In this document: in pieces, positions 1 to 64,000 of the stretch
Position numbering within the stretch: position 1 is the stretch's first letter
How the letters are laid out: every line of letters begins with the position of its first letter
Assembly (NCBI GenBank): GCA_004764695.1
Contig: SMSO01000014.1
Location: 4,846,845-4,910,844, forward strand
Direction: 5' to 3'
Origin: Schizochytrium sp. TIO01
Lineage: Eukaryota > Protista > Bigyra: Labyrinthulomycetes
DNA length: 64,000 bases
Translations under genes and position numbers: made by a program
The notes under the pieces: generated by a model
Told to the model about the DNA's origin: nothing
What the model saw: only the letters and a program-made list of their open reading frames with translations
Databases searched by the model: none

Positions 1-525
1 TTTTGCATGGAGATTTGTTGCTGTAATGCTCGTGGTGTATGAATTTCACAAAGAAGAACAACCAAGTTTCATAATCAAGAGAATGGAAGGGAAGTCAAAA
101 TTAAAGACATCTTTTTTAAAGATCATTGTACATAACTAGGAAAAAAGTGAATGGTTTTGCTAAGCCAGCGAAAACCACAATCTACTTTTGTGAATACCTC
201 ACGCTTTAGCGTTGCAGGTTTTTCACATACCGCGTTTCGCGTATGCGTGCATCAGCTGGGATTTATGGTTACTAGAGTAACTCCGATAATTATCATTCCT
301 TCGACCACGTCTTAAAGATCTTGAAATCTAGTCTAAACGAACCAGGAATTATGAGAAAGCCTTGCCGGCGCGTGAAAAGAAACTAAATGGCTATTGCTAT
401 ATTCACATAAGCACGAATGGCTCTGGTCTATATAATGCAGGTTTTCGATGTCCAATATAGTAGTTTCATCACAAAGCAAGATGGTCATTTGAACAAGCAA
501 AGCACCTCGAGAAGTTAATATCAAA

Positions 526-953
526 TCATGATGATGCCTGCACAGGGTTAAGCGCTTTAAGGTAAAGTTTGGCGTTGAGGCAGCGGTCCCAAGTATCACG
601 CTCCGAGAAGGTCTCCTTGTCACAGCCCATCTGGTTATACAAAGTATACGCAGACTTGACAGCATCAGTGGATGGCACGTGTTCCGGGTCCTGCGCCAGC
701 GAGACGCGCTCCTTCTTGTAAATGGCGCTCAGCTCCGCCATGACGGCTTCGACGTTGTTGGTGGCCATTCTGATTCTCCTAAACTACCTAACTCGCAAGT
801 TTCGCTTTTGCTTTCCACAGCCGCAAAGTCGTCCAATTCCTTCACTTGCTGGCAGTTTTGAGGCAGGGAGTTTTCCTCACCTCGAGTTGAGAGTTTGCTG
901 GTCGCTCGGGCTCTTTGCTTTTTGGTGTCAACAATTGTCTCTTCCATCGTCAA
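526..953 (-). pseudogene. Possible degraded gene fragment (two overlapping protein-like ORFs, unknown product)
   Basis: ORFs 729..953 and 526..768 overlap in different frames and read as globular/charged protein behind an A-rich leader; no family recognised. Confidence 0.2.
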
Positions 954-3509
954 TTTTTTTTCAAAATTGACAAAACTCTTTTTGTTCTTGCGCTCCCGCC
1001 GTGGTCCAATAAGACTTATATAGCGCCTCCATAGGAGCTATTTTCTATGAACCATGGGTTCTCAGTGAATAGAGTATGCACGAGATTGACGTTTCTCCGG
1101 GGACACTCAAAACTACCTCCACTGCCTCTCTTGCGTTTGTCCCGTGAATTGGCCAACATTAGTGACATTCTTCCAAAAGGGGATACTATAGGATAAAGTG
1201 ACAATATAGTTTTTCCGGCCTAAGTATGACGTTTTGAGAAGAGTACTCTCTCACTTCCTACTATACCATAAGCAGAGGGGACAAATGAGAGGATTACCGA
1301 TTAGATTTATGTACCTAACTACATAAACCGTGCCTACCTAGTACCTATTAAGTATGGGTATTTGGACCGTTAAATGTAAAATAGACCCTTTAAATGGGTT
1401 GCGGCAGTGATGATTGTAGGAGGTAGGGAAACACCTCTCGGCAAATGCTGACTTCGTTTGCGTGGCATACGCTTGGTGCTACTGTTGAGCAACTCGAAGT
1501 CATCGTGTCAATGTTCTGAGGACGTTGCTTTCTAGAGCCCCGGAATTTAGTGTCGAACGCCAAAATAAGCACTTGCCGAAGATGAGCTGCTGTAGAAGAA
1601 CTGAGGAACCTGAGATCAGTTGATTATTTTCGTAACCTAAAAGAGAATAAGTATACACAAGATTACCTATCAAATGGCGGTATTAGCTAGATAGAGCTCC
1701 CCATGAAAATAACTTTATGAACTTTGAAAAGCCGCAATATGTTCCTTTCACAGGAAATGTGAGATAGTGCTAGGCGAGATGCTAAGAACTCCTCTCACGC
1801 CTAATGTTCTTCAAGTTGCCGTACCTCGAGACTGATCCATGAAAGAACTCTTTTACTAGATGATGTTGAATACGATAAGGTGGGAAAGCTTGTAGTTATT
1901 GAAGAATTGTGACACAATGGATCATTGTGTGCAAATTAACGTTGCACAAAGTATCAGGGAGAGTTATTTTTCGACAATCGATTGATTTGCCGTGTGCTTG
2001 AGGGTATTTGGGGCGGGGCCACAGTTTGATCTTCCCCAGAAATCTCATTGAATTTTAAGGAATCACGAGCGATTGATCTGACGTTTTCACTGTGAGTAAT
2101 TAGCCTGCTTTTGGATAACTGCATCAAAAGTTATACCGCTAAAGTTCATTTTAAACTGTTAGTGAATACACCCCTGTTCAACGAGAGAGAAAACACGAAG
2201 AGAAGGAGACCCAACGTAGATATACAAAAGCATACAAATTTTGAAAACTCCATTGCATGCAGATACCAGCGATAAAGATGAGAAGACGTCCTATTGTTTC
2301 GGCTACTCGGGCCATACTTGAAAAAACGAAGGCCAAGAAATTGCTTGGTTCCATATACAAGGGCTGAGAAAAATGCAACAGTAAGGTACGGGATCAGCTT
2401 CGAGTTATTCAAGTAGTAAGACTCTGCTATCTTCTATATTGTTCGCATTTGATGAGGAGTATCATAAGTTTGTTTCTAAAGGTTTTCGCTCAAACCAGCA
2501 TCCCGCTCGGTTCTACATTATGATGTTTGTTTGTTCTAAATTGATCAATGAATCCATTCAACATAAGAAAGACCCTCTGCCAGTTTGTGGATCAAGCAAT
2601 CAATTACCTAGGAAGTGAATTTCTGGATCAGTTCTTTGCTAAACGAATCAATAAAAGGCAAGAAGTAGTTTCGTTACTCGAATCCTTCTCAAGCTTTCTT
2701 TTACTTTCGCCACTTTGTATTGACTTCCAATTTTAGGTTCAGCATGTGCACACCTTCCAAGTCATTTCTGACCATCATTGTTATTCTCCATATTCGCCAA
2801 AATAACTCAGTCAGAGCCCAAAACAGTACATGGCAATACTGAAATGGTGCTCTAGGGTCTTTAAAATCGAAGGGGTTATATGATTTTCTCCCTACCATAG
2901 TCTTTCCCATTCTGTACGGTTGGTTGTGCAGCCTTTATCCAGTCTTTGGTCTTTCGACAGTATCTAAGTGAGGTTATTGGCCAAAACTAAAAGTAATCGA
3001 TATCAAGAAGAAGTTAAATGACACAGATTCTAAGGGTAATACTCGTAGTGACCCTCGCGTTTAAGGCAGTGACCGAGTAATCGAGATACCATCAAATTAA
3101 CCGGAAATTATACAAATAGATCTTAAGTGTAAGTGTCGTTTTGCTCGCTTTGTGTTTAGCCCAATTCAACTTTAAGTCGGTAGTACTCTTTTAAAATTCA
3201 ACACATACACACTCGAGCCTGCACATAGAGCTTTTTCATCAGACGTACGCAAATCAATGCTCGTCAGCGCTTTTGCAGTCCTATTTCCCAGTTGTCTCTC
3301 GCCAGGATCTCTCTCTCCACGAGCGTGCGCGAGACAAGCAAGACCTTGAATTTCAACTTCAATTCACAAGCGGCATGACCCCAAAACACGAGTCCATTTG
3401 CCCCTTGTCTCTTAACAAGACACCGCCCCGGGACTTGCTCCTTTCTTTTCTTCTTTTCTTTCGCAAACATAGCCTGACTAATTAGATGAATTGGTATATC
3501 AATTACCTA

Positions 3510-3622
3510 ATAAGCAAGTTAAAACTAAGTTATAAGCGAGTTAAAAAATTAAGTTATAAGCGAGTTAAAACTAAGTTATAAGTGAGTTAAAACTGATTTA
3601 CAAGTGAGTTAAAACTAAGTTA
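3510..3622. repeat. AT-rich minisatellite, ~22-bp unit (TAAGTTATAAGYGAGTTAAAAC), ~5 degenerate copies
   Basis: Directly visible tandem units without unique spacers. Confidence 0.85.
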
Positions 3623-3970
3623 AGAACAGTAAATTACAAGTAGTTATAACTCCGGGTCTCTTCGCAGCGCCACCCCGCGATACCCTCTTCACTACCGCTG
3701 TCGTCTCCTCAGACAGGCAATCAATCCATTGCTCGCCAATCCAATTTCCGGAGGGCCCTCGATACGTACAAGTCAGCGGTGCAGAAAGCTATGCACGCTA
3801 GAAAGCTCGGCGCTCGAGGCGCCTGTGGACTGCTCAAATGGGCTTGCTTTTGATTCTCCAGGAGATGAGATGCATGCCGCATTTGCATGCATGTTCCATT
3901 CCATCCCATCTTCACCTTTCAGAAAGTAAGAGAACAGAACCGGAGAACAGAACAGATATAACCAGACAAG

Positions 3971-4018
3971 AGAAAAGAAAAGAAAAGAAAAGAAAAGAAA
4001 AGAAACGAAACGAAAAGA
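3971..4018. repeat. (GAAAA)n microsatellite
   Basis: Directly visible. Confidence 0.9.
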
Positions 4019-5224
4019 ACACTTAGTCCAATCACCATATGACGGATGCCTCAGCTGGCTAGTGAAAGCCAGTTTTACCATTCCTTCGCGCCTTCGCTTC
4101 TACCTGAGCAGAGCTTTCTCTCTGCTCCATAGCGTAGCGGCGCTCAGGCTCTGCCTATCGTACCCTGAGGCCAGCTTCGTCGGTCTTTCGCAGAGGTTTC
4201 AACTGCGCTTCGTGAGCAACGGATTCCGCAGGTAAGTAAGAAAGTAAGCAAGCAAGCAAGTAACCACTTTGTAGCTAGTAAGTGTGTCAAAAAGAAGACT
4301 CAGAGGGAAACAGAAAGAGAAGAAAAGAACGGCTATGCATCGCATAAGGGGCCCTAACGTGAAAAAGAACAAGATGGAGACGACCACACTCAAACCAGCG
4401 ACCGTCTTCCTCGATTAATTAAAAGGAAGTAAAACTAACTGTATATATACGCTGTACCATAGTGAGTAAAATGTTCGAAGGAAAGGGACGCTATTACCTT
4501 ACCCACTCACTCTACGGCAGCACAGAGAGACGAAAAAGAATAGAATAGGAAAGAAGAGAAAAGAAAAGGAGAGAAAAGAAAAGAGAAGAAAAGAAAAGGT
4601 ACACAACAAACGATAAAAAGGGTTCTGCGGCCAGGGAAGACTCCTAGTGTTTGGGGTAAGAGGCCACTAACCTCGGCTGGTCTTTCAAGTTTTAATTAGG
4701 CCTCGACCATGGCGCTCAGAGAGAACGTTGAGGCAGCCGACTCGAAGCCGCAGAAGCTGGCTGGAGATGCGGGCTTCAAGATGGCACAGAGTAGCACCAT
4801 TTGAGACGCCAGCTGACGCCTCGCAAGGCCTCACGAAGGCCGTGGAATGGCAGAGTTCACGGAGCCGAGGCGCGTAAAATCGTGCAAGGCGGCTTAGCTC
4901 CTAGGCCGGCGTAGTGGGCTCGTAGCTGGAAGTACAAATGCCACAAATGGCGCGTGCGAAGGATAAGGGAATGGGGGCAGGGAGAGGAAGAGTTCTAAGG
5001 AGGGAGAGAGGTCAATAAAGCGAAGAGCCCTGAGTAGTACTTAGCGCGTGGGTAGCGATTGTGGTGTTTGGTGTGTTTCTCTTTCTTTCCCAGTTTCAAG
5101 AAAGAGTGAAGAACGAACAGAAAGAAGAGTGTTTTTGTTTTTTTGTTTTTTAAAAAAATTAATTAAGTTAAATTTAAATTATGCGGGACTGTACTTTAGA
5201 GTGAGTTATTAATATTAGTTTGGT

Positions 5225-5369
5225 AAAGAAAGAATGAAAGAAAGAATGAAAGAATGAATGAAAGAATGAATGAAAGAATGAAAGAATGAATGAGTGAAAG
5301 AATGAATGAAAGAATGAATGAAAGAATGAATGAAAGAATGAATGAAAGAATGAATGAAAGAATGAATGA
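5225..5369. repeat. Compound (GAAT/GAAA)n microsatellite running into the ATG of the downstream ORF
   Basis: Directly visible. Confidence 0.9.
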
Positions 5370-7423
5370 ATAACTACTATGACACGAGACAGACCGACGC
5401 CTCGTCGATCAAACCTGAAAGAAAGCCTCGAGAGGCGCCCGGAGCGGCAGTCTCTACGACGGTGCAAGGGGCCTCTGCGGCGTCCGCCCCTGGCGGCTGG
5501 CGGCGGTCTGCGCTCGTGCGTCGAGCGCCCTTCGAACCGCAGCCCGCGCAGACTGGCCCCTCGCTCCTGGCACCACTCTCGCCTGCAGCAGTGACCTTCA
5601 CCTCCTCCTTGCAACAGCAACAGGCACCACAGGTAGCACAGGCCAAGAACTCAGCAACGCAGACTCCAACGGAGTCAGGCAGCTGGAACGGGGGTAGCAA
5701 CAAAGGCTCTAGCGGCCTTGACGACGAGAGCAAGCGTCTCTTGAGCAAGTTAGACAATCTCCATAGGTTCAACAAATCTGACGAGGAATTTGACCAAACC
5801 CTCGATCAAAACAGATTCGACGATAGGAACAGCCAGAAAAACGAGATCAAAAACGAAAACACCGCTGATTATAGCAAAGGAAATCTTGAGAGCTACGAAT
5901 TTGGAGGAGGCTTCAAGCACGCTAGGTTTGGGCGCAAGTACGAGGCGAACGAGCTCACGTTCAGTAAGGTCAGAAGCAAGACTCAGAGTGGGAAGTCTGC
6001 TCTTTGGAGGAAATCGAGTAAAGACAAATCTGGAGGAGACCAGGGCCGGAAAAGAAGTAGGTCCATTGAACTTAAGGAGAAGAAGAGGAGGCGTTGTTGT
6101 CGAGCGTGTCGGATTGGCTTGCGTAACGCATTTTCTAAACTCTTACGCAAAATGAGCTATGCAATGGCAAAGTCGGGAGATACCCGAGGCACCGGCAGCG
6201 ATGACTTCAAGGATGTAGACCTCCATGAAGGCGATGAAGGAAGATCTGGATTCCAAGCATTCTCCCTGGGTGCAGACGAAGCAATGTCATCGCGAAGGGT
6301 CTTTGCAGTGCGCGGAAACTCTCTCAAGCAGGGCCCGCACATGAAGTTTTCTTTCCGATGGCTCATGTCTGTGAATGGTCTTGAGTATGTACAACTAGTG
6401 CTGTGGCTTATCAAGGATTGGTCTTGGTCACAGGTTCACTGGCTTTACCCTGGTGTCATTTGCGGAACCCTTGCGGTCGTTGTTAGCATCTACCTCGTAG
6501 TTATGTCCGTGCGCGAGGATGTTTACTCTGAGGCTTTCTTGGCCATGGGTACCCTTCTTTGGCTCTGTGCAAACTACGTGTGGATGATGGGCGAGCTACT
6601 GCAGGAGAATGTTTTGGATGACGAGGATTTTGGCGAGGAATTGTACAACACTTCATACGAGATCGCAAAGTACACCACTTTGGTCTCAGTCATTTGGGTC
6701 AACTTGTACTTTTGGGCGATGATCCCACTTAATATCTTCTGGGAGGAACAAGGCAGTGAGCTCGTGGCCATCATTAACCACAATTCGCCACCGCCGCGCT
6801 TTCGCTACATCTTCCGCACCTTCCGTGAGTACGAGTCTCTGCATCTCTTCTTCTGGAGTGTAAAGGACATGCTCTGGGCCTGGAACTCAAAGTGGGGTTA
6901 CCTTGTTTTCTTTTTTCCCACAATGCTCCTCAACATGGACCTTCTCTACCTTTTTGCCACACACCGCGACCAGGCCATCGATTTCTGGCACTACCTCTCC
7001 ATGTTCTTTTGGCTCTTTGCCAACGGACTCTGGGCCTTTGGCGAGCTCTACCGCGAGCTGCCTAACGACGACGCCATTACCGATGACCAGTGGGATGCCT
7101 ATGCCTGGCCCACGCTGCCCCTGCCTAATGAGCATTTTTCGGCGCGTTACGCAGCAGGGTTTTTCATGATGGCCGCTGCCGTAACGCTGCTCGTCTTTTA
7201 TGTATATTGGATTTGCTTCGCGAGAATCAAACCAGGCGTTTATTCCTCGGATATCGAGGTGCGCGAGAGCGAAACACATGATGTCAAGCCTCTGCCTCGT
7301 CAAGACCGCGACTTTGGTGCAGAACTCGAGTCTATTGCCGTTGTTGCACCTTTGGGGACTTACGAGGGCATAGAGTCCAATTCAACCGACGCGACCGATC
7401 ATCACGGCCTCGTGCACATCTAG
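5366..7423 (+). CDS. Multi-pass membrane protein of unknown function with a disordered N-terminus and an internally duplicated TM module
   Basis: 685-aa ORF; several hydrophobic helices; repeated motifs LWLIKDWSW/FWSVKDMLW and LWLCANYVWMMGEL/FWLFANGLWAFGEL; start uncertain because the ATG lies in a microsatellite. Confidence 0.8.
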   Translation: MNNYYDTRQTDASSIKPERKPREAPGAAVSTTVQGASAASAPGGWRRSALVRRAPFEPQPAQTGPSLLAPLSPAAVTFTSSLQQQQAPQVAQAKNSATQTPTESGSWNGGSNKGSSGLDDESKRLLSKLDNLHRFNKSDEEFDQTLDQNRFDDRNSQKNEIKNENTADYSKGNLESYEFGGGFKHARFGRKYEANELTFSKVRSKTQSGKSALWRKSSKDKSGGDQGRKRSRSIELKEKKRRRCCRACRIGLRNAFSKLLRKMSYAMAKSGDTRGTGSDDFKDVDLHEGDEGRSGFQAFSLGADEAMSSRRVFAVRGNSLKQGPHMKFSFRWLMSVNGLEYVQLVLWLIKDWSWSQVHWLYPGVICGTLAVVVSIYLVVMSVREDVYSEAFLAMGTLLWLCANYVWMMGELLQENVLDDEDFGEELYNTSYEIAKYTTLVSVIWVNLYFWAMIPLNIFWEEQGSELVAIINHNSPPPRFRYIFRTFREYESLHLFFWSVKDMLWAWNSKWGYLVFFFPTMLLNMDLLYLFATHRDQAIDFWHYLSMFFWLFANGLWAFGELYRELPNDDAITDDQWDAYAWPTLPLPNEHFSARYAAGFFMMAAAVTLLVFYVYWICFARIKPGVYSSDIEVRESETHDVKPLPRQDRDFGAELESIAVVAPLGTYEGIESNSTDATDHHGLVHI

Positions 7424-9054
7424 CGCAGCTTGCGCTTCGACCACCAGCAACAGAGACAGACCTTCTATATGAAAAACTACTCCACGAACCTTTTCTCCTC
7501 CGCAGGATAGCTCTACTTTGGCTGACTTGCTTTTCTATTTCCATTTCTTTATAATGCGTTTCTCCCATACCCTGATGTCTGATGTGATGATGCAAAGCTT
7601 TTGATAAATGATGTTTGATGATAGTCTTAATTTACCTCTCATAACATTTTGTGGATATGATGAGCACACGAGGCACTTTGTCCAAAGTCTCAGTCTATTT
7701 GTGTCTTTTCAAAGACATGCTGAGAATCCTGCAGCATAGAAATGCGCTTTCCTTACCGTTCTGCAGAAAGTTATTATTTCGTTAGATAGCTGTCTTTCGT
7801 CTATGAATGGAAAGAAATACCAGAGAATAGGCGCTTAATTTCGCTTTGCAACGCGGGCCATTGGGAATCAATTACGCAACATGTTCGACTAGTTTAATTT
7901 CTGTTCAGGTTCTCTAGCGCCTTCGCAGATCAGGGAACAAACTCAAACATTTTTTTGGTCCATTCCATTTTACCTGTTTAGCATTCCAAACAAACTGAGG
8001 TTGGTAAACCACAGATAGGGCACCTTGCCTTAAGTTATCATGTTATCATGTTGCTACTTCAACCCCCCTTTGACGCGGCTGCGTGCGACACGAAATGTGC
8101 TTCTTCTTGTTGGGCCGAAACAGTGCATTTTTATAACGTGGAGGTTACCCGCTTCCGTAGTACACATGGTGAAACCAGGCTTTAGGTAGTGCATGTTAGG
8201 GCAGTGGTAGCTAGCTGTCAATGGCACTTCTTTCTGAGCCTGTGTACATTGTTCCCTCTCCAATAAGGAGTCAGCATACCTATCTAAGCAATCCAAGTAA
8301 ATATCTGCCTAATAAATCTCATCTCTGTTGAGGATGCGTTGACGAATCTGCAAGTTAAAACCCAGAACTCTGCAAGAGCTTCACCCGTGTCATTCAACTC
8401 TTCGAGAGACTTTCCTCTCACGGCATAGAGATTTCATGAGCATAGCCATGTTCTGGATTGCTTTTCTCCATCCACTTGCAAGCCCGTGCTTCGTCTGGGG
8501 CGAAGAATCGCCTGAGCAAGAGTTGCTGTGAGGTTTCACGATTTTCACCATCTTTCTGTGTCTCACTCTCATTCGCAGCCTTTTCCCAAGTGCCATATTG
8601 AACTTGTATTAAAATGTCAGTAGCACGTCGTATGTTCCCGTAAAAGAACTACGACAGCAACTAAAGAGCGGCGGACGAGCAATCTCGGTCCTCACGCGTT
8701 GAAGACAAAGTGCAATCAACGCGAGGCCAGCGCGGCTTTCGCGACGCCAAGCGCCACTCACAGAGGGCCCCGGAAACTCGAGGCCTGCGGTTTGTCAGTG
8801 AGCTGGCGAGGCTGCGGGCACCACGCCGAGATACTGGTGGATACTGTGACACGTAAATCTAGCTCGAGGGTGGGTAAACTAAACGCCTTGAGCCAAAGAA
8901 AAACGACGTAGTTGAGGCCATAGTAGATATCTGTTACTCTCAACAACGGCGACGGCGACATTCACAAGGAGCTCCTTAGGAAATATTGATCTTGGTGTCA
9001 CTTGTTTATAAGACTTTCGTGAGCATCGATTTGACTCTGACTTCATCATAATTC

Positions 9055-12000
9055 ATGGACCTTGGTGGCGAAAATTCAAGCGAAATGGGCCTTGATAACG
9101 AACGAAACACCCCTCTCCTATCGGGCCGAGATGGACATCCTGATCCCGTCAATGGCTTGGAAGATGGCGAATTCGTATACCCAGAGGCACTGCGGAGGCT
9201 TCCGAGTTTAACAGATTCAAAGCACAACTCTCAGTGGTTCAACTGGTCTTTTGCTTTCATTCAGAAACGAAAGTACTGGATCGTTGGCGTGTGGACAACA
9301 CTTCTGATTTGGGGAATGCTCACAGGGTTTAGGTACATCACGGAGGCTCGCGACGAGGCCTTTGCTCCCAAGGGGTCTCGAGCAGATATAGATACAAAGG
9401 CTTTCAGCGAAAGGTTTGCGGCGCAGTCCACTTCAGCACCACTACTCATCTTTGTATCATGCGAGACATGCACTGTAGCATGCCCCTCTGAAACGTGTGC
9501 GGCGTCTAAACACTGTGAAGGATATAATTCTGACATTGCACAGTTTAGCCATCAGTTGAAAGACAGTATCCTCTCTTATTCGGAGAAGCATGGCATAGGT
9601 TACCGCAATGAAGCGCTGGGATATTACTTCTTGGATGGGACACCCAAGGACAAAGCCAAGTGCCAATTTGTGAACAAGAATGGCCAGGCCACATTTCTTG
9701 TTTTCCAAGGCTCCAACGTGGTCGAGTCCAAGAAGCGGTATGATATGATTCGCGAAATTAATGAGGTTATCTTACCTTCATTGAACCCAAACTCAACCCT
9801 CTACAAAATTGGTGTCACAGGCTCGGACCCTATGCTGCGAGATGGGAGTACAGCTGCCGTGGAGCAATCTGAGATCATCGATGCTGTAACAATGCCTTTT
9901 GCGTTCGCTCTTCTGGGTTATATGATTCGCAGCTGGCGACTCTTGCTGATCTCATTGTTCAACATGGGTATTGCATTAATCGTTTCCTTTGGTGTACTTG
10001 CATTCCTATCTGATGTCATCAATCGCCCGCCCATGACAACAAACGCTTCATTCGTTGAAGTCCTTGGCCTTGCAATGAACACCGATTATGCTCTATTTAT
10101 GCTGCGCCGGTTGCGTGATGAGTCAAAGAATGGACGATCGCCAGAAATGGCAATTCGCATCATGCTTAGTCAAGCAGGGCATGTGGTGGTCATGTCTTCT
10201 TTAACTATTATCTGTGTCTTTGCCGGGTTTCTGTTCATGCGTTCAACAGAGCTCATGCTCCAGGGTCTTGCGTGTGTCACTGTGGTGCTCATGTGTCTTC
10301 TTGTCAACATGACCAACACCCCTGCACTTTTGTTCATTGCCCCAGACTTCTTCCTGAACTTCTCCTTCAATGAGAACAGTGGTGCGTCAAAACCTGCCAA
10401 CAACCCAGCCTCACAGGACGCAGATGTTGGCAGCTGCTGGAGTTCTCTCAGTCGTACCTTGTGTGGGTGCTTCCAAAACCAGGAAAGTTCTCAGGTTGCG
10501 CCCGAAGACTACACGCCTTTGCCAGGCACCTCCGTTGTTGCTGGAGCGCAAGCACATTCCGATTCTACTAACGAAACTTCAAATGGTGTTCATAATCACC
10601 GTCCTAGCCACTCCTCTTTGGCGTTGACCGAAGGAGGTGATATGGATGAGGATGAAGAGGCAGAGCCGAATAAGATGCGGGGCGGACCGTATGAAGGATG
10701 GTATTTCCGTTTCATCCTCTTTGTAACTGAGTGGCCCCGCAACCTTATTGTTCTAGTTAGTGTTTATGTTCTTATCATCCCTCTTGCAGTTCAAGCGCTA
10801 CGTCTGCAACGAAACTGCAACATTATTCAAGCCATACCGCGCGATTCGGATGCTGGGTATTGGTATAAACAAATGTTGCAGAGCTTTAGCGGAGGCATGG
10901 TGATGCCACTTTACATTAGTGTCGATGGACCACAAGACCACAATAATACACTTTTTGACTGGCGCACTGGTCCCGTCATGTTCGATCATCTTGCTGAGCT
11001 AACGCACGAGCTTGCTCAGCACACTGGTGTGGACGAGTCTGCCTTTAACTCAATTGCCATGGCGCAGGGTCGACGTGTTTATTTCTCAGAAGCAAAAATT
11101 CTTATGCATGAAAGGGGACTAGTTTGTAAGTTTCTGATGCATGATTTCTGTGAACTGTATGAATTTGCCTGGAAGCAGGGCGCAAATGAACTGAACACAT
11201 CTGCCCTCATTACTGTCATGGTGCCGTTTGACCCATTTGAGCATGGACGAATGGAAACCTTTATCAGACAAGTTTACGAAGTCATTGATAAGATTGAAAA
11301 ACCCAAACAAATTGAAGGCATCCATTTATCTGGTATGCAGCTCAACATGATTGAAAACATGCGAATCAGCTTTGACGAGTTTCCTCTGCTTGTAGGCATT
11401 ACCTGTGCAGTTGTCTTTTGCCTACTCGGTGTAATGCTAAAGAGCGCGTTCGTGATTGTGCGTCTCACTCTGACTGTAGTCTTACCTTTGGCTGGGGTCT
11501 TTGGCCTTTCTGTTCTGGTTTATCAGGACGGCATCTTGAACTTTACAGGAATTCCCCAACTTTCCTCTGGTCAAGACGGTCTCTTCTTCTATGTACCTCT
11601 CCTGTGTTTCACTATTTGTGTGGGCCTGGCTTTGGACTATGACACTTTGTGTATCGCGCGAGTGAAGGAACATCGTGAGCGTGGACTGGAAATTCGCGCA
11701 GCCATTCTTCGAGGAACTTGGGAGATTAGTACTACTGTTGTAAGCGCAGGAAGTATCATGGCAATTGCTTTCGCAGGATTGCTGCTTGCTACAACATTAG
11801 TGGTGAATCAGATGTCATTTATTTTGACTACCTCGGTATTGTTCGACAGCTTTATCATTCAGTGCTGTATGATGCCTTGTATCCTCTCCTTTGCTGACGA
11901 GATTGCATGGTGGCCAGCGCGTATGCCGCAGGAGCACCTCGTTACCCTTGATGAGGAAATTGAAACACGCAAGCTCTATTTTGCAAAGCTCAAGGCTGCC

Positions 12001-12075
12001 CAAGCCCAGCAGGTTCAAGAGCAACAACATGTAGAAGATCTAGAAGTTCACTCTACGCGCCCTGGGGAGCAGTAA
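9055..12075 (+). CDS. MMPL/RND-family membrane transporter
   Basis: 1006 aa; two-fold 1+5 TM architecture with large luminal loops; motifs GLAMNTDYALFMLRRLRDE and GLALDYDTLCIARVKEH; C-terminal WWP typical of MMPL proteins. Confidence 0.85.
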   Translation: MDLGGENSSEMGLDNERNTPLLSGRDGHPDPVNGLEDGEFVYPEALRRLPSLTDSKHNSQWFNWSFAFIQKRKYWIVGVWTTLLIWGMLTGFRYITEARDEAFAPKGSRADIDTKAFSERFAAQSTSAPLLIFVSCETCTVACPSETCAASKHCEGYNSDIAQFSHQLKDSILSYSEKHGIGYRNEALGYYFLDGTPKDKAKCQFVNKNGQATFLVFQGSNVVESKKRYDMIREINEVILPSLNPNSTLYKIGVTGSDPMLRDGSTAAVEQSEIIDAVTMPFAFALLGYMIRSWRLLLISLFNMGIALIVSFGVLAFLSDVINRPPMTTNASFVEVLGLAMNTDYALFMLRRLRDESKNGRSPEMAIRIMLSQAGHVVVMSSLTIICVFAGFLFMRSTELMLQGLACVTVVLMCLLVNMTNTPALLFIAPDFFLNFSFNENSGASKPANNPASQDADVGSCWSSLSRTLCGCFQNQESSQVAPEDYTPLPGTSVVAGAQAHSDSTNETSNGVHNHRPSHSSLALTEGGDMDEDEEAEPNKMRGGPYEGWYFRFILFVTEWPRNLIVLVSVYVLIIPLAVQALRLQRNCNIIQAIPRDSDAGYWYKQMLQSFSGGMVMPLYISVDGPQDHNNTLFDWRTGPVMFDHLAELTHELAQHTGVDESAFNSIAMAQGRRVYFSEAKILMHERGLVCKFLMHDFCELYEFAWKQGANELNTSALITVMVPFDPFEHGRMETFIRQVYEVIDKIEKPKQIEGIHLSGMQLNMIENMRISFDEFPLLVGITCAVVFCLLGVMLKSAFVIVRLTLTVVLPLAGVFGLSVLVYQDGILNFTGIPQLSSGQDGLFFYVPLLCFTICVGLALDYDTLCIARVKEHRERGLEIRAAILRGTWEISTTVVSAGSIMAIAFAGLLLATTLVVNQMSFILTTSVLFDSFIIQCCMMPCILSFADEIAWWPARMPQEHLVTLDEEIETRKLYFAKLKAAQAQQVQEQQHVEDLEVHSTRPGEQ

Positions 12076-12976
12076 ATCTCTGAAGTTTTGTATTCAACAC
12101 CTTAGGATGACGGCTGTTTCATACAAGAAGCTCCGTTCAATTAGAAAAATAAAAACTTGTTGATTTTGGCAGGGGTTCAAGACTCCAAAGTTATGTAAGA
12201 GATATTGGTTTGCACAAACCTTTAAAAAACAGAAAAGAAAAAAGAAGAGTTAATGATTAATGAACACGTATTCCTATTCGTTGATGTTTTTACATTAGTA
12301 TTACTCTCCAATGTATGAGACGAGGCATCCACAGAATTCTGATGACAGATTTCTAAAGAATATTTGAACTTTTTCAACTTAATTTCAAAATCATCGAAAC
12401 TTTAACCATATTATTCTCAACGGGTGTTTCTACCAAGCATTGGATCTGCACCTCGAATGGAATGAGAAGTTCTTTGTGTTATCATTCTGGCAAGTTTGAA
12501 GAGCAATCTTAGTCCAGAAAAACTTGGGGAAATGTAAATTAACGGGAAATTATCTTTTGGGTTATGCATTTGGCCATCAGGCACACTGTGTAATGAACAA
12601 ACATATTTTTTGATGACTTTTCAGCAGCAATTGTGGTACTTGTAACATCGGTGAAGTCAACATCTATATACCATCGCATCACTCAGTAGTATTTAGTAGC
12701 CAGGCAGTTTCCCGAAAGAGCGATAAAGGGGAAGAGAACAACAGTATTTAGGAAACAGAGATCTACGCCCGTAATCAGTGATCCCTTTGTATATTTATTT
12801 TTTTGCTTTCGCTTGTGTACGCAAAAGAAAGAAAGAAAGAAAGAAAGGCTTTGGTATGCGAAGCAGTCGAAATATAAGAGGATACGAGACGCTCTGTCTG
12901 TACGTTTGTAAACGTAGCATAGATTACTGACTGACCAAGCGATTGGCTATCTAGTCGGAAACCAAACTATAGGCAC

Positions 12977-14077
12977 TTAGGCCATCGTGAGAGTCTCGTC
13001 ACGGTTGTGAATGGCCTGCTCATCCTCATCCTCATCCTTCTTGAGAGCGGTAAGCTCAGCCTCCTTCGGGTGCTGGTCCTGGGTCCGCTTGCTGGCACCT
13101 GCGTTGGCGCCAACCTTTTCATAGTCGCCATCAAGATCGCGCTTCTTGCAGGCCAAGCAGCATGACATAACAGATGTCAAAAAGGTAACGAATCCGAAGC
13201 ACAGAAACGCAATGCCAGCAGGGAAGAGGAAGTTGTGGAGATAGTTATACCATGCCACCTGGAATGAGTGGAACTCATCTCCAGAAGGGTTCCATCCTGA
13301 AGTAGGAACGCCGGTAGGTGCCAAGGTCGTGGGGTAATCAGTGGGCGTTACAGTTGGGGCGTACGTCTCGTTGACGCCAAGAGCAGCGGTGGGTGCAGGA
13401 GTCACAGGGGCTGCCGTAGGACGAAGAGTTGTGGGAAACATTGTAGGCGCAACAGTGGGGGCGTCGCTGAGAGATCCCTCAGCACCAGCACACCAGTCGA
13501 GGCTGTTTTCATCGTTGAGGGAGTCGCAGAAGGCCTGGTCAGCGTCGAGTCCGCTCTCGTACGCGGTGTTGGGGATGGAGAGGATGCAGTAGTCGAAAAT
13601 ACCGGTGGGTACGGGGTTTGAGCAGTTGTCCGGCTTAGGAATAAGGGCGCCACAGCAGCCCTCGTAGACACCGAGCTGGAAATCGTAAAGCATGTGAAGA
13701 GAACCGCCGAGACCCTTCTTGAGATCGCCGACGCCAGTGTGGGCGGTGAGATCACTGTAGTGATCGAAGACCATGAAGAAGATGCCTGCGGCGATGACGA
13801 TAATGGTGCAGAGGATCTGGAGGAATCCAAAGAATCCGAGGCAACATCTGTTGTTGGAGATCGTCACGCAGCACGCAATTCCGGAGAGAATTACGATGAG
13901 CCATCCCACGCAGAATGGAATCCAGATAGCCCAGGTGAGGTAACTCGACGAGCCAAACACCTCGTGCTTGTACTGCTCAGCAATGAGGTATGAAGAGATG
14001 GCCACGACGCCCAATCCCACGAGGATCATCAGACCATCGAAGAAGGTCAACAACGAGCGAGCACATGATTTGCACAT
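12977..14077 (-). CDS. Tetraspanin with a Pro/Thr-rich insertion in the large extracellular loop
   Basis: Four TM helices, juxtamembrane cysteines, CCG motif in EC2; first ATG at 14077 (MCKSCARS). Confidence 0.85.
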   Translation of the reverse strand: MCKSCARSLLTFFDGLMILVGLGVVAISSYLIAEQYKHEVFGSSSYLTWAIWIPFCVGWLIVILSGIACCVTISNNRCCLGFFGFLQILCTIIVIAAGIFFMVFDHYSDLTAHTGVGDLKKGLGGSLHMLYDFQLGVYEGCCGALIPKPDNCSNPVPTGIFDYCILSIPNTAYESGLDADQAFCDSLNDENSLDWCAGAEGSLSDAPTVAPTMFPTTLRPTAAPVTPAPTAALGVNETYAPTVTPTDYPTTLAPTGVPTSGWNPSGDEFHSFQVAWYNYLHNFLFPAGIAFLCFGFVTFLTSVMSCCLACKKRDLDGDYEKVGANAGASKRTQDQHPKEAELTALKKDEDEDEQAIHNRDETLTMA

Positions 14078-15920
14078 CTTGCCTGATATCACAACCACTG
14101 CCTGCTAGCACAAGTTGCAACAGCGACCGGCCTGGATGTCCCACGCCGCGAGACTTCCTCTGATCTGCACAGCCCCAATCCGGGTTTGCTGCCGGTCTCG
14201 CTCCTGCAGTCAACCAGGCAGCCACGGATTCCGGTCTCCTCAGCTTCGGCGTGAAAAAAAAGTTACTAAAATCACTCTCTTTTCCCACTTTATTTAAAAC
14301 CTAAAGATTTTTATTTTTATCGTCGCTGCTTTTCTGCCGCCTGTATCATATCCCTTACCTCTAACCACCATAAAGCTTTGGAACGTGAATTAGAGACACG
14401 GAAGCAACAGCTGTGCTCAATAATACCTGCCAGCACAGAACAACGTTGGTAAGTTTGCTGGTCATCACCCATAACCTCTTTCCTCGATCGGCACGTTTAT
14501 TCTGGCTCTTGATCCTGATCATCACCACGATCTCGTGCATGGTTTATTTTCGTCCAAATATATGTATATATACATTTAAATAAAAAGTTAAAACCACAGC
14601 ATACTCTTGATTACTCAAAAAAATAAATAAAGATAAAGATAAAATAAAACATGACGACAAATGCAAACATGAAAGTCCGTGTAAAGGCAACCTTCTCTTG
14701 CTTTTCTTGCTGTGCCTAATGCAACAAAAGTCGCGTTGTTCTCTTCAACTGCTTCAGATCTTCGCCAGGGCCTCTCCAGGTCTACGTGCCTGCACCATCG
14801 ATCGCCATCGCAATGCGCCATCTCCGCTGTACGTGCCCAATTAAAAAAAATTAAAAAACTAAATAATAAAATTATATATAGGCCGTGAGTGCTGTCTGAA
14901 GATAATAAGAGACGCTCTGCAGAATTGCAGAATGCTCTCTCTTTCAGTCTCAGTCTGCACAACAGAGACAGAAAGCAAGCCTCAGAAATCACGATCGGTT
15001 CGTAGGCACAGAAGACGTAAGTGCGTGGGAGCGTATCTGCGCGAAGAAGAGGAGCCGCGGCGCAGAAGAGTCCGGAGAGGAAGGCTGCGAATCAAGAGCC
15101 GACCGCACCGAAGAAGAGGCAACAAAATAAACAAATAAATAAATAAATAAACAAATAAACAAATACATCGATTAATAAATACATAAATTAATAAATACAT
15201 GCATTAATAAAAGCGTCGAGAGCTCTGTGGCCTTGAGACGCTGTGTCTCTATTGATTGGTACTTCGATGAGCTATTTGTTTGGTTTGGCCTTAGCAGCAT
15301 CGCGACAACAAAGATAGTTGGGCAGCGGTAGTTAGTTAGCAGGCACGAAGAAGGATGCCCGAGGGAATAAGTTAGTTAGGTATTCAGTTTTGTTATCTAG
15401 TGTTGTTATTTAGTTAGTTGTTTAGTCGTTTAGTTAGTTATGATGCGGGGCCGCGCGTGACGAGAGCCAATTTAATTAAATAGAGAAAAAAGAAAAAGCA
15501 CTAAAAAACAATCATCGATTTATTCCATTCCTCGATCGCTCTACAGTCTACAGTCGTTCGTTCGAGCTCGAGTTGAGGTCGACCTGACTGCACAGAGCGT
15601 AGAGGACCGCAGCTGCCTTCGACCAAGCGAGGGCTCCCGGGCGGGCGAAAGAATCCGCGCATCCATCCTCCAGGACGATGAAAACTGAGGAAAGCAATCT
15701 GTGGAGTGGAATGAGTGATTGATTAAAAACAACTTGTATTCAAAAGAGAAAAAAAAAGAAAAGAAAAAGAAAAAGGAAAAAGGTTCGAAGTAGCCAAAAG
15801 AAGATGCACGAGCCTCTGAGCCTCTAAGAGTCAGACTTTGTCAACTTCAACTTGAACTTCGAAGTTGAATTCGAACTTGAGCTGAGACCCTCCAGAATCG
15901 AAGAGTTTGGTCCTCGTTGT

Positions 15921-15975
15921 TCACTCACTCACTCACTCACTCACTCACTCACTCACTCACTCACTCACTCACTCA
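15921..15975. repeat. (TCAC)n microsatellite
   Basis: Directly visible. Confidence 0.9.
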
Positions 15976-17497
15976 TTCGTTCATCCATTCACTCGTATCC
16001 TCGTGCTTTTCAGTCTTCCGGAATCGCTTAATCGCGATGTGAGTTTTGCAGCTCAAGTTCGATGATGCTGCCAATGGAGGGAGAGGCCTCGAGTTGAATG
16101 AATGGGAAAAGCAGTTCACGTCATGTGCAATGAGCAGAATCGTGCTGCAACGGCGGCGTTCGAAACGGTGACGGACCGCCTCTGCTACAGCGAAAGAAGA
16201 GAGCCGCGTAAGGATCGTCCGTATGACATATGTATGTATGTATCTATCCTCCTCCATCACATCACGGGCGCTGAAGAAGGCTTTTCGGGTTGAAAAGCAA
16301 AAAAGCAAAAAAGCAAACGATGCAAACAAAAAGGAAGCACAGAGGAGGACTCATTCAGTCAGGGCTAGTCCTGCGTTAGCCGAGTGCTACCCGCTATTTT
16401 TCTTTTCACCTTGGACTTGTAATATACTTTTTTCATATTTTATTTTATAATATATAAGTTTAATTAAGAATAAGTTAGTGGTTTAATTTAATTAAAACAA
16501 AGTTGTTGAGTAAAAAATGCGCTGTTTTAATGTTGTTTGTTTACTCTTGCCAATCACTCACTCACTCATTCTGAAAGATTTTTGGGATGGTGGAAAATGA
16601 AAGAAAAAGTATAAATGCGAAGACTGGCTCAGAGTACAGCTCGATTCGAGGAGAAAAAGAGCGAGGGGAGGATCGGTAGAGAAGCACAAGTGCCAGCCTG
16701 CCTTGCTGGATGAAATAGTCGCGCGGTGCCTTCCCATGGGCTTTGCCTGCGGAGGCCGAAGCTTCTGCGCGTGGCGTTTGCGCCGTGGAGCATGTCTCCT
16801 AAAAAGAGAAGTGAAATCCGAACTCCGTCGTCTTTGTGGGTTCCTAAAGTAAGCTGATTATTTTTTGCTTTTTTAAAATTAAAATTAAAATTGAAATGAA
16901 ATGAATCAAACTTTTTCTCACAGGGAGCTCGGCAATGCAATTGGCCAGAGCCAAGAACAACTTGCAAAATCAGAAACAAGGCCACAAGACCAACCAAAGA
17001 CAAAGCGCCAGATCCATCGGGGGGCCCTCAAGAAAGTCCGCAAAAGCAGGCACGAACCTCGAAGCACATCTCAAACTAGCAGCGCCGACAGTTGTCGCCA
17101 GGTCGCATTGAAGCAGGCAAGATGGAGCCCCTCTTTTCTAAGCTATGAAGAACCTGAAGAAGAGACATCAAAAGCAAATGACCCCGACAGCACAAATTCC
17201 ACTCCAAAACGCGATACTATACGATGTGTACTACGTCCACAAAGCAAAGATTAAGGCAAAGCAAAGCAAAACTCGAGCGGCCGAGTGGTGAACAAGCAAA
17301 CGAAAGAAACCCATCTTCTGATGGAGTTCTGCGCACAAAAAAAGTGCGACGGAGGGTGCGGCGTCGAAAATCAGTGGATATCGAAAGAGTCGATGAATCG
17401 AACAAACACGACGTGGAGGAATCAAACCCCGCCTCGGTGCGCTGCAGATCGGGGGGGTTATACATTACATCATGGACTCGCTCGTAGCTGCGAGCTT

Positions 17498-17551
<54 letters not shown>
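17498..17551. repeat. (CAG)18 microsatellite
   Basis: Directly visible; not within a convincing ORF. Confidence 0.9.
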
Positions 17552-17552
<1 letters not shown>

Positions 17553-18494
17553 TTGGTTTCATTCATTGATTTATTGATTGATTGATCATCTCCGCTTCCT
17601 CGTCGCAGTTTTCCGACTTCGCTAATTTCGTTACCAAATGCGCCAATCAAAGCTGAGGATTCCTTCGTTCATTCCCTCAGGAAACTCGAGCGCCAGGCTC
17701 GAGAGGAAGAGAAACCAACAAGAGCCTTGATTGCGGCCGCTCGCTACAGCTGCGCTTTCTTTCTTGCTTCGGTCTCTTGGCAAAAAAGATTAAATAAGAA
17801 AGTTCCTCGTCTGCCTACCGCAGAAAGCGAGCTTGATTCAGGATTTGGGTCTCCAGGCATTGATTGATTGTTTGATTGGCAATGGAGCGCGTGCCCCACG
17901 GAAGTTCACTTTTAGTTTATTCATTTCTGTTTTCTGTTTTATTTATTTGCATATTTATTTATTTAGTTTTAATGAAAATAATAAAGATATAATAAAATAT
18001 GTGTAGGAATAGTATAAAATAATGGATAAAATAATGGTATCAATTTGTCATCTTCGAGCGATAGGAATTAAACATGATCGAATTGGTTCTATCTATGGCC
18101 ATACGTCGACGACGATCACATAAATCTATGCTCGCTCGCTCCTGGAGAAGCCCAATGAAAGCTCCGACAAAGCCACTGACAGACAGACAGACAGTCAGAC
18201 GAATAGCGAGGTCTGCAAAGTTTATGGGGTCGATTTCTTTGCTGGCGAGTGGATGGATGTAGTCCCGAAAGGACCAGTTCCGCGATAGATAGCCAGGACT
18301 GCCTCGTCAAAGGTAAGCAACGAGCTTCCTTCTTCGTGCTTTAGCTTCTTCGGCTGCTGCAGCGCCAGTGCAATGTATCGTAATAGAACTTAGGCACAGA
18401 GGTTGGTTGAAAACAAGGAGGCGGCTTCCTAGGCCGGAGTGGCTGCGAAGGCTCATGCTTGCGATAACTGCCTGCGTTACAGCCAGAAAATATG

Positions 18495-19166
18495 CTACGT
18501 ACATGCATGTGTGCTTGCAAGTCCAATGGTCAAGTGTAACTCTCCTGTTAATCGATCGTTGTGCTTGCAAGACTCATACATTAGAGTGCACTTTTTAATT
18601 ACTCGTTGTCTAGACATATCTAATTGCTTTGTAACCCTTTCTACTTGTTCTTGGGGGAGAAAGGGGCGAAGGTCCACTTCATAGAGCTCATAAAGGATGC
18701 CCAAGTGATTCACCGCTTCGAGCTTATCGAGAATAGTATCAGAGACAGGTGTGTAGTTGGCATAGGCTTCACAGATATGCATAATCTCACTTTCTGTGAG
18801 ATAGGCCCATAGCCCACTTTTTTCTCCGAAAAGCAAAATGACTGATGCTCGTAGCTTCAAGGCAAAGACTGACCATTCGTCGTTCTGTAACACGGCTTTG
18901 GTGACGTCCGCCCAAAGCTCCTGCGATATCTCATCGACCGATTTTCCTTGGAGGCTGGTGGCTTCATCAGTGAGCATTGATAAGGCTTGTTGCTCAATTA
19001 CATAATCATTAATGAGGACGTAAAGAAATGATAAATGACCAATGCGCGGAATGCGAGTGGGAAAGGGCAAGACTTGGGTTGCGCGCTGGCGCCTCCTATC
19101 TTTCGATGGATTGGGCCTGCGCCGCGCATCGCCCTGGCATGATTGACGCTTCGGTTGATGCTTCAT
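18495..19166 (-). CDS. Hypothetical protein with basic N-terminus; possibly 3'-truncated at the island edge
   Basis: 223-aa ATG ORF with A-rich leader and helical globular composition. Confidence 0.6.
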   Translation of the reverse strand: MKHQPKRQSCQGDARRRPNPSKDRRRQRATQVLPFPTRIPRIGHLSFLYVLINDYVIEQQALSMLTDEATSLQGKSVDEISQELWADVTKAVLQNDEWSVFALKLRASVILLFGEKSGLWAYLTESEIMHICEAYANYTPVSDTILDKLEAVNHLGILYELYEVDLRPFLPQEQVERVTKQLDMSRQRVIKKCTLMYESCKHNDRLTGELHLTIGLASTHACT

Positions 19167-19266
19167 TTTTTTTCATTGGTTAGAAGTTAGGGATTTGGTG
19201 GAAGGTAAGTGCGTCTTTTTTTTATATTATTATTATTAATTTATTTTTATTAAAAAAAATAAAGTA

Positions 19267-20231
19267 TTATGGAATATAATCCAAGAGCTTGCAAATATCA
19301 CCGTGTCTATGGCGCAAGATAATCACTACCTTGTTGAAAAGCCTACGGAGAGACGAAGAGGGGGGCAAAACAGATGCTCTGTGTTTCATCCCATTTATTG
19401 CTGAGTGAGTCGTCATGGCTAGATACCTGAGGTCTTTTTTTACTAAAAGCATAAGCTCATCATGAAATCGCCCGTTGATTCCAGTGATTCCATTGAAGAC
19501 AATGTGCTTGTAGTCACGCATCACAATGGTATATGTGTGATTAAAGGTATTTACGTGATTTCCTTCGGCACTGGTCATTTTTTTGCAGGCGCCAGTAGAT
19601 GCCATTTTGACGCGGGGGTAGCAAAACCCGAGCAAAACGCGAAGATAAGGGCGATTTTGTCTTCGAATAAGCAACAAGGAGATTCTAACAATCGCGCCAA
19701 AAGCTTCGGCGTCGACCTGTTCTTGCTCAGCTGCAATGGAATTCTCAGTCTGATTATAACCAATCAACATATTTGGTTGCAGAGTTGATATTGGTGCAGT
19801 ACCGTTCTTGATTCGGCCAAGACACTGAGGCAATGTGAAACAAAATAGCTGACAGCTGATCCTGTTTGATTTTGGTCGAACAACTTCTCGCACTCGGCCA
19901 AATGTTGCCTCGTTTTCAGGATGTAAGGCAATAATATGGATGCGTTTTGGTTCTGGAGTGGATTATCAGCGACTTGGTTGCAGAATGCATCATTATTGAA
20001 GAGCGCGAAAGCTTCAATAACTCCATATTCCTCGAGCACTTCAGAAATTTGTACACCAAATGACTGCATGTCCTCAACTTGGGCGTCTCTAAACGTCCGT
20101 TTGCCTTTACCATTCCCAGCCCAATCGGTGCTTTGGCAGTTGGGGCTACACTGCACACCCATCTTTGGTTGCCGCTGGCAGCGGTTAGTATTTAAAATAC
20201 AACCAACGAACGACACTGTACTATCTGACAT
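19267..20231 (-). CDS. Hypothetical protein(s): either two overlapping genes (ATATGTTGA junction ~19770) or one frameshifted gene
   Basis: ORFs 19764..20231 and 19267..19893; A-rich leader before ATG 20231; minus-strand AATAAA at 19240-19251 after the stop. Confidence 0.55.
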
Positions 20232-20283
20232 TTTTTTTTGTTTAAAATAAGAATTGTTTTTTTTTATTGTTTTCCAAAGAGAA

Positions 20284-20317
20284 ATGCCCAGTCATATATA
20301 TATATATGACTGGGCAT
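20284..20317. promoter_or_regulatory. Perfect 34-bp palindrome with a central TA run between divergent genes (candidate bidirectional TATA promoter)
   Basis: ATGCCCAGTCATATATA|TATATATGACTGGGCAT; centre ~70 bp from both ATGs (20231 and 20373). Confidence 0.7.
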
Positions 20318-20372
20318 GTTCAACGCCTCATTAAGGAATTTTTATTTTAATTCACCAAAAAAAAAAGAAAAT

Positions 20373-21035
20373 ATGGCCTTCTATACTCGCTTTAACTGGA
20401 CAACCTCATCTAATGATAAATTTGAAATCCCTCATACAGCACTGGACATTATCCTGGAACTTCTGGACCCAAATGTTGACTACCTTTGGGAACCCTTTCC
20501 TGGGACAGGCAGAAGTACGCTTCACATGCGCTCGCGCGGCTTCAGCGTCACGAACAACATCGGTAGTGAGGACTTCTTCGAGTCTGAACTGCCCAAACCA
20601 CCCGAGGGCAAGCGCCTTGTTCTGCTCTCTAACCCACCATATAGCATAAAGAAACAAATCATTGAACACATTGAATACAAACTTATGCCACAGGGCCTTC
20701 GAAGCGTGGCACTCTTCGTCCCAGCTTCCGTTCTCTACGCGGCCTACTTTCGGCCAATCACGGAAGGCAGGCACCTCCAAATGGTGGTGCATACTAGTCG
20801 CGTCAAGTTTATTGAAGCTGATACAGGAAAGGCTGTGGTCCCCAAGCCGTCGCGGAAAGGCCAGTCAGGCGCGAGCTTTGACACCGCGTGGTTATGTCTT
20901 GACTTATGCCTTCACAAAGACATTATTATCGCCTTGCCTGATGACAAGATAGGGAAAAATAAACGTTCAAGAAGAGAACGGGCAGAGGAGAAGGCATGCA
21001 AGAGGAAACAAATTTGCTCCCCAGCAAAACCTTAA
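20373..21035 (+). CDS. N6-adenine DNA methyltransferase (gamma-type motif order), with basic NLS-like tail
   Basis: Motif I WEPFPGTG, DFF, motif IV NPPYS; C-terminal KNKRSRR...KRK; ATG 20373 follows a poly-A leader. Confidence 0.85.
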   Translation: MAFYTRFNWTTSSNDKFEIPHTALDIILELLDPNVDYLWEPFPGTGRSTLHMRSRGFSVTNNIGSEDFFESELPKPPEGKRLVLLSNPPYSIKKQIIEHIEYKLMPQGLRSVALFVPASVLYAAYFRPITEGRHLQMVVHTSRVKFIEADTGKAVVPKPSRKGQSGASFDTAWLCLDLCLHKDIIIALPDDKIGKNKRSRRERAEEKACKRKQICSPAKP

Positions 21036-21041
21036 TTCAAG

Positions 21042-21473
21042 ATGGTCAAATATGGCTTTTGGCACTGGTGTATTGCCTGGGGGGTCTTAATTGGTGCATT
21101 GGGGCTATTCATATTATTGTCAAACATTCGCTTCATCACAAGTGTCATTAGTAATACAGTCCTTCTGTTTCACTCCCTTTATCTTTGGTTGTGCGGTTTT
21201 AGAGTAGATTCCTTGCATGATATGGGAAACTATATAGACTCGAGTCGTATCAGCAACGCGAACTCGCGCCTGGAAGAATTACCCAACTATTTTTCCAACA
21301 TCTGGTTTTTCTTCAAATTCATTCTTACCGAACCTATCAGGATGATGTGCAATGTGATTGGGTTGCTCTATTATATGGTCGTAATACAATTCGTATCCCT
21401 ACGAGCCCTACGAAGTGGTGAAGAGGTGATGCCTGCTGTCGAATCAGTTATGAAACAAGTATTGGAAGAGTAG
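21042..21473 (+). CDS. Small membrane protein, paralog A
   Basis: 143 aa, hydrophobic helices; aligns with the adjacent ORF. Confidence 0.75.
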   Translation: MVKYGFWHWCIAWGVLIGALGLFILLSNIRFITSVISNTVLLFHSLYLWLCGFRVDSLHDMGNYIDSSRISNANSRLEELPNYFSNIWFFFKFILTEPIRMMCNVIGLLYYMVVIQFVSLRALRSGEEVMPAVESVMKQVLEE

Positions 21474-21499
21474 CGAGCAGCAAAACCATAACTTGAACC

Positions 21500-21952
21500 A
21501 TGTTGGTCAACTTTGCTACTTGGTGCATCTGGTGGTTGGTTTTACTTGTCCTATGGATCTTCTGTGCATTGAGGTTAGCCTTGCGTGCAATGACCCTCAT
21601 TATCTTGAATGCCATCTTTGTGATTGTGTCATTCTATCATCTGTCATGTGGTTATAAAATCAAGACCTTGCCTGAGATGACGGATAACATGCACTCGAAT
21701 CTCCGGGGAATGTCCACCAACGTCTATGTTAGAGAGAGCGCTGACTCATACCTTCACGAAGTGGTAAATTGTATCTACAACATTGGCTGGGCCCTGGATG
21801 ACTCTATCATGCAACCAATGAGGATGTTGCAGACTATCTCGCTCATGGCGGCAGCCATTGTGGCGGTACAAGCCATCTCGGTGAAATCCATCATGACTAC
21901 AGGGGCTTGGCCCTCTGATCTCGGTGAAATCATAGACAAGTATAGAAATTAG
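21500..21952 (+). CDS. Small membrane protein, paralog B
   Basis: 150 aa; WCIWW/WCIAW, SCGYKIKTLPEM/LCGFRVDSLHDM and QPMRML/EPIRMM shared with paralog A. Confidence 0.75.
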   Translation: MLVNFATWCIWWLVLLVLWIFCALRLALRAMTLIILNAIFVIVSFYHLSCGYKIKTLPEMTDNMHSNLRGMSTNVYVRESADSYLHEVVNCIYNIGWALDDSIMQPMRMLQTISLMAAAIVAVQAISVKSIMTTGAWPSDLGEIIDKYRN

Positions 21953-22066
21953 TTTACATCATTGATTTGTGCGTTTGAAAAAAAAAGAAGATTTAATTAA
22001 GCATTAATTATAATAAAAAAAAACTACACTTATTTGGCTCGAGCAAACCTCCGCTCAAAGCTGGGT

Positions 22067-22224
22067 ATTTATGTATTCTTCTTTTTATTTTACTCTTTAA
22101 ATAAATCACGCTTTTCTCATATTATTACAGGAGGAGAAAACACTTGGATGGATTTATGTATTCTTCTTTTTCTTTTAATTGATTTTAATTAATTCATTAC
22201 GAGGTACGCTTTTCTCATTACAAG
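22067..22224. repeat. Imperfect ~65-bp direct duplication upstream of the REase-kinase gene
   Basis: ATTTATGTATTCTTCTTTTT...ACGCTTTTCTCAT occurs twice. Confidence 0.75.
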
Positions 22225-22324
22225 TTGTACACACACGCGAGCGAGCGAGGGAAAAGCTTCAATTGCAGCAAAACCATCATCAGCGGCAAGCAAAACGCAA
22301 ACGACAACCAGGCCAGGCGACAGC

Positions 22325-24232
22325 ATGCCGGACTCTGACGTCAGTAGTTTCTCCGAAAATGACTCTGATGTTGAAGATGATGTATATTCACTCGATCGCA
22401 TGAAGGGAATGAGCGACGAGGACCTTCAGGGTATAAACCTGGCTAGGGTAGACATGAATGGAAAAACCCTTAAATTTCTCCTCGGAAAACGCAAGCAATT
22501 GACCAATAACCAACAAGAGCTGCTCAAACAATTCAAGAAATTGGCACGGAAATCCCGTCAACGGGAAGAAGCAAGAGAACAACGGGGAATACAAATAGGC
22601 GTTGCTAGCTTGCAGGAGACCGTGACGGTGGCGCTAGAAAAGAACCTCTTTTCTAGCATTGCGTGGGAACTGCCGAAGTCTACAGCGAGAACACCATCGT
22701 CATGGGCTTTGACGTTTACCTCACTCATGGCGTGGGAGGAATTCGAGGAAGAAGTAATTTACAGTGAAGACTTTACGGGCTCTGATTTCCTAGGAGAAAT
22801 GATTGCGAAAGTTATTTTCAATCCCTTGCAAAAGCTCGACATTCGCCAAAATGCCGACAGTGCAAAAATACATTTCCTCACTAAGGTCTGTTATCCATTC
22901 CAAACCTTGGGGCAGGAGGTTGCTAACTTCCCTGAGATCAGTATTGAGTCTGAACAAAACATCGGTCTCGCACTGAAGTCGGATATTAACCTATTGGCAA
23001 TTGAAAATGAAAACGGGAGACAGGTTTCCAGGGTTTTCTGTGTCATCGAGGCAAAGCGACCAAACCAGTTCCTGACAGAACATGGGGGTCGAACAAATCA
23101 AACCGTGGAAAAACGCAGGAAGAGAGCAGAAAATATCGAAGCGGCCAATGATCCCCGCGGTCATCTTCGGGCTGGTCTCTGCCAGTTGCTTGGATACATG
23201 GTAATCTACGGTCTGAAGTACGGAGTTCTTACGTCTTTCGAGCTCACGTACTTCTGCAAGCGAGACGAAACAGGTCAGATGTGGGTTTCAAAGGGATTCT
23301 ACGGAATTCAGAAACAACATGAACCTAGTGTCAATTTTACGATGGCCGCGTTCATCTATAAAATCCTTCACGACAACGAAAGAAGGCTCCCCTACCCGTC
23401 CCTGCAGAACCAGTCGGTTGAAGTACAGGAGTTTTATCTACATTGCCAGGAGAGCTGGGGCGGGAAGCCGGTCGATAGGAATAACACACTCGAGATTTTG
23501 GAGAACGTTATAGGAAGGGCTTGCGCAGAGTTCATCAGAACCACGATAAAGAGAGCAGCCGGTGAAAACGACGAGATCGAGGCTCTCCGCGATAGAGTCG
23601 CCAGTCTCCTGCCTCTGAATGAGGAGGCATTCAGCATACCTCTGCCATGGGAGGAGGATTTTAATATTGTGGCGGAAGGTGTGGCTCGGATTCCTTGGAT
23701 TTCCTATGAAGGTTTCACATGGAACGTCTTTGTCAAAGCTATGCTAATTTCGAAGGATTGGCCGGCCTGGGTTTGGGCGGAGAACAAGGAGGCCTTTCTT
23801 AAAGAAGTTGAGTTCTACAAGGGCCCACTGCACAAATTGCAGGGTCTTTACATCCCTTTCTTGGTGTATGGCGGCGTGTTCCATGACCAAGTAATCATCG
23901 CCACGACCTCTTCGGGTTTAACTGCGACTAAAGAGCTGGTGATCACTCATCGTGATTGGGCGCCCCGTTCCATCAGAAAATCACTTGCGTGTGTGCATCA
24001 GGCGGGCGTCTTGCATGGCGACATTGCCTGGCGCAACATCGCGCTCGACCTGGAGTCCAAGACTGCGCATTTGATCGACTTTGGCCGCGCCACACAACAT
24101 AAAGACCCCAAGGAGTTTGAGAAGTTGCAAACTGAAGAAAAGGAGGCGCTTGAGGACTTGCTGTCCTGTGTCAGCGCGCGGAAGCGTCTGCGCGACTCAT
24201 TTAGATCTTTCAAGGAAGCACTTGGTGTGTGA
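22325..24232 (+). CDS. PD-(D/E)XK restriction-endonuclease-fold + protein kinase fusion (Crinkler-type REase-kinase) #1
   Basis: KSDINLL...VIEAKRP...LCQLLGYM...YGVLTSFELTYF nuclease-like module; kinase VFVKAM, KEVEFY, LHGDIAWRNI, LIDFG; AATAAA overlaps the stop. Confidence 0.8.
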   Translation: MPDSDVSSFSENDSDVEDDVYSLDRMKGMSDEDLQGINLARVDMNGKTLKFLLGKRKQLTNNQQELLKQFKKLARKSRQREEAREQRGIQIGVASLQETVTVALEKNLFSSIAWELPKSTARTPSSWALTFTSLMAWEEFEEEVIYSEDFTGSDFLGEMIAKVIFNPLQKLDIRQNADSAKIHFLTKVCYPFQTLGQEVANFPEISIESEQNIGLALKSDINLLAIENENGRQVSRVFCVIEAKRPNQFLTEHGGRTNQTVEKRRKRAENIEAANDPRGHLRAGLCQLLGYMVIYGLKYGVLTSFELTYFCKRDETGQMWVSKGFYGIQKQHEPSVNFTMAAFIYKILHDNERRLPYPSLQNQSVEVQEFYLHCQESWGGKPVDRNNTLEILENVIGRACAEFIRTTIKRAAGENDEIEALRDRVASLLPLNEEAFSIPLPWEEDFNIVAEGVARIPWISYEGFTWNVFVKAMLISKDWPAWVWAENKEAFLKEVEFYKGPLHKLQGLYIPFLVYGGVFHDQVIIATTSSGLTATKELVITHRDWAPRSIRKSLACVHQAGVLHGDIAWRNIALDLESKTAHLIDFGRATQHKDPKEFEKLQTEEKEALEDLLSCVSARKRLRDSFRSFKEALGV

Positions 24233-24338
24233 ATAAAATGAACATGAATATTTGGAACTCGTGAAAGACGATGAGGCACGTCATCGCTTTAATCAGAAAA
24301 TGAAGTAAATATTTTTTTTTTTCAAAGCTTATGCATTT

Positions 24339-25319
24339 TTAGATAGCATCTCCCTCCTCCTTGTCGCCTTCCCTTTGTTCTTCACTTTCCGAGTAAAGGA
24401 TGCATTTGTCGTCTTCATCAGGGTACTCTCTGGAAAATTTCGTTTCAATGTCCAAGGGCATGACAGTCGCCTCTGTGAGGTCAGTTGTTGCTGAGCGCAC
24501 CCTACCCATGCATTTTCGCTGAAATAAAATGATCGCTGCCCGTGCAACGAAAAGCCCCAGCACCATTCCCACCAAGAGACCGGACCCGAAAAACACATTC
24601 TTGATAATGAGATTCTCAATGCGAATCAGAATAATAAAGACCACTGCGAGGACCAATGCAGGCACTACGAAGGCTACCATGGTACATGCGTCTCCAACCT
24701 CGCATGCAAGGATGGGGATATAAATCATCAAGGCTGTGCAAAAGGTCATGGCCAGGCCAATGAAGAAACTGGACGCATTGTCATGGAGCGTGTGGCCTGT
24801 GGCACCAAAGCATAGCTCTGGCGATGAAGAGTTTAGTGTGACACAGGTACTATAAGGGTCTTTGCAAGAAAGAGCTGTGATATTGGCATCAGTGAATCTG
24901 GTTTCGACTTCATACTCCATGGTGGAGATGATGAGATTGTAGCCCATAAAGTCCTGGTCCAGTTCCACTGTTTCATCTTCCTGAACATGGTAGGCAACCT
25001 GAAGTGAGGTGGGGGCAAGTGGATTTAAATACTGGCTCGACTTGGCTGCACCGACAATGGACCAAATATAACCACTGCACGATAGTAAGTCGGGCTGGTT
25101 CGTGAAACTTGCACAAAGGTGATACTCGCATGAAATGACCTGATTAACACTATCCAATTGAAAGCTCTTGTCACTCACACTGGATGTGCACAAAAGCGTC
25201 TTACTTGATAAGTTAAGGTGGCAGCCAAGGACCTTATTGCTATAGTAACTGATAGCTTCCCCCCCAACTGCCGCAACTGCAACTGCCGCAAAGAGAATAG
25301 GGTAGACTATCACATGCAT
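24339..25319 (-). CDS. Signal-peptide-bearing Cys-rich membrane protein with C-terminal TM helices
   Basis: 326 aa; N-terminal hydrophobic signal, Cys-rich ectodomain with NxS/T sites, ~3 TM segments, acidic tail. Confidence 0.75.
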   Translation of the reverse strand: MHVIVYPILFAAVAVAAVGGEAISYYSNKVLGCHLNLSSKTLLCTSSVSDKSFQLDSVNQVISCEYHLCASFTNQPDLLSCSGYIWSIVGAAKSSQYLNPLAPTSLQVAYHVQEDETVELDQDFMGYNLIISTMEYEVETRFTDANITALSCKDPYSTCVTLNSSSPELCFGATGHTLHDNASSFFIGLAMTFCTALMIYIPILACEVGDACTMVAFVVPALVLAVVFIILIRIENLIIKNVFFGSGLLVGMVLGLFVARAAIILFQRKCMGRVRSATTDLTEATVMPLDIETKFSREYPDEDDKCILYSESEEQREGDKEEGDAI

Positions 25320-25437
25320 GGGAGCGTGACGGTTAAGTTTTTATCCATACTCTGATGAGCTAACGTATATATATCATCGCTCGCCTGCAGAAACAAAGCA
25401 AAATATTCACAAAACCTTAAACCAAGTGCATGACACA

Positions 25438-26562
25438 ATGGCACCGTGCCCGACTAGCCATGTCCCTGGCATGCATGGTCGCTCTGACCTTGAGTGCCCG
25501 AGTAACCGAAAGTCAAGAGAAACCCAAAGCCAGGTCTCTTCGGTACCAGAGACATGTTCGACAGGAAGCAGCCAGAGTGACATACCTCGTCGCTTCAGAC
25601 AAATTATCTTCTTCGATTTAGAAACGACAGGGTTTGCGCCTCTGCCGCTACTCGCCAAGAGCAACCAAATTGTACAGATTGCTGCCAAGCGACTGAGTGA
25701 CGGCAGGTTCTTCCAGAGTTTTGTAAACCCACAAATGTACATTCCGCCGCATAGCAGCAAGTTGCATCACATTCATAACAGAGACGTGGAAGATGCTCCT
25801 CCGTGGCCCCGTGTCTTGAGCAACTTCATCAGCGAGATGGAAATCGATGATGAAACCTGTCTCGTTGCACATAACTCAAAGTGGTTTGATGAAATTGTCC
25901 TGAAGCGCTGCTCGATGGAGACGGGAAGTCTAGGTCTCTTGCCACAGGGCGTTGTCTTCTGGGACACTCTCCTATACATGCGTGCCAACTACCCAGACAT
26001 GCCCTCCTACCGTCTTGGAGACTTGCATGAATTCTTCTTCGACGAACCGATTGAAAATGCACACCGTGCTGATGCTGATGTGGAAGCACTTATGCGTGTC
26101 TTCCAGCACTGTATCAAAGAGCCTGAGCTTAGCCGTTGGAGCCCAAAACCTCCCGTTTTCGTGAGCGATTTGCGATTTATAGGGCCCTACCGGACCCGTA
26201 TCGTGCGCGAGACCACAGGGGCAACAAACATCCTGGAACTAGCTTCTTACTTCGGCGGCGACTGGTATGCAATGAATAGATGGCTCTATGATGCCCTGGG
26301 CATTGCCAGTCCCTGCACTCGCATGATCATCATCGCACAAGTCTCCAAGATTGACCCCTGGAACGTGCAATTACTCAGCAACTTTGTGCCTTTGCGTGAG
26401 ATGGGCCTTGAGGGGGCCTTCGATGACGTGGACTATTATGTATCAAAGAGGTACATGGAGACTTTCGAAAGGCGCAACGACGAGGACCAAGAAGTGCCTG
26501 TCTTACGCAGCGTGTTTCTGAGCGGCCAAGCCAGAGCTATACATGCTATTATTGAATGGTAA
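25438..26562 (+). CDS. DEDDh 3'-5' exonuclease (DnaQ/TREX-like) with a C-terminal HhH-like motif
   Basis: ExoI FFDLETTG, ExoII AHNSKWFD, ExoIII AHRADADV; LRFIGPYRTRIV...GATNILEL. Confidence 0.9.
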   Translation: MAPCPTSHVPGMHGRSDLECPSNRKSRETQSQVSSVPETCSTGSSQSDIPRRFRQIIFFDLETTGFAPLPLLAKSNQIVQIAAKRLSDGRFFQSFVNPQMYIPPHSSKLHHIHNRDVEDAPPWPRVLSNFISEMEIDDETCLVAHNSKWFDEIVLKRCSMETGSLGLLPQGVVFWDTLLYMRANYPDMPSYRLGDLHEFFFDEPIENAHRADADVEALMRVFQHCIKEPELSRWSPKPPVFVSDLRFIGPYRTRIVRETTGATNILELASYFGGDWYAMNRWLYDALGIASPCTRMIIIAQVSKIDPWNVQLLSNFVPLREMGLEGAFDDVDYYVSKRYMETFERRNDEDQEVPVLRSVFLSGQARAIHAIIEW

Positions 26563-27115
26563 GCTAAAATTATACTCGGGTGGGGGGGCCCCACAATCTG
26601 AAGTGCGCGTTTTTGTTTCAAATACAAGTTTCAGAAGAAGTAATTGTATAGAAGCGGAAGTAGGAGGTCTTAGACAAACTCGACATTCTACGAACCACCC
26701 CAGTATTGCGGATATCGTAGAAGGCTACTCCGTCCTTGATCATTTCCTGGGTAGTCGAGTCAATACAGTTAGCGATCGGATGGAGAGTGCTGAAGCTGTT
26801 GTGGGGAAGCTTATTGAAATCGAGAACAGTACAGAGCGCGGCAAAAGGTTTAGTGAATATGTGCTCGAAAGGTTGAAACAGACATCTCGCTCGTACTTCA
26901 CTGAGTGGTTACGGTTTCTCCTCCAGTTTTTAGAAGTCCTCTCTAAGCTTCTCGAGGAGTACGCGGAATGTTCAAAAAGAGAAGGGGTTCTTCAATCTTA
27001 CCTACGGTTTTTATTGGGTTGTGCTGATTATAAGGCCTTCGTGATCAACCATAATCCATTAACTGTATGCAAGGATAAAGAAGAGTACGGCCGAAGCCTT
27101 AAAAGAGATCGATAA
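26543..27115 (+). CDS. Hypothetical protein (start uncertain)
   Basis: 190-aa ORF filling the gap between co-oriented genes. Confidence 0.55.
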   Translation: MLLLNGKLKLYSGGGAPQSEVRVFVSNTSFRRSNCIEAEVGGLRQTRHSTNHPSIADIVEGYSVLDHFLGSRVNTVSDRMESAEAVVGKLIEIENSTERGKRFSEYVLERLKQTSRSYFTEWLRFLLQFLEVLSKLLEEYAECSKREGVLQSYLRFLLGCADYKAFVINHNPLTVCKDKEEYGRSLKRDR

Positions 27116-27143
27116 ATCACCTAATGGTACAGATACGGTGATT

Positions 27144-28043
27144 ATGAACACATTCGTATTCATTCACGATACTCTCACCGATGCTGGGCTGGACATGTGT
27201 GCCGAATTCGGTGAATCTGCGCCTCGCAACACGCAGTACATGTTTGGGCTGATCGATGACGCAGTTTACCACCATGAGCTGGCTGGTATCTTCCAGGTTG
27301 ATCTACTACACGCATTTTGTGACCACAAGGGCGAGGCAAGGAAGCGTGCACTTATTCTTCTTGCACAAAATGTCGGTAATCTTATTCTCCATGAAGTGCA
27401 GACCCTTCAGGACGGATATGCTGTGGATTTATCTTCGCTTCGCACGGATGTGTTTAACAGAGGCTCCATCCCTAAGCACCGCACTGCATCACTGTCTTCT
27501 GAGACCAAGTTGCTAAATATCCTAATGAATGAGTTCAAAAAGGAAATGCGGTCGTTGCGACTACGGAAAGGTGACGACACAGATGACGCACGAAAAGACT
27601 TGGGGCAGAATTTTTTTGCAGCAAGGGCAAAGTTGCGTATTTTGCATACCTACCAATCTCGACTGCAGGCACTGGTGGCTCACCAACAACTTAACCCCAT
27701 GACACTGGCCTCCATGGAGCGCGCGAAACAATCAGCACACATAGCTGAGCAAACTGCCATTCGGCTCAAGAACATGTGTATCCAGCATGAATTGATCAAA
27801 AATATGACGATTAAAGAACGAATGGCTGCTTTACACAGGCGATGCCATGAGATAACCAAGGAACGAAATATTCACGAAAAGAATTATCGGGAGCTGCAAA
27901 AATACCAACGCATTTATAACCAAGCTGGCAGAGTTTTGGATTTCCATGGCGTTGTTGATGTGCGCCAAGCACAGGTTCGCTCGGAAATCCACGATGCCAT
28001 CGTTGCCAAACAACGTGAGCTTAATAGCTTTAGATATGCATAA
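27144..28043 (+). CDS. Hypothetical helical/coiled-coil protein
   Basis: ~300-aa ORF; AATAAA overlaps the stop (28043-28048). Confidence 0.7.
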   Translation: MNTFVFIHDTLTDAGLDMCAEFGESAPRNTQYMFGLIDDAVYHHELAGIFQVDLLHAFCDHKGEARKRALILLAQNVGNLILHEVQTLQDGYAVDLSSLRTDVFNRGSIPKHRTASLSSETKLLNILMNEFKKEMRSLRLRKGDDTDDARKDLGQNFFAARAKLRILHTYQSRLQALVAHQQLNPMTLASMERAKQSAHIAEQTAIRLKNMCIQHELIKNMTIKERMAALHRRCHEITKERNIHEKNYRELQKYQRIYNQAGRVLDFHGVVDVRQAQVRSEIHDAIVAKQRELNSFRYA

Positions 28044-28075
28044 ATAAAAAAAGATCTGGCAATGTTTGTGTAAGC

Positions 28076-28438
28076 ATGAGTAGTTGTTGTGACGCAGAGT
28101 GTGGTGGTGCCTGTGCGGGATTTATTGATGAGCCAGCCCCGCGCTATGTTGAGGACATCCCGGCTTGGGAGTTAAGGCGTTTGCGGGCGGCAGTTGCCCT
28201 TGAGGTGAATGAATTGGTTTTGAGAAAAAGCATCCAGCGGGCTCTCTCCGAGAGATACAAGCAGCTTGAATTTGAGCGCCGCGACAAAAGCCGCACCTCC
28301 AACGGCGAGGCGCTCTACCTAGACTACGAAGGATATTACAACCAACGCTATCCCTCCACGATCCCTAACCCTTATAGCGCACTTGCAAGGCCCAATATGT
28401 ATGTTCGAGCTATCCATCATGCTTTTCCCCAAAAATAA
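28076..28438 (+). CDS. Hypothetical protein with Cys-rich N-terminus
   Basis: 120-aa ATG ORF in a compact gene array. Confidence 0.55.
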   Translation: MSSCCDAECGGACAGFIDEPAPRYVEDIPAWELRRLRAAVALEVNELVLRKSIQRALSERYKQLEFERRDKSRTSNGEALYLDYEGYYNQRYPSTIPNPYSALARPNMYVRAIHHAFPQK

Positions 28439-28517
28439 TCTCTCTTCTTTTTTTTTCGTCTTTCTCTTAAAGATAAACATGGTGACTCATGGCAGTGGAT
28501 TTTTTGAATACGAAGTC

Positions 28518-29060
28518 TTAAAAGATAATCTTTAAGTTTTTAATTTCTTCATTCTTGAGAGGCTCCTTGAAAAGAGCTTTCTTTTGATCGACCTTGGTTG
28601 TTTTTGCAGTATAAAACCACAATGCCGACGTCAGCCAGGCAAGCATGAAGATAATGCCTAAGATGATCATTGTGTAATTGCTCTCGAATCCAAAGGTGGC
28701 CAGGACCGTCGTGTCGATGATAGAGCCATGGCCGTCCCAGAGTTTGATGCCCCCGCATGTATACTCGTTCCATGCATTGAGGAGGCAGGTGGATGTGGAG
28801 CCGCATTGGAAATTTGAAGGAATGCATGACTCACCATCATCCTTTACCATATTTTGACAGACGCTGGCCGAGGAGCCGTCTGCATTGTCTAAAATAAAAC
28901 ATGCAAACCCCGTACGGCACACTCTGTGATGTGTGTAGTTTGAGGCCGTCAGGGTGATTCCACAGATCTCGCCTTCATCCATGTAAGTGACATAGGCAAG
29001 TGACCCGTAAATCGATGTGGGTGCATAAGTAACAGGGGATGCTGATGGGGAGAATGACAT
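28518..29060 (-). CDS. Small Cys-rich single-pass membrane protein
   Basis: 180 aa; eight cysteines in the ectodomain, one TM helix, Lys-rich tail. Confidence 0.7.
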   Translation of the reverse strand: MSFSPSASPVTYAPTSIYGSLAYVTYMDEGEICGITLTASNYTHHRVCRTGFACFILDNADGSSASVCQNMVKDDGESCIPSNFQCGSTSTCLLNAWNEYTCGGIKLWDGHGSIIDTTVLATFGFESNYTMIILGIIFMLAWLTSALWFYTAKTTKVDQKKALFKEPLKNEEIKNLKIIF

Positions 29061-29122
29061 TTTGTTCTACTTAAAACAATGACGAAATCAATATATTTTT
29101 ATTTTATATATTTTGTTTTAAA

Positions 29123-29385
29123 GTTTAAATGATAATTGAGTATTTTTTTTTTAATTCCTTTGTGAGTGTTATATGAAGTAATGTTTAAATGGTAATTGGG
29201 CTTTTTTTTTAAAATATACTTGTGAGTGTTATACCTATAAATTGAAGTAATGTTTAAATGATGTTTGGGTATTTTTTTTTAAATTCACTTGTGAGAGGAA
29301 CACTGAGTTATATATATATATATATATATATATAGTTAAAACCATAAGAGTAACTCTTACATGGCGGTTAAGTATTTTTTTAAAA
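29123..29385. repeat. Three ~60-70-bp AT-rich tandem repeats followed by a (TA)n run and a short hairpin
   Basis: GTTTAAATG..TTGRGTATTTTTTTT..TTGTGAG x3; (TA)n at 29309-29334; TAAGAG-TAA-CTCTTA at 29345-29359. Confidence 0.8.
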
Positions 29386-30326
29386 TGCTAAATTAATTTA
29401 TCAATTAGGGTTTAGACTATATATTATCACTAGGGCATTGGCTCAAGCTGTCAGGAGTGTTCCTAACGTTCCGATTGTTTCATCGATATCATGATTTGCT
29501 CCTACACGATAAAGCCTCGCTTCACACAAAAAAAGAGAAAAAAAACTTTCAACCTATCTCTAAATTCTAAAAAAAATGACGATCAACCAGAAACTGACTA
29601 ACCAAATATTGTTCCAAAAGTTCTATTAATTCTATTTATCTATGATTTGATATTTTTACAATTCATATTAAATAAATGTAGAATGGAGAAAAAAGCTATT
29701 TCTTAATTGAACTTAACACAATCGTTAGAATCACTCAGTATCTCTTTTTTTTCTAAAGAAAATAAGGAATTGGATTCATTCCCTCACCCACAAAGCTTTT
29801 CTTAAATGCTGTTCCAAACGTTCTCGGAGATGTAATGGAGTTTGAAAAGAAAGTGTAATAGGATTGGTTGTGTTTAATGGTAAGTATCACTATGGAGTCG
29901 CTCGATTGCTTGATTCAATTAGTTTCGAAACGCGTGAGTGTATTTGTGTAGGAAGAAGAAACAAACGTGCTAGACAGTATGTTAGTTGTCTAATCCTAAA
30001 TATCAATTTGGCAGGAGAGGCTCTTCATAAAGAGAGGTTATGAATAATAATAGTAAGGTAGGAGGGTAGACTGAATGATTGAAAACATTTTTTTTTGTGT
30101 TTTTTTTGCCAGTGTTGATGTTTGGTATCCCTCTACAATTAGATGCAGTCGCTCCCTCTTAACTCCACTGCGACACATGCCTATAGTATTAATTACATTT
30201 ATTTCTAGTTTTCCTCACAGCATTTATTTCGTGTCTATAGTCTTTCCACTGAGCTCTAAATTTTTCGTGAGGTATAGTTCTTGCAAACACCAACCTCCAT
30301 CTGGGGTTGGTCCTAAGTTGAGAGAA

Positions 30327-32372
30327 ATGTTGAAATTTTCCAGTTTTTTCACCAAGGGCAGAAGTCAAGACCATACGGATGTCAAATTAGTTGATGCTCT
30401 ATTGGAGAATCCTATATTGACAGATGGGGTGGCAGCATCAACCTACCTAAACACGCTATCATCTCTGCGCTCCTCTATGAAAAATCAGGGTGCAGAGGGA
30501 TTTAGAACGTCGGAAAGTCAGCGTCGATCCCACGCACCAGATGGAGAGCCTGCTGGCAATGTAGGTGCACAAGCTGAAGTTCCCATGAAACCTAGTAATC
30601 TTTTCCCATGGAATAGTTTTGACGAAGAAGTTGGACTAGAAAGCAGAGTAGAGTCTCCCACTCTCCAACTCCTGGTGAATCCAACATCGTTTAGACCTCG
30701 ACAAATTTATACTACACGATCCTTGGAAAGGACATCTGCTAACTTGTTCATGACAACGTTCGGAACACCCTTCACGGATTATTACTCATACCAGTTTCGC
30801 AATTCAGACGATCCTAGGCAATCACTGTCATGTTCCCAGGAGTATGATCTCACTTCTTTTCGCACCGATGCTTTGTGGACAATGGTTATTCAACAATCAT
30901 CTCCTCCCGGATTGACTGACATTTTTGGTTGTTCTACCTCTCTAGATGAATATCCACTGCTACCCCACGAACACAAGAACCCACGCACGTTTCCCTTTCT
31001 TGCCGAGCAGTTTCAAGAACTTAACGCATTTTTCGATGACAAGAACAACGTAAACGAGGATGAAGACGACAACCGCAAACCTTCTAAGGACCCTGAAGCT
31101 GAGATTGAATTCTTACAAAAGAAATGGATTAAAGATGTGAGCTACGATAGAACTAAGCTGAAAATGCCCTATGAAAATTTGATCGCTTATTGGAATCGTG
31201 CAGGAGAAGATACACGCCCCGGCATGACCAATAAGTATCGCTATCCGATTATACAGATCTATATTTACATGATTCGTAAGATGACTAAGTATGGCGTATT
31301 AAGTACTTTGGACCATACTTGGTTTCTGAAACTCGACGAGAATAACAACTTGCATATCTCAAGATGTTTTAAGTTCGACGGAGTCGGGACAAAAAATAGC
31401 ATGCGGTATGCCTATGCATGTCTTATTGAAACAGTGCTGGACAATGGTTGTCGGCTGCAATTATCGAAGGACATGCTTATCAAGGCAGGCGAGATTCCTT
31501 CACAGAGAAAAATGCTTCAATCTTGGTTGGACGTGTACAATGAACTAGCACAATCACACGGTCTTGATTCGTTGGACTCAAACACCTCTGGGTCAAAATC
31601 GAAGAAGGGGGGGTCTGGCCGTAATGGTAACACTAGAAAAGGTGGAAATGAAGATTGTGAGGATGGTGTTTCTGATACATTAGATGGTTCCAATAGTAAG
31701 GAAACTGAGGTTGGTTCTCAGAGAGGGTTTCGTAGGAGCACCGATCATTTTCAAAAACTTCGTGAAATGCTACCTTTCCCTCAAGATCAGTTCGAGTACT
31801 ACGGAGGTGTTCATGACACTCTTTACCAGTCTTCACATGGCCAGTTTGGTGGCATGATGCGAGTGACGACTAATGGGGTTGATACTGTCGTCAAGGTTCT
31901 AGATCCACAAAAAAATGTTAAGGGCGAATATCTTAGTAAGGAGGAAGCCGAAGCCAAGAGTGCTGCTCTTGGGCTTCAAGTCTTTCGAAATGAGATGGAT
32001 GTGTACGAGGTTTTGCGTCCCATCTGGGGAACTTTTGTCCCCTTCTATCTGTACGGTGGTTATCATCTTTTTAATGACTTCATTATCGCACTTACCTTTG
32101 AAGGTAGGTGTCTTGATGATTTATCGATGAAGGAGATTACTGTTGAAACGATGAACAAAGCTCGTGCTGCCCTCGATGCAGTGCATTCTCTGAACGTAGC
32201 TCATAGGGATATCGCACTGAGAAATTTTGTACTGAATCATGTGGGTGAAGTTCGTATTATTGACTTTGGTATGGCAAAAATAAATGCATCTAAGGATGAA
32301 ATGAATAAGGACGTGCGATCCTTCAAGAGAGAGTTTCTATTCCTTGACAGAACGGCGACATCTGGAATTTAA
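30327..32372 (+). CDS. REase-fold + protein kinase fusion (Crinkler-type) #2
   Basis: FRTDALW...HEHKNP...IIQIYIYM...YGVLSTLDHTWFL; kinase VVKVLD, NEMDVY, HRDIALRNF, IIDFG; ORF open from 30075, probable ATG 30327. Confidence 0.8.
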   Translation: MLKFSSFFTKGRSQDHTDVKLVDALLENPILTDGVAASTYLNTLSSLRSSMKNQGAEGFRTSESQRRSHAPDGEPAGNVGAQAEVPMKPSNLFPWNSFDEEVGLESRVESPTLQLLVNPTSFRPRQIYTTRSLERTSANLFMTTFGTPFTDYYSYQFRNSDDPRQSLSCSQEYDLTSFRTDALWTMVIQQSSPPGLTDIFGCSTSLDEYPLLPHEHKNPRTFPFLAEQFQELNAFFDDKNNVNEDEDDNRKPSKDPEAEIEFLQKKWIKDVSYDRTKLKMPYENLIAYWNRAGEDTRPGMTNKYRYPIIQIYIYMIRKMTKYGVLSTLDHTWFLKLDENNNLHISRCFKFDGVGTKNSMRYAYACLIETVLDNGCRLQLSKDMLIKAGEIPSQRKMLQSWLDVYNELAQSHGLDSLDSNTSGSKSKKGGSGRNGNTRKGGNEDCEDGVSDTLDGSNSKETEVGSQRGFRRSTDHFQKLREMLPFPQDQFEYYGGVHDTLYQSSHGQFGGMMRVTTNGVDTVVKVLDPQKNVKGEYLSKEEAEAKSAALGLQVFRNEMDVYEVLRPIWGTFVPFYLYGGYHLFNDFIIALTFEGRCLDDLSMKEITVETMNKARAALDAVHSLNVAHRDIALRNFVLNHVGEVRIIDFGMAKINASKDEMNKDVRSFKREFLFLDRTATSGI

Positions 32373-32451
32373 TATAGTTACTCAACAAATAACTAAAATC
32401 AATCTTGTTATGTTTTATCACTTCTATACATTTTGTTTTCCAAAGTAAGTA

Positions 32452-32574
32452 AGGAACACCGAGTTATGTCTATATGAGTGATCCTTGGGCGATTCTTAAC
32501 TCGCTGGTTAATGTATATCTACCGAAAACCCTACAAGCAATTCTTGCATGGCGGTTGAGTATTTTTTTTTAAAA
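32452..32574. repeat. Diverged direct copy of the 29296-29385 element
   Basis: AGGAACACYGAGTTAT and AAAACC-N17-ATGGCGGTTRAGTATTTTTTTTAAAA shared by both copies. Confidence 0.75.
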
Positions 32575-32672
32575 CTCATATGTGGGGTACATACTGAGTA
32601 ATATCTACATACGGGAAAATACTAGAAGTAATTTTTGAATGATGGGATTCCTGTGACAAACAATGTTCTATT

Positions 32673-34115
32673 ATGATGACGGAATTGCAAACAGAAATCC
32701 TTGCAGAAACTATTCGTCGAGCGCAAGAAGCAATGGACGCGGACAAGGTTGTGGAGAACATGGCCCCTGGCGGGGCCAGCGATGCCGATGGAGGACAGCG
32801 TGGTCCTTCAGCTACTGAGACATCGATCATGAAGCAGCGCCGTCTACTGCTGTTGCTGGCCCCGATGGCGGCGGCATGGCGGGCCCTGAAGTTCTGCACG
32901 ATTGTGCCAAATCCACTGGATCCGGTGCTTCAAGCAATGCAAGGAAGAAGCAGCCCTGGGTAACCCCCAAGGGTGAGTATGAAGACGTGGACTACCTCTG
33001 TGAAGACGGCTATGCGTCTTCGGATGACAGCGGGTGCGTCATCGTTGATGACAGCGAGATGCTATTCTTCAATGAAATTTTGTTCAGGGTCGCCGAGTCT
33101 CTTGAACACGAGCATGACATCGTGAAGGACGAAGTCTACTTCAACTCTCCTCGCGAGGAGCCGAGAGAAAAGACCTGGTTGGTGCCTGCTACGACCATCA
33201 CCACCGAGACTATGCAGGCAGCCGCTGGAATGATGAACTTGCCCTCTAAATTCATCACCGGTACCGTTGGCGAGGTTTTCTGGACACTGACAGTAGTGGA
33301 CAAGGCAACGCAGCTGGTGATTAATATGGTTCTCAGCTACCATTATCTCATTAGCAAGCACCCCTTGGGGAGCCCGGGGTGTTACAAGGATATCATGGGC
33401 TACAAGCTTGCGCGTGGCGCGGTCCCGGAAGGCGACCTTGATGCCTTTTGTGTCACTTATGCCCTCCTTATTATCCAAGTCTCGGTCTGTAGAGAGATGA
33501 ATGCCAAACTTGGCCTGCCATTTCAGTTGCAGCCCCTTGACACGGGAATGATTGACTACAGTGACGTCAAGGCAATTATGTCGCCTTACAGCGAGCATTT
33601 TGACAGGAATGACGCCTGGCCTATGCTAAGGTGCCGCATTGTGGCCATCGCACAGTATGCCAAGAAGCGCATAGTTTACCGGGGGACCTTTGGTGCATGG
33701 AGCGGCCCGCAATCCAGTACGGTAGTTGGTGGCCCACCTCTGCGCCTAGGTCCGTGCTCGTACAAACGATACGTGCATATCGTGCAGCGCATTGCGAAGA
33801 AAAAGCTGGAGGCAGTCAAGCAATTGGGTGAGGATAACAGTGTCAGTGACCTTGCCATCTACATTCCACAGGTTGTCCCAGTCACCAAGAGGGACAGCAC
33901 TTCTTCTACTTCGACATTGACTCAGTCCGGTCAATTTGCGGAAACGAGCACAACCACCACGACGACAATCACCACGGTCACGACCAAGCCAATGAGCATA
34001 AAAGACATGTCTTCTGAAGCTTCACCCGCCAAGTCCACCAAGAAAGCTGCCAAGTCCACCAAGAAAGCTGGTGGGAAGAACAGGCTCAGGGGGCGGAGTT
34101 CTCATCAACTTAAGC

Positions 34116-34164
<49 letters not shown>

Positions 34165-34652
34165 TTGATGGATATGCTTTTACCTTTACCGTTGATGGTA
34201 AGCGTGTAAAGGACGATTTCTCAAGCGATGAGGATGAAGACGAGGCGCCTGTCAAGCGGAAGGCCGAGGCTCGCACCAAGCCGTTGTCCAAGGTCAAGCT
34301 TCCCTCCAAACCCAAGTCCAAGGCCAAGCTTCCCGCCAAGCCCAAGTCCAAGGCCAAGCTTCCCGCCAAGCCCAGGTCCACCAAGAAAGCTAGTCGGAAG
34401 CGCAGGGCAGACGAGGAGGTGGAGGAGGAGGACGATGACGATGTCATCAGCTACAGCAGTGTTGGTGAATCCGACGATGACTACGAGTCTATGATTCTCC
34501 CCGAGAATGACGTCGAGGACATGGCCAAGGAGCCCTCAGGCGGTAAGAATACTGGAGAAGAACAAGACCGGCCCCTTGACCGCAGAAGTCGCAGCAAGAT
34601 ATGCAGAAAGAGCCAGGAAGCTTATTTGCAAAACTACTTTAATGGTCGTTAG
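32673..34652 (+). CDS. Hypothetical protein with poly-Asp tract and histone-H1-like Lys/Pro/Ala repeats; split by two frameshifts (~32820, ~34075)
   Basis: ORFs 32673..32963, 32876..34120 and 34071..34652 join with single-base changes; (GAT)~16 at 34116-34163; 30-bp repeats encoding KAKLPAKPKS. Confidence 0.65.
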
Positions 34653-35066
34653 TTAATAATAATAAGAATAACTTGGACTTGAATGATTTGTATGTCCCAT
34701 GAGGTAAGGAATCATTTCATCGACGAGTTCCTCGGGGCGTCGATTCACAAACCACCAGTTTTCAATGTGCGTCCCGGGATTGTCTCCCTGGCGCACAATT
34801 GATACTTCACTGGGGTGTTTCCCAATTACTTTAGTAAATCCATTATCATTTCGCATAACCACTTCATGGCCCATGGAAAGATCGTTGAAGAAGCGCCTCC
34901 CATCAGGCCCAAGCGCGAGCTTTTCTGGCAAAAACGAATTGCATACAGGGTCTCCAGAAATATGCAAAAATGTCATGAGGTCGCCTTCATTTGATATGTA
35001 CGCATCAAGTACCTTCCCGACCGGTTTATTTGTATCATGTTCAATAAAAACATCCAAGTTCATCAA
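34653..35066 (-). CDS. Capsid maturation (prohead) protease, HK97/assemblin clan SH, probably N-terminally truncated
   Basis: VFIEHD..KPVGKV (catalytic His), DLSMGH (catalytic Ser), SEVSIVRQGDNPGTHI; in-frame TAA just upstream; stop abuts the convergent gene's stop. Confidence 0.75.
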   Translation of the reverse strand: MMNLDVFIEHDTNKPVGKVLDAYISNEGDLMTFLHISGDPVCNSFLPEKLALGPDGRRFFNDLSMGHEVVMRNDNGFTKVIGKHPSEVSIVRQGDNPGTHIENWWFVNRRPEELVDEMIPYLMGHTNHSSPSYSYYY

Positions 35067-36651
35067 GATTTATCGCGCCGAGGTTGTCATTGTGGCAGTG
35101 AGGGAATGGTGCTTCATTCTGGAGGCATTGACGAACTGCACGCCACGCAGTCATTCCAATTCACCCTCGCTCGCAAGATGATCGCCGGGGCTAGCCTGAA
35201 ATGGGAATGGGATGCTGGCTTCATGCGCGTGCTGCGCGTGGCGTGAGAAAGCAAGGCCTCCTCGCCAGAGATTGATTCCTTGATTCCCTGATCCGTTGAT
35301 CCTCTCACATCGATTGATTTAGTAAAATAATTGACTTTACCGAATGAGTGCCGAATTGAGTGAGGGACCGACTGGCCAGCTAAAGACCACTTTGGCTGGC
35401 TCACACCACTGATCAGCGCGAACGACCTTCCAAGCTCCCCGCTGCTCACAAAATTAGCATCGAATACAGCCTTTTGGTTACGAAAAGACAAAGCGCCAAG
35501 ATAGACCAAGTCTGAGAATGTGGAATCGCGATTTGAGATCTCCAAGCAACCACTCGAAGGTTGCTTCTATCAAAATTTCACCTGATCAAATCAGGTTGAA
35601 ATAAGTTAGTCGCTCCAAGCTCAGAGCTGGAACTTTCAAGTTGTGTCTTAGAATAAGAATCCGCAAATGGACCACGGTGATGGAGATCTTAGCATAACTG
35701 GTTTTGAACGACGGTGATGAGGAACACAGTTACATAGTGAGCACACTTACAGATAGTATCTAGCTAGGTAGTATGGAGATTCGCAAGCTCAGCTTCATCC
35801 TCGAATATCGAAGGGGGGAGGAGTCTGATTCCTGAGGCAGTAGTAAAGGATGGCCAACTTGGAAAAAGGTCTGTCGAGAAATTGCTGAAGCAAACCGGAA
35901 TTTGAAGAGATGATAAAAATACGAAGTGCCTTCTCCCTCCGGCCCAGAGAATCAAGAAGCAGTCCGTGGCTTATGAATCCTCTTACCTCGGCCGCCTTAT
36001 GAAATTGTCATGGTCTTCCATGGGACATGGTAGGTAGGAAAGATCCTTACAGCCAATGTTCCCATGATAATGAAAGCAAGATAAATAATAAGGATGATGA
36101 TGATTATTGTTATTTTTTGATGTATTTTATGAAATACCTACCCTGGTACCAGGGTTTATATAATGGACAAAGGCAAGCGTGTTGAGTGAATCTTTTGACT
36201 TGAAACTTTACCCAAGTTTAAAAATCTTAATTCAGTACCTCTGACTGGTGAGAGTGAAAGGCAAGCACTTGCTTGATTCCAGGAGAAGACTTATTGCTAG
36301 TACTTTAAACTAAGTCATTTGCAACTCCAGTCAAAAGAAAATGAGGCAACTTTCATGTAACAAGTTTTCCTTCAATCAGATAAAAGAAAGCATATTTGTT
36401 TTTCAAAATGTTGACAATTAATGATCACATAGATTTATTTTACGTAGCAATAGTTCATTGAAGTCATTCTTTTTGTCCAAGCATATAAGTAGTATTTCAA
36501 CCCTTTTTAAGACGAAGGCGAACAAGGAAACTATATCCAAACTTTGACATGAACATATTTTTAGCGACGCGCGTCTCAGTTATTTATAGGTATAAATTGT
36601 GCATCATAATACATTAGGTATCAGGTGTTCGCTTGTCTAGAGTGCTCTAAA

Positions 36652-37515
36652 TTAATTGTTTGCATCAGTCTCGGAAGGCGGGATGGACCATGCGATACGC
36701 TTTTCGCTTAGTTGGAGAGTGCGCCACGAGGCTTTGAGCTCGCTCGGACCAAACACACGAATAGAGCGTTCTTCTACATTCGAGGGATCAGTTGCACACC
36801 TACCGACCAGTCGCGTCATGTAAACCGTCGGCACGCAAGCAACAACGTCTGTGGCATCTCCCCGAGCCTCAATGCGCAGAGTTAGCTCTGTAGAAAGCGA
36901 TACATTTATCGAGTTTACATTCTCTGCTGAAATTTCAGCTTCAGGATCCACAAAAGTTACTTCAACATCTTGTCCGTCTGCATCGCCAAGGCGTTTTGCT
37001 TCAAGCTTGAGCTTTCGTGGTCCCATCACAATCTCAATTCCAAATGGCGTTGCAGGTCCCCACAACGTTGCTTCCGTCTGCACGACAAGCTCGAAGCAAT
37101 TGCCTTCCAACGGCCAGGCGAACTCACTTGGCATTTCAAGGGTATCTTTCGAGCTCAGAGGTCGTTCACCATATGCATCGAATTCATTATCCTCCTCATC
37201 ACCAGCACTTTTGGCAGAGTGAAGCTGCATGAAATCTCCTCCACCACTGGTAAAATCTCCACCCAAAACTCCAGCAGCCAAGAGAGCTTGGTGTTCTCCA
37301 ACCCAGCCGTTCATGTTGGCCTCTCCGAACTCCTCGTACAGTGCCTGTCGCTTTTCCTCGCTACGTAGTCGTGCTTCACGGGATGCGTTGATGGACTCAG
37401 CAGCTCGTGCAACAAAGCTAGTGGCCCGTTCAGACGCGCTGTCTACAACTGTGTCAGCAGCATCCACCTCTATGCGCTCATCGCGCGTGTCCTTTTCTTC
37501 GTGTGAAGACGACAT
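36652..37515 (-). CDS. Hypothetical protein (acidic, C-terminal beta-rich domain)
   Basis: 287-aa ATG ORF with coding-like composition. Confidence 0.7.
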   Translation of the reverse strand: MSSSHEEKDTRDERIEVDAADTVVDSASERATSFVARAAESINASREARLRSEEKRQALYEEFGEANMNGWVGEHQALLAAGVLGGDFTSGGGDFMQLHSAKSAGDEEDNEFDAYGERPLSSKDTLEMPSEFAWPLEGNCFELVVQTEATLWGPATPFGIEIVMGPRKLKLEAKRLGDADGQDVEVTFVDPEAEISAENVNSINVSLSTELTLRIEARGDATDVVACVPTVYMTRLVGRCATDPSNVEERSIRVFGPSELKASWRTLQLSEKRIAWSIPPSETDANN

Positions 37516-38095
37516 CCTCTCTTATCAGTTTGTGCAGTCAATGTTTAGAGCAGCTTCTTGTTGTCTTGTTCTCTGTCTTCGTCACCAAAGGTTTCGTCAC
37601 TGGAGTTCGATCCTTGTGTTTCATTTCGTCAATACTCATCAATTAATTCTTTGCATATTAGTACATTGTCATTGTCCTTGTCAGGAGAATAATTGAAACC
37701 AGATTCACACAATTTGAGTGCGGTTTTCGATTTTTGTCAATAGAGACTTCATTGCTGTCTGGTCTCTACGCCCAAGCCAGATATCGTACCCCATCAAGAA
37801 TTCCGTCATACGCCCTCTCCGTCACTGCCTCATCCTTGGCCCCACCTGACGCATATTGTTAACACATATATTAATTATTCGTTGCATCTACTTCTTGTAT
37901 GAAGAACCCTTTTTCCTCATATCATAACCGCCCCAATAAAAAGGCCCCTCGAAAAATCGAAGAGCCTGTTAATAATACAACAAAATCAAAATCAAAATCA
38001 AAACCAACATCGCTGCCCGCCCTTGGGGGTTTGAAGCGAGCAGATATTAACAAGCGGTGACAGGAGCGAGGCTTCGGGAGCCGTGGAGATCCTCA

Positions 38096-41022
38096 ATGAG
38101 CGTCTCGGGCGCCGCGCAGCCCCGCGAGCCGGCAGCGGGCCCGAACCATGGGCACAGCGCGGGCTGGTCAGAGCGCGCGACACCGCACAAGCTGGCGCTG
38201 TGCGTGCTTGCAAGACTATATGTACTGCCGCCGGACCAAAAATGTGATCTTCGGTGCGAGTTAACACCTGTGCAGGTGCGACATGTGCAGATGTTTTTAG
38301 TACGAGCTGTGCAGAGGGTGGATAAGATTGTGGAGCCCGTGCTGCAGGAGACGTGCAAGGAGCTGGAAAAGAGCGTAGAAGATGGCTACGTTGTGGGAGA
38401 CTATTTGAGGCAAGTCATGGAGAAAATTGACTCACCTGATGCACTCTTTGACCTCCTAGAATCTCTTAGGGATATCCTGCTGCCGCCGCCGTCTGTGTCA
38501 ACCACATCAGATGTGAATTTGTCAGGGAGACCGTCGCACATCGAGGCTGGCGGAGTCTTTGGCATTTTCATCAGGCGTGTGTTGCTCGCGTGCAATAGGT
38601 CGTTTGAGGCGCTTTCAAGACTCTTTCATGAGATTGGGCTTTATCTGAAAGCGAGCTCGAGCGGCAAGGATATCCTAGGACTGACACCAAGGGCGAAGCC
38701 GTACAGTCTTAAGAGGAAGCAAATGTTCGATGAAGCGGAGGAAGAGATTATCGATGACCCTAACCAGGAAACAAAAAGCACTGTGAGACAATTAGGGCAA
38801 GCAGGGTCTAGCGCAGCACAACGCAAGGAGCCTTCAGTCTTCAGGAGCTTTGTGTCGCGGCGCCAGCTTCAGTACCATTTGCACATGATGGCTGAGGAAA
38901 TTGAAAGCCGGGTCGGGATTGTCCCACCGCAGCAGGTCGAGAGCGAGGTCTCGGAAATGTTGCGTGTCACTCCTGATCTCCCACGAGCCCACTTTGTGCG
39001 GTACTTAAACTGTCTCCTGCACCGAGAGTATCAGGGGGCCGTTGACAGTCTACATACTTACTTTGATTACTGTATGAGATCGGGTGGCCCAACCTCATCA
39101 GCTGCCATTGCTACTGCATCCGCAGCTGCTGTAGCTGCATCAGGGGGCCGAGGCAACCAAAGCTCGGCGGCTGTTCACGCCTCTGCCGCTCTAGGTAGAC
39201 GAAGGCCCATGATGCAATATGCTGTACTCAACTTAGCTGCGCTGCATTATCAATTTGGTCACCGCCATGAAGCCATGCTCGCAATTCAGGAAACTGTTCG
39301 AGTTGCACAACAGAATGGAGACCACGTTTGCGTCGTTTTTGCACTAACCTGGCTTTTCCGTCTTGCTTCAGGTGCAGGCGGTCAGGAAACTGCACAGCTT
39401 CTGCGGCGTTGTCTTGCCCGTGCTAGGGAGCTCGGTCTTGACCACGTCCAAGGGCTTTCTCATCTTGTCACCGCTCAATATCGCCTGCAAGCACCAACAT
39501 CTATACCTACAGCAATGCCGGCTCCTATACAAGGATTTAGTGCAATTCGCGGACTCGATCAGGTTGCTGCCCGGCCTGTATGGCACGCTCTTCAGCGTGG
39601 TGAAGACGCTTCAGCTAGCAGCATTGGAACTTACCTCGAAGCGACTACAACTGCTATGCGCGGCGGCGCTGGACCAGGTGGACCGCGCGGAATGCATATG
39701 CACATGCAAATGCAAAACTCAGCAAATAATCAAAATGGTGCCTCGGACCTTGTACCAGATCAGGCATCACGTGTTGCCATGTCCCAGGCGATTAAAGCGG
39801 TAAATGCAAGCCTTGCCACGCCTAGTGTGCACTTCTCCAATGCAATGACAATTGCAGGACGTGCGCAGCTCGTCAAGTCTGCAGCGTGGGAGTCGTATGG
39901 TCATTTCAGTCTTGCCTGGCTTGCTTCTCTCACACATCTGAACTATTATGCAGGTAGGCACGGAACAGATTCCAGCGACACTTGCCTCGCACTTTGTCGG
40001 CTTGCAATTTTGCAAGCCGAATATGGCGGCCTTGACCAGCTTTGCCCAGAACCTCCTGTTCAGATCAAGGTTGGTCCTGACGCTTATGTAAAGGCATTGC
40101 TGCATCTTATGCAAGCTCGGCAAACCTTCAAGTATGCACCCAACAACTTCATTGTCCTGACCATGATTTATTTGCTTCTCAAGCGTGCGACAGCTCGCGG
40201 CGACGCTGTGGATGCGCGAATGTATGCTGCAACTTTGTTTTCACTAACACCCTCCCGTCAATCTGTGTCTGGAATTGGTGGAAATTATTTTGGAGAGGAT
40301 ATGCCAGTCCGCGCACAAATGCTATGGATTAATACACTTCGTTCACAAGGTCGCCTTGCAGAGGCTCACCGCCTAATTCATTTGCTCGTCAGTCAAGGTT
40401 CGACCATGAGTTTGCATGCACTCCGGGAGGCCACCGATCTTGACCTCGCTCAGATCTTTCTCGATAGTGGATCATCTGCTGTCACTGCTTTACCATACAC
40501 CCTTCGTTGTCTTGCACGAACGGAGAAAAACGGACAAACCTCACTATTTCACTCTGCTGCAATTAAACTTGCTGCGACGCAGCTACGCATAGGGCATGTA
40601 AAGCGAGCTTTGCAGCTGTTGCACCGCGCACTACCTCACGTGACTGTGCATGGTAAATTTGACATGGTCGGTGAACTACATCTACTCCTAGCCAAATGTC
40701 ATCTTGCAGAGGCTCGAAGTTGCCTGCTAAGTCTAGAAAGACACCATTCTACCAAGCGTTGCGTGCTCTGCACGAAGCAACCAAAGCCCATGAGCGTGCT
40801 TGCTGCACGAGTGAGCTGCAAGAGGACTACTATCTTCTCTCCCGTGTGCATGATGCAATGGGTGCACTTTCTCCAAAGGACGCCGATAAGCATTATGCAC
40901 AACGCGATCTTATTGCTGCACGTTTTCTCGAATTGCGTCATCAGCAGCTCCAGCCACGCGTTCGAGTGGTAGGCTTTATGCAGAGCGAGAAAATTGTCCA
41001 GCAAGTCATTTGTGCCAATTAA
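38096..41022 (+). CDS. APC5: Anaphase-promoting complex subunit 5 (apparent single-base frameshift ~40714)
   Basis: TPHKLALCVL N-terminal motif; YLNCLLHREYQGAVDSLHTYFDY and YAVLNLAALHYQFGH...QETVRVAQQNGD APC5 motifs; APC5-like C-terminus lies in ORF 40696..41022. Confidence 0.88.
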
Positions 41023-41531
41023 AGCGTTAGTTTGTGGACTTTTTAGGAAAAATATGTTGGACGCCCTTGCTTTTAAAAAGAAAGAGAAAGAGGGAGAGTG
41101 TAGAGAGCCACAATAGTTAGTTTATGTTGCCTATCTCTCGAAAATTAAGGGTTACACAACTTCAATAAGTAAAATAATTCATACTTTTTTCCTTTTCTGT
41201 TCTCCCTTCCCCCCTTTCTTTAGTCTTTGTGCTCAAGGCAGCACCAGACCATTAAGCTTCCAAGCACAGAACAATTGCTGAAATGTCAAACTTTTTTTAC
41301 ATGGTTTGATGGGGTATGCAAATTAGATCTTCAGAAACTATTAGCATTAACTTTTCTTGCAAAGAACACACAGAAAAATCTAATTTGGTGCGTGCTTTGA
41401 GACGACATCGTTAAAATGATAAAGTGCTAATTTATCGAAGCATCAAATACAAGTTCTTCTGGAGAGCTCCGACAATAGCCAAGCCTTGTTTGAATTTAAG
41501 AATTAAAAGGTTTGAATTGGCGAAAGAAAGT

Positions 41532-42377
41532 TTAAGCACCTGTAATGAGGCCAAGACCTTGCAAATTTGCATGGCCAGACGTAGTTTCGGGGCCGCTAAG
41601 CATAGGTCCACGCTGATTCTTCGGGGACTTGGGCTCATGTCCAGAATAGTTCGGCATGTTAATGTGAGAAATCATAGATTCAACGCGTGGTTCCTTTTTT
41701 ATTGCGGCGAGCCGCTGCTTCTCTTGTCGAAGCAGGTCTCGCGGGACTAACTCGGCAAGCTCATTTGTTCGCTTAGACTGCTGATATTGAGATCCATTGC
41801 GCATCGCAATTACACTTGGGGCCTCTCTCAAGGGCCTAGTGTAGATTTGAGCAGTGTGCTCATTTGTGACGGTCATTGAGTCATTGTATGTAGTCATGGT
41901 GAGTAGTTGCTTCGGCTGCTTGCTGTTCTGCTCTGCCATACGGTCGGCCATGACACCCCACTTTGACGGGGTCTTATAGTCATGAACAGCGGTATTTGCA
42001 AAGTCGCATTTACTGACGCTTGACCATAAATTAGCTCTGCTGTTGATCCTCGCCCCCCCGCTACGATACTTATAGTTAAGTGTCTCATGCGTTTCCCCAG
42101 GTTTGCGCGTAATCGTCACGCGTTCCTCGGGTTTCTTGTACATTGTCATTTCAATCTCTGGTTGCACTTCACCCCGAGAAAACAATGCTCTGGCTTCCAC
42201 GCGCACGGAGTGTCTTCTCCACGCACCAATCTTTCTGTATTGACTCCAGTTGTTCACTGCCGCCCGTCGTAGATCGCTCAGCCTTTCTGAATGGTCTCTC
42301 TTGGCTAGCTGTACGCCAGTTCTGCGTTTTGATCGACAAGTTGAAGGTGCAGAGATTCCGCTTGATTTACCTTCCAC
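41532..42377 (-). CDS. Hypothetical basic protein
   Basis: 281-aa ATG ORF; weak PNYSGHEP motif reminiscent of ciliary PYG-type repeats. Confidence 0.6.
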   Translation of the reverse strand: MEGKSSGISAPSTCRSKRRTGVQLAKRDHSERLSDLRRAAVNNWSQYRKIGAWRRHSVRVEARALFSRGEVQPEIEMTMYKKPEERVTITRKPGETHETLNYKYRSGGARINSRANLWSSVSKCDFANTAVHDYKTPSKWGVMADRMAEQNSKQPKQLLTMTTYNDSMTVTNEHTAQIYTRPLREAPSVIAMRNGSQYQQSKRTNELAELVPRDLLRQEKQRLAAIKKEPRVESMISHINMPNYSGHEPKSPKNQRGPMLSGPETTSGHANLQGLGLITGA

Positions 42378-43080
42378 ATTCCAAAATTATGATATGTTGC
42401 TAGAAAGAACATTGTGCGCCGCCGCGGACTGGGCAGGTGAACGGATCATATCCGTCGTATACTTCCAAACTACCCCCCTAGGAAAATTTTGCTAAACAAG
42501 TGTGTTCATGTTAGCAGGGGGTGGGGGTTACGAAAGCACGAAGTTAGGACGCTGCAGTGTTCGCTGTTCACGTTGGTGCACTCCTGCTGTTGTAAAGTAT
42601 GCTGCTTAGTAGATTTTCCGTATCTTCAATTGATACTTAACTACCCATATGTATGTATGGTTAAATTTTACAGATTTTAAATCTAATGAAGATATCTTTT
42701 GCTAATTCGCTAGGGTAGTTTCCCTCTATGTAAGAGGGTGAAAGGCTTCATCATTGATGATTCATTCCTTTATTGATTTATTTATAATTATAAAAACAAA
42801 ACACATTTCAGAAGAAATCCTAATTTTAAGAACTATAGCAAATGAAATAAAAACATCCTGCCACTACCTTGAGCTCAGGATTGACTTCTCTCACGACTCT
42901 TAAGTCAACACTTGGATGCGAACTCGCGTTAGTATTGTTTATCTTCTTACCGACCCTGACCATTGTTAGTAACATTATATTAAAAAAACATGACAAGGGA
43001 TGAGTGGTGCTATGGGTAGTTTGTACTGAGTTCAAGCCCTCAAATCAAAACTTTGCGTGGCTTGACTCTTGTTTCCAAAG

Positions 43081-44463
43081 ATGTCTGCTTTCGCACACTC
43101 AAGCGGCGTCAATACTCCATCATTGCCTACAAATAATAATTCTGGTGAGCCCATTCAACTGCTTGGCGCAAGTCGTGGCGGAGGTCATGAGGCGGAAGTG
43201 CAATGCGTGGCGCTTGGGAGCACGTCAGAGCGCCTCGTAGTTTCTGGTGGCGCTGAGGGGAGTTGTCGTGTGTGGGATCTTCGAGGTCCAGGAATTCGTG
43301 CTGTCAGAAGGCTTGGCGATTTGCGAGCGAGAGAAAAGTACGCAGCATCCGGAGCCATCGGCTATCAAGCCGTGACCTGGGATAGGCACGAGAATTTTGT
43401 ATTCGCAGCACGAGGTCCGCATGTGGAAATGTACGACCTCCGTAAATCCAATGCAATCCTTTTATCAACAGCAGATTCTATTTGCCTCGACGTTTGTCCA
43501 CAGAGACCTCGCGAGGTTGGCGAAGAAGAAGAAGAAGAAGAAGAAGAAGAAGAAGGCCCGGATGAGGTTAACAGCTTATCCGTGAATGCAATGACTGGCG
43601 ACGTCGTGGCAAGTCGTGATGATGGTCGCATTAGTGTCCTTTCATTTGACAACGCTGTCGTGGAAACATTATGGGAAAGTCCCGCATCTCAAAGTCATGA
43701 AAACATCTGTGCAGCTGCATCTTGGACAGAAAGTCAGGAAATCATTTCTGGGTAAGTTGAGGTTGAGACTGCGACTAAGTATTCTTACAGATTTGGTGTT
43801 GGGAATGTATATACTGACATATTTTCTTTTGTGCTGAAAAACATTCGGGTTGGCAAACTATTGCTTACTTTTGCGGTGTTTGTTCACTTCTATTTCCCGT
43901 GTTCTCGCACTCGCAGGGGTTTGGATTCTAACTTGAAGTGCTGGAGTTTATTTGGTGCCGAGGGTGAATCAGATGATGAGAGCGACGCAATTATCTGGGA
44001 AACAGCTGCGGAGGTTTATCAACCATCTGCGCGAGATTCTGCCTCTGATTCAGCCTGTGTAAGTGGTGCATGGGCATTCAACCCCCCCTTTGTATACACA
44101 CTTGCTGTGGCTGCTCAGCGTATGGCGGTTGGCATGGGCGATGGAACAGTTGGGTACTGGGATCTTGGTGATGATGTAGAGGACGAGGATGGCGGTGTCA
44201 CGGAGTGGTGCCGCTTTCCAGCCCACCGTGCTGGTCTTGTCAAGGTTGTTCTGTGCGATCAGGGCCACAAGTTTTTCTCCGTAGGTAACGATCGTGAAAT
44301 TTCATTATGGAGAAGCCCCGAATTTGCCGGTGAAAGGCCCGTGCGAATGGCATGGCGCCAGCATACTCATAAACCGAATGACTGCTGTGCTCCTCAAGAT
44401 GGTTCTTTCCTCATTCTTGCGACAACTCAGGGCTTTTTGACGAAGTTCAATGGTCTTATTTGA
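43081..44463 (+). CDS. WD40-repeat protein, WDR53-like; one intron 43752..43916
   Basis: GH...WD repeats; GT-AG splice restores ISG|GLDS; FNPPFV motif; poly-Glu from a (GAA)n tract. Confidence 0.8.
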
Positions 44464-47400
44464 AAAGGGATGACTGCGCTCTATGATAGAAATTTTATTA
44501 CAAAGCCTCCAGTTCCTGAACTGTTTTTTTTTATTTTTTTTAATATATATATATGAATAAAACTCCGATGATGCTTATGCCCTATTTGCGAATGATCAGC
44601 CTGAATTTGGTCAGTTCGACCGCGGAGTAAACCCTTTATGAATTATTTACTAAGCTGCGTAACATTGTTAATTTTGAATCAAGAAAAATCTTACCAATTG
44701 ACGATGCATCATCATTTAATCTAGGTTGCGATAGTTCTTTAGTTACTAGTCAATTATTTCAAAGCTACTTAACTTGGCCCTTGACCATAGTTATAAAATA
44801 TAGACGGCCAGACGCGCAAGCATATATTGCTTAAAATCAATGTGCGACAAACTAGGTACACTCGAACGAGAGTCTATATTTCTAGTGTTTCTTATCTTAA
44901 AGTACTAGTCAGCGGTGGGTTTAGCTATTATCAAAGTACGTTTTTGCTTTTCATAATGGATAACAGCTTCCTCAAAGATCAATGATCGTTTGTAGTAAGC
45001 GGTTAAACAAAACTCCCGTGGAAGCCCTCGCTCGGGCAGTCTCGAGCGCATGCTCTGATTTTAGCTAGTTTTTGAACCATGTCCACACGCCCGAATTATG
45101 CAGTACTCGATGTCGCATTCTTACGCATTATCAGGGCCGTTTGGGGGAACTTCAAAACAGCTGCTTGTCGCTGACTAAATTTTCATGAATACTCACCATG
45201 GGAGTGAAATCGTTCCTGCGCTTCTCAGAATCATGAAACCTAGAGTTTATTCTTGAGGTAAGAGCTGCCTGCTCTGGATAGTGAAAGAAAGTGAGATGAG
45301 GCTTCGCTGAAGCACGCATATGATGCGCCTGAACCGCGCCAGCCATCAAATGTGTAAGTATTGTTTATTTCACAGTCCCCCTAGCAGACCAACAAAGTCA
45401 GCCAGCCATCAGTATCTAGCATAGCAGTCATCAGCTCACTAAGAACTAAGCGCCAGTCATCCCGGCATCTGTATGCAGAACCTGCTCCGCAGTTGTCTAG
45501 AAAAGCTTGCACGTTCTTCTTTCCAAGGAAATTATGAGAAGAAAAAAATGAAGGAAAAAGACTCTCATCTTCATAAAACTGCCTCAACCGTTTACTCTGA
45601 GCTTTCTCGATGCCTGTGCCTACGATTGTAGACTCTACCAAACGCTCTTCACATTACTGGTAAGCCAGTAGCTCACTTGGCCACAAGACGTTGCAGCGGT
45701 GATTGTTCTCTGTGTTGCTTTCTTTTCCCATCGTATTGCGTCCATGCACGCGAAAGCTCGCTCGCGTGCGACCAGCGGTTCCTTCGAGTTGCTCGCTGGT
45801 AGTATTTATAGCATGGCTTCGCCACGCGTCGCCACGCGCTAGGATCCTGGGCCACAACCAACCAGCTGCAGCGCCTTTTTCTCACCCAAAGGACCTACTT
45901 TAAATATTGAAACATTGAGGAAGCGAGAATTGTGCTACATCAAAATCTACGAAGCTCACATCATTATGAGCTATCGCGCTGCTTTGCGCGAGTAGCACGT
46001 TTTTTCACGTGCGATGACAAACGCAAGTTTTCATTTTCTTTTCGTTGTGGTATTTTAGAAAATAAAATGTTAAACTGAAATATTTTTTTTTTTCAGAGTA
46101 ATATTATGTCAATCTTTCTGATATTGCAATGCAACAAAGGCCACCAGCCCAGATAAGGGTTCGACCAACTCTTGGAGGTGGTTTGTTCACTATTCCCCAA
46201 TTTGGATGCGCCATCTATATGTAGTATGTCTACAGCCGCTCAAGGCCTGGAGTAAAGCAATGCTTTGCGAAGGTAACAAACATCATATGGCTCTTTGACC
46301 TTAGCCTCTCGTGGGTAGTAATACTAGTTCTCTGGTTATGAGTCCATTTTTGTTTCTCCTGGGCTTGCAAACCAGCTTTCAGTGCTAGGCCTAAAAGCTA
46401 TCAAGCGATCATATGAACCTCAAACTATGGGCAAGACATGATGTGTCATCCATAGAAACAAAATAAAACAAATGAGATGCCTGGCGTTATAAAAAATCAA
46501 AATGAATGCATGAATCAATTACTTGATCATCCAAGATGTGATTTGTTCGAAACGATAATCATCCCCCATCCATTCATGAACGTCATAAGCAATATGGGTG
46601 CTCCTTGCTAGATAGTAGTCTTCAAAAGACCATTCGCGCACGCCGCGCAGGTAAGGATTGAGACTCGCGAGCTTGGAGCGCGCGTGCCTGGCCTCGCGGC
46701 AAGCCTAATGGGGAGCGCGTGTCTCTCCCTCCGATAGTTTCTCAGAGCGTCAGTAGGAAGTTCTAACAATGGTGCTGTTTCTAAGCAGTCTTATTCTTTA
46801 GAACAGCAACTCTCATATATATTATATATAGGTACTTTAAAAAAAATATTATTTTTTTCTTCAATAATAAAAACAATAAAGAAAATAATAAAGAAACTCA
46901 AAGTAACTTGATGAACAGGTATGAGTCAGCTTGACTGTTGAAAAGTGAGAGACCCAGAAGCCAATAACTCTGACGACATTCATTACCTCCTCTCAAGCTC
47001 CGTGCAAGCCTTGCCATTAACCTATTTGAAGTTGGGCATGATTTGCCAAATGAACGAGTACTGTTCTTTGCATGTTTAGTTATTAATATTTTCATGGTGA
47101 GTATTCTTTTCTCCATTTTTTGTTTGTTTTGATTTTTGTTTTTACAAGTTTTTCAGTTATGTCTTTTGCCCAACTTGTTGTTATCTGCTGTAAGTCGTTC
47201 GTTGGTTGGTCTTCGATCTTTGGCGATTCCCGCGACAGAGGACGGCGTCAAGTTTCATGACAACTTAAAGCGAAGGTATGGACTAGTAAATACATGACTT
47301 CGTGGATAGTCAAACCAATAAACAACGGAATGGACAAATGCAAACCTTGTCAACGGAAGGACTCCGACTCCCTCCAATAAGAAATTGGGAATGAACGAAC

Positions 47401-47853
47401 AAAGCAACGATTGCAGATGGATGATTGAGAGGGATAACAAGGAAATGGAAGAAGGTTTGCAAGGAGTCAGGTAAAACACATAGGGTCTCTTAAGCCACGA
47501 TGGGCAGGAAAACAATGAAAGAACTTCGCACAGCAGCAAGAAACTTTATCACAAAAAAGAAAAGAAAAAAGTGACAATTATATAACGAAATCGATATCAA
47601 CTAGGGAAACGTATACATGGGTACTATTAATTTTATTAATTTTTATTTAAAGAAAATGAATAATAGAAGGAATGAAGTAAAATGATCGGGCTCATTGCTT
47701 TCATTCTGCAATCTCAGCATCGCTTCAATCTTGCATCATAATCTTTGACGATCGGACGAGCAAGACTTGCACGAAGCCCAAGTCCACTTATCGCCTTAAC
47801 AGTGCTGATACCCCGTGGCGATTGAGCGACAATCAGTGACAGTACGCAATACA

Positions 47854-49017
47854 ATGAAGCGCCAACGCTTGGAGGAAGGCCTTCAAGTGGACGTGGACGT
47901 AAACAGAACAAGGTTCAACAATACGCTTGTTTCTCCAACAAGTGCTCACGTTCTCTCGCAACTTTTGAAGCTCCAATCGGGAGGCCAAAAAGACCATCAT
48001 CAGCAGCAACTGGGAGGCACATTTCGAGATCCAGATGCCCGGGGATCTTTAGCCATCACCAACGCTTTGGCCTCTGGTACGCAGAGTTTGGGGTCTTCGC
48101 CAACAGCAGGAAGCCCAAATTTGGCTGCTCTCGTGAGTAGCTTGAGTCCGCAAAACAGCGATGGCAGAAAGGCGACAGCGCCAGACCTGACGACACTTTT
48201 GCAATCAGCAGTATTGCTTTCATCAGGGCTTGGCTCGCGACCTGCAGCAGATATGGACTTTAAAGGCCTCTTTGCTAAAAATTCTGTCGCCGATATGAAT
48301 GCAAACGACAACGTTGCCCCCAATAACTTGAGCAAACTCAGTCCTACAACAACTAACACCACGACGTCTTCTGCGGTGTTACGCGCACCTAGGAGAGGCT
48401 CTGTAACGCAAAAAGCATTAGCGGACCCTTTGAAGGCCACATCATCAACCAAATTGCCGAAGAAGTTTTCAACAGCATCCTCTACCGAATCTTCCGCCTC
48501 TTCATTGTCTTCTTCAACCGTGACACCCGGCGCAGTGGTAACAAAGCAAGCTGACGCGATGATAACCAAGCATGTGGCAGCATCTAAACGCAACGTGAAG
48601 GCTAAACCAAAGCCACCTTTGGCTCCATCCAACTCTGTGCCTGAAGATGCCCTTCTTAAGGCAGACAATATCGATTCTAATATCATTAATGCAAGCCCAA
48701 TGATTAATTCTCCTGTAATGCCAGCAAACACCACTGGTGCGAAGCGCTCTCGTAAGCCTAGTTCGGTTGAGCGCAAATCTTCAGATACAAGTGGCGAGAA
48801 CACATTAGAGAGTGAGGAGACACGTCGCAAGCGCAAGAACAATCGGGAGAAGGAACGTCGTTCAGAATTCAACTCCATGTTTGACAAACTAACCCAGCTC
48901 CTGGGTCTCCCTGATGAAGCCAAAATGAACAAGATATCTCTGCTAGCATGTGTGATCGACACTATTGGATCTTTGCAAACCGAAATTGCTCAACTCAAGG
49001 ACCAACAATGCAATTGA
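47854..49017 (+). CDS. bHLH transcription factor
   Basis: C-terminal RRKRKNNREKERRSEFNSMFDKLTQLL...KMNKISLLACVIDTIGSL; Ser/Thr-rich N-terminus. Confidence 0.85.
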   Translation: MKRQRLEEGLQVDVDVNRTRFNNTLVSPTSAHVLSQLLKLQSGGQKDHHQQQLGGTFRDPDARGSLAITNALASGTQSLGSSPTAGSPNLAALVSSLSPQNSDGRKATAPDLTTLLQSAVLLSSGLGSRPAADMDFKGLFAKNSVADMNANDNVAPNNLSKLSPTTTNTTTSSAVLRAPRRGSVTQKALADPLKATSSTKLPKKFSTASSTESSASSLSSSTVTPGAVVTKQADAMITKHVAASKRNVKAKPKPPLAPSNSVPEDALLKADNIDSNIINASPMINSPVMPANTTGAKRSRKPSSVERKSSDTSGENTLESEETRRKRKNNREKERRSEFNSMFDKLTQLLGLPDEAKMNKISLLACVIDTIGSLQTEIAQLKDQQCN

Positions 49018-49414
49018 CAACCTCGTAATATACAACCCTGCTATAAATCATTTTAAAAAATCATCGAGTCATCTAAATTTAAGAATTGATGCTAAAAGTT
49101 ATTGTACAGAATTAGGTTGCTTGGAAATCAACTTGTTAGGTCTAACTAAACTATAAATATGTTTTTGTTAATGAAAAAGAAGAAGCTGATGTTTTCTTCA
49201 CTCCATAGCTTCAATAGCAATATCATTCATACAAATCAAAGGAACAGTTAAAAGAGTCTCATCTGGTCGATCAGATATGCCACTCATGTTAATGGAAAGA
49301 CGCCAAACCAAAAGTTATCAGAATACTTCTTACCATTCTATTCTGACTGTTCGTAATAAAGGTCTACTTGGATGTCTCTGATATCTTTAAAACCTACATC
49401 CAGGTCTACCAAGT

Positions 49415-50695
49415 TCATTCATCATCGTCTGGCATCAGAACTAATCGCATTTGTCTTAATGCTGTTTCATATGCTGTCACCAGAGTACTACAAGGTAGTT
49501 CAATATGTGGAACGACTGATGACGTAACGAAGTGTTCCATTGCTTTCGCAATACATTGCTCTTTCTTATATGGGTCAATTGTGTCCAAAGCGGCGACGCC
49601 TGGGGTGAGGGCTGCAAGGCTGGGGTAATCGATAAGAATTTGCCGTAAAGTATCCCTGGCCCGCGCTACCTCAACTTCACAAATAGGATCTTCATTATGC
49701 TGTACTTTGGTATGCACAGCATTTCGCACCTGCTGACGCAAGTATTTACGTGCTTCCACAGCTTCTCGAGCAGCCCTTACAGCTTCCTTCTCTGACTCAA
49801 CTAAATATTCCATTTGCGCAAGCTCTCGCTTCACAAGGTTAAGCTCTCGTTGTGTACGGCAGCCCGTATCCTTGATAACTGTTCGCGTATGATATTCCAA
49901 TTTCCTCTTGACCTCGGCTTCCATCTGGTCAATCTTTGTTTGATGACCATCACGCAACTTCTTCATGATTTCTTTAGCTCGAGCACGCTCATCCTCTACT
50001 CGTGAACAGACCATTGACTCAATCTGGTTCTTCGCTAGAGCCTCTACTCGCTCTGTGCTACGTATACGAAGGGAACTTTCGCGAGCTTCGAGGGCTTGAA
50101 CTTCATTGTGAATCGGCCTCATGCGTGCATGATGTGCTTCGTCTCGAGCACGCATAGCGTCTGTGAGTCGAGTTAAGTTGTCACGAACTGTGCGTCGAAT
50201 CGCAACAGCCTGGTTGCATTCACGCTCCAGCTCTTCCAATTGGGCTTGTAAAATGGCTTTCTCTGCTTGAACTTCTTCTAAATGCTTCAATGAGGTCTCC
50301 CAGCTTGCTTCCACTTGGTTGAGCCGGCCAGATTCAGCCATAAGCTCTTTGAAGAGAATTCTGGTTAATGCATCTTCGTCTCTTAGACCGCTGATAGAGA
50401 CATTAGAGCTGGCGCACATGTTTTGTAGATCGAGCTTTCTAATTTCCACAAGCGAATTCAGAGTGTCATCGTTCCAGGCAAGGATGGACTTTACTAAGTC
50501 TGTAGAAGTTTTGTCTTTTACAGAGTCACCTTTCGACAGACAATCTTGAACGAGAATATGCCTCTCATCTTTTGCCTTGGCTATTTCGCTGGCAATGATC
50601 TCGCCGACACGAACATTCTCCAGAGCTTTGGCAATAAGCTCTCTATCGAGTTCATTATCTGTCGATGGTGTTGCAATAACTTTGAAGGAGCGCAT
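49415..50695 (-). CDS. Coiled-coil protein of unknown function
   Basis: ~425-aa E/R/K/L-rich helical ORF; first ATG 50695. Confidence 0.75.
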   Translation of the reverse strand: MRSFKVIATPSTDNELDRELIAKALENVRVGEIIASEIAKAKDERHILVQDCLSKGDSVKDKTSTDLVKSILAWNDDTLNSLVEIRKLDLQNMCASSNVSISGLRDEDALTRILFKELMAESGRLNQVEASWETSLKHLEEVQAEKAILQAQLEELERECNQAVAIRRTVRDNLTRLTDAMRARDEAHHARMRPIHNEVQALEARESSLRIRSTERVEALAKNQIESMVCSRVEDERARAKEIMKKLRDGHQTKIDQMEAEVKRKLEYHTRTVIKDTGCRTQRELNLVKRELAQMEYLVESEKEAVRAAREAVEARKYLRQQVRNAVHTKVQHNEDPICEVEVARARDTLRQILIDYPSLAALTPGVAALDTIDPYKKEQCIAKAMEHFVTSSVVPHIELPCSTLVTAYETALRQMRLVLMPDDDE

Positions 50696-50740
50696 CTTGC
50701 TGGATGAGCTCTTTGTTGCTGCAAGCAAGGTGAGGAGCAA

Positions 50741-50856
50741 ACTAGCCTTGCCACACAGACTAGCCTTGCCACGCAGACTAGCCTTGCCACGCAGACTAGC
50801 CTTGCCACGCAGACTAGCCTTGCCACGCAGACTAGCCTTGCCACGCAGACTAGCCT
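50741..50856. repeat. 18-bp minisatellite (ACTAGCCTTGCCACGCAG) x6 plus partial copy
   Basis: Directly visible, near-perfect copies. Confidence 0.95.
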
Positions 50857-51149
50857 AGCTAGTTTTCCGAGCGTTTATAGATTGAGAGACACTAACTTGT
50901 TGAACTAAAAGAAGAGAAAGGAGCCTATAATGGTCACTAAAGTAATAACCGATCATAGAATTAACCAATGCGTAGTCTATTTCGTGCACGATAACATATA
51001 ACGGCTCTTTTAAAAAAAAATTCTTTAGTTAAGGATGTCCACTAGTTGGGATGAGTATGTAATGGCCTTTTGGCAGAGAATAGAGAGAAGAGCCAAAAAT
51101 TTATGACTTTCATAGTTAAGAAGATAACTAAGTTGCTTTTTCGTATGAG

Positions 51150-52840
51150 CTAGAGTTTGCACTTACTCTTGGTTGCTGGAAGGCGTTGTTGAAGCATGAA
51201 AACACTTGATCTTTTTCTAAAGATTCCATGGTATTTTAAAATTATGTCAAGAGAAAAGTAAATAGATACATTTGCCACTACTGCCATGCGAATGATTTGC
51301 ATATCCTCAGAACACATCGTTGTGTCAAGAACAGTCAACCTGTCTTGTCTCGATAACTATAGTGCGAACTCATAGAAACGAGGATGTCCCATCAATATCA
51401 TTCAGGAAACGGCGTAAATTCGGTCATTCCTCAATGCGAATGCGATCGTTCACCGTGCGCAGCTCTGTGTGAAAAGCGTCGCGTCGATGAGCAGCACAGG
51501 TAAGAATCCGCAAATATTGTTTCTCGAGTTCAGACGCAGCATCAGAATACTTGCGCAACCCAGGAGATAATTTGACCATCACCTTTGGGATAGCATTTGT
51601 AGATGTAATAAGGTAAGGAAGGGCCAGTGAACATGGCCATTGAATTATTAGGTGACCATAATTTGTCATACCGGTGACGATTAGGGGATTCACTTCCACT
51701 CCAAAAGAGCGCCTGTGAACAGTATCTAAGCAATGCATTAGTTTTAGGAAGATCATCACGATACTCATCTACATGCAGAAAGAGCATGCCAACGTCCAAA
51801 ACTTGTTGCAGTCTCTTTGAGAGTTCCTCCGTAGTGAAGTCCGCATATCCCTTCATAAAACACATAATAGTGCGCAGAGGAGGAATGCCTTCATCCTGTA
51901 GAAGAACAAACAAAAGAATGGCCGAAATGTAGCCAACATGATCGACACGTTGAACCCTAGATTGATACTCTCAACGGAAGTACGAGGAATCTAAACAAAG
52001 GTGTTTAGTCATCTGAATAAACGCAGATATGGCTTCCTTTCCAATACATTTGACGTAGTTCAATCCATGTTCTGCCAACTCGATCACTAGACGAGTCTTG
52101 CCACAACCACTGCGACCCTTGATGATTGGTATTTCCATCAACTGCGGATTACCGACGCCATTATAGATACCACAACTAACCTTTCTACCGATTCGAAAGA
52201 ACCTTCTGTTAGAGGGAACTTTCCGCATAGTCAGATTTAGTATCAAAAGTCGGCGAAGGTTTGCAAGAAATACTATCCTTCAAACTCACAGGAAATATAT
52301 TATCCAGAGTCAACAAATATTCCGGAACCGTAGATTCTGATAAATTGCGATAGTAACGCTCCGCGATGATAGTAGGAGTGTCGCGGAGTTCTGTATTCGT
52401 ACTTATCCCAGCAGAAAATCAGCATTCATGTAAAGGTTTGACATTTCGGTCTTCAACTTTCTCAGACTTTTTTTTTTTTCTTTTGACTACCAGAACCAGT
52501 TTCAACAAAATCACTTCGCGAGTAGAGAGTCCCGTTGCGTTCTGTTCAAATAACCAACAGGTAAACCCCTCCAGATCCACAACTTTGTTGGCACAATCAA
52601 TGTAGTGAGGTTTGTGCTGTAGAGCAAACTCCAAAGCAATTTTAAAGAAATTGTGTATCGCCAATCCGTCTGACGCATATTAAGTACCTTCAATGAAAGT
52701 AAAAATGTTAGAAATTTAAGGGACACAGATGGTGTCCCTGACACTAGGTAATCGATTCTTTAACAGACTGATCCATCTTGTCAAAGTTAATTTCAGGTCT
52801 GTTGAATGTCAAATTGTGGTTCATCAACTCGTCCCATGAT
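51150..52840 (-). pseudogene. Degraded Crinkler/STAND-type P-loop NTPase
   Basis: Colinear fragments: Walker A IIKGRSGCGKTR (~52100), Walker B LFLHVDEY (~51770), PLIVTG, FLNDI..GHPRFYE (~51385); many stops and frameshifts. Confidence 0.7.
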
Positions 52841-52859
52841 GTCTCTCGTCAAGCTCTAT

Positions 52860-53310
52860 TAGAATAGATCTTCTCTTCTCTCTTTCTTCTTCTACCCCTC
52901 TGCCTGTTTGTACAACTTTTGACTTACGTGATTTCAAAACAAAACGATTGATCAAGGTCTAGTGAGAGAAAGCTTGTCCTTGGTGAGGGTATCTATCGAT
53001 CTTCTCCTATCCCTCCTGCTTAGCATAAACTGCTCAACTCTCGACTTAGGCGATCGAAAGATAAGTAGTCAAATCTCTACCACTGGCGAGTCAGGTAATT
53101 GATCTTTAATTCCCTTCTCCCGTACCTGCAGAACTCGCGACTTACGCGATCAAACGATTGATCAAGGTCTACTGAGAGGACTGATCTTCTCTTCTCTAGC
53201 TATGGACACGAGCCAGCACAACCTGTACAAGTTTCGACTTACGCAATCAAACGATGCAAGGAAAGTTGTCCTTGGTGAGATAGGGAGGGCATCGATCTTC
53301 GCCATCTACA
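52860..53310. repeat. Degenerate ~100-bp dispersed/tandem repeat array (about 4 copies)
   Basis: GACTTACG..AT..CAAACGAT core at ~52921, 53043, 53139 and 53236; AAACGATTGATCAAGGTCTASTGAGAG twice; TTGTCCTTGGTGAG twice. Confidence 0.7.
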
Positions 53311-53921
53311 TCGAACCATCTCAAGGTTTGACTTGGGCGATCGAACGACGGATGGAGGGAGGAAGGGAGGGGTGGAATGAGCGCATGTGCGCACAAAGCA
53401 CACAACACCTGCAAGGAGAGAAATAGATTCGTGGACACTGGCAACGGCACCGGTGCAGCATCAAAAATATGCAAACGAGCCCAGGAATTGAGTGCTACAG
53501 ACTTTAATTCGTGGATTCTGGGTTTCGCAAAATACTAGCACTTATTATAAGTATGGACTAACTACATTTTATTCTTGAGTATAAAAAAATACATCATTCC
53601 ATGTTAAATTGAGGAGCATTTTTATACATTAGTATATGCTATTGCACCTATACAGGTCGATGCAATTTGTAATGAATAGTCTTCATATTCAGAGGTTTTA
53701 TAATTTATCCCTCGTGCAGTGTATAAAGCATTGGAAGATGGGTTTGAGGGTGTGTACTTCGTAAGAAACTAAACAAAACAAAAAATTATCTACTAGTGCG
53801 AATCGTTAGTAAATAAAGTATAAACACTAACTAGAACAGGCTTCTCACCAAACATCCCAAACTCGTTTTCTATGGCAGCAGACCCCAATCGTTCGAAGAC
53901 CTGCAAACTCGTTCGAAAACC

Positions 53922-56074
53922 ATGTTAGGGGTTACTTTGAAGGGGGTTAAGAATATGGCCTCCAAGATTGTCAGCGGGGCAACAAGCGCCGCCAGAAGCC
54001 GCCTCTCTTCAATTCAGATGTGCACAACCAATCCAAACATACGCACCACTTTGAGGCGCGTAAGCACACTCCTAACAGATTATGAATCCTTGGTCGACGC
54101 TAGAACTTCTCGTGAAAACAAGATTAAGGATCCTTAGTACGAGCGTGTGGATCGAAAAATCAAGAACCTCGTGGCTGAAAAAAATGAGCTTTCGCAAGAA
54201 ATCAAGGATCTGAAAGAGGAAATCGCCAAGGAGTTAGTAAGACGCATTGACTACCACTATGTTAGATTGTTTTGTCGTGGTACGATTACTGCAGAATGTT
54301 TCGAAGATCATTTCGGGTTTTTACCCACTGACAAGTCCATTGCTGTTTGCATGAATTTGTCTAAAAAACTTATTAAAGCGGAAGAGGATTTACAACTGAC
54401 CGAGCAACAACTTCTTGCAGATACTCTAAGCCTTATACCAATGCTGGAAGATATCACAACTACTACGAAACAGATCACAACGCTGCAAAAACGGCTACCG
54501 TTATCATCTCCCAAACCGAAGAAGTTTCTGAACGCCGCCAAAGAACATCTACCAAATTGGAAACAGGTGGGTAAATTATTAACCGCAACCACCACAAGTC
54601 TTGCGAACTTGGATGCATACCCTGTATCACCCATGAAGGTGGAGCAGATTTCTACCTCAAATTTCCTGAAATATTGTAAAAACCATGGCTACATTGATAC
54701 CCTGAATAGCGTCGAGACTACATTCGACTTTGTCGAAGCATTTGCATGTTGTAGTCTCCACGCAGATCTTTACGATGAAAATCAGTCGACAAAGAGTTTA
54801 CAAGTGCCATCCGATGTCTATTACATGCACTCAATCAGACGTCCACTGAAAACAATTCTATTCCTAAAGATCTCTCTTTGTATGGAAAACTTGTGAGTGG
54901 AGGACTAGTAGGTCGCGTAGACTTTGATATCAATTGTAAGTCAGAAGACGGTAACCGCAAACCGTTGATCATGGGCGAATTCAAAGGTCCTGGGTTTCCC
55001 ACCACTAATCTCGCTGACCAATATTGTGATCATACCTGCAAAAATATGCACTGTGGCTCACAGCGGCATGAAGACCATTCGGTCATTCGTCAACTTTATA
55101 ACTACATGGTTAGGAATAATCTTTTGGTTGGTATTTACACGAACTATCTGCACACTCACGTTTTCATTAGAGACTGGCAGGGACATCTGCTTATCACAGA
55201 GCCTATTTTATGGGATGATGAGGGCGATATTGATCGGGGAAATATCAGTACGTTGCAGCTTGTTGCACTCGCTATTCTTCTCGCTGCTGATAAAAATGAT
55301 ATGAACTTCGATGCTTATGGGCATCCTATGATGGTTCGCTGCAATTCTACTGAACAGTTTACTATCAAAAGCCTACCACGTGAATGTGCTAGCAGTCTAG
55401 ACCTAAAGAGGCCGAAACGGGGGTGTTTGCCAAATGGATCCCCACCTTTGCCACGAAATAAATCACCACCTTCGACACTAAATAAGTATGGTGCAAAATA
55501 TACAAAGGATGGTGAAGCGGTCGAACTAGTCAAGCTACGCAAGGCTGGGTGCACCGCGCTTTCATCCGGTCGCACAGGGTCAGTATTTCGTTTGAACTTC
55601 CACGAAGCAGGAGATGATAAGAGCGACAACGTGGTGAAGGTATTGGACCTTGTTAAGCAAGCAGATCAGATGGACGATCTTGACAATGAAGCTGAAATTT
55701 ACAAGCAATTAGAACCGCTGCAAGGAATACACATCCCAGTGTTCATCGATTGTGGCGTTTTCGATGAAAGATTTCTTTACGGCCTCGGAACAAAGTATTC
55801 TGGTGAACCTTTAACACCTGAAGACATCACAGATGACTTTGTGGAAAAGGCAGTGAATGCTCTAGGTGAAATTCACTCCCATGGTGTACTGCATGGTGAT
55901 GTGACGATCCGCAATATCCTATATAACAAGAAAACTCAAAGGCCTGTCATCATCGACTTCGGCATGGCCGTTGCCAAGTCGAGAGTTACTGAGGAAGGCT
56001 TCGCCCTAAGCGCTGATGAAGAGATTAATGAACTTCGACGTGCGTTGGAGATAGAAAGAAGCCGAAAAAACTAA
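53922..56074 (+). pseudogene. REase-fold + protein kinase fusion (Crinkler-type) #3, with in-frame TAG (54135-54137) and a frameshift (~54862)
   Basis: N-terminal coiled coil; GRVDF...MGEFKGP...IRQLYNYM...GIYTNY; kinase SSGRTGSVF, VVKVLD, LHGDVTIRNIL, IIDFG. Confidence 0.75.
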
Positions 56075-56075
56075 A

Positions 56076-56265
56076 ACATTTACAGTCATCAATGAACCAA
56101 ATAAAAAAAATAAAAATTAAAAATTTAAAGGCATCAATGAACAAATTAAAAATGAAATAACACATTTAATTAAAAGTCATCAATGAACCATATTAAAACA
56201 AAACTAAAAAAACATTTACAGTTGTTGCATTTCATTTCTTTTTTTTGAAAATGAAAAGTCATCAA
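56076..56265. repeat. Short degenerate A-rich repeats (CATCAATGAAC core) between convergent 3' ends
   Basis: CATCAATGAAC three times plus partial copies; ACATTTACAGT twice. Confidence 0.6.
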
Positions 56266-59199
56266 TTTCATTCGCGAAATTATACTGTGTTGCAATCTGA
56301 TGAGACCTATTATAATAAATAAAACTATAAAGCACCATAAAACAGAGCAAAGAAAGTGCACCAACTGTGAGACCTAGATAAATATTATTCGAACCAATTA
56401 GTTCAAACAGTTCCTCTATGTAAGAAAGACTAGTTTCATCGCTACCATCATCTAAAATCGTTGGTGCTGAAGAAGGATTTCCAAGCGTAGGTCTCATCGT
56501 TGGTGCAGGAGATGGAGCCGTGGGTGAAACTGTAGGTGACGATGTTGGTGCAGGAGTTACAGCAAAAAAGGTTGAAGAATAGATGTCCTGTATGACAAGA
56601 GAGTTCTCTTGTGGAACAATAGAAAGATAACCAGTTGACCACGCCGTTGTACTGCTAATATTCGTTGGCCAAAAAACGCTAATGCTTTCTGACTTCGTAG
56701 CCACAGTCGAGGAGTTAACAAGAGCAACGAACGACCACTCACCAGAGTAATCACGAGTCAGAGTATAATTCGCAGAGCTAAAGACTGGATAACCATCTGT
56801 CATAGTGCTGAAGTTATAATTCCCTGCTATACTATGATTTTCACTAGATGTAACGTAGATAGTTTCTTACGGAACAAAACAAGAGGTACCATCGAGAGGA
56901 CTTACCATTGCACCATCGCCAAGACCATCACATTCTCCGCAATGGAGGAATTCTGCACACATACATGTCAAGGAATATTCGAATTCAACTCCAGATTCAC
57001 CGAGCACTGGATGTCGGTAGTTGCCCGCACTCACCTCATAAGAATAGGCTGCAGAAGCAACAGAACCAGTCCCAAGAATCCACCCTTGAGTATTAAGGAA
57101 GTATAGTAAATAACTAGTATCCCGCCCACCATTAGAATATAACTCCCAAGAATCTTTTCAATCTACATATTTACCTATCATTTTCATCACTCCAGATGAA
57201 CGAACGTACGGAATCTTAGATAAGCGCAATCTACAACACAGCTAGTGCTGTTCGGCTCCGACATCATGCCTTGGCACATTTTTCACAAAGACCACTCGAT
57301 TCATTCATAAACATATTATTCCCACAGTAAATCACATCACAGACAACTTCCGCAGTAGCACCATCTATACACCATCCGTAACGAGAAGATAGTTACGGCC
57401 ACTTGCAAAGGTATGTACCTCAAAATTTTCAGTTAAGTATCGGGTCGGGTATGCATAAGCGTTTTGTAAATCTGCATCTCGGCTTTCAGAACTGCACACG
57501 GACGTCCAACTTCTCGAAGAACTGGTGGTAATAGGATAGGTAAAAACAATATCGTCCTCCGCAAATTCGGATAGATAAATGAGTGTGGTCGAACCGACCA
57601 ATCCGTAAAAGGAACCGCATGCCAAGCTGGTGCAAAAGACCAGCAATAATAATAAACCCCATAGCACCCCATGTACAGCTATTTAAGGTACACACCATAT
57701 TGGTCATTCACATAAACACTCCCAGCGGGTCCACTTGAGACTCCAGGAACAGCATAGAACATCATCTCGCCTGTGTAACTTTAAAACGGAGAAACCGTGA
57801 AAGCAACATCGCAAGCATCCGCAGAACAGTATCCCACACCGAAAACATAAAATGCCTGATTCCAATCATACAAGCTAGTCAAATGAAATGCGGTCAGGTT
57901 AAATTCACCTTGACTATTACTGAATAGATGAAATGCTTTACCTAGTCTTCGCAAGTTAAATTTAAAGAAAACTTTGAAGGGTTAGGAGTTTCCAAATGAA
58001 ACAAAGTACGTCCCACCGCTTCTGTGCAATCCACTGTATCGTCACAAAAAATAGAGGTCAAATTTTGCAGTTCATTTTCAAATTGATTTACATCATTGGC
58101 ACCTTCATTCGTATGCCTTACTCTGACTTTTGCACGCTGAGTATCCTCATCAAGTTCTAAGACAGTCACCGCAACTGCAATTCCACCCTCGCAATAATCA
58201 TACGCATAGGTCGAATTTACAGGGACAAAGCCGGCTCCAGTTGTATTAGTCAACGATCTGTACAAGCCAGCGGGGTCGATCAAGTAACTTGGACCTGCAA
58301 TATCTTCAAAACGCCTTGTTCCTCATTCCATCATCACACCTGGGTTCATAGAGTGATCGAAACTCCAATGCCATGTACGTATTTGGATACTCCAACCGAT
58401 ACAGAATACAATAGTACAGAGATGAGTTAAATCCTTCTCCTATATCGTGAGCATAGAGCCACACAGTTGTATCATCAGTTCTGCAAGGCTCATCTGCTTC
58501 ACAATACAAACCATGTGACATTTGCAAAATACGCTCTTCTGGAATCCATCCCAAAAAGTACTTGTAGTAGGTACTAAATTGAGCTAACAACGACTCAGAC
58601 TTTGAACCCATTTCATCATATTAATTACCGTAGTCTCCATCAATAGCATGCGCATGCAGTAAACCCAGGTTGTGACCAAACTCATGTGCTAAAATTCCCC
58701 TGAGATAAGCGGTTGAATTGACTGAACTTGCGACAACGTTCATATGCAACCGAGAACCAACAACATTAGCAACCCCGAAACACCCCAGGTTCCAATTAGG
58801 GGCGAACAGAGCAACAGAGTCATATGTAAACGCATTCGCGCTATCTTCCACGAGAACAAAAGCCTCTTCATAAACACGCATGTTACTCGAAGTCACCTCT
58901 ACTCCATCTATGTAACAATTATCTAATTCATCAATGCTTAAAGCGTCCAACACATAGGTAGTCTCGTCAACTGAGAAGTGAGCATCCGAGCTAACACCAG
59001 AACTTGAGTCATAGAACGTACTCACATCACTTCCTATTTTGGCCATGATGTCATCACTCGGAACCAACAAAATATAGCTGCTATTAGGTACAATTCTGAC
59101 CGCTCGAATTGTATCTGTAGTAACAGCATTGCTGTAAGTACTCGCATCAACAAATCTAACAATTAAAGCATGCACCAGATAAAGAAAACACCGCATCAT
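56216..59199 (-). pseudogene. Peptidase M11 (gametolysin-like) metzincin surface protein with Cys-rich region, PT stalk and C-terminal TM; disrupted
   Basis: Signal peptide; HEFGHNLGLLHAH zinc motif then DYGN*YDEMGS...KYFLGWIP across an in-frame TAA (58621-58623); further stops and frameshifts; TPAPTSSPTVSPT stalk and TM in ORF 56216..56803. Confidence 0.8.
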
Positions 59200-59301
59200 T
59201 CTATCTAATAATTAACAATCTCACTGCTTTTACTATATATTGACAGCGCAAAATACCACCATGGCCATAGGTGCAAACACATTCAATAAGCTAAATGCTA
59301 A

Positions 59302-59886
59302 TTGTCAATGACATTGTCTTTTCTCATGAAATCTGGAACTCGTAAGCTGAAGGAAAACCACACGTTCACATTACATGCTCACAAAGATGGTACCTACATT
59401 CATTCATTTAGAAGCTTTTTACCCAAGCACTACTTTCCAAATCAGTTTTCACAAATTATTCTCCAGGATTTAACAGCCGCAGAATTTTGGGAGATCCTCA
59501 ATATCATCTTTTATACATTATCTGATCTCCAACATAATGACAACGACTGAAGAATGCCAACAATGGTTAGTATCCAACCCATTCTAAACGAGCTACAACA
59601 CATTGAAGTTATGAGTGTGTTTTGGGCAATAACAAAAGACCACAGAAAAGAGGAATTAGGACTTCTAAATCTTGATGATTCGCTCATTGGTAATGAAACA
59701 GGATTGAACTTGAAGTTCACAGCCCATGCTTATTGCATGATTAATAGTTGTTTCGAATTGGCTTCCAAATGTACATTCATTTTACCACTTCACGCTCCAC
59801 CAGATCAACTTGCCACAAATTTGAGATGGCAAGCTACGCCATCCAATAGGAATGAGTTTGGTAGGTACTCGTCACGATCATTTTGA
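59302..59886 (+). pseudogene. Degraded hypothetical gene
   Basis: ORFs 59302..59550 and 59554..59886 are in the same frame, separated by one TGA; divergent from the M11 gene across a TATATA. Confidence 0.35.
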
Positions 59887-60549
59887 TGAGTTTTTGCATT
59901 CGCGTAGCTTATGATGGCGACTTCGACGAATACATCGACGCAGTCATTGAATACATTATATTCAAAACGATAGGCATCCCTCTTGTACGCGGAAGATTGC
60001 TACCAGAACTTGCTGTTTGGTTGGTCCAAGTTTTGTGATTACAAACTAATCTGCCTATTCTTATTTTAAAGAGTTGTTATTTCACACACTTTCTTTTAAT
60101 TTTATCCGAGAGACAGCGCCGTACTCTTGAAAAAAGTCAAAAAAGAATAATATAGTCCACAAAACATAACACAAGACGATGCTTGCAGGACATAGTTTAC
60201 GATTAGAAAACAGGACTACACAAAAAAGATGATGTTATGGTTGTTGTTGCTTATTACCGCTCTGAGTGCGGCTACAGCTCAGCATTTCCTTGTATTGCTG
60301 GGGGCTGTGCTGGTATACTGCTGAAGATGTTGATTTTAAACGATCGAAACTTCTATCTCCAACTTCGAACAAAATTTTGTCATACATAGTGTAAAATGTC
60401 CTGCACTGGGCTGGGCTGGATTGGGATAGCAGGAGCAATGGGGATTGTGGCTGCCGCAACATTGTATGACTGACTGATCACTTGCAAAGTGTAAGTTTTC
60501 TATCTTGGAACAATATTTTATAAAGCTTGTTCGCGAGTTTCTGCTGATT

Positions 60550-62577
60550 TTACATGTCTGCCCACGACTGCGACCCCTCCTCGGTCATGAAAGACTCGAC
60601 AACAGGGAGCTCGGAGGCTAGACCAGCGGTTGATGGTGGTGCAATATCCTTTGAAGTTGTTGAGGTTTTCGTGGATTGCTTGTCGGAATGTGCTGTTTGA
60701 CGATGAGATTGAAACATGGCTGTCGCAGGTGATGAAGTATGTGCGACATTAGGGACTTCTGATGATGCAGCAAAGGCAGCTCGAGCTGCCGTCTCTCCAA
60801 GCATAATAGGTGCGCGTGTTACATAAGCGGTAGGGTCGTTTCGATTCCCTATAATTGATTTTGACGATAGGATCGGGTTATGAGGCGTAGAGGATTGCTC
60901 CGCATGGTATTCTTGACGTTCCACAGAGGAAGTAACTTCTGGAGACGCCAAAGAATCCCGGTGACTTGTCTGTTCTGGTAATGGGTGCGGCGGTGGTTCT
61001 GGATACTGGACTTGGTGCTGTTGTGGAATAAGTGTTACAGTGTCATTTTCTAGAGCAAAAACATCAGGATGCGAGTACAGGTAGTTGATGAGAGAACCAT
61101 ATTGTGTGGAGAAGGTTTGCGTCCAATGGGACGACTTTTCCAGTGAGTCTAAACTAAGGAATGGTTCCCCTTGCAAGTGTTGACGCAGGGCCTGTAAGAG
61201 TTCGTGTTCATCTGAAGTGCCAGCTTCACTGTTATAAGTATTTGATGGGGAGATTTTGGCTGAGGATGCTCGAAGCTTTGGGCTCAAGCTCTGCGAGGAC
61301 GACCTAATGTGCAAACGAGAGGCCCCGGTACTGCCGCCCGTGGTCCCAAGGCTTGCTCTACGTCTTGTACTGCCATGTTGTGGCTGATGTGATGTTGCTT
61401 TTGAGGTTTGCTGTTCTTCTTGTTGTTCTTCTTGTTGTCCTTCTTGCTGCTGCTGATGATGATGATGTGCAAGAGCAGCAGCAAGTTGGGGGTCCACGGG
61501 ATCTCCTCGGTGTGCCATAGCTCGGGTGAATTTCTTCGCAAATTGCTCATGCAAAAAAATAACTTTTTCCTTACAAAATAGGCGATCAGAGAGAATACAA
61601 AAACGCTCTAGACCACCAACGCTCTCAACAGCAGCAATAGGACCTTGTGCAAGCATGCTCCTGACATCTTGATCGAGTCTAACGGAGGGCACCCCAGTCC
61701 CGCCATTTTCTACAATTCGACCAATGATGAAACTTTCTGCAGCACGGGCGGCGTCACCGTCCGGTCCATTAAAAAGTCGTTCTTTAAGCTTACGTGGATG
61801 TTGTTTTAGAGGTGGAGGGGGTGTTGTTGCCGACGACCCTGAATGACGACGATTTCCAGCTCCACTCCCCGATAAAGATACATCTACAGGTTGTTTGGTT
61901 GCAGAGGTTCCAGTTGGGAATTTTGGTGACGAAGAAGAAGAAGAAGGTGATGATGAATTCTGAGGTGAGGGTAACTCTGGTGCTTGTTGTTGTTCTGTTA
62001 CCAAGGATGCTGATGCTTGTGATACTGGTGCCATATTAGAACCAGACAAGGCGCCCCCGATTGTTGGTCTTGCCCCTCCCCGAGATTGTACCAGGTTTTG
62101 GTGCTGCAAAGAGCGAGACCTTCCGTGCGAGCTTTTTGCGCCGCGGACTGCCACGCCTCCAAGGTGGCGCCCTGACCCCACGGAGGATTCTGTCGAACCT
62201 TGGAAACCTGATTGCCTCGGTTGGAACAGCTTTGGCTGCTGTTGATGTTGCCTTTGTCCAGTTTGGTAATGGTAGAAATGTGGACTTTGTGAATGTTGTT
62301 TTTGTCCTTGAAGATACGCGACGTCTTGCCGACCAGATTGTCGTGCGTCGCGCTGCTGGTGTTGGGTGTGTTTTTGATTTTGTTGAAGTTGTTGTTGTTC
62401 TTGAAACTGGTCATTTGAGTTTGTGCCAGAGGGCGGCACTGAGCCCAAGCTGGATTCCACTACGCGTGTTCGAACCTTAGTGCGAGCATCCTCAGGCCTG
62501 GAATGCGCGGATGTGCGGCCGAGCGCATGGTCGTCACCGGCCCCGGCATCCTGCGCGCCGCCGCGGGCCGAGGCCAT
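60550..62577 (-). CDS. Q/S-rich low-complexity protein with two putative winged-helix (LOTUS/OST-HTH-like) domains
   Basis: ~675-aa ORF; globular segments ending GGLERFCILSDRLF..KVIFL and YGSLINYLYSHPDVFALENDTVTL. Confidence 0.7.
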   Translation of the reverse strand: MASARGGAQDAGAGDDHALGRTSAHSRPEDARTKVRTRVVESSLGSVPPSGTNSNDQFQEQQQLQQNQKHTQHQQRDARQSGRQDVAYLQGQKQHSQSPHFYHYQTGQRQHQQQPKLFQPRQSGFQGSTESSVGSGRHLGGVAVRGAKSSHGRSRSLQHQNLVQSRGGARPTIGGALSGSNMAPVSQASASLVTEQQQAPELPSPQNSSSPSSSSSSPKFPTGTSATKQPVDVSLSGSGAGNRRHSGSSATTPPPPLKQHPRKLKERLFNGPDGDAARAAESFIIGRIVENGGTGVPSVRLDQDVRSMLAQGPIAAVESVGGLERFCILSDRLFCKEKVIFLHEQFAKKFTRAMAHRGDPVDPQLAAALAHHHHQQQQEGQQEEQQEEQQTSKATSHQPQHGSTRRRASLGTTGGSTGASRLHIRSSSQSLSPKLRASSAKISPSNTYNSEAGTSDEHELLQALRQHLQGEPFLSLDSLEKSSHWTQTFSTQYGSLINYLYSHPDVFALENDTVTLIPQQHQVQYPEPPPHPLPEQTSHRDSLASPEVTSSVERQEYHAEQSSTPHNPILSSKSIIGNRNDPTAYVTRAPIMLGETAARAAFAASSEVPNVAHTSSPATAMFQSHRQTAHSDKQSTKTSTTSKDIAPPSTAGLASELPVVESFMTEEGSQSWADM

Positions 62578-63756
62578 GCCACGACGAGCACCCTTCAGTG
62601 CCAATCGGCACCTGAGCGGGGGCCCTCGTGCGTGGCCTCACCGCAGTGTATGCCAGACCTTGCGATATGAAGAGGAAGAGAAGGCTCCTTGCCTGGGGCA
62701 CAAGCAGCCTGCTCTGGCTGAGCTCCCTCAACGGGATGTGGAATGTTGAATTCGAATGTGCCGACGATGCGATGACCTGAAGTAACGAAGTTGAGTTGAG
62801 TTTTACTGGCGACCCAGGTGGAAGCTCTAGGTTTGACGACAGGACTTTTCAACACGAACAAGGGCCTGGGTCAATGTTCGACCTCTCCTGGTGGGCGGCC
62901 TGCGTGCCTTCCTGCCTGCACCGGTTTGAAGGTTTTGATCAATCGATCGATTCATCAATTTAAGTTTGCCTCATGTTTTCGTCATCCCTATTTTTCACCT
63001 TTCTTTTTGAAGCGATTATTCGGAGTTTCATACTCTACACTTTTTCAATGTTTTATTTTCATTCTATTTTTAGTATATTATTATTTAATAATAATAAAAA
63101 TAGTATTATTTTAAAAGCAAAAAGACTTTTTTAAAAGACTTTGGAAATAAATGAACATCTGTATAATTACTCACTATTGAACATCTCTCAACTGTATATC
63201 AGATATAGAGACCAGGGAGAATATTTACTGTTGTTTGACCCAACGGCAGGGATCGCAAATCTGCCCGTCAAGTGAACAGTAGCGCAAGGGAAACAATAGC
63301 TCAAGACTGAATTGGATTGTCAGAGGTAATGACTATCGATGAATCAGAACGAGTTATACATCACTCTTTTTTTTTCTTTTTCTTTTTTTAAAATTAAAAT
63401 AGATGTATAAAATTACAAGCATTGAGACACTTTCTTTTCTTTCATCCTTGCTGTTTTTGGTTGCTTTGATTGAACAAGCTTTGAAAATAAAATAAAAATG
63501 TTTTCTTTCTTGCTTCTCCTCTGACACTGTTACCACTCCTCAAAGCATAAGCATCAGTGGAGGGGACTTCTTGCGTCAGTAGTAGTGTTCGCCGTAGCAG
63601 CGAGTTATCGCGTAGGCGTTAAACGAGGGGCCTCGTTCTCACCGCTTTCTACTTCTCCTGTTCTATCGCTACTTTGAACCATCCGCTGTTTTGATTTTGG
63701 GGTTTTTGAACTTCTTTCGCTTTCTCTACTTTCAATTGTAAAACGTTTTCAATGTT

Positions 63757-63866
63757 CAAACCAAAGCAAACCAAAGCAAGCCAAAGCAAGCCGAAGCAAA
63801 CTAAACCAAAGCAAAGCAAACTAAAGCAAACTAAAGCAAACAAAGCAACGCAAAGCAAAAAAGCAA
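63757..63866. repeat. Degenerate (AAAGC/AAACC/AAACT)n pentanucleotide repeat
   Basis: Directly visible. Confidence 0.8.
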
Positions 63867-64000
63867 TCATCGCTACTCTCCAACTCAATGTTTTTATTTC
63901 CCAATCTTTTCACCTGTTTCCCCCTTTTCCGTTCTTCAATAAAACAAACAAACTTTTCAATTTAAAATTAAAACTCAACCAAAAACTAACTTGAAGCAGA

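Follow-up and report, generated by a model that had tools for sequence, protein, structure and literature searches.

The window analysed here, i.e., the whole stretch of 64,000 nucleotides, harbours a mirusvirus-derived island of 16,488 bp (18,574-35,061) between genes of eukaryotic host type (APC5, tetraspanin, bHLH, WD40). The preliminary description placed this block at 18495..35070; its length of about 16.5 kb stands, both ends had to be moved, and with the limits at 18574-35061 the ORF at the left end also crosses a junction. Mirusviruses are large viruses of protists with kinship to herpesviruses. Many of the island genes have counterparts in two mirusviruses of Aurantiochytrium limacinum, the episomal AurliV-1 (PMC12606086) and the chromosomally integrated AurliV-2 (bioRxiv 10.1101/2023.06.15.545109; PMC12606086). 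The features of the locus are as follows (X numbers denote public runs).

18574..35061, unstranded: inserted mirusvirus-derived segment; the joint 18573->35062 skips its 16,488 bp in runs X9, X13 and X22
18554..18593, unstranded: left host-virus junction, between 18573 and 18574, bridged by contigs of X1, X2, X9 and X17
18495..19166, minus strand: orphan ORF crossing the left junction, last 26 codons from the flank; no Pfam/PHROG match
19267..19770, minus strand: orphan ORF, 167 aa; no Pfam/PHROG match
19764..20231, minus strand: orphan ORF, 155 aa; no Pfam/PHROG match
20284..20317, unstranded: perfect palindrome of 34 bp, core TA, within a divergent spacer, read from the sequence
20316..21035, plus strand: N6-adenine DNA methyltransferase with NPPY motif, counterpart of AurliV-2 ORF 599
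21042..21473, plus strand: small membrane protein, member of a paralogue pair, resembling AurliV-1 ORF 178 by eye
21500..21952, plus strand: small membrane protein resembling AurliV-1 ORF 178 (best stretch 14/30 identical, by eye)
22325..24232, plus strand: kinase 1, C-terminal atypical Ser/Thr kinase (Pfam Pkinase E 1.6e-5, below the cut-off)
24339..25319, minus strand: Cys-rich multi-pass membrane protein, counterpart of AurliV-2 ORF 674 (19/43 identical, ungapped, by eye)
25438..26562, plus strand: DEDDh 3'-5' exonuclease, matching AurliV-2 ORF 400 by eye, C-terminal extension included
26543..27115, plus strand: orphan ORF, 190 aa, overlapping a multicopy stretch of ~100 bp (26572-26677)
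27144..28043, plus strand: orphan coiled-coil-like ORF, 299 aa; no Pfam/PHROG match, no usable ESM Atlas match
28076..28438, plus strand: orphan ORF, 120 aa; no Pfam/PHROG match
28518..29060, minus strand: orphan Cys-rich membrane ORF, 180 aa; no Pfam/PHROG match
29107..29400, unstranded: AT-rich tandem array of 60-69-bp units plus (TA)13, with a related unit at 32511-32611 beyond kinase 2; joint 32563->32489 in 7 of 8 runs
30327..32372, plus strand: kinase 2 (Pfam Pkinase E 5.9e-9), same family as AurliV-1 ORFs 729 and 460
32673..34652, plus strand: one likely gene over three frames, acidic with a Lys-rich tail (sequence, contigs)
34653..35063, minus strand: N-terminally truncated HK97-type capsid maturation protease (clan SH), recognized by relatives, tree and fold
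35042..35081, unstranded: right junction, between 35061 and 35062, bridged by an X17 contig (34774-35434)

The dense packing of ORFs that first drew attention to the block was confirmed: within 18574-35061, 83% of the sequence is taken up by 17 ORFs of 96-765 aa, compared to 39% outside, a contrast somewhat inflated by an outside value that took in only ORFs of at least 150 aa. The short spacers (-20, -7, 6, 26, 28 and 32 bp) and the TATATA tracts, present in all three divergent spacers, were likewise confirmed; one of these tracts is contained in the 34-bp palindrome, which is likely a promoter element. Other reported contrasts proved weaker than claimed: AATAAA lies near the stop in 3 of 15 island ORFs versus 0 of 10 flanking ORFs, and microsatellite arrays of at least 16 nt number six in the left flank, two in the island and one in the right flank. 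The GC profile does not set the island apart (0.449 versus 0.458 and 0.453 in the flanks), and the initial ORF inventory had missed both kinase genes (22325-24232 and ~30327-32372).

The truncated protease carries the assignment to mirusviruses. Its two closest full-length relatives, P0002 and P0050, emerged from a search of 1.84 billion proteins and a profile search, and in sequence are AurliV-2 ORF 402 and AurliV-1 ORF 343, both annotated as HK97 capsid maturation proteases. The island protein is 58% identical to the AurliV-2 protease and 61% identical to that of AurliV-1 over 121 aa, retains the invariant residues His9, Ser63, Glu86 and Ser88, and in a single-gene tree groups with AurliV-1, AurliV-2 and a Hondaea copy (support 99/96). 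Its structure model (pLDDT 88.6) matches the fold of HK97 prohead proteases and herpes assemblins. The proposed identity as a prohead protease is thus shown by relatives and fold, with no match in Pfam, PHROG or PDB sequences and none among longer proteins by word search. The suspected cut at the right end was also borne out: the first ~45 residues are missing, homology starts at the junction (residue 2 corresponds to residue 45-50 of the 170-175-aa relatives), and the best match of the relatives' N-terminal 55 residues in the window reaches only E 0.06.

A clan SH protease, which had been named together with the HK97-type virion module as defining Duplodnaviria, does not alone prove membership, since the top structural match (BFVD) is from the Pseudo-nitzschia multiseries DNA virus, which we take to be a mriyavirus relative; the structural matches are only 8-22% identical. 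The mirusvirus origin itself stands, owing to the specific relationship in sequence with genes of AurliV. The top BFVD match prompted us to weigh a mriyavirus origin, which was dropped, as the AurliV kinship is far closer; the text of the mriyavirus paper does not mention a protease. The marker of Mirusviricota origin, a mirusvirus-clade HK97-type capsid maturation protease, is present, with its N-terminus missing. Judged by sequence, the island represents a putative third mirusvirus lineage, Soporavirales-like and with ~60% protease identity to AurliV-1/-2, both of which are associated with Soporavirales in two papers (PMC12768974; bioRxiv 10.64898/2026.07.28.741200). Scans of IMG/VR with the protease, an alignment, the exonuclease and the methyltransferase, and of JGI with protein P0051, yielded no locus.

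Including the protease, at least eight ORFs are akin to AurliV-1/-2 genes. The others, at least seven, comprise the methyltransferase, the exonuclease with its divergent membrane neighbour, the two small membrane proteins and the two kinases; apart from the protease and kinase 1, these matches were counted by eye. The methyltransferase shares 43 of 78 residues with AurliV-2 ORF 599 (ungapped, by eye). Its initial annotation agrees with PHROG 799 (E 4e-15), and that of the exonuclease with Pfam RNase_T (E 2.8e-19). The exonuclease and membrane protein genes keep the divergent arrangement found in AurliV-2.

Kinase 1 is multicopy in host genomes and shows raised contig depth. A relative, P0057 (33% identity, E 7.6e-54), is identical to AurliV-2 ORF 915 over the 400 residues compared. 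The N-terminal region presumably bears the restriction-endonuclease-like motif with which we label it; the structure model is too poor (pLDDT 40.6), and the nuclease-like domain is putative. Kinase 2, also multicopy, shares 25 of 46 residues with the AurliV-1 family by eye and has a lower GC3 (0.40). Its ORF opens at 30075, the likely start is at 30327, and contigs of presumed RNA runs begin at 30317-30344. This gene was possibly inserted later, given its low GC and its position splitting the repeat array. Host transposon insertions were dropped as the main reading for the kinases, because the same families occur in AurliV-1 and -2. Other copies of the split gene at 32673..34652 differ by indels at 32829 and 34088.

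Seven island ORFs, including the one at the left junction, are orphans, and six motif probes from orphan ORFs retrieved nothing from the AurliV tables (entries of up to 400 characters). No island ORF scanned for a terminase ATPase-nuclease gave a P-loop or terminase match, and the island is therefore filed as a fragment and not as a provirus. Pfam and PHROG, profile sets without mirusvirus profiles, gave no match to an HK97-fold major capsid protein, portal or triplex 1/2. Among the island ORFs the same sets also gave no match to an informational module (PolB, RNA polymerase subunits, TFIIS), or to the double jelly-roll MCP, A32 ATPase and VLTF3 of Skiavirales/Ariadnavirales and Mriyaviricetes, where the orphan ORFs leave a small gap. 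The island is a non-autonomous mirusvirus fragment.

Integration, as claimed beforehand, is supported by junction-bridging contigs together with an empty site in independent public runs. The island is colinear with host DNA, flanked by host genes and joined to them by supported junctions, as befits an endogenous viral element. At the right junction the ATG of the protease straddles 35061/35062, and an X2 contig holds 30 island letters, one below our bridging rule. The left host flank contains a 12-bp direct repeat (18509-18520 and 18560-18571). The empty site is found in 3 of the 8 public runs compared, from three studies (X9, X13 and X22), and five other letters stand between the flanks in place of the island; the X22 contig extends 495 and 1,319 letters on its two sides. 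Both alleles occur in the DNA runs X9 and X13, where the depth of the island is roughly half that of the flanks (X9: island 107-115, flanks 197-206, empty-site contig 119; X13: 22-27, 43-48 and 31, respectively), contig depth not being equal to copy number. This pattern fits heterozygous strains or mixed cultures. X13 has zero cover at 27324-27987, and no contig joins across the gap. That X17, X18, X20 and X22 are RNA runs is a guess, none being recorded as RNA, and one island-bearing DNA run may be the window's own source.

Single-copy island contigs show 9 mismatches to the window in ~29,600 letters (sum of four DNA runs), and the island copies are near-identical across four studies. Flank mismatches are higher (about 5 per 800-1,570 letters in X2, X9 and X13). 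In X2 the contigs fork at precisely 35061, and in X1 the depth at the right end of the island is doubled; both could reflect a sister copy of this end (32.5-35.06 kb) elsewhere in some strains.

Taken together, we consider it highly probable that the locus holds a fragment of a thraustochytrid-type mirusvirus, present in the chromosome of some strains and missing at the same site in others; the route of capture was likely end-joining at a chromosome break, not a viral integrase. The early observation that terminal inverted repeats and target site duplications are lacking holds: neither end is repeated within 4 mismatches in 20 nt, and the target letters were replaced, not duplicated. Pfam and PHROG gave no integrase or transposase match among the island ORFs, and the hallmarks of an integrase- or transposase-mediated element (Polinton, PLV, DNA transposon) were not found. 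The proposed end-joining is upheld in that five target letters were replaced without duplication or terminal repeat; the pathway itself we infer.

According to this scenario, a persistent nuclear mirusvirus distinct from AurliV-1/-2 (protease ~60% identical) would have shed a linear piece. Host DNA that is non-coding and probably transcribed would have broken and been rejoined with this piece at the cost of five host bases, with microhomology of a few bases possibly helping the ligation. The left island end may cut a viral gene, the ORF at this junction being an orphan. The event would be recent and the allele still segregating. The fragment would be unable to make virions and at an early stage of decay (frameshifts). 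Transcription probably persists for part of its genes, chiefly the two kinases and the gene at 32.7-34.7 kb.

An old insertion with a later deletion, which left a five-letter templated filler as the “empty” allele, appears unlikely. The five letters and the sequence around them are similar to a near-duplicate 50 bp upstream, which is what templated repair would yield. That the empty-site letters prolong the alignment to this near-duplicate (73 of 5,000 random continuations score equally) speaks for the capture scenario, but the near-duplicate could just as well have templated a filler during a deletion, and 137 of 1,024 possible five-letter fillers match equally well. Moreover, the left ORF may be a complete gene, its stop lying 79 bp beyond the junction. 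Yet, a deletion would need to end within a few bases of the limit of protease homology, the search of the joined flanks gave no viral-like ORF, and the near-identity of the island copies across studies also opposes an old insertion.

Second-hand arrival inside a skiavirus (Nucleocytoviricota) or another mobile element already holding mirusvirus genes is very improbable. Skiaviruses do carry Soporavirales-derived methyltransferase and kinase genes, and the kinase regions and short stretches of the island are multicopy in host assemblies. However, the island holds a gene of the virion module, the capsid protease, which clusters with AurliV-1/-2, whereas descriptions of skiaviruses and ariadnaviruses name an OTU protease in its place; the gene pair is still arranged as in AurliV-2, and no transposase, integrase or terminal repeat was found in the island. 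A chimeric assembly of a free virus or bacteriophage with host DNA is largely refuted and hardly merits consideration, even though the protease fold is common to phage prohead proteases: several independent studies provide junction-bridging contigs and a matching empty site, the closest protease relatives are mirusvirus proteins, and tblastn of the protease and methyltransferase found no match among 50,697 phage records, which also speaks against a Caudoviricetes prophage.

Beyond the capture of a single fragment, we tentatively propose, with rather low confidence, that persistent mirusviruses continuously seed thraustochytrid chromosomes with multi-gene fragments by break repair, in a manner resembling NUMTs. 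The locus would then be a young segregating allele whose right end has an almost identical second copy at another place in some strains, and donor, empty site and product would all be readable. Transcribed genes combining nuclease-like and kinase regions could aid the spread of the insertion among strains.

For thraustochytrids, the literature already records integrated mirusviruses as well as gene exchange between virus and host. The island resembles AurliV-2 in its thraustochytrid chromosome, related protease (58%), methyltransferase, DEDDh exonuclease with adjacent membrane gene, and kinases. Yet, AurliV-2 is a subtelomeric genome of ~300 kb that lies between rDNA units and has a complete virion module without obvious erosion of the genome, whereas the island is interstitial, 16.5 kb in length, partly frameshifted and devoid of a terminase match, with a cut protease and a known empty site. 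With AurliV-1 it shares the closest protease, ORF 178-like membrane proteins and the kinase family of ORFs 729 and 460, but AurliV-1 is circular, high-copy and virion-producing, and its protease has different neighbours. Only one mirusvirus integrant is well described, a complete genome in a subtelomere that has been explained by subtelomeric recombination; in a 2026 review, integrants are expected near telomeres. The accessible parts of the papers on Soporavirales footprints describe multicopy kinase and methyltransferase genes common to mirusviruses and thraustochytrid nuclear genomes, as well as partial mirusvirus regions in eukaryotic assemblies (bioRxiv 10.64898/2026.07.28.741200; PMC10827195); unlike for the island, these parts give neither breakpoints nor an empty site or a polymorphic insertion. 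Skiaviruses and host nuclear genomes also share the kinase and methyltransferase families (bioRxiv 10.64898/2026.07.28.741200).

Our literature search found no published case of a resolved empty site with base-exact breakpoints. The locus offers a rare base-exact view of how mirusviruses enter host chromosomes; exact breakpoints, an empty allele and apparent two-allele strains render the capture route, age and effect on transcription testable. The locus also suggests a physical route for the virus-to-host transfer of kinase and methyltransferase genes, previously inferred from gene trees. The giant-virus insertions of Acanthamoeba are comparable as scattered partial viral insertions in a protist genome, but are of Nucleocytoviricota origin and silenced by methylation (PMC12210455); A. 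limacinum is reported to be without 5mC (PMC12606086 supplement).

The inserted segment (island) is real, young, segregating and non-autonomous, a fragment that derives from a third mirusvirus of Soporavirales-like type. Part of the region 17000-26900 is present in 22 of 24 listed public sequencing runs (11 studies), eight of which, one per study, were compared. Three of these (X9, X13 and X22) join position 18573 to 35062 with five other letters between, a flank-to-flank joint that skips the island and marks an empty site; in X22 it lies within a single 1,824-nt contig (495 letters of left flank, the remainder right flank). Among the matches listed, contigs from X1, X2, X9 and X17 bridge the left junction and a contig from X17 the right one, X2 falling one letter below the bridging rule. 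Bridging contigs and empty joint together define an insert of 16,488 bp at 18574-35061 and render a chimeric assembly very unlikely; the limits first proposed, 18495-35070, were close but not exact.

X9 and X13 also carry the island, at depths of 107-115 (flanks 197-206) and 22-27 (flanks 43-48), respectively, and the empty-site contigs supply roughly the rest. Heterozygous strains would account for the presence of both alleles, as would mixed cultures; contig depth is not a strict measure of copy number. In X1 and X2 depth is flat and the empty joint is absent. At 18451-18473, X9 and the filled-allele runs X1, X2 and X17 differ from the window by three bases and one indel, and the empty-allele sequences of X13 and X22 are identical to it; the window may mix the haplotypes of a heterozygous source or be a recombinant.

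Formation of the empty allele by later deletion of an old insertion is improbable. It would have required a break within a few bases of the former virus-host border. A similar copy of the letters at the empty site lies 50 bp upstream, with a score equalled by 73 of 5,000 random continuations, but also by 137 of 1,024 five-letter fillers; this likeness fits an old local duplication or templated filler and does not decide on a deletion. Single-copy island contigs from four DNA runs show nine differences from the window in about 29,600 letters. The flanks differ more, a sign of a young allele, and indels between copies at 19165, 27089, 32829 and 34088 indicate that decay has begun.

The island is a dense block, as the preliminary description had it: 17 ORFs of 96-765 aa occupy 83% of 18574-35061, versus 39% outside (there counting only ORFs of at least 150 aa), and six spacers do not exceed 32 bp. 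Scans against Pfam and PHROGs confirm the methyltransferase and exonuclease assignments and add two kinases overlooked earlier. The features compared with the Aurantiochytrium limacinum mirusviruses AurliV-1 (episomal) and AurliV-2 (integrated) are as follows, identities in fractions being counted by eye, ungapped, against AurliV translations:

20316-21035, adenine methyltransferase (MTase); AurliV-2 ORF 599, 43/78
21500-21952, ORF; AurliV-1 ORF 178, 14/30
22325-24232, kinase 1; matches P0057 (33% identity, E 7.6e-54), which matches AurliV-2 ORF 915
24339-25319, membrane protein; AurliV-2 ORF 674, 19/43
25438-26562, DEDDh exonuclease; AurliV-2 ORF 400, 17/31 (N-terminal) and 15/26 (C-terminal extension)
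~30327-32372, kinase 2; AurliV-1 ORF 729, 25/46
34653-35063, minus strand, capsid maturation protease

Ahead of its C-terminal kinase domain, kinase 1 has a putative restriction-endonuclease-like motif region. The protease, kinase and by-eye matches tie at least eight island ORFs to AurliV genes; seven ORFs and a split gene (32673-34652) are left as orphans. Island and AurliV-2 share the divergent arrangement of membrane and exonuclease genes (ORFs 674 and 400), beyond which gene order is not conserved between island and AurliV.

TA tracts occur in all three divergent spacers, as claimed, one of them within the 34-bp palindrome described below. An AATAAA signal stands close to three of 15 island stops and none of 10 flanking ones. 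Only the left flank is rich in microsatellites, and island GC equals that of the flanks. The flanks carry genes for eukaryotic proteins (APC5, tetraspanin, bHLH, WD40, MMPL), among them an MMPL/RND-family transporter of 1,006 aa (9055-12075; Pfam MMPL E 3.5e-51). The named protein relatives described below suggest a thraustochytrid host. A perfect 34-bp palindrome with a TA core (20284-20317) separates divergent viral genes and is the window's only non-TA-repeat palindrome of such kind with arms above 11 bp.

The ORF at the right end, of 136 aa, finds 39 relatives in a set of 1.84 billion representative proteins, with invariant His, Ser, Glu and Ser. Its closest full-length relatives, P0002 (58% identity) and P0050 (61%), are identical to AurliV-2 ORF 402 and AurliV-1 ORF 343, annotated as HK97 capsid maturation proteases in the PMC12606086 supplements. 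A 38-row tree groups it with both and with Hondaea GBG28598.1 (support 99/96). The structural model (pLDDT 88.6) resembles HK97 prohead proteases (30 matches at E <= 0.001) and herpesvirus assemblins (at best E 1.9e-3, none below 0.001). Relatives and fold thus bear out the prohead protease assignment. The top structural match, Pseudo-nitzschia multiseries DNA virus (PmDNAV), presumably is a mriyavirus relative. As suspected, the gene is cut: its ATG straddles the right junction, where homology begins, and the N-terminal ~45 residues are absent, also from the rest of the 64-kb window. With the first predicted strand lost, the enzyme is probably inactive. Six metagenomic relatives (P0018, P0020, P0021, P0026, P0030, P0037) form a separate clade of this family (support 98/99), in which an extended coiled-coil region is fused C-terminally to the protease, reminiscent of a protease-scaffold fusion.

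Kinases and MTases are shared with skiaviruses, which would allow second-hand delivery of the segment by a skiavirus or mobile element; the virion protease does not favour this route, which is highly improbable. An assembly chimera or a phage can practically be dismissed, being contradicted by the sequencing runs; 50,697 phage records (tblastn) contained no match for protease or MTase. The AurliV-related protease, at least seven further ORFs, the bridged junctions and the empty site all uphold a partial integrated mirusvirus genome.

Ends, empty site and cut protease were observed directly, as was the absence of duplication, repeats and an integrase: neither island end recurs in the window, and the five target letters were replaced rather than duplicated, in line with the reported lack of TIR/TSD. 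The capture route we infer: end-joining would have placed a fragment from a persistent nuclear mirusvirus in a chromosome break, at the cost of five host bases. The codons just beyond the right junction read Leu-Met, in agreement with some protease relatives (P0011: Leu-Leu-Asn-Leu-Asp-Val); microhomology of a few bases is possible, if unproven. No convincing gene is present in the joined flanks (open frames reach ~150 codons), and these lie within one contig of X22, a probable RNA run, so the target site likely is non-coding and transcribed. Lacking terminase and replication genes, the fragment cannot be autonomous. Coverage by probable RNA runs (a status guessed) extends over the kinases, the pair of membrane and exonuclease genes and the 32.7-34.6-kb gene and shows no GT-AG joint; such cover of multicopy genes is not assignable to the island locus.

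Episomal and integrated mirusviruses are already published (PMC12606086; bioRxiv 10.1101/2023.06.15.545109), as are partial mirusvirus regions and kinase/MTase exchange with thraustochytrid nuclei (bioRxiv 10.64898/2026.07.28.741200; PMC10827195). A mirusvirus insertion with resolved breakpoints, empty site and strain polymorphism was not found by literature search or in the passages covered of these four or of PMC10132985, PMC12210455, PMC12911909, PMC12768974, PMC11253617 and bioRxiv 10.64898/2026.08.29.747986 and 10.64898/2026.06.19.733378, for the preprints in their main texts. The island is unsurprising in kind, yet opens the integration route to direct testing.

In some strains (X1 depth about doubled) there are additional copies of the kinase regions and of 32.5-35.06 kb; X22 covers these but lacks 20020-23339 and 24668-25995. 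In X2 one contig stops at 35061 and the next starts 30 letters before, a hint that a second path may branch off at the last base of the island. A stretch of about 100 bp at 26572-26677 is highly multicopy in each of the four DNA runs, with many loose ends; it may represent a small mobile element of the host, or a shared motif of viral origin, within ORF 26543-27115. At 32489-32563, seven of eight runs contain a joint that steps 75 bases backwards across 12 intervening letters; other copies thus have tandem repeats of this unit, which is part of the array 29107-29400.

A second mirusvirus-like stretch, more decayed than the island, spans 53870-59200. Its kinase gene (54351-54896, 54971-56074) is broken and closely resembles AurliV-2 ORF 95; a membrane ORF lies at 56216-56803, and 58621-59199 holds the remnant of an M12B metalloprotease, a kind also present in AurliV-2 ORF 1013. 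GC across 52500-60000 is 0.413, and a 46-bp tandem repeat occupies 56066-56210.

Follow-up and report, generated by a model that had tools for sequence, protein, structure and literature searches.

Background

Among the closest described counterparts of the locus reported here is the capsid maturation protease of the mirusviruses, large DNA viruses of protists, which shares its fold class and the gene company of its relatives (Gaia et al., PMC10132985). As presented in that work, the protease is part of the mirusvirus virion module, and RNA polymerase genes are also found in mirusviruses; the thraustochytrid preprint (10.1101/2023.06.15.545109) names TBP and ribonucleotide reductase (RNR) among mirusvirus genes. 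Endogenous fragments of mirusviral proteases have already been reported in bulk. Across 1,348 eukaryotic assemblies, Zhao et al. (PMC10827195) counted 3,165 mirusviral 'Maturation' sequences; median lengths were 100-200 aa, and many of the sequences are read there as decaying.

The Caudoviricetes prohead proteases (PF04586; T4 gp21, HK97 gp4) have the same fold and share an E-x-S-x-V strand motif with the protein described below. The relatives of the present protein, by contrast, keep the gene company of a eukaryotic virus, and the protein and its 16 nearest relatives stay below Pfam thresholds. The herpesvirus assemblins (MEROPS S21; VZV, HCMV, KSHV, EBV, PRV) provide the best structural matches to the model of its relative P0002, although no sequence similarity is detectable and the family described here is about 50 residues shorter.

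Here we present the analysis of a protease locus of this kind in the window, that is, in the whole 64,000-nucleotide stretch of Schizochytrium sp. TIO01 DNA that was analysed. Our best explanation, in which we have good though not complete confidence, is that one ORF of the window represents the last three quarters of a gene for a capsid-maturation protease of HK97/assemblin fold, severed near codon 48 precisely at the boundary between a 16,488-bp insert and host DNA, and that it is a likely inactive relic of mirusvirus type, probably placed there by end-joining. Like the endogenous sequences of Zhao et al. (PMC10827195), it is a short, incomplete protease ORF in a eukaryotic chromosome and thus one more fragment of the kind. 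Compared with those sequences as that account describes them, it is unusually precisely documented: its borders are exact to the base, an insert-free form is extant and the retained part is undecayed.

Results

Motifs and limits of the truncated ORF

The features of the locus are collected in Table 1. The length of the ORF is counted from a TTG, with an ATG one codon later. A preliminary description, made from the letters of the DNA, had recognised a protease by motifs for the His, Ser and third regions in the expected order, and all of them are present in the translation: IEHD at residues 8-11, PVGKV at 15-19, DLSMGH at 62-67 and EVSIVRQGDNPGTHI at 87-101, with His10, Ser64, Glu87 and Ser89 kept. 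Upstream the in-frame letters read TAA, ATC, TTG, which places a stop two codons before the start as had been noted. At the other end the stop codon adjoins the stop of a convergent ORF (34071-34652, plus strand), again in agreement with the earlier observation. As a lone query, the ORF retrieved nothing from Pfam (E 10), from PHROGs (E 1) or, by phmmer, from the PDB (E 10).

Table 1. Coordinates of the truncated protease ORF, the insert and their surroundings in the window
Feature	Position	Strand	Remarks
Truncated capsid-maturation protease ORF	34653..35066	-	137 aa; counterpart of residues 48-175 in full-length relatives
Candidate start codons, TTG (35066-35064) and ATG (35063-35061)	35061..35066	-	on or across the insert/host junction
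In-frame TAA, two codons 5' of the TTG	35070..35072	-	host flank, common to the insert-free form
16,488-bp insert ('island')	18574..35061		skipped by contigs of runs X12, X20 and X21, which have CCAAT instead
Left host flank, last 21 bases	18553..18573	+	exact match to the loose end of a contig starting at 35062
Right host flank	35062..35980		continuous with 18573 in the insert-free form; no protease similarity
ORF crossing the left border	18495..19166	-	final 26 codons in host flank; left end of the insert also appears to cut a gene
Convergent neighbour inside the insert	32876..34652	+	two overlapping ORFs in the window
Single-base deletion in a contig of another strain	34773		frame shift, as in the 105-aa product P0001

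Protein family and conservation

A search of 5.8 billion proteins returned two close homologues (E 1.3e-59 and 1.1e-45). P0001 has 105 aa and is 92% identical to the window ORF; P0002 has 175 aa, is 60% identical and carries 47 extra N-terminal residues. A profile of the window ORF and its close homologues, compared with 5,986 candidates, matched 18 proteins at E <= 1. Seventeen of these reach E <= 7e-16, and their lengths are 167-195 aa except for the fragment P0001. When 1.84 billion representatives were searched exhaustively with HMMER, 232 proteins had E <= 0.001; of these, 50 reached <= 1e-10 and 15 reached <= 1e-30. Judged by these homologue E-values and HMMER counts, the similarity of the ORF to its relatives is far above chance. 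A 1,232-aa protein with 15 matched stretches (P0044) was rejected as a relative, since the match is spurious and the protein an unrelated tandem-repeat protein.

Alignment of the 17 proteins leaves H57, S111, E134 and S136 invariant (P0002 numbering, as in the following) and G19, Y22 and P24 nearly so. When the long relative P0019 and four metagenome ORFs are included, giving 22 rows, the invariant residues are I55, H57, G64, L110, S111, E134 and S136. The conserved His followed by the conserved Ser, H57 and S111, corresponds to His10 and Ser64 of the window copy and is found in 22 of 22 sequences, as is the E-x-S of the third motif of the preliminary description. Their position suggests a catalytic role for the His and the Ser. 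E134 and S136, both invariant and located 23-25 residues after the Ser, are candidate third active-site residues. We take the herpes enzymes to have the same order, His, Ser and then a third residue some 25 positions later; there the third residue is presumably a His, where the window family has Glu/Ser.

In the 22-row alignment the window copy has seven of seven invariant residues and, over the part that it covers, 11 of 11 nearly invariant columns; all four nearly invariant N-terminal columns are lacking. Full-length relatives, at about 175 aa, are some 47 residues longer at the N-terminus, a part that includes the nearly invariant G19, Y22 and P24. The catalytic domain of the window ORF is accordingly incomplete: residues 1-47 are missing, among them strand 14-22 and helix 42-48 of the model. 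In a tblastn comparison of P0002 with the window, residues 48-170 were matched and the N-terminal part was found nowhere in the window; tblastn likewise gave nothing for a missing N-terminal exon or for a permuted N-terminal piece at the left end of the insert. A 'GILY' resemblance in the ORF that crosses the left border was dropped because it is out of register.

A maximum-likelihood tree built from these 22 sequences unites the window copy with P0002 and P0003 (support 99/97); the end branch of the window copy measures 0.3, compared with a median of 0.4. This nearest clade consists of stand-alone proteins of about 175 aa with no scaffold tail, in which it differs from the mirusvirus protease. 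Among the 150 relatives listed, 67 have 130-200 aa and 58, all distant, at least 300 aa. The protease match of these long relatives is mostly N-terminal, and in P0019 and P0050 it is followed by a coiled, charged, low-complexity tail resembling that of protease-scaffold fusions.

Fold and links to curated families

AlphaFold2 gave the window fragment as a single sequence a pLDDT of 33.1. The fold was modelled on P0002, for which the 17-row alignment yielded a pLDDT of 90.1 and a pTM of 0.86. The P0002 model has the clan SH beta-barrel fold of the HK97 prohead protease and assemblin. VIA-align comparison with 48,161 representative solved chains placed VZV protease at the top (Z 11.0, rmsd 3.1, 120 aligned), followed by HCMV protease (Z 9.5), KSHV protease (7.8) and T4 gp21 (6.7); five chains in all had Z >= 5, the fifth being an unrelated MCE domain (5.0). 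Foldseek found 39 PDB matches at E <= 0.001, and among the matches listed all are herpesvirus proteases with probability 1.0. Against BFVD the same model had 173 matches at E <= 0.001, with Caudoviricetes prohead proteases at their head. The HK97/assemblin-type identity first proposed thus received a clear clan SH fold match from the combination of AlphaFold2 and Foldseek on P0002. Look-alikes in the ESM Atlas include clusters with Peptidase_S78, which we regard as a lead only.

The link to Pfam is transitive, because the window ORF and its nearest relatives remain sub-threshold and distant relatives pass Peptidase_S78. The window ORF itself matched neither PF04586 (Peptidase_S78) nor PF14550 (Peptidase_S78_2), even at E 10. 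Six of the 17 family members weakly matched Peptidase_S78_2 (best E 0.0077; P0002 at 16.7 bits against a 24-bit cut-off) and two weakly matched Peptidase_S78 (best E 0.032). We scanned 84 of the 145 newly listed relatives, namely the best-scoring and most of the long ones, leaving aside 61 mainly short and weaker proteins. PF04586 was found at E <= 0.001 in 14 of the 84, and in 13 it exceeded the 21-bit cut-off; P0036, one of these 13, matches the family profile at E 2.7e-26. Peptidase_S21 was absent among the matches of the 17 members (E <= 1) and of the 84 relatives (E <= 0.001), and a PDB profile search with the family alignment returned no assemblin at E <= 10, its matches being at chance level (best E 0.11, a kinetochore protein).

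The motifs had been described as intermediate between HK97 and assemblin. Support for this is loose: among solved structures assemblins (Z 11.0-7.8) score above T4 gp21 (6.7), while in Pfam the sole link leads to S78 and none to S21. Taken with the conserved residues and the relatives, the fold of P0002 supports membership of the protein in the HK97-prohead-protease/assemblin superfamily.

Borders of the insert in filled and empty form

The stretch 34300-35700 was found in 23 public runs belonging to 12 studies and carrying 11 organism labels, and four runs were compared over 17000-36500. A contig of X20 starts at 35062 after 26 foreign letters, 21 of which are exactly those of 18553-18573. 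The same joint, which connects 18573 to 35062 with CCAAT in between and skips 16,488 bases, is present in X20, X21 and X12, and has 166 letters on its shorter side in X21. Because three runs join 18573 to 35062, we conclude that some chromosome copies carry 18574-35061 as an insert and others lack it. The two borders are also spanned by further contigs of X12 (18544-20313 and 34345-35091), which makes X12 a run with both forms. Contig depths at the site (flanks 42.9 and 47.5, insert 21.7-26.7, joint 30.8) look like those of one copy in two and suggest hemizygosity, contig depth being no copy number.

The right border falls inside the ATG at 35063-35061, which assigns TTG, ATC and TAA to the host flank; among the letters of the start codons, the G at 35061 alone is insert DNA. 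The protease similarity itself starts at this border, as judged by tblastn. The preliminary description had supposed that the normal N-terminal strands were lost at the right edge of the island, and this is borne out to the base, with the joint 18573/35062 lying within the ATG of the ORF. Neither terminal repeats nor a target duplication were found at the borders of the insert, and no long ORF crosses the empty joint. Since both ends of the insert cut genes and no repeats flank it, end-joining is a likely route of entry. Endogenous viral elements are recognised by host genes on both sides and an identifiable insertion site, both of which are found here.

One further joint, from 19240 to 34655, was seen once in X20. 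Contig cover was lacking over 36040-36400 in four runs and over 26765-28066 in X12.

Gene company of the relatives and probable viral source

Six metagenome loci (L001-L006) encode relatives of the protease. By Pfam, L001 carries Rpb1 domains 1-5, thymidylate synthase (ThyA), a protein kinase and Lipase_3, and L004 carries TBP, Snf7, a dNMP kinase and a PD-(D/E)XK nuclease; in L002 the small chain of ribonucleotide reductase lies directly downstream of the protease relative. HK97 capsid, portal, terminase and triplex proteins were not found by Pfam, which covers divergent proteins of these kinds poorly, on L001-L006 (2-18 kb of context) or in the window.

No relative was found by tblastn in 50,697 phage records. 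A scan of prokaryote genomes gave 72 pattern hits and two family profiles gave 54 and 62 pattern hits in IMG/VR, none of them confirmed, these scans needing a fixed peptide pattern that makes absence weak. Nesting within a prophage clade, named beforehand as one of the outcomes that would refute the protease proposal, did not occur: no relatives appeared among the phage records and prokaryote genomes searched. Because the relatives adjoin genes for RNA polymerase, TBP, RNR and thymidylate synthase and no phage or prokaryote relatives were found, the source is most likely of mirusvirus type; on this gene company and the literature together we consider such a donor probable.

State of the relic: alleles and transcription

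The retained part of the gene is undecayed: none of its conserved residues has been lost, and the window haplotype has an open frame. This state fits a recent insertion and equally fits constraint. A second allele is represented by P0001, which is identical with the window ORF as far as GDNPG and continues from there in the -1 frame. The corresponding one-base deletion at 34773 is seen in X22 at a contig depth of 4.9 and may be an error there; P0001 may or may not be independent of X22. Over the ORF, the contigs of X12 and of X16 each contain a single gap.

Six runs were guessed to be RNA. Contigs of such runs span the ORF and extend into the host flank as far as about 35980, and a loose poly-T before 36542 suggests that X22 is an RNA run. 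The ORF may be transcribed. In organism J the right flank runs on into 18573-18188, and a weak host transcript probably crosses the insertion site. Contig depth, which cannot rank genes, is lower over the ORF than over its neighbours.

We judge the fragment inactive because it is without the first core strand, a start of its own and a promoter of its own; inactivity, as predicted from these missing parts, is likely. The ORF had been called the diagnostic virion gene. It does mark past viral DNA, but it is no virion-making element, since this copy is truncated and probably dead and is therefore diagnostic of past viral DNA only.

Origin of the truncated gene

The intact viral enzyme would be located inside the procapsid, where its His57/Ser111 pair, with Glu134 or Ser136 as the third catalytic residue, would serve to cut both the scaffold and the enzyme. 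A random fragment of a larger mirusvirus-type genome would have been joined into a protist chromosome by end-joining, and the protease gene would have been cut where viral DNA met host DNA, any start codon coming from host letters. A different history, in which the insert-free form is a secondary deletion, the island the remnant of an older, larger endogenous virus, the protease a relic all the same and the truncation the result of an earlier rearrangement of another kind, appears unlikely to us. The letters CCAAT of the joint, which are absent from both borders of the filled form, could be deletion-repair filler, and the borders show neither a target-site duplication nor terminal repeats as signs of an insertion. 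Yet the right breakpoint lies within two codons of the end of protease similarity, the DNA to its right is common to both forms and not protease-like, and the retained part is undecayed. A deletion origin is disfavoured because its breakpoint must fall by chance exactly on the older virus/host border. Even less credit goes to the idea that the gene belongs to a complete, latent or active provirus. Integrated and episomal mirusvirus genomes are indeed reported from protists (PMC12606086; 10.1101/2023.06.15.545109), but this insert measures just 16.5 kb, both its ends cut genes, the protease is incomplete, and domains of capsid, portal, terminase or polymerase were found in none of the 42 window ORFs scanned; we consider this reading scarcely tenable.

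A phage or bacterial gene acquired by contamination or prophage transfer is similarly hard to credit. In its favour, Peptidase_S78 of the Caudoviricetes is the one family in Pfam to which a link was found, and phage prohead proteases head the BFVD matches. Against it, the phage records and prokaryote genomes searched yielded no relative, the relatives adjoin eukaryote-type RNA polymerase, TBP and Snf7 genes, the nearest solved structures are herpes assemblins, and the ORF has eukaryotic genes on either side within a single contig and recurs in many runs. Somewhat better placed, although still quite improbable, is a domesticated host gene, for example a fragment that binds or poisons the procapsids of the donor virus's relatives. 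All catalytic and conserved residues are kept in an open frame, probable RNA-run contigs cover the ORF together with the host flank, and the stretch recurs across the runs, studies and organism labels counted above. Against domestication, the fragment has neither the first core strand nor G19, Y22 and P24, which are nearly invariant, its start codon is an accident of the junction, a frameshifted allele exists and the insert is not fixed. A bolder version of the capture itself is about as doubtful: a still-segregating, very recent acquisition of mirusvirus-type DNA, with the truncated protease, all its conserved residues intact, on a host transcript that crosses the insertion site and perhaps acting as a decoy that enters or blocks procapsids of related viruses. 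Were it true, such a decoy would be the protist counterpart of EVE-derived immunity, and at the least the undecayed, unfixed insert would indicate that a mirusvirus lineage not yet isolated, with stand-alone, assemblin-like proteases, has a current host in this cultured protist.

To our knowledge the hosts of mirusviruses are mostly unknown. An undecayed, unfixed insert points to recent contact between protist and virus, and the present organism, which has been sequenced many times, is a reasonable place to seek such a virus. The pair of filled and empty sites, exact to the base, is a clean example of how fragments of large DNA viruses enter protist chromosomes. An appropriate annotation for the ORF is 'truncated viral protease fragment' and not 'protease gene'. 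The clade of stand-alone proteases of about 175 aa lies outside Pfam thresholds, and its alignment and model could seed a family model.

Rest of the insert and host setting

Within the insert, an RNase_T-type exonuclease is encoded at 25426-26562 (Pfam E 2.9e-19) and matches TREX2 in the PDB. Two kinase-like C-terminal parts are also found there, with a third paralogue outside the insert, and an NPPY-bearing, methyltransferase-like ORF has a sub-threshold Dam match (E 0.022). Searches of IMG/VR with the exonuclease, the methyltransferase-like ORF and the kinase-like ORF found nothing, PDB searches with the insert proteins gave TREX-like exonuclease matches only, and ORF 32876-34120 had no usable match in the ESM Atlas. 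By tblastx of the window against L001-L006, the protease was the only match. In base composition and GC3 the insert is no different from its flanks. We lean, with some reserve, towards the whole insert being viral. A 5-base insertion at 34088, present in four runs, unites both ORFs of the convergent neighbour in one frame.

The window is eukaryotic nuclear DNA, in which neither tRNA nor Rfam families were found and Pfam recognises APC5 (38057-40972), tetraspanin, bHLH, WD40 and MMPL-type proteins. The genes for the MMPL and tetraspanin proteins lie to the left of the insert, and those for APC5, WD40 and bHLH to its right.

Sequence variation among public runs

Comparison of the window with contigs from the coded public sequencing runs reveals that the two overlapping ORFs lying convergent to the truncated capsid-maturation protease ORF belong together. 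Run contigs of X18, X20, X21 and X22 carry five additional bases after position 34088, which place both ORFs in one frame, so that together they form one gene coding for about 590 aa; around this position the contigs of X19, X16 and X12 have the sequence of the window. Since some runs carry the frame-joining bases and the window lacks them, the gene is split in the window's haplotype. A further joint was found in run X20, where a contig connects 19240 to 34655 with one additional letter, at a depth of 6.8. This joint may represent a second structural variant, ending at the stop codon of the protease ORF.

Gene content and repeats

The insert, the segment skipped in the contigs of some public runs, contains the DnaQ/TREX-type exonuclease and likely also an N6-adenine DNA methyltransferase, as judged from two motifs spotted by eye and a sub-threshold Pfam match (E 0.022). 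Weak paralogy links the two neighbouring small membrane-protein-like ORFs, which share 27% identity over 107 aa (E 5e-7). The three large ORFs resemble one another only in their C-terminal parts, over a kinase-like stretch about 110 aa long with about 30% identity, and their N-terminal halves have no match in Pfam. Contig depth over parts of the first of these ORFs reaches hundreds to thousands in several runs, so that this ORF looks multi-copy.

Features of the window by position, with the evidence for each
Feature	Position	Strand	Evidence or remark
Tandem array, 12-nt unit, 12 copies in register	5205-5400		Outside insert
Methyltransferase-like ORF, 239 aa	20316-21035	+	FPGTG and NPPY motifs; Pfam Dam
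Small membrane-protein-like ORF	21042-21473	+	Mutual comparison
Small membrane-protein-like ORF	21500-21952	+	Mutual comparison
Large ORF, kinase-like C-terminal stretch	22325-24232	+	Pfam, mutual comparison
DnaQ/TREX-type 3'-5' exonuclease	25426-26562	+	Pfam RNase_T E 2.9e-19; PDB TREX2 3.4e-6
Large ORF, kinase-like C-terminal stretch	30075-32372	+	Pfam, mutual comparison
Overlapping ORF	32876-34120	+	Different frame from next
Overlapping ORF	34071-34652	+	Different frame from preceding
Tandem array, 18-nt unit, 7 copies	50719-50880		Outside insert
Large ORF, kinase-like C-terminal stretch	54878-56074	+	Pfam, mutual comparison

Unusual matches of the protease profile

Two proteins matched by the protease family model deserve separate mention. 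P0044, a tandem-repeat protein of 1,232 aa, matches with 15 stretches (E 2.6e-21) and was rejected as a protease relative: because its sequence is an unrelated repeat of about 80 aa, the match is likely a false positive whose score is raised by repetition. P0029, a 306-aa relative in the same clade as the window protease ORF, has a complete protease domain preceded by about 120 extra N-terminal residues, which could stem from another kind of fusion or from a start that was called wrongly.
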